Origin: Acidimicrobiia bacterium
GTDB taxonomy: Bacteria; Actinomycetota; Acidimicrobiia; Spongiisociales; JAENVV01
Direction: 5' to 3'
Assembly: GCA_041577335.1 (NCBI GenBank)
Contig: JBFGJH010000024.1
Location: forward strand, 1 to 40,171
Length of the DNA: 40,171 nucleotides
Made by a program: the position numbers and the translations under genes. Numbering within the stretch: position 1 is the stretch's first letter; every line of letters starts with the position of its first letter. The notes under the pieces were generated by a model that saw only the letters and a program-made list of their open reading frames with translations, had not been told where the DNA came from and did not search any database. Below are positions 1-40,171 of this stretch, in pieces.

Positions 1-3000
1 ACGCCGAGTACGTCCACGACTCACCCGACTCCAAGAGCCCGTCACCATCGTCACCGGACACGTATGCAGCTGCTCCAGCAATGTCATCGGTAACCGACAC
101 AATCGACACCGGCGAACCGTCGCCGGTCACTGTGTCGTTCGTCACCACAAACGTGTACGTGACCGAGTCACCAACCGCCGCCGTCGCAGGACCCGACTTC
201 GCCACCGCAATCGCCGGCTGAAAGTCGATGTCCAGGCTGTGGGTATCAGTGGCGTCCGCCACCGGATCACCATCGGAGTCCGAACCGGTGACAGTGACCA
301 CGTTGTTCAGAGGGTCGGGATCAGAAGCCACCACCGTGTACGACGCCGAATACGTCCAGGACTCCCCCGACTCCAGCAAACCGTCACCATCGTCACCGGA
401 CACGTATGCAGCTGCTCCAGCAACGTCATCGGTCACCGACACGGTCGAGACCGGTGAACCGTCGCCGGCCACCGTGTCATTGGTCACCACGAACGTATAG
501 GAGACCGAGTCGCCCACCGCTGCAGTGGCCGGACCCGACTTGGTCACCGCAATCGCCGGCTGAAAGTCGATGTCCAGGCTGTGCGAGTCAGTCGCGTCCG
601 CCACCGGATCGCCATCGGCATCGGTGCCGGACACGGTCACCGTGTTGGCCAGCGGATCAGGATCCGACACCAGCACCGTGTACGACGCCGAGTACGTCCA
701 CGACTCACCCGACTCCAACAGCCCGTCACCATCGTCACCGGACACGTATGCAGCCGCCCCGGCCACATCATCAGAAACCGACCCGATAGATACTGCGCTG
801 CCGTCCGAACCGGCTGCATGTGCCACCACAAACGAATACGACACGCTGTCGCCGACCGCAGCGGTCGCAGGCCCCGACTTCACCACGCCGATCACGGGTG
901 CGAACTCGATGTCGGTTGTGTGAGCATCGGTGGTGGACACCGTGTCACCGTCCCGGTCGGCGGCCTGGGCTGTGCCCGTGTTGGTCAGCAGATCCGGGTC
1001 GGAAGCCTGAACGGTGTACGACGACCCGAACAGCCACGTCTCGCCGAGCTCCACCTGGCCGTTTCCATTGGTGTCGCCCGACACGTACACGGCAGGGCCG
1101 CTCACATCATCATTGACTGTGAGCAGCACGAGCGGACTGCCGTCAGACGACGGGGCGTGGGAGACCGCGAAGGTAAACGAAACCGTCTGGCCGACGACAG
1201 CGGTCGCCGGGCCGGACTTCACGACCTGGAGAACGGGCAAGAAGTCGATGTTCGTTGTGTGATCGTCTTGGGTGACGACAGGTCCGCCGCCGGGGTCGGT
1301 GCCCGACACCGTCACGGTATTCGTCAACAGATTCGGATCGGAGACAAGCACGGTGTACGAAGCCGTGAACGTCCACGATTCGCCGAGCTCCAACAGACCA
1401 TCACCATCGTCGCCCGAGACGAATGTCGCCGCACCGGCCACATCATCGGACGCCGTCACGGCAGACACCGGCGAACCGTCCGAGGTCGGAGCATGCGATG
1501 CGACAAACGTGTACGTGATCGACTCGCCCACGACCGCGGAAGCAGGGCCAGTCTTCACTACCTGGAGCACCGGGAGATAGTCGATCGTCAAGCTGTGCGA
1601 ATCTGATGCCGACACCGCATCGCCATCCAGATCCGTTCCCGAGACGAGGACGTTGTTGACCAACGGACTGGGATCGCTCACCACCACCGTCCGAGATGCC
1701 TGATAGATCCAGGTTTCCCCACCTTCCAACGCGCCATCTCCGTCGTCGCCGGACACGTAGGCGGCCGGCCCGGCCACATCGTCGACAACGGAGCCAATCG
1801 TGACCGGCGAGCCATCTGAGGCCGGACCGTGGGTGACATCGAAGGTATAGGTCACCGCCTGACCTACTGCAGCGACGGCCAGCCCCGTCTTGGAAACCTC
1901 GATCACGGGCGAGAACCCGATGTCGAGGCTGTGCGTATCGGTCGCCGTCACGGGCGAACCATCGCCGTCGGTGCCGGTGACAATGACCGTGTTGCTGAGT
2001 GGATCGGGGTCCGACGCAAGCACGATGTACGTCGCCGAGTAGGTCCATGACTCACCGGCCTCCAAGAATCCGTCACCATCGTCGCCGGAGACATATGCGG
2101 CCGGCCCGGCAACGTCGTCGGTAACCGACACGATCGAAACGGGAGAGCCGTCGCCGGCCACCATGTCGTTGGTCACGACAAAGGTGTAGGTGACGGAATC
2201 GCCCACCGCAGCAGTGGCCGGACCCGACTTGGCGACCGCAATGGCCGGCGCAAAATCGACATTCAGGCTGTGCGAGTCGGTGGCGTCCGCGACCGGGTCA
2301 CCATCGATATCGGTGCCCGAAACCGTCACTGTGTTGTTCAGAGGGTCAGGATCGGAAGCGAGCACCGTGTACGACGCCGAGTAGGTCCATGACTCACCGG
2401 CCTCCAAGAATCCGTCACCATCGTCGCCAGAAACGTAGGTAGCAGCTCCAGCCACATTATCGGAAACCAAACCAATCGTGACCGGACTGCCGTCGCCGGC
2501 CACCATGTCGTTGGTCACGACGAATGTGTAGGTGACGGGATCACCCACCGCAGCAGTGGCCGGACCCGACTTCGTCACCGCAATGGCCGGCTGGAAATCA
2601 ACATCCAGGCTATGCAAGTCCGTGGCGTCCGCGACCGGGTCACCATCGATATCCGTGCCCGAAACGGTCACTGTGTTGTTGAGAGGGTCAGGATCGGCAA
2701 TCAGGACGGTGTACGACGCCGCGAACGTCCAGGATTCCCCCGGCTCTACCAAGCCGTTCAGGTTGGTGTCGTCGTCGTTGAAACCGTCGGCCGGCGAGAC
2801 GTCGACGCTGGACGCCACGCCGGCAACATCGTCGGTCACTGACGCGACCGAAACCGGCGAACCGTCACCGGCCACAGTGTCGTTCGTCACGACAAAGGTG
2901 TAAGTGACTGAGTCGCCGACGGCGGCGGTCGCCGGACCCGACTTCGCCACCGCGATGGCCGGCTGGTAGTCGACATCGAGGCTATGAGAGTCCGTGGCGT

Positions 3001-5690
3001 CCGCTACCGAATCACCGTCGGAGTCGGTGCCGGTCACCGTCACCGTGTTGGCCAGCGGATCAGGATCGGAGGCAAGCACTGTGTACGACGCCGAATAGGT
3101 CCATGACTCACCGGCCTCCAAGAATCCGTCACCGTCGTCGCCAGAAACGTAGATAGCAGCTCCAGCCACATCATCGGAAACCGAACCAATCGTGACCGGT
3201 GAACCGTCGCCGGCCACCGTATCGTTGGTCACGACGAATGTGTAGATGACCGAGTCGCCCACCGCCGCCGCCGCCGGACCCGACTTCGTCACCGCAATGG
3301 CCGGCTGAAAATCAACATTGACGCTGTGGCTGTCGGTGGCGTCCGCAACTGCCTCACCATCGCGGTCGGTGCCCGAGACGGTGACCGTGTTCACAAGAGG
3401 ATCAGGATCTGTGACCTGGATCGTATGGAAGGCGACGAAGACCCACGACTCGGCCGCGTCTACACGGCCATTCGAGTTGGAGTCACCCGACACATATGAA
3501 CCAACTCCGGCCACATCGTCGGAGACCGATCCGACAGCGACCGAGCTGCCGTCGCCGGCCAGCGTATCGTTCGTCACCACGAACGTGTAGGTGACGGTGC
3601 CGCCAACCACCGCAGAGGCAGGTCCTGTCTTGGACACCGCCAGCACCGGTTGGAAATCGACATTGAGCCCGTGGCTGTCGGTGGCGTCGGCAACCGGATC
3701 GCCGTCCTGGTCGGTACCCGACACGGTCACCGTGTTCGTCAAAGGATCAGGATCGGATGCCTGAATGGTGTAGGAGGCCGTGTAGGTCCACGACTCGCTT
3801 GCCTCCAACAGGCCATCGCCGTCATCACCCGCAACGTAGGTGGCCGGCCCGGCCACATCGTCGGAGACTGATGCAACGGTGACGGGGCTGCCATCTGATC
3901 CGGCTCCATGCGACACGACAAACGTGTAGGTGACGTTGTCGCCAACAACCGCAGAGACCGGGCCGGTCTTCACGACTTCGATGGTGGGCGTGAACTCGAT
4001 GTCGGTCGAATGTGAGTCGGTTGTGGACACGGTATCACCGTCCCGATCTACGGCCTCAGCGGTAGCTGTGTTGGTCAGGGGATCGGGGTCTGACGCCTGA
4101 ACGGTGTAGGTGGCACCGAAGAGCCACGTCTCGCCTTGCTCGACCTGGCCGTTTCCGTTGGTGTCGCCTGACACGTACACGGCCGGTCCGGATACATCGT
4201 CGTTGACCGTCAGCAACACCAATGGGCTGCCGTCCGAGGATGGCGCATGTGACACCGCATACGTGAATGCGATCGTCTGACCCACGACCGCCGAGGCGGG
4301 GCCGGACTTGATCACCTGAAGCACGGGCAGGAAATCGATGTTGGTGGTGTGATCGTCTTGCGTCACCACTGGATCACCCTCAGGATCGGTCCCAGAGACG
4401 GTGACAGTGTTCGTCAAGAGATCGGGATCCGAGACGACGACCACATAGGAGGCGGTGAAGATCCACGACTCGCCGAGCTCGACATCGCCGTTGCCATTGG
4501 TGTCGCCCGATACATAGGTGGCGACCCCGGCGACATCATCAGACACAGACAGGGCCGAAACCGGGGAGCCGTCCGACGTCGGCGCGTGCGACACAACAAA
4601 GGTGTAGGTGATTGAGTCTCCCACGGCCGCAGAAGCCGGGCCCGACTTGGCTACTTGGAGCACCGGGTCGTAGTCGACGTCCAAGCTGTGCGAATCCGAC
4701 GCCGTCAGCGTGTCGCCGTCTGCGTCGGTTGCGGACACCAGCACGGTATTCACGAGTGGGTCCGGGTCCGTCATCAAGACGGCGCGAGTGGCTTGATACA
4801 CCCAGGTCTCGCCTAGCTCGAGCACGCTGTCACCATCGTCACCGGAGACGTAAGACGCGACACCCGCCACATCATCGATCACCGAATCTACCGTGACGGG
4901 CGAACCATCCGACAACAGGCCGTGCGATACCGAGAAGGTGTAGGTCACCGACTGCCCGACGGCTGCTACCGCCAACCCCGACTTGTTGACGACGATCGAC
5001 GGCACGTGGTCGATATCCAAGCTGTGGGAATCGGTGGCCGACACCGGATCCCCATCGCCGTCAGTTCCCGAAACCACCACCGTGTTGGCCAACGGATCAG
5101 GATCCGATGCCAACACCACATACGATGCCGAATACGTCCACGACTCTCCCGCCTCCAACAACCCATCCCCGTCGTCGCCCGACACGTAGGCAGCCGGACC
5201 CGCCACGTCATCGGTCACCGACACAATCGACACCGGGCTGCCGTCACCCGCCACTGCGTCGTTGGTAACCACAAACGTATAGGTGATCGATGCGCCAACC
5301 GCGGCAGTCGCCGGGCCCGACTTGGAGACCGCCAGCACCGGATCAAATCCCAGGTCGAGGCTGTGCGAGTCCGTCGCGTCGGGTATCGGCTGCCCATCAG
5401 CGTCCGTGCCCGTCACGGTCACCGTGTTCACCAGCGGATTCGGGTCTGACGCCAACACGACATACGCGACCGAGTAGGTCCACGACTCCCCGGCCTCGAG
5501 CAAACCGTCGCCGTCGTCACCAGAGACGTATGTCGCCGGCCCGGCCACGTCGTCCGACACTGCGACGCCGGCCACGGCGCTGCCATCCGACCCCGGATCG
5601 TGCGAAACCACGAACGTGTAGGTGACCGAGTCTCCGACCGACGCCACGCTCGGGCCTGTCTTGGCCACCGTCAACAGTGGAGAGAAATCG
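1..5690 (-). repeat. Tandem coding repeat array, ~17 units of ~340 bp
   Basis: K(S/T)G motif recurs near 5660, 5320, 4980, 4645, 4305, 3965, 3625, 3280, 2940, 2565, 2225, 1890, 1550, 1215, 875, 535, 195. Confidence 0.9.
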
Positions 5691-8227
5691 ATTGGGAGCT
5701 GATGCTGCGCCGTGAGCGTTTGCGGTTGCTGAACCGAGGTGACCGTGGCCGCGTTGATGACAGACGTCGTAGAACCGTCGAGGGGCGACCCGACCGTGAC
5801 CTGGTAGATGACGGTCATCGACGCGCCGGGGACGAGCACAAACCCGTCGCCGGCGACCACCAGGCTCCCCGTTACGGGATTGCCCTCCACCAGGTCCGGG
5901 TTGGCTCCCCCGGGGACGTTGTCGAGAATGGCGGGTGAAATGGTCGAGCTTTGCTCGGTCCACGCGATCTGCACGTTGTCTACTGTTGCCACCTCGCTGC
6001 TGCTCCATCCACCCGACCCGCTGCGGAATCGAATGGCAGTACCGGCCGAGATCTGGGCAGCGGTGAGGTTGTGAGAGATCGATCCAGTTCCGCCGGTGAC
6101 CGATGCGACCGTCACCCAGGTGGACCCGTTCCAGAGCTCGGCTTCGAGGGTTTCGTTACCGATCGAAGTCGCCACGTAGTCGAACGTCAAGACCGCGGAT
6201 TGGATGTCCGGGTTGGAAAGATCGACGCCGCGGGTAATCCTTCGCGAATCGAGGTTGGCGAACCGCAATCGGTTCGATGAGATGGTGATCCGGCCGGCGC
6301 TCGGGTTGGTCGACTCGTTGATTTCCACCCAGCTGCCCGACCATGGGACCGAGCCGTTGTTGTTGGAATACGAGACCGAAGAGAACTCGTCCCGCACCGT
6401 TCGGTTGATGGTCGTGATGGACCCAACCGTGCCGGTCGCCACGGTCGACTGGTTGACGTAGGTCACGTCGGCGGGCAGCAGGTCGTCCACCGCGATTCCG
6501 GTCTGGGTGGACGTTCCCGTGTTGGTGAGGTCGAGCGTGTAGGTGACTGTCTGACCGGGCACCACGGGGCCCGGATCGGCGTCGGAGGTCTTGGTGATCG
6601 TCAGCTCCGGTTGAACGGGGTTGACCGTGACAGCGTCGTAATCGTCCTCGGCCGGATTTCCGTTGCCAGGAGTTGAATCGCCGTCGGGCTGATCGGCAGC
6701 GACGACTTCGGCTGTGTTGGTGTAGGGACCGAGGCCGGTCACCGTTGCCTGGATCTGCAGAGTCGCCGTACCACCTGCCACCAGCGACGGAACCGTCCAC
6801 GCCCCCGACCCGGGATTGTAGGCACCGGCCGATGGCGTGGCCGAGACGAACGCCAGCCCAGCCGGCAAAGCGTCCTGCACCACGATGCCGGTGGCGTCGA
6901 GACTGCCGGCGTTGTTCAATGAGACGGTGAATGTCACCGTCTGGCTCACGAGTGGAGACGTCGTGTCCACGGTCTTCGACACCGAGAGGTCGGCACCGGC
7001 ATTGTGGCCAAAGTCGTTGTTGGCGTCCGTCTGCCCGAAGTTCGATGCAAAGTTGGCGGCTTCGACATTGTCGGTGGTGAGGCTTTCCCCTACCGGAAGG
7101 GTGCCCGTGTCGACATCCACGACGAACAATCCGGTGGCTGCGAACGGAAAGGAGTACTCCCCGTTCACGTCAGAGGTCGCGGTGGTCAGTTCGACGTCGC
7201 CAGGATCCACGAGGCCGTCGCCGTTGACATCCCGGTAGAGCCGCACGGTCACCCCTGACGTGCCGCCTTCCGCCGGATCGAACACGCCATCGGAGTCGGC
7301 GTCGAAGAACACGGTCCCCGTGATGGTGTTCACGTCGACAAGGTTGCATTCCACAGATTCGTAGTCGCCGTACGTGAGCCTGCGCGCATTGGAGGCGGAG
7401 CCGTCGGCACGACTGAGATCCCAGAGATCGCCGTTGCCGGTGCCGTTGCCGTCGGTCGCCAATATGTTCCCAAAGCCGTCGAATGTGAGCCCTTCGAGGT
7501 CCGATGCCGGAGTGGTGGAGCCCACGTCCGTGACCGCGCCGGTTATCCGATCGATGATGACAAGGTGGTCCTGACCGCCCCCATTGGCCATGCCGTAGAG
7601 GGCTCCCGTCACGGGGTCCACGGCCAGATCGTCGATATCGGACAGCCCCACTGCAGGCGTGGTGGCGATGATCGGACCCGCAGTGCCGACACCGGTGGCG
7701 GGGTCGATGGTGATCAACCGGTCGTCGCCCCCGATCCGGTGAGCTCCGTACACGACTCCGGTGAACGGATCGACCGTCAATGAATCAACGTCACTGAACC
7801 CCGTCGCCCCGATCGCTGAGAATTCGCCCGTGGCGACGCTGATCGTCCCGAATGTCCCGGCATTGGTCGCGTATACGGTCCCGGAGACGGCGTCGTAGGT
7901 GATTGCCTCGATGGCCGACGTACCCGTTCCGTCGGAGGACGAGGCGCCACCGTCGACCATGGTCTCCGTGTCGGTCGTACGGTTGTAGATCGTGAAGAGG
8001 TCGTTCGAAGTATGCGGAGAGCCCGAGTCGGCCACCAGGTAGCAGAGATTCGAGGCAGCCGCAGCAGCCGGTCGAACCTGAGCCGCAACGAGGCCGACGA
8101 CCACCATGGTGAACGCCAAGAACCACGCCAGCCAGCGGCGCGCCTCAGTGGGCCGACATAGGGACGCTCGCCTCGGATGCCCGTCATCCGCCGGAGCGAT
8201 GATTGAACTTGGCAGGTTGTGTTTCAT
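1..8227 (-). CDS. Giant secreted/surface repeat protein (propeller-like region, SdrD B-like, DUF11 and ~17 DUF7507/DUF11-like Ig repeats), 3'-truncated by window edge, >=2742 aa
   Basis: Manual translation: ATG 8227 MKHNLPSS...RRWLAWFLAFTMVVVGLVAAQVRPAAAA (signal peptide-like). The same frame reads ...DGLLESGESWTYSA at position 2. Repeats of ~113 aa: K(S/T)GPxxAxVGxxVTYTFxV...DDVAGxAxYVSGDDGDGLLExGESWTY...DPDPLxNTVxVxGTDxDG. Missing from the ORF track because no stop lies in the window. Exact start uncertain. Confidence 0.9.
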   Translation of the reverse strand, partial: MKHNLPSSIIAPADDGHPRRASLCRPTEARRWLAWFLAFTMVVVGLVAAQVRPAAAAASNLCYLVADSGSPHTSNDLFTIYNRTTDTETMVDGGASSSDGTGTSAIEAITYDAVSGTVYATNAGTFGTISVATGEFSAIGATGFSDVDSLTVDPFTGVVYGAHRIGGDDRLITIDPATGVGTAGPIIATTPAVGLSDIDDLAVDPVTGALYGMANGGGQDHLVIIDRITGAVTDVGSTTPASDLEGLTFDGFGNILATDGNGTGNGDLWDLSRADGSASNARRLTYGDYESVECNLVDVNTITGTVFFDADSDGVFDPAEGGTSGVTVRLYRDVNGDGLVDPGDVELTTATSDVNGEYSFPFAATGLFVVDVDTGTLPVGESLTTDNVEAANFASNFGQTDANNDFGHNAGADLSVSKTVDTTSPLVSQTVTFTVSLNNAGSLDATGIVVQDALPAGLAFVSATPSAGAYNPGSGAWTVPSLVAGGTATLQIQATVTGLGPYTNTAEVVAADQPDGDSTPGNGNPAEDDYDAVTVNPVQPELTITKTSDADPGPVVPGQTVTYTLDLTNTGTSTQTGIAVDDLLPADVTYVNQSTVATGTVGSITTINRTVRDEFSSVSYSNNNGSVPWSGSWVEINESTNPSAGRITISSNRLRFANLDSRRITRGVDLSNPDIQSAVLTFDYVATSIGNETLEAELWNGSTWVTVASVTGGTGSISHNLTAAQISAGTAIRFRSGSGGWSSSEVATVDNVQIAWTEQSSTISPAILDNVPGGANPDLVEGNPVTGSLVVAGDGFVLVPGASMTVIYQVTVGSPLDGSTTSVINAATVTSVQQPQTLTAQHQLPIDFSPLLTVAKTGPSVASVGDSVTYTFVVSHDPGSDGSAVAGVAVSDDVAGPATYVSGDDGDGLLEAGESWTYSVAYVVLASDPNPLVNTVTVTGTDADGQPIPDATDSHSLDLGFDPVLAVSKSGPATAAVGASITYTFVVTNDAVAGDGSPVSIVSVTDDVAGPAAYVSGDDGDGLLEAGESWTYSASYVVLASDPDPLANTVVVSGTDGDGDPVSATDSHSLDIDHVPSIVVNKSGLAVAAVGQSVTYTFSVSHGLLSDGSPVTVDSVIDDVAGVASYVSGDDGDSVLELGETWVYQATRAVLMTDPDPLVNTVLVSATDADGDTLTASDSHSLDVDYDPVLQVAKSGPASAAVGDSITYTFVVSHAPTSDGSPVSALSVSDDVAGVATYVSGDTNGNGDVELGESWIFTASYVVVVSDPDLLTNTVTVSGTDPEGDPVVTQDDHTTNIDFLPVLQVIKSGPASAVVGQTIAFTYAVSHAPSSDGSPLVLLTVNDDVSGPAVYVSGDTNGNGQVEQGETWLFGATYTVQASDPDPLTNTATAEAVDRDGDTVSTTDSHSTDIEFTPTIEVVKTGPVSAVVGDNVTYTFVVSHGAGSDGSPVTVASVSDDVAGPATYVAGDDGDGLLEASESWTYTASYTIQASDPDPLTNTVTVSGTDQDGDPVADATDSHGLNVDFQPVLAVSKTGPASAVVGGTVTYTFVVTNDTLAGDGSSVAVGSVSDDVAGVGSYVSGDSNSNGRVDAAESWVFVAFHTIQVTDPDPLVNTVTVSGTDRDGEAVADATDSHSVNVDFQPAIAVTKSGPAAAAVGDSVIYTFVVTNDTVAGDGSPVTIGSVSDDVAGAAIYVSGDDGDGFLEAGESWTYSASYTVLASDPDPLANTVTVTGTDSDGDSVADATDSHSLDVDYQPAIAVAKSGPATAAVGDSVTYTFVVTNDTVAGDGSPVSVASVTDDVAGVASSVDVSPADGFNDDDTNLNGLVEPGESWTFAASYTVLIADPDPLNNTVTVSGTDIDGDPVADATDLHSLDVDFQPAIAVTKSGPATAAVGDPVTYTFVVTNDMVAGDGSPVTIGLVSDNVAGAATYVSGDDGDGFLEAGESWTYSASYTVLASDPDPLNNTVTVSGTDIDGDPVADATDSHSLNVDFAPAIAVAKSGPATAAVGDSVTYTFVVTNDMVAGDGSPVSIVSVTDDVAGPAAYVSGDDGDGFLEAGESWTYSATYIVLASDPDPLSNTVIVTGTDGDGSPVTATDTHSLDIGFSPVIEVSKTGLAVAAVGQAVTYTFDVTHGPASDGSPVTIGSVVDDVAGPAAYVSGDDGDGALEGGETWIYQASRTVVVSDPSPLVNNVLVSGTDLDGDAVSASDSHSLTIDYLPVLQVVKTGPASAVVGESITYTFVASHAPTSDGSPVSAVTASDDVAGAATFVSGDDGDGLLELGESWTFTASYTVLVSDPNLLTNTVTVSGTDPGGGPVVTQDDHTTNIDFLPVLQVVKSGPATAVVGQTVSFTFAVSHAPSSDGSPLVLLTVNDDVSGPAVYVSGDTNGNGQVELGETWLFGSSYTVQASDPDLLTNTGTAQAADRDGDTVSTTDAHTTDIEFAPVIGVVKSGPATAAVGDSVSYSFVVAHAAGSDGSAVSIGSVSDDVAGAAAYVSGDDGDGLLESGESWTYSASYTVLVSDPDPLANTVTVSGTDADGDPVADATDSHSLDIDFQPAIAVTKSGPATAAVGDSVSYTFVVTNDTVAGDGSPVSTVSVTDDVAGAAAYVSGDDGDGLLESGESWTYSASYTVVASDPDPLNNVVTVTGSDSDGDPVADATDTHSLDIDFQPAIAVAKSGPATAAVGDSVTYTFVVTNDTVTGDGSPVSIVSVTDDIAGAAAYVSGDDGDGLLESGESWTYSA

Positions 8228-8455
8228 TGGTAGGGGGTCGCAGCTGTCGCCAGAATCCGTGATGGCCGTCTGAGAAGTCATGATCTCGGTCTCGGACTAC
8301 CCATCCCGGCAAGGGCCGCAGACATCGTGGGTACGTTGGAAGTCTCCAAGAAACATCGGCATAAACCAATGACTGCTGAACGATTATCGAAGTGGAGCGG
8401 AGCGGAATGGGTCGAACGGCTTGCCCGCTTCCCAGGTGAGCGAGACAACCTCGAT

Positions 8456-8644
8456 TCACAGCTGGGTGGGCCAAGGATCTGAGATGCGCATCCAAGCGTC
8501 GCGTGGGCGAACGTGCCGGCCATGTCGGTCGAACACTTCCTCGCGAAAAGCCGGGCCACGGGGGGCCCAACCCGGAACGAAGTGTCGGGGGTCATGTGTA
8601 CCTGGCAGTGCGCTAGTCGGATGGAGCCGTCTGCCGTCGAGCAT
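8456..8644 (-). CDS. Possible small hypothetical protein (62 aa, MLDGRRLHPT...)
   Basis: AAGAAGGAG Shine-Dalgarno-like sequence just upstream of ATG 8644; no recognisable domain. Confidence 0.3.
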   Translation of the reverse strand: MLDGRRLHPTSALPGTHDPRHFVPGWAPRGPAFREEVFDRHGRHVRPRDAWMRISDPWPTQL

Positions 8645-8977
8645 CGACTCTGTCTCCTTCTTGTTTCGGCAGGTACGGTCCAGCGGCCGAGACACAATCA
8701 ACTCGCGCCTCCGATGACTAGTCATAGGTTGGGGCAGCTCGACACAGAGCACATTGCCGGGCGTGGGGCAGGACCCGCTTCCAGGTGCCAAATGGACAGG
8801 GATATGTATATATATGTGAAATCCGCCTACTAGAAAGGAGTATCGGTTGTGTATATGCTCAAGCGGCAGAACCCACATCCGAGTGGGGTACTCGTCGGGA
8901 GCGGGATCGATTCTCCCGACAAACCCGCACGAGGCACGGCTCACCAGGTTCGCCCGGGACCGATCCGGCCGCTCCCG

Positions 8978-9610
8978 TCAGATCGATCGTCCGCCGAGAT
9001 GGAGCCGTTCGTAGAGCCGTTCGATGCTTTCCTCGGGTTGGGTGACGTCGAACCAAAACGACTTCATACCTACTGCCTCGGCGCCGGCACCGTTGCAATG
9101 CATGTCGTCTATGAACAGACACTCAGGAGGGGCTACGCCGAGGGCGTCAGCGGCTGCGAGATACGGTTCGGGAGCCGGTTTGCGCGCCCCGATCATCTTG
9201 ACGTCGATCACGGCGTCGAACCACTTGGCCGGCTCCCAGGTCTCCCACCAGTTCTCCCCTAGCCATTTGCTGGCGTCGTTGGTGAGCAACCCTTGACGGT
9301 AACCCTCGGCGGCGAGCCGTTCGATGGCTGCCCAGGTGGAGGGTCTCGATGAGTCGGTCCAATCGAGGTCCCCGGGTGGGTCGAACTCGATTCCATGGGA
9401 AGCGAGCGTCGCCACGACCGTGTCGAGGTATGCCGGCTCGGTGATCTCGCCCCGATCCATGGCCCAGTAGGCGGGATCGGGAACGGGGTGGGTGGGCCCG
9501 AGCGGCATCTGCTCGACCGGCCATCCTCTGCATCGGCCTACGTCGACGATCATCTCGGTGAAATAGCGGAACATGATGCCGCCCATGTCCCACACAACCA
9601 CCGGCGTCAT
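8978..9610 (-). CDS. HAD-superfamily hydrolase/phosphatase
   Basis: Motifs VVWDMGG, LLTND, RKP, FIDD; ATGA overlap with the upstream ferredoxin places the start at 9610. Confidence 0.85.
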   Translation of the reverse strand: MTPVVVWDMGGIMFRYFTEMIVDVGRCRGWPVEQMPLGPTHPVPDPAYWAMDRGEITEPAYLDTVVATLASHGIEFDPPGDLDWTDSSRPSTWAAIERLAAEGYRQGLLTNDASKWLGENWWETWEPAKWFDAVIDVKMIGARKPAPEPYLAAADALGVAPPECLFIDDMHCNGAGAEAVGMKSFWFDVTQPEESIERLYERLHLGGRSI

Positions 9611-9975
9611 GTGTGCTCCCGATTCCACTCCTCGGCATGCGCGAGCAGTTTCTCTCGCATCGACATCGGCGGCAGCGGATCCGGCACGTCGACAAAGATC
9701 TCGCCGTCGACGATTTCCACCCGGTAGGCCACCAAGGTTTCATCGGAGCCGACGTGTACGCCTCCCGGGAGCCGATACCGCCAGAAGTGCAACGGACAGG
9801 TGAGCACCCCATTCTTGAGGAACCCACCGGCCAGCGGCGATTCCTGGTGCAGGCAGCGGTTCTCGAACGCGACCACCTCGTCACCGACCCGTGCGACAAC
9901 GGCCGCGCCCGCCCCGGCGGAGATGCAGCGGTCGCGCGGCAGCTCCTCGACGGGGCCCGCCGAGACCCTCACCAT
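9607..9975 (-). CDS. Rieske [2Fe-2S] ferredoxin with C-terminal extension
   Basis: CLH...CPLH Rieske ligands, 122 aa. Confidence 0.9.
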   Translation of the reverse strand: MVRVSAGPVEELPRDRCISAGAGAAVVARVGDEVVAFENRCLHQESPLAGGFLKNGVLTCPLHFWRYRLPGGVHVGSDETLVAYRVEIVDGEIFVDVPDPLPPMSMREKLLAHAEEWNREHT

Positions 9976-9994
9976 CGGGAGGCGCCACGGGCCG

Positions 9995-11443
9995 TCATGA
10001 CAGCTTCATGACCACGGCTTTGCTCTCGGTGAAGAAGTCGTAGGAATACTCGCCCCCCTCGCGACCCATGCCCGAGTCCTTGTAGCCGCCGAAAGGCGCC
10101 CGCAGATCTCTCACGAAGAAGCAGTTGACCCACATGGTGCCCGTCTTCACCTCTCGGGCAACCTTGTGAGCTGTGTTGAGGTTCTGAGTCCACACCATCC
10201 CTGCCAGCCCGTAGCGTGACTCGTTGGCGATAGCGATTGCTTCGTCGACGGTGTCGAACGGCATCACCATCTCCACAGGGCCAAAAATCTCGTCTTGGCA
10301 CGCCCGCATCGAGTTGTCGGCATCGGCGAAGATCGTCGGGGCAACATAGTTGCCGGCGGCAAGAGCTCCTTCGGTGATTCGGTGCCCACCGGTCATCAGC
10401 TTGGCGCCTTCTTCTTGGGCGAGATCGATGTACGAGAGAACCTTCTCCATGTGCTCCGTGCTGACGAGGGGGCCAAGTTGGGTGGATGCGTCACGGGGGT
10501 CACCCACGACATAGGCCTCCGCTCCTTCCACCATGCGTGCCAGGAACTCCTCGTAGACCGAGCGTTGGACCAACAAACGGCTTCCCGCCAGGCACACCTC
10601 GCCTTGGTTCGTGAAGATCCCGCGCAAAGAACCGGCCACCGCTTCGTCCATGTCGGCGTCTTCACAGACGATGTTGGCCGACTTCCCGCCCATCTCGAAA
10701 GACAGTTTCTTGAGGCCGCCGGCAGCATTCCGCATGATCGAACGACCGGTATTCGACTCGCCGGTAAACGTGACCGCGTCGACCTCGGGATGGGTGGTCA
10801 GTGCCTCCCCGGCGGCATCGGGACCAAAACCGTTGACGACGTTGAACACCCCCGGGGGCATGCCGGCCTCGGCGCATATCTCCGCGAGAATCGAAGCCGT
10901 GATGGGGGACTGTTCCGCCGGCTTGGCAACCACCGTGCACCCAAAGGCAAGGGCGGGCGTGGTCTTCCAGGTGAGCAGCATCATCGGGAAGTTCCAGGGA
11001 GAGATCGAGGCAACCACACCGAGCGGCTCGCGCAAGGTATAGGTGAGCACGCCATCCCACGGCTTCGGGTACGCGTGCGTACCAACTTGTTCGGCGTAAT
11101 CGGCGAAAAAGCGGAAGTTGTGGGCGGATCGGGGCATGTCTTTGGTTCGGGCCGCCGTAATGGTCTTGCCCATGTCGAGCGTCTCCCATTCGGCAAGCTC
11201 CTCGAGGCGCTGTTCGATGCCGTCTGCAACGCGATGCAGAATCTTCTTGCGTTCCGCCGGCGCCATCGCCGCCCAGGCTGGGAAGGCAGCCCGAGCAGCC
11301 TGCACGGCGCGGTCGGCGTCCTCAGCCGAGCCTTCCGCAACGGTGGCAATGGCTCGGTTGTCGATGGGGCTGATCGAGTCGAACGTTTTTCCATCGGCAG
11401 AGTCGACAAACTCGCCGCCGATGAAGTGCTGGACGTTCTTCAT
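9995..11443 (-). CDS. dmpC: 2-hydroxymuconic semialdehyde dehydrogenase (DmpC/XylG-like aldehyde dehydrogenase)
   Basis: ALDH motifs PWNFP, FTGE, FEMGGKS, GEVCLAGSR, EIFGP, RDLRAPFGG; meta-pathway context; AGGAGG RBS. Confidence 0.85.
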   Translation of the reverse strand: MKNVQHFIGGEFVDSADGKTFDSISPIDNRAIATVAEGSAEDADRAVQAARAAFPAWAAMAPAERKKILHRVADGIEQRLEELAEWETLDMGKTITAARTKDMPRSAHNFRFFADYAEQVGTHAYPKPWDGVLTYTLREPLGVVASISPWNFPMMLLTWKTTPALAFGCTVVAKPAEQSPITASILAEICAEAGMPPGVFNVVNGFGPDAAGEALTTHPEVDAVTFTGESNTGRSIMRNAAGGLKKLSFEMGGKSANIVCEDADMDEAVAGSLRGIFTNQGEVCLAGSRLLVQRSVYEEFLARMVEGAEAYVVGDPRDASTQLGPLVSTEHMEKVLSYIDLAQEEGAKLMTGGHRITEGALAAGNYVAPTIFADADNSMRACQDEIFGPVEMVMPFDTVDEAIAIANESRYGLAGMVWTQNLNTAHKVAREVKTGTMWVNCFFVRDLRAPFGGYKDSGMGREGGEYSYDFFTESKAVVMKLS

Positions 11444-11664
11444 TGTGAGCCTCCTTCTGCGCGAGCGCGGCGCTCGGCGCGAACGATGCGCATGGGTTTG
11501 CCACCAGCGCCGTACTGATGCTCCTTCATTTCGTTGACCATCACTCTGACGTTGTCGATGGGGTCGCCCAGACTCGTCGCAATGGCTTCCGAGACGGATT
11601 CGATCATCGACTCGATCTTCTCGGGCGAGCGGCCCTCCATCAAGTTGATATAGACAAGCGGCAT
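11440..11664 (-). CDS. dmpI: 4-oxalocrotonate (2-hydroxymuconate) tautomerase
   Basis: 74 aa, catalytic Pro-1 (MPLV..), EGRS, VRV motifs. Confidence 0.9.
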   Translation of the reverse strand: MPLVYINLMEGRSPEKIESMIESVSEAIATSLGDPIDNVRVMVNEMKEHQYGAGGKPMRIVRAERRARAEGGSQ

Positions 11665-11667
11665 TCG

Positions 11668-12435
11668 TCAGCTCCTCACTTTGAATTCACAAGTACCGAC
11701 ACGATCAATTTCCAAATACACATCTTGGCCATCCGCCAGGTCGACAGGCGCCGTCAGGCCCCCGCTGATAACGATGTCACCGGCCATCAGCGGGCGTTCA
11801 CTGCCGGAGACCGCTCGGGCCATCCACGCCACCGCCTCGGCCGGATGGTCTAACGCGGCGGCGCCGGCGGCAGTCATCACCGGGTCGCCATCCACCGAAA
11901 GCACCACACCCACGAGGTCGAGACGGTCGGTGGGGATATCCACCCAGTCACCGAGGACGAGTTGGCCGGACGACGAGTTGTCGGCGATGTTGTCAAGGGG
12001 GCCGAAACGGAAGCCGTCGAAGCGAGAGTCGACAATTTCCAAACACGGGGCCACGGCGACGGCGGCAGCCAGAACTTCGGACGCACCGGCGCCAGGGTCG
12101 TCGAGGTCGGCGCGGAGTTGGAAGGCGATCTCAGGCTCGACCTTGGGGTGGATGAGCTCGTCGAGTGATATCTGGCCCGATCGAGTCATGGCATCGGTGA
12201 GCCACCCATAGTTGGGCGTGGGCACGCCCATGGCGCGCTGCATGGCTTTGGAGGTGAAGCCGAGCTTGCCGCCGATGATCAGCTCACCGGCGGACAGTCT
12301 CATTTTGATCCCGGCCGCCTGGACCGCATACGCAGAGGAATGGCCGAAATCGGGCACACGGCCGGCGATCGGGGCAATGGTGGACCGCTCCATTCGAGCC
12401 CGATGGAGCTCGGCGGCGACGGCCTCTACCGACAC
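11668..12435 (-). CDS. FAH-family 2-oxopent-4-enoate hydratase / 4-oxalocrotonate decarboxylase paralog
   Basis: KLGFTSKAMQ, PKVEPEIAF, EIVDSR, ADNSS; GTG start at 12435 inferred from overlap with the upstream paralog. Confidence 0.8.
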   Translation of the reverse strand: MSVEAVAAELHRARMERSTIAPIAGRVPDFGHSSAYAVQAAGIKMRLSAGELIIGGKLGFTSKAMQRAMGVPTPNYGWLTDAMTRSGQISLDELIHPKVEPEIAFQLRADLDDPGAGASEVLAAAVAVAPCLEIVDSRFDGFRFGPLDNIADNSSSGQLVLGDWVDIPTDRLDLVGVVLSVDGDPVMTAAGAAALDHPAEAVAWMARAVSGSERPLMAGDIVISGGLTAPVDLADGQDVYLEIDRVGTCEFKVRS

Positions 12436-13190
12436 GTGACTTCTACCGTGCCGTAACGATCGAAAACGGCTCGAACCACGTCGCCCCGCTCCATCGGCAC
12501 AGCCGCTGTCCACGCCCCGGCAAGCACCAGCGAACCCGCCTCCAACGACCGGCCGCGCCGATGGAGCTTGCGTACGAACCAGGCCATGGCCTCGGCCGGG
12601 TCGCCCATCACGGCCGCGCCGGCCGCAGTGGCGATCACCTCACCGTTCTTCTCGAACACACATCCGGTGACGGAGAGGTCGCTTGTCAGCGGCATCGGCA
12701 CACCGATCACGTAGCCGCCGGCCGACGCATTGTCTGCGGTCACGTCAGCGAGAGAGAACTCGTACCCGGTGAATCGCGAATCGAGAATGTCAATGGCAGG
12801 CGCCACCGCCTCGGTTGCTTCCAGCACATCCCCCGCAGTCACGTCCGGACCGGCGAGGTCGGCTCCGGTGAAGAAGGCGATTTCCGGCTCGGCGCGTGGC
12901 TGAATGTACCGGTCTCGTGTGAAGTGACCTTGCCCTTCGCCACCTAGAAACATCGGTGCCGTCAGCCATCCATAGAGCGGCTCATCGACGTTCATCTGCT
13001 GCTGTTTGGCGACGCTGGTCAGGCCGAGCTTGGCTGCCACGATGGGGGAGCCGAGCTTGGCGAGAACTGCGTCTTGCACCTCGTACGCAGCGTCGACGGT
13101 GATGCCGAGATCTTTGGCGAAGGGAGTGGTCGCGGTTCTCTCGGAGGTGGCACGGAGGAGCCGTTCGGCCAGGTCGTCAATGTTCATCAT
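12426..13190 (-). CDS. dmpH: 4-oxalocrotonate decarboxylase-like (FAH family)
   Basis: KLGLTSVAKQQQM, PRAEPEIAF, DSRF, ADNAS; start 13190 or 13187. Confidence 0.75.
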   Translation of the reverse strand: MMNIDDLAERLLRATSERTATTPFAKDLGITVDAAYEVQDAVLAKLGSPIVAAKLGLTSVAKQQQMNVDEPLYGWLTAPMFLGGEGQGHFTRDRYIQPRAEPEIAFFTGADLAGPDVTAGDVLEATEAVAPAIDILDSRFTGYEFSLADVTADNASAGGYVIGVPMPLTSDLSVTGCVFEKNGEVIATAAGAAVMGDPAEAMAWFVRKLHRRGRSLEAGSLVLAGAWTAAVPMERGDVVRAVFDRYGTVEVTCR

Positions 13191-13229
13191 CAATGAACGT
13201 ACTCATGCACACCAGGGTCGTCTGGTGCC

Positions 13230-13246
13230 GTACCGCCCGCCGGAAC
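13230..13246 (-). promoter_or_regulatory. Putative IclR-type operator GTTCCGGCGGGCGGTAC
   Basis: Variant of GTTCC-N7-GGAAC, 39-42 nt upstream of the decarboxylase start; -10 TACGTT just before the ATG. Confidence 0.55.
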
Positions 13247-13273
13247 GGCGACCACGTGCTCCCTCGGCATGGC

Positions 13274-14032
13274 CTATCCACGAAGACCCAGCTGGCGAGA
13301 GGACTGGGCAGCGGCTTCCGAGACGGCCTGAATGACTTTGTGGAGGTCCTTGTCCATGCGTTCGGTCGGTCCGGCCACCGAAATCGACGCCACGACTCGG
13401 TCGAGTGGCCCGCGAATGGGGCCGGCGATGGACAAGACACCCAGCTCCGATTCACTGCGGTTCTCGGCGTAGCCGCGTCGTCGCACCTCGCGGAGCTGCT
13501 CTCGTAGGACCTTGATCGATGTCACCGTATGCTCAGTCTTCTTCTCCAGCTTCCACCCGTCGAGCAAGGCATCGAGCTCAACGGACGGGAGATGGGCGAG
13601 CAGGCATTTTCCTGTGGCCGTGGAATGGGCTGCGTTCCGCCTGCCTACCTCGAGGAACAGCCGGAGCCCATGGGGCGAATCCAGCCGCTCGACGTAGACG
13701 ACCTCGCGACGATCGAGCACCGCCACATGGACGGTTTCTCCCGTGCGGTTGCGGAGGATTTCCATCGGTGGGATCACCGCCTCGTGCAGGTCGAGCCTGC
13801 TGCCAACGGCAGATCCCAGGTCGTACATGGCGAGACCGAGCCGATACTTCCCCGTCGTCGGGTCTTGGGACAGCAACCCTTCCGCCGCCAGGGTCGACAG
13901 CAGGCGATGAGTCGAAGACTTCGACAGCTCGAGTTTGCGAGAAAGCTCGGAGACGCCGTACTCGCGGTTGCGAGCCGAAAACTGCTTGAGGATGCGGGCA
14001 GCATTGCGCACCGACGAGAGCTTCTCAGCCAT
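13274..14032 (-). CDS. IclR family transcriptional regulator
   Basis: N-terminal HTH (GVSELSRKLELSKSSTHRLL), GETVH, HSTATGK, RRRGYA..ESELGVLSIAGPI. Confidence 0.95.
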   Translation of the reverse strand: MAEKLSSVRNAARILKQFSARNREYGVSELSRKLELSKSSTHRLLSTLAAEGLLSQDPTTGKYRLGLAMYDLGSAVGSRLDLHEAVIPPMEILRNRTGETVHVAVLDRREVVYVERLDSPHGLRLFLEVGRRNAAHSTATGKCLLAHLPSVELDALLDGWKLEKKTEHTVTSIKVLREQLREVRRRGYAENRSESELGVLSIAGPIRGPLDRVVASISVAGPTERMDKDLHKVIQAVSEAAAQSSRQLGLRG

Positions 14033-14037
14033 GCCTA

Positions 14038-14724
14038 TCAGGCATCCTCTCCCCTCACCGCAACCAGGAGCGCCCGCCGCACGTCCCCCGTTGCGGCATC
14101 GGAGCCCAATCCCGTCACGGACTGTGCCCAAGGTGCGATCTCGCAAGCGAGAAGTCGGTGGGCGGTCTCCAAGCCGGCCAAGGCAGCACCCTCCATCTCG
14201 TCGACCAACCGCTCCCGACCCGGGGCGTGGGCCCGAATTGCGGCAAAGTCTCTGGCGACGGCAATGTGAGAGTTCGCCAGGCCGCCTCCGGCATGGCCGG
14301 CATGGTGGGCAGTGAGCTCTGATCCAGGCTGGACGACCAGGTGATAGAGATACGTGGTGACGCCCAGCGCATGGCGCACCTCATCGGTGGCCGGGCCTCC
14401 CCCTTCGTTGATGAGGCCGAGCTCGGGGAGCACGACGGGGTCAAAGAACCGCAGTGTCCACGCGATCCCGCCAACCCCACCCTCATGGGCTACCTCAGGG
14501 CCCTGTGGCTCGGAGAGCTGCTCGCGCGTGGCGAAGACGTGAAGGTTCTGTGCTCCTGCGGCAACCACTGTGAAGGGCTCGCCGGAGACGAGCGGCATGC
14601 GTCCCCGAACGGCCACCGACTGGAGTTGTGCCTGCGTCCAATAGGTCTCATGGACGGTGGCGACGTAGTCGGTCATCGCTTTTCGCATGTCTTCGGGACG
14701 CGGTTGTTCGGGTCGATCGGCCAC
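14038..14724 (-). CDS. Hypothetical protein co-oriented with iclR
   Basis: Open frame ending 5 nt before the iclR start; GTG 14724 preceded by TATCAT (leaderless); His cluster HHAGHAGGGLANSH. Confidence 0.75.
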   Translation of the reverse strand: MADRPEQPRPEDMRKAMTDYVATVHETYWTQAQLQSVAVRGRMPLVSGEPFTVVAAGAQNLHVFATREQLSEPQGPEVAHEGGVGGIAWTLRFFDPVVLPELGLINEGGGPATDEVRHALGVTTYLYHLVVQPGSELTAHHAGHAGGGLANSHIAVARDFAAIRAHAPGRERLVDEMEGAALAGLETAHRLLACEIAPWAQSVTGLGSDAATGDVRRALLVAVRGEDA

Positions 14725-14745
14725 CGGAAAATGATACGCCTTCCT

Positions 14746-14820
14746 GTTCCGCCATGGAGAACGCCTTCCCGTCAACCGGAACGCGACCGATCGCACATCG
14801 ACTGTTCCCCCATATGGAAC
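14746..14820. promoter_or_regulatory. Divergent promoter with three 17-bp GTTCC-N7-GGAAC-like sites (14746-14762, 14766-14782, 14804-14820)
   Basis: GTTCCGCCATGGAGAAC, TTCCCGTCAACCGGAAC, GTTCCCCCATATGGAAC read directly. Confidence 0.7.
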
Positions 14821-14860
14821 GATGGTCGGGACTGGCGCCGATCTCAACTATGTTCGCTTC

Positions 14861-15769
14861 ATGGGAATCCTCAGGCTCAGCCATGTCGACATCACCGTTC
14901 CTGATCTCGAGCTCGCTGCTGCGTATTACACCGAGGTCCTCGGCATGCTCGAGGTCGAGCGGAATCTCGACGAGGTCTACTTCAAGTGCTGGGACGAGGA
15001 GGATCATCATTCCCTGCGCGTTCGGTATGACCCACGCGTCGGCATCGATCATTTCTCATTCAAAGTCGAGACCGAGGACGACCTCGGCGCCTTGGAGCGC
15101 AGAGTGGAGGACTACGGATTCAGGGTGAGTCGGATCAGCAAGGGGCAAGAAGTAGGCCAGGGAGAGTCGATTCGTTTCGAGACGCCATCCGGTCATGTCA
15201 TGGAACTGGTCCATGACATCGAGCGGGTTGGCGGTCTGCTACCGAAAACGAATCCGCCACCGATACCGCACGATCTCAGGGGGATCGCGCCGCCGAGAAT
15301 GGACCACCTTCTCGTGACGGCCGAAGAGGTCGGCGAGGCGAGCAAGTTCTACATGGATGTGCTCGGGTTCCGCCTCACCGAACAGCTCCTCGACGGCGAC
15401 GGACAGCAGATCGGCACGTGGATGGAAAGGTCACATTCGCCTCACGACCTCGCCGTGGTGTCAGGCGTAAATGGCGGGCTCCACCACTTCGCGTTCTGGT
15501 TGGACGACTGGGACCACGTTCGCCAGGCGGCCGACATCCTCGCCTACAACGCCGTTCAGATCGACGTCGGCCCCACCCGGCACGGCATCACCCGCGGCAA
15601 CACCATCTACTTCTTCGACCCGATGGGAACCCGCAACGAAGTGTTTACCGGCGGCTACCGGCCCGACCCCGACTTCCCGACAATCACCTGGACCGAAGAC
15701 AACATCGGCAAGGCGATCTTCTACTACGAGGGCGAGCTCAACGAGCGCTTCATGAAGGTGCACACCTAG
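14861..15769 (+). CDS. xylE: Catechol 2,3-dioxygenase (copy 1)
   Basis: MGILRLSHV start, DHLL, HDLA, LHHFAF, PTRHGITRG.TIYFFDP.G.RNEVF; -10 TATGTT 6 nt before the ATG. Confidence 0.95.
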   Translation: MGILRLSHVDITVPDLELAAAYYTEVLGMLEVERNLDEVYFKCWDEEDHHSLRVRYDPRVGIDHFSFKVETEDDLGALERRVEDYGFRVSRISKGQEVGQGESIRFETPSGHVMELVHDIERVGGLLPKTNPPPIPHDLRGIAPPRMDHLLVTAEEVGEASKFYMDVLGFRLTEQLLDGDGQQIGTWMERSHSPHDLAVVSGVNGGLHHFAFWLDDWDHVRQAADILAYNAVQIDVGPTRHGITRGNTIYFFDPMGTRNEVFTGGYRPDPDFPTITWTEDNIGKAIFYYEGELNERFMKVHT

Positions 15770-15809
15770 CGACGACTTTCGGTCGATCCGGTCGCCCGCG
15801 AGTCGCCAT

Positions 15810-17576
15810 TCAGTCGAGCTGGTAGACGCGGGTCCGACCGGCATCGACGACCTTCCTTGCCCACGGAGGCGGCTCATCGCTGAGAAGGCCCGCCAGAAAG
15901 CCCGCTTCGTTGTCGGCACTCCACGAATTCGAAATAGCCGTTGCGTCGCAGACCATCACGTAGTCCACTCCTAGCGCTTCAGCTCGTTGGCGGGCAACTC
16001 CTGGGTCGCTGGTGAGCAGCTCATATGAGGCGACGATGTTTCGGTAGGCACGGTGGTACGGAGGACTCAGAACGTCGTGTTCGGTGTGCACGAGGACATC
16101 CGGGCTGTAGTTCACCTCGACGACGACGAGACCCGGCTCGAGTGCGGCGAGTCGTGAGAGCAGGTCCTCGGTGACACAGGGCACCGGCGGCGAAGCCCCG
16201 CTTGCTTCGTTGCCTCCCAGTCGCTCACTAGCGAAGCCAAATAGGAACCCGGACAGGATCAACACCGCAACCGCGGCAGCCACGGCGCGAGCCGCGACCC
16301 ATGGGACCGCGTTGCGCAGTCGCGTGACCGCCACTCCAAGGGCCGGCGCAGCCAAAGCCTGAGCCAGAGGCACAACGCGAACCTGCCAGAGGGACAAGAC
16401 CAGCACAACGAGGAGGGGGGCGAGCCACGGGACCAATCCGAGGTTCCTCGACTTCCACGTCAGCCAGCCCAGATAAGCCAGACCGACGGTAGGGCCGATG
16501 AGCAGGCCGACCGCAGCCCAGGGCAGGGCGGTGGCATAGCTCACGAAGCCTTGGGCCTCGACGATGAGATCGAGCCAGATGGTGCCCACGATGTCGGGGT
16601 ATGCACCGTACGGCCCTGCGGCACAGGTTGGCGCCAGCGCCCCGAACCATGCAAACGCTCCTACGGCGAGGCCCGCCAGGCTCAACCAACGAGTTCGACG
16701 GGTCAGCGATGAGCCCCCTGCCAGCGCCAGACCGAGCGCGGGCAGCGCAATGAGCCCGAAGAAGCCGAGCGAAAACACATCACAATCGAGCGAGAGAATC
16801 CGCCCAGGCGGGCCGAACAAGACGTTCGAGCCGACCGCTGATGCCACGAGCGCGAATCCCAAAGCTCGGTAGGCAGGGCGGTTGCCTTCTCCGGCGACTC
16901 CCCACCGCACGCCGACTCCGGCAAGGATCGCCGCGATGGCGGGCAGCGTCTCCAAGCCAATCGTCAGCGACAACCCTCCGGCGACTCCGGCCGCCACGAG
17001 CGCGCCAGCCGAGGGCCAGGCAAGCACCAGTCGCAGCATCGCCAACAGCAAGACAACCTGGAGGCCGTGATGGTCGATCCGGCCAGGGCCCAACCGGCTC
17101 AGTGCCCCTGCACCGAACCCGAACACAACCATTGCATAGAGGCCGACGTCGACCTTCGGCGAGACCCAGCGGGCAATGGAGGAAATCAGCCACAAAGCCG
17201 CCAACAGGAGACCGAGGGGCACCACCAGCAAGGCAATCAACTCTGCCGAATCGCTGCCGACGAGTGGTCGGAAACTCGCCACGACACTCCCGAGGAGGGC
17301 GTCCATGTGGCGGCTCCAATGCATGTCGACGCCCCCCTGCCCCACCCGATCGAGCGTCAGGTCCCACCATCGCTGTCCGTCGAGCAACTCCCGCACTTGC
17401 ACGAGTCGAGTGGCGTCATCGGGGTCGGCGAACCGGCCCGCACGAAGGTCACCCCAGCTTCGAATGCCGGCGAAGAGCGCCAGCGTCGCCCAGACTACGA
17501 AGATTTCGATCCGCGCCCGCAGCCTCGAGACTCCGTGATCGTCCTGCGGTGTCCCCGAGCCGGGAGACTCAACCAT
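15810..17576 (-). CDS. Multi-pass membrane GT-C-like glycosyltransferase
   Basis: Many hydrophobic segments, first-loop DPDD, MHWSR, GRIDHH, soluble C-terminal domain; overlaps the GT2 gene end. Confidence 0.65.
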   Translation of the reverse strand: MVESPGSGTPQDDHGVSRLRARIEIFVVWATLALFAGIRSWGDLRAGRFADPDDATRLVQVRELLDGQRWWDLTLDRVGQGGVDMHWSRHMDALLGSVVASFRPLVGSDSAELIALLVVPLGLLLAALWLISSIARWVSPKVDVGLYAMVVFGFGAGALSRLGPGRIDHHGLQVVLLLAMLRLVLAWPSAGALVAAGVAGGLSLTIGLETLPAIAAILAGVGVRWGVAGEGNRPAYRALGFALVASAVGSNVLFGPPGRILSLDCDVFSLGFFGLIALPALGLALAGGSSLTRRTRWLSLAGLAVGAFAWFGALAPTCAAGPYGAYPDIVGTIWLDLIVEAQGFVSYATALPWAAVGLLIGPTVGLAYLGWLTWKSRNLGLVPWLAPLLVVLVLSLWQVRVVPLAQALAAPALGVAVTRLRNAVPWVAARAVAAAVAVLILSGFLFGFASERLGGNEASGASPPVPCVTEDLLSRLAALEPGLVVVEVNYSPDVLVHTEHDVLSPPYHRAYRNIVASYELLTSDPGVARQRAEALGVDYVMVCDATAISNSWSADNEAGFLAGLLSDEPPPWARKVVDAGRTRVYQLD

Positions 17577-18720
17577 TGCGGCGGGGAATGGCCAGCATGC
17601 TGTACAGGAAGGACATCAGGAGCGTCTGAAATCCGAGAGCCAGCAGAGTCACTGAGATCACCACTGGCCGGGTGGTCACCACCGGGTCGAGATCCGGGAA
17701 ACCATCCTGGGCCCAACGCCATGCCACCACCGCCAGCAAGGCGAGGCCGGAGCCGACGATGAAGAGCCCAACGACGATGCCCCGCTCGAGAGTGAACCGC
17801 TCAAACGCGCTCTGTAGAGGCGGCGCTGGTGGCCCTATCTCCTCGCTGACGGCGAAGATCCGCGCGGCCAGGGCGGTCGTCATCGTCTGGTATCCGACGA
17901 GGACGAATACGCTGCCAACCATGAGCGTGTGGATGTCAAAACGCACGCCGCGAATCGTGACCGGCCCCGCCGCCAATGAGAGCATCAGCGCCGCTCCGAT
18001 GATGGTCACGATCAGGCCGGGGATGAACATCGTCCACCGTGGCGACAGGGTCATCATGAAGCGAAGGTGCCGCCAGCCATCAGCCCATCGGCGCAGATGG
18101 GGCGGGCGGGATCGGCCGTCGGGTCGCAACGTCACCGGGACCTCGTCGATCCTCATTCCTCTGGCAGCAGCTTTGGCGACCACCTCCGTGGCAAACTCCA
18201 TTCCGGTCGTACGCGGATCGATCTCTTCGAACGCGCTTTTTGTCATGGCGCGCAGACCGCAGTGAAAGTCGGAGATCTTGGTGCGAAACAAGGTCCGGGC
18301 GATACTGGAGAGAACCGGGTTGCCCAGCCAGCGATGCAGCCACGGCATGGCGCCGGGCTCGATGGTGCCTCGCATCCGGGTGCCCATGACCATGTCTGCG
18401 CCGCCTCTCATCAGCTCGACCATCGGGTAGGCCTCGCGGAAGTCGTAGCTCAAGTCGGCATCACCCATGATCAGGAACTGTCCTCGCGCTGCCTCGAATC
18501 CGCCCGTCACCGCACTGCCATAGCCGGGCGTCGGCACCGACACGACCACCGCTCCGTGGTGCCTGGCTATTTCCGCTGACTCGTCCGTGCTGCCGTTGTC
18601 AGCGACCACCACCTCAGCGTCCAAATCGTGAGTCTCGATGCACTCCTGGATCTCGGCGAGGCAGGCACCGAGCGTCTCAGCTTCATTCAGGCATGGAAGC
18701 ACGAAGGAGACTTCGGGCAC
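17569..18720 (-). CDS. GT2 polyprenol-phosphate glycosyltransferase (DPM1-like) with C-terminal TM helices
   Basis: LPCLNEA, DNGSTD, GYGSA, MGDADLSY, DFHCGLR, GMEFATE. Confidence 0.92.
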   Translation of the reverse strand: MPEVSFVLPCLNEAETLGACLAEIQECIETHDLDAEVVVADNGSTDESAEIARHHGAVVVSVPTPGYGSAVTGGFEAARGQFLIMGDADLSYDFREAYPMVELMRGGADMVMGTRMRGTIEPGAMPWLHRWLGNPVLSSIARTLFRTKISDFHCGLRAMTKSAFEEIDPRTTGMEFATEVVAKAAARGMRIDEVPVTLRPDGRSRPPHLRRWADGWRHLRFMMTLSPRWTMFIPGLIVTIIGAALMLSLAAGPVTIRGVRFDIHTLMVGSVFVLVGYQTMTTALAARIFAVSEEIGPPAPPLQSAFERFTLERGIVVGLFIVGSGLALLAVVAWRWAQDGFPDLDPVVTTRPVVISVTLLALGFQTLLMSFLYSMLAIPRRNG

Positions 18721-18831
18721 GGGACATCCTCGAGGAGTCGACCACGAAAGGCTACCGTCGCGGCCGGCCGTTCCGACGAATTACCGTGCCCTCAAGCAGG
18801 ACGGCCGATGTGCCGACTTGGTAGGTAGAAC

Positions 18832-19431
18832 ATGAGTATCGCCGACACAATCCACGAGCGTTACCTCAGGGGTCGGCGCGCCCGAGTCCTCAGCGAGAGC
18901 ATCGCCGGCCTCATCCCACGGGATGCCCGAGTGCTCGACGTCGGGAGTGGTGACGGAGAGATCGCCCACCGGATCAACCTGCTGAGGCCCGACGTGACGG
19001 TCGAAGGAATCGACGTGCTCGTCCGCCCACGCACCGCCATACCGGTGACAGAGTTCGATGGGGACACCTTCCCCTTCGAGGCAGACACATTCGACACAAT
19101 CACGATTGTCGATGTTCTTCATCACACCGACAATCCTGTGCGCATTCTCCATGAAGCGCGCCGGATAGCTCGCACGTCGGTGGTCGTGAAAGACCATGTT
19201 CTGTGCGGCACGGGTGCCGGCCCTACCCTTCGCTTCATGGATCGAGTCGGCAACGAGCGCCACGGTGTTGTCTCGCCGTACAACTATCTCACGTACGCAG
19301 AGTGGGAATCGGCGTTCGACGAGGCAGACCTCTCGCTGAAATCGTGGGAAGACGACCTCGGTATCTATGCGTGGCCCGCCACCTTGCTGTTCGACCGGAA
19401 GCTCCACTTCACGGCAGCATTGGCGGTGTGA
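18832..19431 (+). CDS. Class I SAM-dependent methyltransferase
   Basis: VLDVGSGDG, PFEADTFD, VLHH. Confidence 0.9.
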   Translation: MSIADTIHERYLRGRRARVLSESIAGLIPRDARVLDVGSGDGEIAHRINLLRPDVTVEGIDVLVRPRTAIPVTEFDGDTFPFEADTFDTITIVDVLHHTDNPVRILHEARRIARTSVVVKDHVLCGTGAGPTLRFMDRVGNERHGVVSPYNYLTYAEWESAFDEADLSLKSWEDDLGIYAWPATLLFDRKLHFTAALAV

Positions 19432-19463
19432 TCAGCCGGTGCGCCTGAGCGGTCAGCAAGCGT

Positions 19464-19480
19464 GTTCCCGTATGTGGAAC
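19464..19480 (+). promoter_or_regulatory. Putative IclR-type operator GTTCCCGTATGTGGAAC
   Basis: Same palindrome and spacing (41 nt to ATG) as upstream of C23O copy 1; -10 TACATT at 19509-19514. Confidence 0.75.
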
Positions 19481-19521
19481 GGCGGTGCCGTCGGGTGCCT
19501 GTGGGCGGTACATTCATCTTC

Positions 19522-20433
19522 ATGGGAATCCTGCGGCTATCGCATGTTGAGATCCGAGTCCCGGACCTGGAATTGGCGACGGCCTATTACGCCGAGGTGG
19601 TCGGCCTCATCGAGACAGACCGTGAGGATGAGCGGGTCTTTTTCAAGGGGTGGGACGAACACCAGCATCACTCATTGATTCTCAGATACGCACCCACCTA
19701 CGGTCTCGATTCGATGGGATTCAAACTCGAATCAGAGACCGACCTCGGCACATTCCAAGACCGCCTCGAGGCGGCGGGGACCACCACGAAGCGGTTCTCG
19801 GCAGGAGAGCTTGGACCGGGATCCGGTCACACCGTGCGATTCGAGGCGCCGTCGGGACACACCACAGATCTTGTCTATGGCATGGCCCAGGTTGGCAATC
19901 TTCTTCCCCTGACCAACCCGCCGCCCGAGCCACAGGGATTGGTGGGAATCCACCCGCCTCGCATCGATCACATTTTCCTCATGTGCGAGGACGTCGATGG
20001 CATCACCTCGTTCTTCCAGGATGTACTCGACTTTCGCTTGACCGAGCAGATCATGGGCGACGACGGCTACCAGCTGTGCACATTCCTGGAACGGACGCAC
20101 ACGCCCCACGATGTGGCCTTCATCACGGGCCCCAACGGCGCCCTGCATCATTTCGCATACTGGCTGGACGACTGGAATCAGCTGAGGAACGCAGCCGACA
20201 TATGTTCCTATCACGGCGTTCGAATCGACTCCGGACCGACCCGTCACGGCGCAACCCGCGGACACGGTCTCTACTTCTTCGACCCCGCCGGCAATCGCAA
20301 TGAGGTTTACACGGGCGGCTACTGGGCGGACCCTGATCGAGAACCGGTGACCTGGACCGAAGCCGAGATGGGACGGGCCGTGTTCTATTACGAAGGTGTT
20401 GTCAACCAGCGGTTCCTCACGGAGCACTCGTGA
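19522..20433 (+). CDS. xylE: Catechol 2,3-dioxygenase (copy 2)
   Basis: MGILRLSHV, DHIF, HDVA, LHHFAY, PTRHGATRG..LYFFDPAGNRNEVY. Confidence 0.95.
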   Translation: MGILRLSHVEIRVPDLELATAYYAEVVGLIETDREDERVFFKGWDEHQHHSLILRYAPTYGLDSMGFKLESETDLGTFQDRLEAAGTTTKRFSAGELGPGSGHTVRFEAPSGHTTDLVYGMAQVGNLLPLTNPPPEPQGLVGIHPPRIDHIFLMCEDVDGITSFFQDVLDFRLTEQIMGDDGYQLCTFLERTHTPHDVAFITGPNGALHHFAYWLDDWNQLRNAADICSYHGVRIDSGPTRHGATRGHGLYFFDPAGNRNEVYTGGYWADPDREPVTWTEAEMGRAVFYYEGVVNQRFLTEHS

Positions 20434-21512
20434 CGACCGACGACGAGTCCGTGCCACCCGACGAGCGCAAAGAAGCCACGCTGCCGCGCACCGAGCGAGC
20501 CGATGAACCGGCGTACTTGCGCCGCTACCACCAGCGGCGAGAGGAGGCGGCGCTCGACACCGAGCGGTCCGACACCACCCCCCTGTACCTGCGCCAGTTC
20601 CGCCAGCGGCGAACCGAACCCGGACGCGTGGATGCCCCTCCACCTACCTGGGAGGGCCGTGGACTTCCCTACGCCCAGACGTTGTCGGAAGACAACCGCA
20701 ACAAAGAGATAAGCGCCCCGCCTCCGGCCCAGAAGAGCGTGGCGAACGACATCTACTTGATCCGCCACGGCGAAACCCAGGGTTACTCGAGCGAATCCGG
20801 GCTCACCCCGCTCGGGGCGTGGCAAGCACATACCTACGGCCGGACGTTGGCCAAGCGAGTGCGCAGTGGCGAGACGGTCGTGCTCAGGCACGCGGCCACC
20901 AATCGAGCCGGCGACACAGCAGGCCAAATCCATCGCGGGTTCGTCGACGGCCTGGCGATGTTCGACAAGGACCTCAAGGTCCACGAACCGGAGCCCATGG
21001 AAGAGTTCCGCAATTTCCGCGTGGCGACCCCGTCAGGTTTTCGTGATGTCACGGCAGCCTTCCGCGAGTATTACTCGACACTCGAGGAATTCGAACGAAC
21101 CAAGCTCGGCGACCGGCCCCTGTGGCTCGTCGATATCGACCGGTTCTGGAGGGTGCAGCAGGGTGGCGCCGACCCGATCACCCATTGGCTACAGATACCG
21201 ATGCTCCACTTCGAGCCCCCGGTGATGTGCGTTCGCCGCTTTTGGCTCGGCATCCAACGGCTTGCTGCCGAGTACCCAGAGTCGCGCTTGGTGATTCCCA
21301 CTCACTCTGGGCCGATCCGCGCGTTCGCGATTGCGGCCTTCGGCTACGACCCCGGCGAACCGTACAACCTCGAGCACGTTCGCGTGAAGCTCTTCGAAGG
21401 CGGAACCGAGGCTCTGGTCAGCTACCGAAATCGCGTCCAAGAGATCCATGTCCCCGCCGTCGACCATCTTCCAACGTGGTCTCCGTACGAAGAATGGAAA
21501 CCAACCGAATGA
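20430..21512 (+). CDS. Histidine phosphatase superfamily protein with N-terminal extension
   Basis: IYLIRHGET and distal THSGPIR; GTGA overlap with C23O-2. Confidence 0.85.
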   Translation: MTTDDESVPPDERKEATLPRTERADEPAYLRRYHQRREEAALDTERSDTTPLYLRQFRQRRTEPGRVDAPPPTWEGRGLPYAQTLSEDNRNKEISAPPPAQKSVANDIYLIRHGETQGYSSESGLTPLGAWQAHTYGRTLAKRVRSGETVVLRHAATNRAGDTAGQIHRGFVDGLAMFDKDLKVHEPEPMEEFRNFRVATPSGFRDVTAAFREYYSTLEEFERTKLGDRPLWLVDIDRFWRVQQGGADPITHWLQIPMLHFEPPVMCVRRFWLGIQRLAAEYPESRLVIPTHSGPIRAFAIAAFGYDPGEPYNLEHVRVKLFEGGTEALVSYRNRVQEIHVPAVDHLPTWSPYEEWKPTE

Positions 21513-21623
21513 CGATCAACTGACCATGGAGGACAAGCCGTCATGTGCAAGGCCTGCCCAACCGTTGCCCCGAGCGACTGGGTGTCGCCCCATGAAAGCG
21601 CTCCATCGAGGAGGGAGCGGCCA

Positions 21624-22745
21624 ATGAGCGACGGAGCCAATCGATACATCGTTTGGTTCGATCAATACCGTGACGAGGACAAACCGCGTGTCGGCGGCAA
21701 ATGCTCCTCGCTCGGGGAACTGATTCGTGCCGAACTACCCGTTCCCCCCGGTTTTGCGGTCACCACCGATGCGTATCGAGATTGTATGGCGGCCAACAAC
21801 GTTGCCGATGACCTCACCGCCCACCTCGACGGGATCGACGCCTCCGATCTCACAAAGCTCCACACGGTGGGACACAAGCTCCGTGAATGCGTGCGCACGG
21901 CCACAATGTCCGAAGACATCCAAGAGGCCATTCGCGCGTCGTATCTCGAACTGTGCGACCAAACAGGGGTGCCCGACCTGCCGGTGGCGGTGCGGTCGAG
22001 CGCTACCGCGGAGGATCTCCCGGATGCCAGCTTCGCCGGTCAGCAGGACACCTACCTGTGGATTCACGGCGCCGACAATGTCGTCGAACGGGTCCGCCAA
22101 TGCTGGGCATCGCTGTTTACCGACCGTGCCATTGCCTACCGACACGAAACCGGGCACGACCACGAGGCGATCCACATGTCGGTGGCCGTGCAGATGATGG
22201 TCCAACCCAAGGCGGCCGGGGTCGCTTTCACGCTCAACCCCTCGGACGGAGACCGCAGCCAGATCGCCATCGATTCATCGTTCGGGTTTGGTGAGGCGGT
22301 GGTCTCAGGTGAAGTGACACCCGACAACTTCCTCGTCGACAAGGTGCTGCGCACGATCGTCCGCCGGACCATCTCCCCGAAGCACATCGAATATCGCCTG
22401 GATGGCAGTCGCGAGGTGATCAAGGCAGAGGTGGCCCCCGAGCGGCAAACCCAGCCTTCGTTGACCGATGACGAGGTGGTCGCCGTGGCACGGATGGCCA
22501 GGATCGCCGAAAAGCACTACGGATCGCCCCAAGATATCGAATGGGCCATCGACGAGAAGCTGGAGGCACCCAACAACGTCGTGCTCCTGCAAAGCCGGCC
22601 TGAGACCGTGTGGAGCCGGAAGGCTCGGCGCACTGTCGCGTCCGGCCGGAGCGACAACTTCATGGATTCAATCGTCTCAACCCTGGTTGCGCCGGTGCAC
22701 TCTCGACCAAGACAGCCGACGGTCGAGGAGCAGGGAGGGCAATGA
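21624..22745 (+). CDS. PEP-synthase N-terminal (ATP-binding) subunit; phenylphosphate synthase PpsB/CreI-like
   Basis: VGGK..SLGEL, VPPGF, VAVRSSATAEDLPDASFAGQQDTYL, GEAVVSG, PQDIEWA, LQSRPET; no His-swivel or PEP barrel; GAGG RBS. Confidence 0.88.
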   Translation: MSDGANRYIVWFDQYRDEDKPRVGGKCSSLGELIRAELPVPPGFAVTTDAYRDCMAANNVADDLTAHLDGIDASDLTKLHTVGHKLRECVRTATMSEDIQEAIRASYLELCDQTGVPDLPVAVRSSATAEDLPDASFAGQQDTYLWIHGADNVVERVRQCWASLFTDRAIAYRHETGHDHEAIHMSVAVQMMVQPKAAGVAFTLNPSDGDRSQIAIDSSFGFGEAVVSGEVTPDNFLVDKVLRTIVRRTISPKHIEYRLDGSREVIKAEVAPERQTQPSLTDDEVVAVARMARIAEKHYGSPQDIEWAIDEKLEAPNNVVLLQSRPETVWSRKARRTVASGRSDNFMDSIVSTLVAPVHSRPRQPTVEEQGGQ

Positions 22746-22828
22746 CCGGATCCATCTAGGACCATCGAGGCAGAAGGAGTCGTCCCACCGCGGACGACCA
22801 AGAGGCGGGAACGACCGGAGGAGCAACA

Positions 22829-24634
22829 TTGGAACGATTCGACAGCCCATTTGATATCGAGGCCCCGGAAGGTGCGGAAGGGTGGGAGGCTCTCTACACC
22901 TACTCGCTGCCTTTCTCAGAAGACCGCCGCGCCTACGAAGAAAGCGTCTTCTGGTTTCACGACGGCGTTCACTGGCCAGAAGTCCTGTCTCCCTGGGACG
23001 CCACGTTCTACGAATATGCGATTGCGTCGCTGAGCCAATACAACACGCGCCATGTGATGATTCCCCCGGCGTTGGGCATCGACTACCGAGTCCTCAACGG
23101 GTACGCATATCTCAGCCCTGTGCCGGTGATGGATCCCGCCGAGATCGAGAGCCGGGTCCCACTGTTCATGGAACGAGCCGGGTTCTACTTCATGAACTGG
23201 GACGACCTCTACGAGAAGTGGCTCGTCAAGATCAAGAACCTGATCGCCGAGATGGAGGCATTGAGCTTCGATCCACTCCCTGAGATGGAGGCCATCGAGG
23301 TCGTGACGGAGGGCCACGGTGAGGGCTCGGGACTCCATATCCAGGAGAACTATCGATCGCTCCTCAACTTAGGCTTGAAGCTGTGGCAGCACCATTTCGA
23401 GTTCCTCAACCTCGGATACGCGGCATACCTGGACTTCTTCGGTTTCTGCAAGGAGGCGTTCCCGAACATCCCGGACTTGGCGATCGCCAAGATGGTGGCC
23501 GGAGTGGAGGTCGATCTCTTCAAACCCGATGAGCATCTGCAGAGCCTCTCCCGCCTTGCGATCGAGAAAGGGCTCGATGGGCATTTCTCGAACGATGACC
23601 CGCAAGCCGTCATGGCCGGCATCAAGGCCTCGCCAGGTGGGGATGTGTGGATGGCGCAGTTCGAAGAGGCATCGCAACCGTGGTTCAACTTCTCCGATGG
23701 ATCGGGTTTCTATCACACCGATCGCATCTGGAACGAGAACCTCGAGATCCCGTTCGCATTCATCGCCAACTACATCGAGAAGATCAAGGGCGGAGCCGAC
23801 CCCTCCCGGCCCACCGAGGCGATCCGTGCCGAACGAGACCGCATCGTTTCCGAATACACCGACCTCTTGGCGTCGGACGAGGACCGCGAGGCATTCGCAG
23901 GGAAGCTAGGCCTTGCTCGTGTCGTCTTCCCCTATGTCGAGAACCACAACTTCTATGTAGAGCATTGGAGCCATTCGGTGCTGTGGCGCAAGATGCGCGA
24001 GCTCGGGGCAGTATTCGTGAAGGAGGGCTTCTTCACCGCAACCGACGACGTGTTCCTGCTCAAGCGCGACGAGGTGAACGAGGCCATCTGGGACATGTAC
24101 TCAGCGTGGTCGGTCGGCGCGTCCGCCCGGGGACCCGCGTACTGGCCGCGTGAGCTCGAACGTCGCAAAAGCATCCTCGAGGCCCTTCGTGCGTGGAACC
24201 CGCCCCCAGCATTGGGCGCCCCGCCCGAGGTCGTCACCGAGCCCTTCACGATCATGTTGTGGGGTATCACGTCCGACAGCATCGCGCAATGGCTGGGTGG
24301 CGCAGACGAGTCGGGCGGGTTGAAAGGCTTCGCCGCTTCTCCGGGCGTGGCCGAGGGGCCCGCCCGGGTCATTGCCACGGCCGCCGAGATCAACCAGGTG
24401 CAGGACGGTGAGATACTGGTGTCGCCGCTCACCGCGCCGTCGTGGGCTCCCATCTTCTCCAAGGTTGGTGCCACGGTGACCGATATCGGCGGCATGATGA
24501 GCCATGCGGCCATCGTCTGTCGTGAATACGGCTTGCCGGCCGTGACCGGAACGGCGTTTGGAACGAAGACCATCACAACCGGGATGATGATCCGGGTCGA
24601 CGGCAACGAAGGAACAGTGACGATTCTGGATTGA
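22829..24634 (+). CDS. PEP-utilising enzyme subunit with C-terminal phospho-His swivel; phenylphosphate synthase PpsA/CreH-like
   Basis: 601 aa, helical N-region, C-terminal GFAASPG..EG, TAPSW, GGMMSHAAIVCREYG; TTG start behind GGAGGAG. Confidence 0.88.
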   Translation: MERFDSPFDIEAPEGAEGWEALYTYSLPFSEDRRAYEESVFWFHDGVHWPEVLSPWDATFYEYAIASLSQYNTRHVMIPPALGIDYRVLNGYAYLSPVPVMDPAEIESRVPLFMERAGFYFMNWDDLYEKWLVKIKNLIAEMEALSFDPLPEMEAIEVVTEGHGEGSGLHIQENYRSLLNLGLKLWQHHFEFLNLGYAAYLDFFGFCKEAFPNIPDLAIAKMVAGVEVDLFKPDEHLQSLSRLAIEKGLDGHFSNDDPQAVMAGIKASPGGDVWMAQFEEASQPWFNFSDGSGFYHTDRIWNENLEIPFAFIANYIEKIKGGADPSRPTEAIRAERDRIVSEYTDLLASDEDREAFAGKLGLARVVFPYVENHNFYVEHWSHSVLWRKMRELGAVFVKEGFFTATDDVFLLKRDEVNEAIWDMYSAWSVGASARGPAYWPRELERRKSILEALRAWNPPPALGAPPEVVTEPFTIMLWGITSDSIAQWLGGADESGGLKGFAASPGVAEGPARVIATAAEINQVQDGEILVSPLTAPSWAPIFSKVGATVTDIGGMMSHAAIVCREYGLPAVTGTAFGTKTITTGMMIRVDGNEGTVTILD

Positions 24635-24647
24635 CAGCTACCAGCTT

Positions 24648-24672
24648 CCAGCCCCTCGGATAGGGGGGCTGG
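24648..24672 (+). other. GC-rich intergenic hairpin
   Basis: CCAGCCCCTC-GGATA-GGGGGGCTGG between kinase and oxygenase genes, no U-tract. Confidence 0.5.
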
Positions 24673-24716
24673 GGGAAGAGAGCTGAAGCCAGGCGGCCAA
24701 CGAATAGAGGTAGCGC

Positions 24717-25961
24717 ATGCTGAGCAAAGAACAGAACGAACAACTCACACGGGTGGGACCCGGCACCTCCATGGGAACACTCCTCCGCCACTATTGGTAC
24801 CCGGTTGCCTTTTCCAAGGACCTCGAAGGGTTTCCCGTGAAGAAGGTCAGGTTGTTGGGCGAGGACTTTGCCCTTTACAAGATGGCGAACGGCGAATACG
24901 GCATCATCCAAGAGGCCTGTCCTCACCGTCGGGCGTCTCTGGTCTACGGCGTCGTCGAAGAGGACGGTATCCGCTGTGGCTACCACGGTTGGTGCTTCGA
25001 CACCGAGGGCAATTGTGTCGATCAGCCCGCCGAGCCCGACAAATCGACGTTCAAGAACAAGATCCAGGCGTTCGCCGGCTCGGCGCAAGAGATGGGCGGC
25101 ATGATCTGGGCATACATCGGTGAGCAGCCCGCTCCCGAGCTGCCCCGGTTCGATGTGTTCGTGATGGACGGTATCCGTGACGTTGGCCATGCCACGCTCC
25201 CCTGCAACTGGCTGCAGATCATGGAGAACTCGGTCGACCCCCATCATGTCGAATTCCTACACGGCCGCTACTTCGAGTTCTTGGGCAACAAGAAGGGCTT
25301 CGAGGCTCCCAAGGCGTTCCAAAAGAAGCACGTGAAAGTGGGGTTTGATTCGTTCGAATACGGCATCCTCAAGCGGAGGGTCCTGGAGGGCCAATCCGAG
25401 GCGAACGACGACTGGGCCGTTGGGCACCCTCTCGTTTTCCCATACTGCATGAGGGTTGGCGGGGGCGGAATCGACCAGATGCAGATCCGCGTGCCGATCG
25501 ACGACACCACCACCTGGGCCCTCTTCTACTCCACGCACAACAGCGACCAAGCCGGCGACTACCCCGACCAAGGGCTCACCGACTATGAGTACCAGTGGCG
25601 GGATGCCGACGGCAACCACATCGTCGACTACATCGAAGGCCAGGACGTGATGGCGTGGGTTTCTCAAGGGCCGATCACCGACCGCTCGTCCGAGCACATA
25701 GGGAAGTCGGACATCGGAATCGTGATGCTCCGCAGGATGTTCAAAGAGGCGCTTGCCGCAGTCGAAGCAGGTGAGGATCCCATCGGCGTTGTGCGCGAGC
25801 CACACGATCGGATCGATCTGCCGTGTGAGAAGGACAAGTTCGGTGCCGGCGCCGAGTTCCCCCTCGCCTGGATCAACATGGGCTCGATGCGCTACTCGCC
25901 GATCAAGGACCAGCTGGAGCGGTTCCACGAGGACGTCGCCAAGGCGGCGGCCAGTGCCTGA
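24717..25961 (+). CDS. Rieske non-heme iron oxygenase alpha subunit, LigXa/phthalate-dioxygenase-like clade
   Basis: MLSKEQNEQLTRVGPGTSMG.LLR.YW, CPH..CGYH, PCNWLQ.MENSVDPHH..FLH, RVPIDD, QD..AW..QG.I.DR. Confidence 0.92.
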   Translation: MLSKEQNEQLTRVGPGTSMGTLLRHYWYPVAFSKDLEGFPVKKVRLLGEDFALYKMANGEYGIIQEACPHRRASLVYGVVEEDGIRCGYHGWCFDTEGNCVDQPAEPDKSTFKNKIQAFAGSAQEMGGMIWAYIGEQPAPELPRFDVFVMDGIRDVGHATLPCNWLQIMENSVDPHHVEFLHGRYFEFLGNKKGFEAPKAFQKKHVKVGFDSFEYGILKRRVLEGQSEANDDWAVGHPLVFPYCMRVGGGGIDQMQIRVPIDDTTTWALFYSTHNSDQAGDYPDQGLTDYEYQWRDADGNHIVDYIEGQDVMAWVSQGPITDRSSEHIGKSDIGIVMLRRMFKEALAAVEAGEDPIGVVREPHDRIDLPCEKDKFGAGAEFPLAWINMGSMRYSPIKDQLERFHEDVAKAAASA

Positions 25962-26235
25962 CGAGCGCCCCTTGAGGGCGGTTCCCGATCTGCGGGGCCC
26001 CCAGCATCGGATAACCGGCGATCATTGGTGGGACCAGGATCGGATTGCCCACCTGGCCGATCGGCCCCGCCATTGCCCGTCGTGCGGGGTGGCGCTGGAC
26101 ATCGATCACGGCATCTCGGTCGAATACTGGGAGGGCGACAACCGGGTGTATCACACCTGGTGTAAGGAATGCGGGTGGACCGGCGACATCATCCGTATCC
26201 GCCGCATGGTCGGCCATGAGCCCGAGGACCACTGA
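25954..26235 (+). CDS. Small Zn-ribbon-like protein (93 aa)
   Basis: GTG overlaps the oxygenase stop (GTGCCTGA); CPSC...CKEC. Confidence 0.75.
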   Translation: MPDERPLRAVPDLRGPQHRITGDHWWDQDRIAHLADRPRHCPSCGVALDIDHGISVEYWEGDNRVYHTWCKECGWTGDIIRIRRMVGHEPEDH

Positions 26236-26322
26236 CAGCGAACCCCGGGTTCAGCGTCGCGCCCAGGCAACGCTGAGACCACCAGTTCAGCGGCAATACC
26301 GGCGCGCTCGACGCTCAGTCAG

Positions 26323-27114
26323 TCAGCCGTCGAACGCCCGACGGTCGTCGGCCGAGAGGGCGCCTCGCGTGAACCTCGACGTGCCCTGCTCCAACAACTC
26401 TCTCGCGCCGGCGGCCATCGCTCCGTACGCCGCCCAGGCGAGCGCGCCGCCCGTCGAGACGCGCCTCACTCCCACGTCGGCCAGCTGATCGATCGTTGGA
26501 CCGCCCGGCATCACCAAGACATTCAGAGGAACACCAACCTCCAGCACCACGGTTGCGATGTCCTCGAGATCGGTGAGACCGGGCGCATACACACAGTCGG
26601 CGCCGGCCGCAGCGAACGAAGTCAGTCGTTCGATCGTGTCACCGAGATCGGCCACCCCATACAGGAAGTTCTCGGCGCGAGCGGTCAGCACCATCCGGCC
26701 ACGGCAGGCTGTCGCGGCTGCTGCTACCCGCTCGGTGGCGAGGTCGATCGGGTCGATGGTCCCGGTGGCAGGGTCATAGTCCTCGATCGAGCATCCGGCG
26801 GCACCGGCCCGAGCGAGGAGGGCTATCGTCTCGCCGATTCCTGCCACCGTCGCGGCAAAGAGGCGTTCGGAATCGACATTGAATGGCACGTCGGCGGCCG
26901 CCGTCATGTCGGCCACATGGTCCACGAGTTCCTCTCGGGACACATGTTGGTCGTGGCGCCCCAAGGTGGCGGCGTGGCCAGAGCTGGTGGTTGCCAGTGC
27001 CGCAAACCCGAGAGAGGCGAGGATCTTCGCCGATCCAACATCCCACGGATTGGGCATGATGAAGAGTTCGTCGCGGGCGTGCAGGTCGAGAAAGCGCTGG
27101 TACATGCTGGTCAT
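26323..27114 (-). CDS. Isocitrate lyase/PEP mutase family protein
   Basis: MPNPWDVGSA, ATTSSG, IED, LTARAE, AGADCVYAPG, GVRRVSTG. Confidence 0.9.
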   Translation of the reverse strand: MTSMYQRFLDLHARDELFIMPNPWDVGSAKILASLGFAALATTSSGHAATLGRHDQHVSREELVDHVADMTAAADVPFNVDSERLFAATVAGIGETIALLARAGAAGCSIEDYDPATGTIDPIDLATERVAAAATACRGRMVLTARAENFLYGVADLGDTIERLTSFAAAGADCVYAPGLTDLEDIATVVLEVGVPLNVLVMPGGPTIDQLADVGVRRVSTGGALAWAAYGAMAAGARELLEQGTSRFTRGALSADDRRAFDG

Positions 27115-27248
27115 CGGCCGAGTCTCGCAGATCGGGGTTCGCGATTCGCACCTCGGATTCTGGGATTCGCTCTTCACTTCTGGTTGTTTGGCTCGAGCTT
27201 CACCGGCGTCGAGGCAAAACGCCATGGCGAAGCGCGAAAGGCGCTTTC

Positions 27249-28016
27249 TCAGCCGGCGGTTATACCACCATCTATGGGTAGAGCCGCTCCCGTGATGAAC
27301 GCGGCGTCGTCGGAGGCGAGATACAACACGGCAGCTGCGATCTCGTCAGGCGATGCGATGCGCCCGATGGGGTGCTTGTCCTCGAACACGGAACGGACAG
27401 CGTCGACGCCGCCCATCGCCTCCATCTCGTCGGCCAACATGGGCGTATCCACCGAGCCGGCGCAGACGCAGTTCACCCGAATGCCTTCAGCAGCGTGATC
27501 GAGCGCCATCGACTTGGTGAGCAGCACGACGGCGCCTTTGGAGGCCGAGTAAGCAGCGGCGCCTCGACCACCGACGAGACCAAAATACGAGGCGTTGTTG
27601 ACAATGATTCCGCCGCCCTGAGCAATCATCACGGGAAGGGCCGCCTTCGAGACGAGATAGGTGCCTTTCACGTTGACGGAAAACGTGTCGTCCCACTCGG
27701 ATTCCGTGGTTTCGACAACGGTCTTGTCCCGATGGATGATGCCGGCGTTGTTGAAAACCACGTCGAGGCCGCCGAACTGTGCTCTCGCCGCGGCCACGGC
27801 CGCTGAGGCGTCGGCGTTCAGTGTGACGTCACACACCACCGAGCTGGCCACGCCTCCTGCCGCGACGATTTCGTCGACCACGCTTTGAGAGCGATCCGCG
27901 TCGCGAGCGGCTACCACCACCGAGGCTCCTTCGACCGCGAATGCGAGCGCGGCCGCACGACCTATGCCCGAGTTACCTCCGGTGACCAACACGACCTTGC
28001 CGGTGAACCTGTTCAT
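27249..28016 (-). CDS. SDR family oxidoreductase
   Basis: TGGNSGIG, NNAG, YSASK. Confidence 0.95.
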   Translation of the reverse strand: MNRFTGKVVLVTGGNSGIGRAAALAFAVEGASVVVAARDADRSQSVVDEIVAAGGVASSVVCDVTLNADASAAVAAARAQFGGLDVVFNNAGIIHRDKTVVETTESEWDDTFSVNVKGTYLVSKAALPVMIAQGGGIIVNNASYFGLVGGRGAAAYSASKGAVVLLTKSMALDHAAEGIRVNCVCAGSVDTPMLADEMEAMGGVDAVRSVFEDKHPIGRIASPDEIAAAVLYLASDDAAFITGAALPIDGGITAG

Positions 28017-28759
28017 CGGGCGCTGTACCCCGCATCGGCCGTGACGATGGACCCGGTCAGGTAGCTCGATGCATCGCCGGCCAGAAACGCCACAACCTCG
28101 GCGATTTCCTCAGGCTCGCCGAGGCGGCCCATCGGAACGGTTGAACGGCCGATCTCATCCAGGTCAGCCTCGCTCAGGTGGACCGGTCGCTGCGATGCGA
28201 GCATCGGCGTACGGATTTCGCCGGGTGCCACTGCGTTCACGCGAATGCCGGTGGCTGCCAGTTCCAGGGCCATGGACTTGGTGAGCTGGTGCACCGCCCC
28301 CTTGGTGGCGGTGTAGGCGGCGTGACCGGCGTTACCGAGGTCTCCCCAGATCGAGCCGAAATTCACGATGACGCCACTCCCTGTCTCGAGCATCACCCGA
28401 ACTGCGGCCCTGCTGAGATAGAACAGCCCGTCGACATTGACGGAGAAGATCCTCCGCCACTCGTCGTCGGAGGTCTCGTCGGCGTTGGAGCGAATGATCA
28501 CCCCGGCCGCATTCACGAGCACATCCAGGCGCTGGTGCTCGGCCATGACCCGGCTCACAACGTCGTCGCAGAAGGACGAGCTGCTGAGGTCGCCGACGAT
28601 CGCAACACCGTTGCATTGGGCGGCGGTCGTCCGGACGCCTGATTCGTCGACGTCGACCAGCACAACCGTCGCACCGCGACGGGCCAGGAGCTTGGCCGAG
28701 GCCGCGCCCATCCCTGATGCCGCTCCCGTGACGACGACCACTTTGCCGGTGAATTCCAC
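28013..28759 (-). CDS. SDR family oxidoreductase
   Basis: TGAASGMG, NAAG, YTATK; ATGA overlap with the next SDR; TAGTCT 6 nt before the GTG. Confidence 0.95.
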   Translation of the reverse strand: MEFTGKVVVVTGAASGMGAASAKLLARRGATVVLVDVDESGVRTTAAQCNGVAIVGDLSSSSFCDDVVSRVMAEHQRLDVLVNAAGVIIRSNADETSDDEWRRIFSVNVDGLFYLSRAAVRVMLETGSGVIVNFGSIWGDLGNAGHAAYTATKGAVHQLTKSMALELAATGIRVNAVAPGEIRTPMLASQRPVHLSEADLDEIGRSTVPMGRLGEPEEIAEVVAFLAGDASSYLTGSIVTADAGYSAR

Positions 28760-28768
28760 GAAGCGAGA

Positions 28769-28799
28769 CTAACCCCCGACGCTTGGTGTCGGGGGTTAG
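28769..28799. promoter_or_regulatory. Inverted repeat in divergent promoter
   Basis: CTAACCCCCGAC-N7-GTCGGGGGTTAG overlapping the putative -10 of the SDR operon. Confidence 0.55.
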
Positions 28800-28868
28800 T
28801 GGCTGCTTCCCGAACGAGCTCGACCCGATCGGATATCCTGACGACCCCCCGCGAAGGAACCGTGCCAA

Positions 28869-29468
28869 ATGCCGCAAGAGCCGCCCGTAAACCCTGGCGC
28901 CGTGTCTGCTGATCCGGTTACCCGACCTCTCCAGCTGACATCTTCAACAATCCACCCTTCCGCGTTCGTCGCACCAGGTACTCATCTGTTTGGCGATATC
29001 ACCATCGAAGAAGACGCCGTGATCATGTTCGGCACCGTGATGCGGGCCGAGTTCGACCGAATCGTGGTCGGAGCTCGCTCCAACATCCAGGACAACTCGG
29101 TCGTCCACGTCGATGAAGGCGCCCCCTGCATCATCGGCTCGGACGTCACAGTCGGTCACGCGGCGGTAGTCCACGGCGCGACCGTCGGCGATCATTGCCT
29201 GATCGGAATCGGGGCCATCGTGCTGAACAATGCCACGATCGGCGAAGGCGCCTGGGTAGGCGCCGGCTCGTTGGTGCCTGAGGGGAAAGCCATCCCACCG
29301 TGGACTCTGGCTGTTGGCATGCCCGCCAAGCCGATTCGTGGGCTCACCGACGACGAAATCGCCAGCCAGCGAGACGGCGTTGAGCACTATCTTCGCTTCG
29401 CAGCCTCCTACCGCCATCGGTTGGGACCTGCCGGGAATCCTGACGAAGCCGAGGTTGGCACCCGCTAG
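28869..29468 (+). CDS. Gamma carbonic anhydrase family (hexapeptide repeat) protein
   Basis: SNIQDNSVVH, VTVGH.AVVHG; start may lie further downstream. Confidence 0.92.
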   Translation: MPQEPPVNPGAVSADPVTRPLQLTSSTIHPSAFVAPGTHLFGDITIEEDAVIMFGTVMRAEFDRIVVGARSNIQDNSVVHVDEGAPCIIGSDVTVGHAAVVHGATVGDHCLIGIGAIVLNNATIGEGAWVGAGSLVPEGKAIPPWTLAVGMPAKPIRGLTDDEIASQRDGVEHYLRFAASYRHRLGPAGNPDEAEVGTR

Positions 29469-29477
29469 CGTTGCCCG

Positions 29478-30746
29478 ATGGCCGAGCCGACTCCGTCCAG
29501 TCGCATCCCGCCGGGAATCCGGGCTCTCCTCGCGGCCGTATTTGTCGCCCACTTCGGCCTGGCTGCCGTCTTCCCGATCGTCGGCCTTCAGGTATTCCAG
29601 ATGACCGGAAGAGAGCTCGATCTCGGGCTGCTCGGGCTGGCCCAGTTCCTCCCGGTCCTCCTCCTCGCTCCGTTCTCGGGAACGCTCGCCGATCGCTTCG
29701 ATCGTCGGAAAGTGTGGGCAACGGGGCTCGGCCTCGAACTCATAGTCGTGCTCGGGCTCGGCTTCTATATCGGGACAGACCCAACCGCGGTCGGGCCCAT
29801 TTTTCTCCTGATGAGTGCGTTCGGGGTCGCGGCCTCGATCGTCGCACCGGCCAGCCGAGCGCTCCCCATCGATCTATCGCCAATCGACATCGTCTCTCGG
29901 GTGGTGGCTCTCCGCACGTCAGCGTTTCAACTCGCATCGATCACGGCTCCGGTGGTGGCCGCGTGGCTCTTCACTCGTTCACCCGACCTCCCCTACTTCG
30001 TCGCCGCCGGGGCGTACCTGGTCACGTTCGTGCTCCTCACCATCGTTCCCAGACCGAGTGTGCCGACCAAGGCTCGTGCCATCACCGGGCGCCAGGCCAT
30101 CAAGGATGCGTTCGACGGCCTTCGCTTCATCAGACGGACGCCCATTCTGCTGGGCGCAATCAGCCTCGACCTCTTCGCGGTGCTCCTGGGCGGGGCTATT
30201 GCCCTCCTCCCGGCCATCGCCGAGAAGTTGGGAGTGGGCCCGATCGGCTTCGGCTGGCTTCGGGCGGCAGTCGGGATCGGAGCCCTGCTCAGCGCCCTGA
30301 CTCTGGCAGCGAGACCAATGAGGCGCCGAGTGGGTCGCAACCTGCTGATGGCCGTGTCCATCTTCGGAGTCGCCATCATCGTGCTCGGCGCCACACCCAG
30401 CTACCCGGTCGCGTTTGGGGCGCGTCTGGTGGCGGCGAGCGCCGACGCGGTGAGCATGTTCGTCCGATCGACGCTGGTGCCGCTGGCCACGCCCGAGCAG
30501 ATGCGGGGTCGAGTTCTCGCTGTCGAAAACGTTTTCATCGGAGGTTCCAACGAGCTTGGCGCGGTCGAATCCGGCGTGGCAGGCGAGTTGCTGGGCGTCA
30601 CGTGGGCCGTGATAACAGGCGGGCTCGGCACGTTGGTCGTGGTTGGAGCTTGGTGGAAGCTGTTCCCCGACCTCCGCAACGTGGACCGGTTCGATGAGGT
30701 CAGTGCGGCTGTCGCGCCTGCCTCCCCAATGTCGGCTGGGCCCTGA
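29478..30746 (+). CDS. MFS transporter
   Basis: GTLADRFDRRK motif A, multiple TM segments, DLFAVLLGGA.ALLP. Confidence 0.93.
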   Translation: MAEPTPSSRIPPGIRALLAAVFVAHFGLAAVFPIVGLQVFQMTGRELDLGLLGLAQFLPVLLLAPFSGTLADRFDRRKVWATGLGLELIVVLGLGFYIGTDPTAVGPIFLLMSAFGVAASIVAPASRALPIDLSPIDIVSRVVALRTSAFQLASITAPVVAAWLFTRSPDLPYFVAAGAYLVTFVLLTIVPRPSVPTKARAITGRQAIKDAFDGLRFIRRTPILLGAISLDLFAVLLGGAIALLPAIAEKLGVGPIGFGWLRAAVGIGALLSALTLAARPMRRRVGRNLLMAVSIFGVAIIVLGATPSYPVAFGARLVAASADAVSMFVRSTLVPLATPEQMRGRVLAVENVFIGGSNELGAVESGVAGELLGVTWAVITGGLGTLVVVGAWWKLFPDLRNVDRFDEVSAAVAPASPMSAGP

Positions 30747-30759
30747 CGCCCGACGACGC

Positions 30760-31599
30760 TCAACCGATGGACCGGGCGATTCTGCCGACGACGGCCACAT
30801 GACCCGGATCATGTGGAATCGGGAGGTTCACAATCGCCAACTCGACGCCGGCGCCCGCCGCCGAGGCCATAGAGGACGCGAGCTGGTTGGAGTCCTCGGG
30901 ATCGAATCGGAACAGCATCGACCTCGTGATTTCAGATGGGTCCCGACCGACGTTTTGGCAATGCCGTTCGAGCACCGAGCGTTTGTGCTCCCATTGTTGA
31001 AGCTCGAGTGGCGGGGAGTTCCAATGATCGGCCCACTGCGCTGCGGTTCGCAGCGTTCGCTTTTCTCCTCCTCCTCCGATCACGATCGGGGGATGGGGAC
31101 GTTGCGGGCCTTTTGGCTCACATCGGGCATTGGTGAGTTGCACATGCACTCCCGAGAAGGTGGTCTCCTCGTCGCTGAGAAGACCCACGATGGCGGCCAC
31201 GCCTTCGTCGAACATATCCATCCGCTCGCCGAGCGTGGATCCCAGGCTGATCCCGTAGGCATCAGCCTCCTCGCGGTTCCACCCCGCACCGAGCCCCAGT
31301 TCGAAACGGCCATCGGAGATGATGTCGAGGGCGGCAGCCATGTTGGCCAGCACCGCCGGATGCCGGTACGGCATGCCGTTGACCATGGACCCCAGACGAA
31401 GGCGGTCCGTGTCATGGGCAAGCGCCGCCAAGACCGTCCATCCTTCGAGGCAGGGACCCGACGGGTCGGAGAAGATCGGATAGAAGTGATCGAATACCCA
31501 TGCCGATTCGATCGAGTCGTCGTGGTCGGCCGCACGCCATACGGCGAGGAGGTCGGGCCAGGTGGTGTTCTGAGGGTTGGTCTTGATGCCAACGCGCAT
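30760..31599 (-). CDS. LLM class F420-dependent oxidoreductase
   Basis: WVFDHF, YRHPAVLANMAAALD.IS.GR.ELGLGAGW, IGGGGEKRTL. Confidence 0.92.
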   Translation of the reverse strand: MRVGIKTNPQNTTWPDLLAVWRAADHDDSIESAWVFDHFYPIFSDPSGPCLEGWTVLAALAHDTDRLRLGSMVNGMPYRHPAVLANMAAALDIISDGRFELGLGAGWNREEADAYGISLGSTLGERMDMFDEGVAAIVGLLSDEETTFSGVHVQLTNARCEPKGPQRPHPPIVIGGGGEKRTLRTAAQWADHWNSPPLELQQWEHKRSVLERHCQNVGRDPSEITRSMLFRFDPEDSNQLASSMASAAGAGVELAIVNLPIPHDPGHVAVVGRIARSIG

Positions 31600-31771
31600 T
31601 GCGCCTTCCTTCGAAACGTCGATCGCCGACCCTACCGGCTGCAGGGACCCGGCGGCCGGCCGCGTCGGGTCGAAGGGCCCTCACTCGCCGCGGTGGAGGC
31701 CTTGTGCTCTATCGACCGCCGGCACGCTGCCGGATACTGGAGATGTCCACGGCAGCAATGAGGAGTGGGAA

Positions 31772-31972
31772 ATGCAGGTCAAGTTCTTCTCCAGGGTCGG
31801 ACTGAGTGGTAGCTACAAACCTGCTCATCACCAAGACCTGGAGAACGAGGTCAACGAGTGGCTGGCAGCCAACCCCGACATCTCGGTCGTTGACATATCA
31901 CTGTCAGTGAGCGGAGGTAGTTTCAACCGCCCTCAGGTCTTCGTCTCGGTGATCTATGAACGCGCCGAGTGA
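31772..31972 (+). CDS. Small protein (66 aa), Cse60-like pattern
   Basis: AGGAG RBS; MQVKFF..DLENEVNEWL..NPDI.VVDI....VSVIYE. Confidence 0.7.
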   Translation: MQVKFFSRVGLSGSYKPAHHQDLENEVNEWLAANPDISVVDISLSVSGGSFNRPQVFVSVIYERAE

Positions 31973-32295
31973 GGCTTCCGACGCAGGCAGATCATCTCCA
32001 AAAACCCCCGCTGAGGCTGCATTTTCGCGCACTTTTTCGCGATGTTGCACGCCTCGGGTTTTCGGTGTACGTTGGCATCAGCAAGGTCCAAGTGGCGTTG
32101 GACGGGCGCTGGATGTTTTCCGGCTGAGAGAAGGCAAGTGAGCCTGAGACCGTAATACCTGTCTGGGTAATTCCGGGTGGGGATACAAGTCAGTTGGGCC
32201 TTGCGCTTTAAGTGCCGACCCGATCGATGATTCTCGCGTCGGACTACCCGCACGACGACCCACTATTGGCTCGGCGCCACGCGACCGGAGGAACC

Positions 32296-32699
32296 GTGCC
32301 CGCATCGAACACCGCCATCATCGATGAGTTTCGCGCCAACAAAGGGATGTTGGAGGTGCCTTCGATGGCAAGCCGGTTCTTCTGCTCCACCACATCGGAG
32401 CCAAGACCGGCACCAAGCGGGTCAATCCGTTGATGTACCGTCGGGAAGGCGACACGTTCTACGTGTTCGCAACGAAAGCCGGAGCTGACACCCATCCGGA
32501 TTGGTATCACCATCTCAAGGCGAACCCCGCCGCCGCGATTGAGGTCGGCGCTGAGCGCTTTGCGGTCGTGGCCAGCGAGATAGAGGGTGGTGAGCGCGAC
32601 CGCATCTACCAATCCCACGCCGCCAGCTTCCCCCAATTCGCCGATTATCAGGCGGGCACCATCAGAACTATTCCGGTCTTCGCTCTCGTACCCACTTGA
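32296..32699 (+). pseudogene. Deazaflavin (F420)-dependent nitroreductase family gene, frameshifted
   Basis: GTG 32296 (GGAGG RBS) gives NTAIIDEFRANKG; the conserved VGGAFDGKPVLLLHHIGAKTG..R.NPL..PDWYH.LKANP continues in another frame from ~32349. Confidence 0.85.
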
Positions 32700-32809
32700 G
32701 CCCGGCGGCTCCACAGCGAAGCGATCGCAAATGATTACAGCCCGGATATGACCTAGGCCTCTGGTGGCCCGATCACCCTCGACGTATCGTTCCTCTTGAA
32801 AGGAGCGAC

Positions 32810-33310
32810 ATGCGCATACTCGTCACGTTCGGAACCAAACTGGGTGGCACAACCGGCATTGCTGAAACGATCGCGGCGGTCTTGCGTTCTGACGGCCATG
32901 ACGTCGATCTTCTGCCCGCCAAGGCCCGCATCCAGACCGATGCCTACGAGGCCGTGATCGTTGGCGGCGCTCTCTACGCCAACCGCTGGCACAAGGACGC
33001 ACGAAGATTCATCACCCGCAACCGCGCACAACTGGCCGGGCGACCGGTGTGGCTGTTCTCGAGCGGGCCGCTCGATGACTCCGCCTCAGAGGGAACCATT
33101 GCCCCGACCAACCAAGTTGCCCGTCTGATGGATCTGGTGGGCGCCCGGGGCCACATGACGTTCGGTGGCAGGCTCGAGCCCGACGTCAAGGGATTCCCGG
33201 CCGCCGCCATGGCGAGAGAAAACTCAGGGGACTGGCGAGATGATGACCAGATCCGAGCTTGGGCGCACGCGGTGTCGGCATCGCTGGTAGGGGCCCCAAC
33301 CGGGTTGTAG
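32810..33310 (+). CDS. Flavodoxin-domain protein (HemG-like)
   Basis: ILVTFGTKLGGTTGIAE, VWLFSSGP, FGGRL, GDWRD; AAGGAG RBS. Confidence 0.9.
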   Translation: MRILVTFGTKLGGTTGIAETIAAVLRSDGHDVDLLPAKARIQTDAYEAVIVGGALYANRWHKDARRFITRNRAQLAGRPVWLFSSGPLDDSASEGTIAPTNQVARLMDLVGARGHMTFGGRLEPDVKGFPAAAMARENSGDWRDDDQIRAWAHAVSASLVGAPTGL

Positions 33311-33570
33311 TCCCGCCCGCAACGTCGACTGAGGACCAGACCACACCTTCCCTGCTGTCCGCACCGTCGACTGGCAGTTCACCGCGTCGGCGGGCATGGA
33401 CGCCGTAGCGGTCCGACCCATTCGCGATGAATCGAGCGCCCCCATCCTGGACCTTGGAGTCGCAGCCGAAGCATGACGACTCGAGTCGTGGGCGGGTCTC
33501 TGAGTTCCGGCTCGCCGCCGTCTTGTCCCAACCAGGCTTCACATCGGCCCAACCTGCCTAGCATCCAACC

Positions 33571-35376
33571 ATGTTCAGAGGGCCCAGGAGCCGCCGAGTC
33601 GGCACTGATGACGCACGCCAACCCATCGATCGCCAGGCTTTCGGTCAACTGAGACGCCTGGCACCGTTCGTACGACCGTACCGAGGAGCCCTGGGCATCG
33701 CCTTGGTCGGCGTCATCTTCGCTTCGGCCCTCGGCCTGGTCTATCCGGGCGTGCTCGGCAGGCTCGTCGACACGGCGCTGAGCACCGATGCCGAAGCCTC
33801 AAACCTCGACCTGATCGCTCTCGGCCTCCTGGCGGTGTTTGCGCTTCAAGCGGGCTTCAATGCCGTGCGCATCTACTTCCTCGGAATCATGGGTGAGGGC
33901 GTTGTCGCCGACCTCCGGAAGGCCACCTACACCCACCTCATGACGCTGCCGGTGAAGTTTTTCGACAATCGCAAGACTGGCGAGATCACCTCTCGGCTCA
34001 CGTCAGACGTTGCCGTGCTCCAAGCGACGGTCTCGACTGCACTGGCTCAAGCACTCGCCCAAGGCGTAACGTTCATCGGCGGAGTCATCCTCATGTTCTT
34101 GGTGAGCCTCCGCTTGTCACTCACGGTGCTCTCGTTCTTGCCAATAGCCATCGTGGCCGCCGCCTTCTTTGGCCGCCGCCTCCGAAGAATTTCGACCGAG
34201 TTCCAGGACCGCGTCGCCGATGCCAACTCTTACGCAGAGGAAGCAATAGCAGCCAACCGGGTGGTCAAATGGTTCACGTTCGAGCGGGCGGAAATCGAAC
34301 GTTATGGCAACGCAGTCGATGCGTCATATCGGGTCGCCAAGCGCCGAGCTCGCATTCAGGCGTGGTTCACACCATTGGTCACTTTCGTGGGCTTCGGCAC
34401 CCTGGCAGTGGTCTTCTGGGTTGGTGGGCGCCAAGTGATTACCGGGACGATGACCACGGGCGACCTCGTCACGTTCCTGCTCTACACGATCATCGTTGCG
34501 GGTGCCATCGGCACGTTCACCGGGCTCTACAGCCAGCTCCAGAGCTCGTTGGGAGCCTCGAAGCGAGTGTTTGAGATCATGGATGAGCGGTCGGATATAT
34601 TCGAGTCACCCACGCCGACCGCGCTCGGTCCTGTTGAGGGGCGAGTGACCTTCGACGCCGTCGCCTTCGCGTATGACGATCGTGATACCCCCGTCTTGAC
34701 GGGTGTGACGCTCGACGTCAAGCCCGGCGAAACCGTTGCGTTGGTCGGGCCGTCTGGCGCAGGCAAGAGCACACTGGTCCAACTCGTGCCCCGATTCTTT
34801 GACCCCAACCGCGGCCGGGTTTGCCTCGACGGCGTCGATCTGGTCGATCTCCGGATCTCGGACATCCGCCACTCGATGGCCGCCGTCCCCCAAGAGACGC
34901 AGCTGTTCTCCGGGTCGATCGCCGATAACCTTCGTGTCGGAAGGCCCGACGCGACCGGCGCTGAGCTCGAGATTGCAGCAACAGCAGCCAACGCCCACGA
35001 GTTCATAGCCGGATTCCCTGACGGCTATGACACCATCGTCGGCGAACGCGGCGTCAAACTGTCGGGCGGTCAGCGCCAACGCGTTGCCATCGCTCGAGCC
35101 CTCCTCAAGGATCCTCGCGTTCTGATTCTCGACGAAGCCACCAGTTCGCTCGACTCCGAGTCGGAAGGCCTGGTGCAAGATGCTCTCGATCGGCTGATGG
35201 TCGGCAGGACCACGTTCGTCATCGCCCACCGCCTGTCAACGATCCGCGACGCCGATCGCATCCTGGTCATTGCCGACGGGCGCGTCGCCGAGGAAGGATC
35301 CCACGATCAGTTGCTCGGCATGGGCGGGCTGTACGCGGACCTCTATGCGCGCCAACTCGAGGATGAACCGGCCTAA
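33571..35376 (+). CDS. ABC exporter, fused permease/ATPase
   Basis: N-terminal TMD, GPSGAGKS, LSGGQRQR, ILDEATS, IAHRLS. Confidence 0.96.
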   Translation: MFRGPRSRRVGTDDARQPIDRQAFGQLRRLAPFVRPYRGALGIALVGVIFASALGLVYPGVLGRLVDTALSTDAEASNLDLIALGLLAVFALQAGFNAVRIYFLGIMGEGVVADLRKATYTHLMTLPVKFFDNRKTGEITSRLTSDVAVLQATVSTALAQALAQGVTFIGGVILMFLVSLRLSLTVLSFLPIAIVAAAFFGRRLRRISTEFQDRVADANSYAEEAIAANRVVKWFTFERAEIERYGNAVDASYRVAKRRARIQAWFTPLVTFVGFGTLAVVFWVGGRQVITGTMTTGDLVTFLLYTIIVAGAIGTFTGLYSQLQSSLGASKRVFEIMDERSDIFESPTPTALGPVEGRVTFDAVAFAYDDRDTPVLTGVTLDVKPGETVALVGPSGAGKSTLVQLVPRFFDPNRGRVCLDGVDLVDLRISDIRHSMAAVPQETQLFSGSIADNLRVGRPDATGAELEIAATAANAHEFIAGFPDGYDTIVGERGVKLSGGQRQRVAIARALLKDPRVLILDEATSSLDSESEGLVQDALDRLMVGRTTFVIAHRLSTIRDADRILVIADGRVAEEGSHDQLLGMGGLYADLYARQLEDEPA

Positions 35377-35491
35377 CCGCGGGATACAGGCGGCGATCGC
35401 CTGCGGAATTGGGGCCAACGCCTCTGGAAGGACCAGCGCGAACCACCCAAACTGGTGAAGTACTCATCCGTCGAGTGCGAGGAGGTGCCTC

Positions 35492-36019
35492 ATGTGGAGG
35501 CGAATCGTGAAGTGGGGCGGTGGCTTGCTCATTGCGGTCGCTGCGATCCAGGTACTGGTCACCGTGGCGGTCCGTACCAAGTTTCCGCCCTTCATCGATG
35601 CTCTCAGGTGGCTCAACCGGGCGGTTATCAACCCCCGAGTGATTGAGCGCTCCGGCAGGCCGGGGTCATACGCATCGGTGATCCACCATCAGGGTCGCCA
35701 GACGGGCACGCCATATTCGACTCCCGTGGTAGCAGAGCCGACAGCGGAAGGATTCGTGGTGCCTCTCCCCTACGGCACCAAAGTCGACTGGCTGCAGAAT
35801 GTGCTCGCCTCGGGTCGAGCTTCAATCGTGAGCAACGGCATCACGTATCCGGTTGATCATGCTGAGTTGGTCCCTGCTGCGGTCGCGGAACCTCACATTC
35901 CTGCAGGCTTTCAGGAGCGCCTGCGTTTCTATGGTGTCAGCCACTACCTGCGCGTACGGCATGCCGTCGACGAAACGGTCAACAAGGCAGCAGAAGAGCC
36001 GATTGCCGTCTTGGCGTGA
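35492..36019 (+). CDS. Deazaflavin-dependent oxidoreductase-like protein with N-terminal TM segment
   Basis: H.GRQTG.PY.TPV, LPYG..VDWLQNVLA.G; GGAGG RBS. Confidence 0.8.
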   Translation: MWRRIVKWGGGLLIAVAAIQVLVTVAVRTKFPPFIDALRWLNRAVINPRVIERSGRPGSYASVIHHQGRQTGTPYSTPVVAEPTAEGFVVPLPYGTKVDWLQNVLASGRASIVSNGITYPVDHAELVPAAVAEPHIPAGFQERLRFYGVSHYLRVRHAVDETVNKAAEEPIAVLA

Positions 36020-36226
36020 CACAACCCGCTCGCTCGAGCGAAGGCGCGCCTCTCGGAGGGGGTTCGCCTGTTGGAAACCAATTGACCATCCCACGATGTT
36101 TCACAAGGGTTCTCCTACGGCTTCCTGCCGGAGCGTTGGTTCGACCGGCGGAAACTCGAGCGAACCCGACACCGGCGATGAACGAGCCGGACGATGGGCA
36201 GCGACCCGCGACGCTCGACAGGCCGC

Positions 36227-36874
36227 TCAGTAAGTGAGCGACGGGTACCAATCGCCGCGCCCTTCGGCGGTGAGATCGAGAAGATGCCACACGGGTGAGA
36301 ACAGATCGAGCCCGCGCTCGTGCATCGTGTCGGAAAGCTGCGGCCGCGCCGAATAGGCGTGGATAAGCGTGTCATCCCGGAGGGCAATCACCGAGATCGT
36401 CGGATATTGATCGCCCGCCTCGTTTTCGCTTCCGAGGTCGCGTTTGAATGTGTTTGACCGGGCGCTGAAGAGTGGGATATTCGTCCAGTCTCTCGCCTCG
36501 GCGTGCGCGGCGATGGCGTCGGGATCGGCAGCTGCTACGACGACAAAGTCGGCCCGCTGTGCCACATGGGGGTAGATGGCATCAAACCCGTCGATCCACA
36601 TCGTGCACATCGGGCACGGTTGGGTCTGCGCCTTGCCGTACATGAGGTGATAGACGATAAGACTCCGATCGGAGACCAGTTCGGTCAGTTTCATCTCCGT
36701 GCCGGTTCTGGCGTTCTCGAACGTGTAGTCGTCGAGGGCGGTGTCGAGGGGCAGCTCCCTTCGGAGACGCGCCACCTTTTCCCGCTGCAGGGCCAGGTCT
36801 CGCTCGGCGTCGAGCAGGGCCTTGCGCTTTGCCACGAAGCCGAACGACTCGTTCAGTAGGGTGTTTGGGTCCAT
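36227..36874 (-). CDS. DUF899 family thioredoxin-like protein
   Basis: RRELP, LIVYHLMY, CPMCT, LLDLT.EGR; TACAAT 6 nt before the ATG. Confidence 0.88.
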   Translation of the reverse strand: MDPNTLLNESFGFVAKRKALLDAERDLALQREKVARLRRELPLDTALDDYTFENARTGTEMKLTELVSDRSLIVYHLMYGKAQTQPCPMCTMWIDGFDAIYPHVAQRADFVVVAAADPDAIAAHAEARDWTNIPLFSARSNTFKRDLGSENEAGDQYPTISVIALRDDTLIHAYSARPQLSDTMHERGLDLFSPVWHLLDLTAEGRGDWYPSLTY

Positions 36875-36968
36875 GGATGCATTGTAGGGATCGCCCATCC
36901 GGTCGGAACTTTCCCACGCGCGCCTGTGTCAAAACAAGTAAGACAAGGGGAATACCGAAAGGAGCGAC

Positions 36969-37622
36969 GTGTCGTTTTTTGAGAATCTGGTAGACGGGTT
37001 GATAGAAATCGGGAGCAGCATCGCTGCATTCCTGCCAAAGCTGATCGGCGCCATTCTGATCCTGCTCGTGGGATTGTGGATCGCGCGAATCTTCCGAAAT
37101 GTGATCAGGCGACTGCTCGATAGGCCCGCGGTCGACAACGTGCTCGACAGGGCAGGTATCGGCCCAGTTCTCAAGGAAGCCGGCTACTCAGGCGCCAGCT
37201 TCATTGCCTACCTGGTCTATATCATCTTGGCGTTGACCGTCGTGGTCCTCGCTGCCGATGTCTTGGATGTCGAAGTCATCGCCGACCTTCTGGCAGGGCT
37301 CGTTGCCTTCTTGCCCAAGGTCTTGGCCGCGATCTTCATCGTTGTCGTAGCGGCCGCCTTTGGCGGATTCGTCGCTGACTTTGCCCGTCCCTGGGCAAAC
37401 AATCGTGGCGTGCCGTGGGTGAGCGTGGCCGCTCGGTGGGCATTCATCATCTTCGGTATCGCGACCGCACTCAACGTGCTGGATATCGGAACGGTCACCA
37501 ACCGGATGATCGAATTCGGTTTGGGTGCCGTTGCGGTGGCATTTGCCATCGCCTTCGGTATCGGTGGCATCGACACCGCCAAGAAATGGTGGGAAGCCAA
37601 GCTCGCTCCGTCCAACGAGTAG
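36969..37622 (+). CDS. Membrane protein with MscS/CmpX-type TM-helix repeats
   Basis: Duplicated AFLPKLIGA / AFLPKVLAA, AIAFGIGG; AAGGAG RBS. Confidence 0.8.
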   Translation: MSFFENLVDGLIEIGSSIAAFLPKLIGAILILLVGLWIARIFRNVIRRLLDRPAVDNVLDRAGIGPVLKEAGYSGASFIAYLVYIILALTVVVLAADVLDVEVIADLLAGLVAFLPKVLAAIFIVVVAAAFGGFVADFARPWANNRGVPWVSVAARWAFIIFGIATALNVLDIGTVTNRMIEFGLGAVAVAFAIAFGIGGIDTAKKWWEAKLAPSNE

Positions 37623-37638
37623 CCACCCCAACAGCTAT

Positions 37639-37669
37639 GCAAGAGGGCGGCCATTGGCCGCCCTCTTGC
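37639..37669 (+). terminator. Terminator-like hairpin
   Basis: GCAAGAGGGCGGCC-ATT-GGCCGCCCTCTTGC perfect 14-bp stem just after stop 37622. Confidence 0.75.
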
Positions 37670-37869
37670 GTGCTTCGATGAACGGGGAACTTTTTCGACC
37701 CAGCGGTGTCGTCCTGGTGAGAGGGTAGGGAGGAATCGCAGTGGTCACCCACGGCGCAGGGAAGAATCGCCGGCATCGCACGGGCAGGAAGCGCGCACCG
37801 GGCCGGGACGTCTCCCGCCGCACGAAGGAACATGTTTCACTGAATCGGAGCGTCGACCGGCGCTCCGAG

Positions 37870-38109
37870 GTGAATCTCTCCCCCAGTGGTCGCGTCGTCT
37901 TCGGCGTTGTCGCCAGTGTTGCGGCAATTGCCATCGCAGCCTTGACTCTCGATGGTCGCTACGCAGACGTAAACGTCCTTTTGGCCGTCGTGCCTCGACT
38001 GATCGCGGTGGCCTTCATCCTGGTGGGTGCATCGGCCGTCGCCGTCGCCATCGCGTTCGCACTCGGCAACGTCGAGGTCGCCGAAAGGACCAAAAGCCAC
38101 CACGACTGA
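37870..38109 (+). CDS. Small hypothetical 2-TM membrane protein
   Basis: Two hydrophobic segments; start uncertain. Confidence 0.5.
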   Translation: MNLSPSGRVVFGVVASVAAIAIAALTLDGRYADVNVLLAVVPRLIAVAFILVGASAVAVAIAFALGNVEVAERTKSHHD

Positions 38110-38204
38110 GGTCGAGTCGGTTCAAGAACGGAACAATCGTCCATGGCGTACCCGCGATGTGCCCTGGGCGTCCCTGCCTCCACCCGCTCGACTCACCCAC
38201 CGAG

Positions 38205-38642
38205 ATGTCAACGACGCATCAGCCGGCGATCGAACTGAATGGGCTGACGAAATCCTTGGGCTCGCTCACGGCGGTCGACCACCTGTCGTTTTCCGTCGCC
38301 CGCGGAGAGATCTTCGGGCGGCTTGGCCCGAACGGAGCCGGGAAGACCACCACGATCGGCATTCTGCTCGGACTCCTCAAACCGACATCGGGAATGGCAC
38401 GCGTGCTCGGGAACGATGTCGCCACCGAGCGGCAGCTGATCCGGGAGAGGATCGGGGTGCTGCTCGAGGATGACGGCATCTACGAGCAGTTGACCGCCTT
38501 CGACAATCTGGAGGTCTTTGGCCGCGTCTGGGGAATCCCACCTGGCGAGCGCTGCGCACGCGCGCGAGCGCTGCTGACCGATATGGGCCTTTCCGACCTG
38601 GCAGAGCAGCGCTTCACTCGCCACCGGCTTACGGAACGGTGA
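38205..38642 (+). pseudogene. Truncated ABC transporter ATP-binding gene
   Basis: Walker A GPNGAGKTT present; ORF ends before the signature motif, Walker B and H-loop; no permease follows. Confidence 0.8.
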
Positions 38643-38712
38643 TCGTCGGCCGCAAAATAGGAGTCGAGCGGCCCTACCGGAACTAGCGGCCCACCGATAG
38701 CGTCCAAGCATT

Positions 38713-39936
38713 ATGTGGCGATCTCTGGCCTGCGCCCTTCTTCTGCTGATGCCGGCATGCGGCTCAGACTCAGTCCAGGCTGAGGGGTCGACGGTGCCGA
38801 CGACCACGACCACGATTATCACGACCCGTCCAAGTACGACCCTCCCATCAGCGACGGTGACATCGACGGCCACTCCAACGACAGTTCCCGGGGCGATCGA
38901 AATCGCCGACATGGATGCCAAGGCGATCGCGATGCCGCTCGGCGCTTCCTTCGAGCACGTCGTATTGACGGACGGGGGTGTTCTGGCACACGGCCACACC
39001 ACCGAACAGGAAACCGGCGAACTCGCCCGCCCGATGATCTGGTTCTCCGACGATATGGAGACGTGGGTCGAGACTTCGGTCATCGATCTCTACCCCGGCC
39101 AGGAGCCGTGGTCGGTTCCGACGGTGACCGACGTGGCCGTGTTCGGCGAGAACTTGTACGCCTTCCTCATGGGCGATGACACAACCACCGCAACCGAGCC
39201 ATCGATGCTCGTCTCCAACGAAGGTGTCACCTGGCGCAAGCAGTCGCTGACGGCTGGCCCAGCGATGCGAATGGTGGCCTTCACGCCGGAGTCCCCGCCC
39301 TACCCCGGAGCGTCGGCGGCTACCGACGCAGTCGTCTACGGCGACCATCTTTTCGTGACCGGCTGGGCCCGAACCGATCAAGGCACCTCGGCGGCAATGT
39401 GGTCATCAGCCGACGGCGAATTGTGGGACGTCACCTTGCTTCCCAACGCTTCGTTCGCAAACGAATGGGGCAGTCGGATTTCAGTGGGCCAAGCCGGCTA
39501 CCTCGTCACCCTCGGAGGTCCCGTTCACAGCGGAGCAGGCGCACTGTATTCACCTGACGGTCTCACCTGGTCCGTGGTGGGCGCTGTTGCCGAGCGCGCT
39601 GCAGGCGCCGTTCTTCAGACCCCCGACCGGGCGATGGTGATGAGGTTCGACATTCTCGGATCGGGCAAAACCGACCTCATTTGGACGGACGACGGAGAGA
39701 ACTGGGATACCACTCCCCCGTTGCCGATCTCGGACGAATCCATCGGTTCGTTGGGCATCGGACCAAGCGGGAACCCGCTGGTGTACTCGTCGTGGAACTC
39801 GGCAACCGTCTGGACCTTCGACCAAGACTGGATCGAAGTGCTCATCCCCCAACTCGACCGCCTCATCGACGCCACTGACGACCACTACATCGGCACCGCC
39901 GACAACAACCTCCTGATCCTGGACCGGAGCCCGTAG
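38713..39936 (+). CDS. Lipoprotein with Thr-rich linker and Asp-box-like repeats (probable beta-propeller)
   Basis: LLLLMPAC lipobox-like; SDDMETW, SNEGVTW, SADGELW, SPDGLTW, TDDGENW. Confidence 0.8.
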   Translation: MWRSLACALLLLMPACGSDSVQAEGSTVPTTTTTIITTRPSTTLPSATVTSTATPTTVPGAIEIADMDAKAIAMPLGASFEHVVLTDGGVLAHGHTTEQETGELARPMIWFSDDMETWVETSVIDLYPGQEPWSVPTVTDVAVFGENLYAFLMGDDTTTATEPSMLVSNEGVTWRKQSLTAGPAMRMVAFTPESPPYPGASAATDAVVYGDHLFVTGWARTDQGTSAAMWSSADGELWDVTLLPNASFANEWGSRISVGQAGYLVTLGGPVHSGAGALYSPDGLTWSVVGAVAERAAGAVLQTPDRAMVMRFDILGSGKTDLIWTDDGENWDTTPPLPISDESIGSLGIGPSGNPLVYSSWNSATVWTFDQDWIEVLIPQLDRLIDATDDHYIGTADNNLLILDRSP

Positions 39937-40171
39937 CCACCAGTTCGGACGAGAACCACACAATCACTCGGGTCCCAGCCTTCTGGCTGGCCTCGGAGGT
40001 GCCGCCGCTTTCTGGTCTGCGCTCGACGTGGCGAGCGGGGGATCGCCACGTACGACGAATCTTCGGCCAGTAGGGCCCGCGGATCATACGCGCCATCGAA
40101 ACAAGCGGCGCCAACCAGTCCCGGCCTGCCGCTTTGCGGAGCCTCGAGCGATTGCTCTTCCTGCTCCAACG

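Follow-up and report, generated by a model that had tools for sequence, protein, structure and literature searches.

A conserved actinobacterial gene cluster joining a phenolic dikinase, a Rieske oxygenase and paired catechol 2,3-dioxygenases, with a putative route for phenol degradation

Relation to described systems

The logic of activating a substrate, oxidising it and then releasing the activating group is already known from CreHI with its P450, from HpdA and from aniline dioxygenase. In the Cre pathway, a P450 oxidises the methyl group of the substrate and CreD serves as phosphohydrolase. CreHI, which acts on 4-cresol in Corynebacterium glutamicum, belongs to the same two-subunit family as the kinase described here, and its aerobic order of phosphorylation, oxidation and dephosphorylation, under an IclR regulator, is the one that we propose for the present locus. 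The Cre-type cluster used for comparison, on Rhodococcus ruber plasmid NZ_CP129900, encodes a P450 system, an SDR, an aldehyde dehydrogenase and HD-domain proteins, whereas our locus encodes a Rieske oxygenase, histidine and HAD phosphatases and two catechol 2,3-dioxygenases (C23Os). Of the P450, ferredoxin and reductase that define Cre, no P450 occurs among 26 ORFs scanned with profiles in the window (the whole 40,171-nt stretch analysed here).

In aniline dioxygenase (AtdA1-A5/NpaA1-A5), ATP-dependent conjugation likewise makes the true Rieske substrate, catechol is reached with no diol dehydrogenase involved, and the first step can be undone by a hydrolase (PMC11335346). There a GS-like enzyme places glutamyl on the amine and the oxygenase is built from two kinds of subunit, whereas our system would use phosphate and has one kind; no GS-like synthetase, GAT-like hydrolase or alpha/beta oxygenase was found among the scanned window ORFs. 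In the HpdA system of Ensifer adhaerens HP1, the CreHI-like pair orf9/orf10 is essential for ring hydroxylation of 3-hydroxypyridine to a diol, and a phosphorylated intermediate was not detected (bioRxiv 10.1101/2020.01.08.898148); unlike the present locus, it uses a molybdenum-type dehydrogenase as hydroxylase and no Rieske oxygenase. HpeHI/AcvAB and PpsAB share the kinase architecture and histidine motif (PMC12167813; PMC9618137; bioRxiv 10.1101/2022.04.28.489975) but lead into carboxylases, which are present in the reference loci and were found neither in the window nor among the recurrent ORF clusters examined. Finally, phthalate 4,5- and isophthalate dioxygenases (7FJL, 9INA; PMC8649396, PMC12445078) have the same Rieske and mononuclear-iron ligands and act on aromatic anions. 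In our oxygenase, Arg207/Arg244 are not conserved by alignment; the cluster has no dihydrodiol dehydrogenase or decarboxylase, and often misses a cognate reductase.

As an initial annotation of this DNA had supposed, a literature search found no description of a kinase-Rieske-extradiol pathway. From its gene content, the cluster probably breaks down simple phenols by an undescribed route, and we regard it as likely that the kinase product is the substrate of the oxygenase and that the end product is a catechol. More tentatively, and at somewhat less than even confidence, we propose that a simple phenol is converted to an aryl phosphate, that the ring is oxygenated beside the phosphate-bearing carbon, and that a phosphatase then yields a catechol for meta-cleavage.

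Gene content of the window

All genes named in the initial annotation were found where it had placed them. Its co-oriented series of C23O, histidine phosphatase, kinase pair, Rieske oxygenase and zinc-ribbon protein was confirmed, as was a second operon on the minus strand (13190 down to 8978) of lower meta genes, Rieske ferredoxin and HAD hydrolase. That annotation did not list four further features of the locus: the second C23O, the gene for an IclR regulator, an orphan gene and a 3.6-kb insertion unrelated to the cluster. Its statement that di-iron hydroxylases, P450s and carboxylases are missing from the window holds for the 26 ORFs and extends to HpaB-type hydroxylases. A luciferase-like monooxygenase is encoded within the window at 30760-31599, with a homologue at none of 80 related genome loci.

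The two C23O genes lie on the plus strand (C23O1, 14861-15769; C23O2, 19522-20433), are 56% identical to each other and both exceed the curated TIGR03211 cut-off of 320.2 bits, with 382.5 and 356.2 bits. Metal-ligand and catalytic motifs are retained in both, and the top PDB match of C23O2 is 1MPY (E 4.5e-73). A TAnnnT box immediately 5′ of the C23O1 ATG suggests a start of the leaderless type. The genes are neighbours, with gaps of 0-259 nt, in 56 of 57 relatives' loci with room; in the window they are separated by a lineage-specific block (15810-19431) encoding a membrane protein, a GT2 glycosyltransferase and a methyltransferase. This insertion, the junctions of which are spanned by contigs from public runs, is not part of the pathway; none of 80 genome loci and none of 80 metagenome loci carries it.

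The initial annotation had also proposed that both operons share an operator motif. Two copies of the palindromic candidate GTTCC-N7-GGAAC do occur (14804-14820 and 19464-19480), preceding the C23O starts by 57 and 58 nt, but the lower meta genes have no copy of their own: copy 1 lies in the divergent promoter region common to C23O1 and the leftward operon. The motif is not enriched over the whole genome (7 seen, 4.2 expected); with at most one mismatch, it precedes C23O1 in 27 of 59 relatives versus 29 of 2000 control stretches.

The minus strand carries genes for an IclR-family regulator (13274-14032, PF01614 and PF09339; 54 of 80 loci) and for two proteins of the XylI/XylJ decarboxylase/hydratase family, one at 12426-13190 (TIGR03218, 197 bits) and one at 11668-12435 (TIGR03220, 207 bits; TIGR03218, 196 bits), all below cut-off. 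These are followed by a 4-oxalocrotonate tautomerase-like protein (11440-11664), which has an N-terminal Pro in translation and whose homologue from locus L081 matches NF002524/TIGR00013, and by a 2-hydroxymuconic semialdehyde dehydrogenase-like protein (9995-11443; below cut-off for TIGR03216, at 601 bits, and for TIGR02299, at 622 bits). A different contig of the same genome holds the genes for hydratase, acetaldehyde dehydrogenase and aldolase. The Rieske-type ferredoxin (9607-9975, PF00355; 20 of 80 loci) is a candidate electron carrier for the oxygenase, and the HAD-family hydrolase (8978-9610, PF00702/PF13419, motif I D-x-G-G; 46 of 80 loci, in variable placement) may be a further phosphatase or act as a relief valve for aryl phosphate. 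An orphan protein of about 225-240 aa (14038-14724, minus strand, start approximate) is present at 56 of 80 loci with H73, H139, H151 and H155 invariant; its members have no Pfam family in common, and its confidently predicted structure (pLDDT 94.6) gave no clear match in fold comparison.

Kinase, oxygenase and their linkage

The kinase consists of separate subunits encoded by adjacent plus-strand genes: an ATP-grasp (PPDK_N) subunit of CreI/HpeI/PpsB type (21624-22745; PF01326, E 4e-116) and a substrate-binding/phospho-His swivel subunit of CreH/HpeH/PpsA type (22829-24634; PF00391), which scores 829 bits against the NF006150 cut-off of 650. The family motif T/SxxGGxxxH has Met, not a regulatory Thr, two residues before the His (PMC12167813); the window kinase fits it with TDIGGMMSH, which contains His559. 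Identities are 52.6%, 50.2% and 44.9% to Cre-, Pps- and Hpe-type homologues, respectively, the references being three plasmid kinases labelled by gene context in place of the characterised proteins themselves; full-length identity among family members is taken as about 45% or higher. By these sequence characters the kinase belongs to the two-component phenolic dikinases (CreHI/HpeHI/PpsAB), and it would be expected to phosphorylate a phenolic OH group with ATP. In a quick tree, the Cre-type kinase falls in the sister group (SH-aLRT 99), and on haloarchaeal plasmids this kinase family is found together with another type of Rieske protein and alcohol/aldehyde dehydrogenases. Both points would suit a Cre-like side-chain oxidation, in which the oxygenase takes the place of the P450 in oxidising a methyl group of cresyl phosphate. 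We consider this very improbable, as the core has no alcohol dehydrogenase (SDR in 3 of 80 core loci) and the downstream genes are of the catechol type, not the hydroxybenzoate or protocatechuate type.

The single-subunit Rieske oxygenase (24717-25961, plus strand; PF00355 and PF19301) follows a G+C-rich kinase-oxygenase intergenic hairpin without a U-run (24645-24675, plus strand; z = -3.0 for 24630-24720). Its closest solved relatives by sequence are phthalate 4,5-dioxygenase (7FJL, E 3e-52) and isophthalate dioxygenase (9INA, E 3e-44). Alignment to 7FJL places the CxH...CxxH ligands, the 2-His-1-Asp iron site and the bridging Asp, and C68, H70, C87, H90, D174, H177, H182 and D310 are invariant in 81 of 81 oxygenase rows. 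Phthalate dioxygenase binds the substrate carboxylates with Arg207 and Arg244 (PMC8649396). These are not kept in our oxygenase, being aligned, in a gapped region of a sequence alignment, with Ala/Met197 and with Ala/Lys234 or Ile/Val235, and the alignment thus does not demonstrate a site for anions. As for a possible phosphate-binding pocket, K219, H237, R246, Q254, Q256 and R258 are invariant in 81 rows, but K219, H237, Q256 and R258 also occur in kinase-free relatives.

The oxygenase has a LigXa_C domain and a weak VanA_C match, and many homologues are automatically named DDVA O-demethylase. These features, together with an AcvAB substrate panel that included guaiacol and whose 4-hydroxy compounds were mostly accepted, would fit a 2-methoxyphenol (guaiacol-type) substrate whose phosphate ester is O-demethylated before the phosphatase frees catechol. 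However, the nearest solved relatives are ring dioxygenases and the recurrent ORF clusters examined contain no formaldehyde-handling gene; we judge this reading improbable, and the O-demethylation suggested by the initial annotation found no specific support.

The oxygenase is followed by a Cys4 zinc-ribbon-like mini-protein (25954-26235, plus strand), present in 77 of 77 loci with room, with C41, C44, C70 and C73 invariant in 54 rows and weak zinc-ribbon matches in fold comparison (Z 3.5). It travels with the oxygenase in kinase-free loci too, as in L104, where it comes after the oxygenase, and in L159, where it lies nearby. Counting against the proposed route, a reductase gene was found at only 23 of 80 loci; in the source genome, the one reductase seen is PaaE-like and lies in a phenylacetate operon, and neither a Reductase_C protein nor a dedicated reductase was found.

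Linkage holds from both sides. The 80 genome loci were retrieved by the oxygenase alone, and the phospho-His subunit is present at all 80, with the kinase directly 5′ of the oxygenase in 76 of 79 loci with room; the ATP-grasp subunit occurs in 66 of 68 loci with room. Conversely, in 400 sampled genomes of the phylum, 13 of 13 kinase matches of at least 60% identity adjoin the oxygenase (8 of them in one family), versus 0 of 18 weaker matches; the 13 carriers represent six families. The cluster is real and strongly conserved across many actinobacteria. The proposed core fits both the kinase and the oxygenase trees, and one oxygenase clade (33 rows, SH-aLRT 95) partners three kinase lineages, namely the main clade, a kinase that has replaced it in the same slot (L033) and a divergent kinase (27-29%; L208, L209, L213, L196). 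Of 34 loci with more distant oxygenases (<58%), 3 have a kinase, each time of the divergent type, and 7 have dehydrogenase/decarboxylase genes of the phthalate type, which are found in 1 of 80 core loci; the kinase-free relatives are thus more often accompanied by such genes.

The kinase and phosphatases might merely trap or detoxify phenol or catechol while a co-regulated oxygenase uses the free substrate, which we think improbable. Phosphorylation in the Hpe pathway may be detoxifying (PMC9618137), no anion-binding residues are demonstrated in the oxygenase, and a few close oxygenases have no adjacent kinase (4 of 40 metagenomic cases with upstream DNA, on contigs of 1.7-4.2 kb; in genome G046, the sole kinase found is on a separate contig). 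Nevertheless, if no substrate linked them, it would be difficult to account for three unrelated kinase lineages beside one oxygenase clade. A further alternative, scarcely probable for the window, is that the substrate is an aromatic amine, converted to a phosphoramidate by the kinase and to catechol by the oxygenase, as a phosphate version of aniline dioxygenase. A PEP-synthase-like pair does phosphorylate aniline in Desulfatiglans anilini, but that enzyme is 27-28% identical to phenol kinases (PMC7500099), versus 50-53% for the window kinase; the divergent kinase found in L208, L209 and L213 would suit this explanation better.

Proposed route and its implications

In the route that we prefer, an IclR-controlled aerobic pathway would convert a simple phenol, either unsubstituted or with small ring substituents, to a catechol. 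The dikinase would use ATP, via His559, to form an aryl phosphate; in this way a phenol that is dilute and crosses membranes would be retained, and the oxygenase would gain an anionic group to hold. The oxygenase would attack the carbon adjoining the phosphate-bearing one, by monooxygenation or as a 2,3-cis-diol. The histidine phosphatase would then remove the phosphate, giving catechol either at once or following dehydration, which would make a diol dehydrogenase unnecessary, and the HAD enzyme would probably act as relief valve. The two C23Os and the dehydrogenase/tautomerase/decarboxylase branch, whose genes are present, would carry the flux onward. For the initial annotation's sequence of phosphorylation, Rieske oxygenation, dephosphorylation and meta-cleavage, linkage and trees are supportive; the chemistry is what we infer, with a putative substrate, regiochemistry and electron donor.

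No diol dehydrogenase is in the conserved core: three phthalate-type markers, including dihydrodiol dehydrogenase and dihydroxyphthalate decarboxylase, occur at 1, 0 and 0 of 80 core loci. This would also suit an unlikely variant in which the oxygenase adds O2 at the phosphate-bearing carbon and its neighbour and the product turns into catechol through spontaneous loss of phosphate, both phosphatases just keeping aryl phosphate low, in the manner of the GAT-like enzyme of aniline dioxygenase. Leaving-group chemistry of this kind is known from phenoxybenzoate dioxygenase. Moreover, aniline dioxygenase turns its ATP-made conjugate straight into catechol, with the hydrolase dispensable (PMC11335346). 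Against it, the histidine phosphatase (20430-21512, plus strand; PF00300, E 2.4e-10) occurs with almost the regularity of the kinase (63 of 64 loci with room), and in three operon-split loci (L188, L190, L157) it stays beside the C23O pair, not the kinase. It has the RHG motif (RHGETQGY) and second catalytic His (in THSGP) of branch 1, conserved in a 66-row alignment, and an N-terminal extension with two Y-L-R repeats.

Aerobic phenol degradation is screened for through flavin or di-iron hydroxylase genes. Among 16 oxygenase-bearing genomes, a di-iron hydroxylase was found in 1 and an HpaB-type enzyme in 2. The source genome has neither; its one P450 is on contig C53, and we count against the proposed route its three full-length FAD_binding_3 proteins. 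If the cluster degrades phenol, hydroxylase-gene screens would miss the route in 13 of 400 sampled phylum genomes; most of the 16 tested carriers lack both canonical hydroxylases. Cultured carriers in public records (Nocardioides zhouii, N. litoris, N. baculatus and Blastococcus jejuensis) make the route directly testable, and Rieske oxygenation of aryl phosphates, if it occurs, could find use in selective catechol synthesis and lignin-monomer funnelling. On balance, we lean towards an undescribed aerobic phenol-to-catechol route, widespread in Actinomycetota and requiring neither flavin nor di-iron phenol hydroxylases, with an aryl-phosphate-specific oxygenase clade, an unknown Cys4 accessory, a His-rich orphan and an obligate C23O pair, and with a distant-kinase sister clade that may serve, for example, aromatic amines. 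Aryl phosphates would then join the substrates of Rieske oxygenases.

Gene content and promoters

Pfam and NCBIfam searches recovered every gene named in the initial annotation. The forward strand carries two catechol 2,3-dioxygenases, C23O1 (14861-15769) and C23O2 (19522-20433), which are 56% identical, together with a histidine phosphatase, a PPDK_N (ATP-grasp) kinase subunit, a PRK08296-family phospho-His subunit, a Rieske oxygenase and a 93-residue Cys4 protein. The reverse strand encodes a hydratase/decarboxylase pair, a tautomerase, a semialdehyde dehydrogenase, a Rieske ferredoxin and a HAD hydrolase, and the rest of the lower pathway (hydratase, acetaldehyde dehydrogenase, aldolase) lies on contig C35 of the same genome (16727-19427). 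The earlier list did not include C23O1, the IclR gene, a conserved orphan gene, or a 3.6-kb block between the two C23Os that encodes a membrane protein, a glycosyltransferase and a methyltransferase.

An alignment of 25 oxygenases served as query against a species-level genome collection; the 80 loci used were the closest of at least 587 relatives, hence a related set. Four further genes of the window, two for SDRs, one PEP-mutase-like and one for a luciferase-like monooxygenase, are absent from all 80 of these genome loci and are not counted as pathway members. The 3.6-kb block is absent from the same 80 loci and from 80 metagenome loci. An assembly artefact is ruled out by contigs spanning both its junctions, the left in public sequencing runs X1 and X2 and the right, among the pieces listed, in X1 only, which may be the source sample. 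ORF cluster 13 (15 loci), which probably reflects the aldolase gene read in antisense, was set aside.

Both C23O start codons are preceded by a copy of the operator motif GTTCC-N7-GGAAC, at distances of 57 and 58 nt, with a TAnnnT box downstream of each copy, 6-7 nt before the ATG; copy 1 sits between the divergent operons. The motif is not enriched across the genome (7 copies vs 4.2 expected) and is unsupported as a genome-wide regulon motif. It is kept across relatives before C23O1, where a copy with at most one mismatch lies within 200 nt in 27/59 relatives vs 29/2000 control stretches; before C23O2, no copy at that threshold was found in 56 relatives. We infer that the IclR protein may bind this motif. 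In the segment at 19440-19525 the operator and TAnnnT box are spaced as they are in 14790-14865, as if the promoter had been copied when the block inserted; promoter-like DNA also precedes C23O2 in three relatives (L045, L050, L055).

Elsewhere in the window, a reverse-strand open frame of at least 2765 codons (1-8296) with many Thr/Val/Asp/Ser-rich repeat units runs off the contig end and looks like a giant surface protein, and a stable hairpin without a U-run lies between the kinase and oxygenase genes (24645-24675). Among the matches listed, the named oxygenase relatives nearest to the window's are Acidimicrobiia. Window DNA was found in soil, marine and sediment metagenome runs, and none of the runs listed is an RNA run.

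Linkage of the kinase and the Rieske oxygenase

Neighbourhood searches show that the linkage holds in both directions. Within the best 80 of at least 587 relatives, the phospho-His subunit is present at 80/80 loci, the Cys4 gene at 78, the ATP-grasp subunit at 68, the phosphatase at 67, a C23O at 64 and the HAD gene at 46; a PDR/VanB-like reductase (23/80), ferredoxin (20/80) and hydrolase (12/80) are less frequent. Restricting these 80 to loci long enough gives 66/68 for the ATP-grasp subunit, 63/64 for the phosphatase, 56/57 for both C23Os and 77/77 for Cys4. The kinase is immediately upstream of the oxygenase at 76/79 such loci, the three exceptions showing a swapped order, an insertion or a kinase 9 kb away.

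Conversely, kinase and oxygenase were each used to probe one set of 400 genomes of the phylum. With the kinase as query, 31 matches turned up in 25 genomes. The 13 with identities of 63-75% all adjoin the oxygenase, and none of the 18 at 41-56% does, although two of the latter are second copies at a distance of 2-3 kb from the operon. The kinase tree also includes one of these 18, from the unpublished genome G126, on which no conclusion rests. The oxygenase matched in 15/400 genomes, namely the 13 kinase-linked ones (six families, eight genomes from a single family), G046, where it lies right behind the phosphatase with the kinase on a separate contig, and G306, with a 51% match containing one stop and no kinase match. 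At several loci an additional kinase gene, in many cases accompanied by a HAD gene, lies a few kb downstream of the operon; second copies occur in L142, L048 and L162, and extra PPDK_N/PEP-utiliser genes in L025, L026 and L031.

A metagenome scan that started from a divergent oxygenase retained 80 of 526 relatives. Upstream DNA is available for 40 of the 46 oxygenases at least 58% identical to the window's, and 36/40 have the kinase, one of them near-identical to the window and so not independent; the four without it (L164, L165, L205, L217) are on contigs of 1.7-4.2 kb. Below 58%, the kinase accompanies 3/34 and phthalate-type dehydrogenase/decarboxylase genes 7/34, and three plasmid relatives at 45-48% likewise have phthalate-type dehydrogenase/decarboxylase neighbours and no kinase.

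Kinase lineages and protein features

Quick trees with SH-aLRT support only were built for both proteins. The 63 rows of the kinase tree come from 25 of the 82 loci found through the oxygenase, from the loci of the kinase search and from seven plasmid-borne copies. Oxygenase-linked kinases fall together in a single 38-row clade (SH-aLRT 95) whose sister is a Cre-type kinase (99), and in L033 the same slot is filled by a kinase from outside this clade. The oxygenase tree (50 rows) has a main clade of 26 rows (99) and a sister clade of seven (99). A third kinase type, 28.7% identical to the window's and with the His motif present, stands head to head with three sister-clade oxygenases. This distant two-subunit kinase (~580 aa, 27-29% to the window's) is found at L208:5024-9233, L209:1442-5685, L213:45-3122 and L196:1978-4718, the last of these lying downstream of an oxygenase of the main clade. 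The strongest indication of a functional link, as opposed to gene order that was merely inherited, is the pairing of one oxygenase clade with three lineages of kinase.

The kinase motif TDIGGMMSH (His559) agrees with the phenolic-kinase motif and Met described in PMC12167813, and the protein shares 52.6%, 50.2% and 44.9% identity with plasmid homologues assigned to the Cre, Pps and Hpe types from their gene neighbours. Judged by sequence, it is the kinase alone that carries the features by which its family is recognised. The best solved relatives of the oxygenase are phthalate and isophthalate dioxygenases; its metal ligands are all invariant, but in the alignment it does not match the carboxylate-binding arginines of those enzymes (PMC8649396, PMC12445078). 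K219 is aligned to the pocket residue Arg231, and Q256 to His257, but these do not demonstrate a phosphate site because kinase-free relatives have them too. Catalytic motifs are intact in both C23Os. The Cys4 protein is also encoded behind the oxygenase in a Peribacillus plasmid locus that has no kinase, and close to it in G306, and therefore travels with the oxygenase; its Atlas matches are unnamed clusters only, and rubredoxin is not among its listed fold matches. The phosphatase has an N-terminal extension of ~100 residues (20430-20720, forward) with two conserved Y-L-R repeats. The orphan protein (14038-14724, reverse), whose gene is missing from some loci (L091, L157, L161), has a confident predicted fold with clustered invariant histidines; it gave no usable Atlas match, no Foldseek match at E 0.001 and no clear structural match (top VIA Z 5.4, helices only).

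Proposed chemistry and related systems

The cluster holds no diol dehydrogenase and, as the initial annotation stated for the window, no P450 or carboxylase. In the proposed route, the kinase would convert a phenol to an aryl phosphate, which would be oxygenated on the ring and yield a catechol for meta-cleavage. Conversion of phenol to catechol requires one net oxygen only, so the lack of a dehydrogenase is compatible with two courses: ortho-oxygenation and then dephosphorylation, or an attack of the oxygenase at the carbon that bears the phosphate, which would be expelled as catechol forms. In three split loci (L188, L190, L157) the phosphatase keeps with the C23O pair, which favours ortho-oxygenation and dephosphorylation. 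In meta pathways, a dehydrogenase branch without hydrolase suits catechol or a 4-substituted catechol; the window has this arrangement. An aromatic amine as substrate is possible in principle (PMC7500099), but would better match the divergent kinase, whose divergence from phenol kinases resembles the figure reported for the aniline kinase.

The electron donor counts against the proposed pathway: in the source genome (91% complete) the search showed a single FAD_binding_6 protein, which is PaaE-like and encoded in a phenylacetate operon, and none with Reductase_C. It also encodes three full-length FAD_binding_3 proteins. Speaking for the pathway, a di-iron hydroxylase occurs in 1/16 oxygenase-bearing genomes and an HpaB-type one in 2/16. 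Sub-micromolar KM values are given for HpeHI, which is presented as a scavenging system (PMC12167813); if the kinase here had a comparable function, the ATP spent would pay off when phenol is scarce.

The cluster would work in the manner of the Cre pathway, which has the same kinase family but a different oxidant, of the 3-hydroxypyridine system, which requires a CreHI-like pair (bioRxiv 10.1101/2020.01.08.898148), and of aniline dioxygenase (PMC11335346); it belongs to none of the three. On two haloarchaeal plasmids (Haladaptatus, L111:1416-10948; Natrinema, L112:1819-10960), a kinase of the window's family occurs together with an alpha/beta Rieske oxygenase, a metallophosphoesterase and dehydrogenases for alcohols and aldehydes, in what appears to be another, independent kinase and Rieske module. 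On a Thermomicrobium roseum plasmid (L109, 7986-16462), a kinase pair near a xanthine-dehydrogenase-family molybdoenzyme recalls the 3-hydroxypyridine system, and on a Rhodococcus ruber plasmid (L106, 4059-17800) a Cre-type cluster adjoins a toluene monooxygenase operon, which suggests a route from toluene through cresol to cresyl phosphate.

The claim that no characterised pathway has this combination agrees with a full-text search of incomplete coverage, which found no description of a kinase, Rieske and extradiol cluster. The accessible text of PMC13599478 lacks 'kinase' and 'phosphoryl', that of PMC10470539 lacks kinase, Rieske and phosphatase, and that of PMC5209329 holds nothing relevant. 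The cluster is widespread, and cultured strains permit testing.
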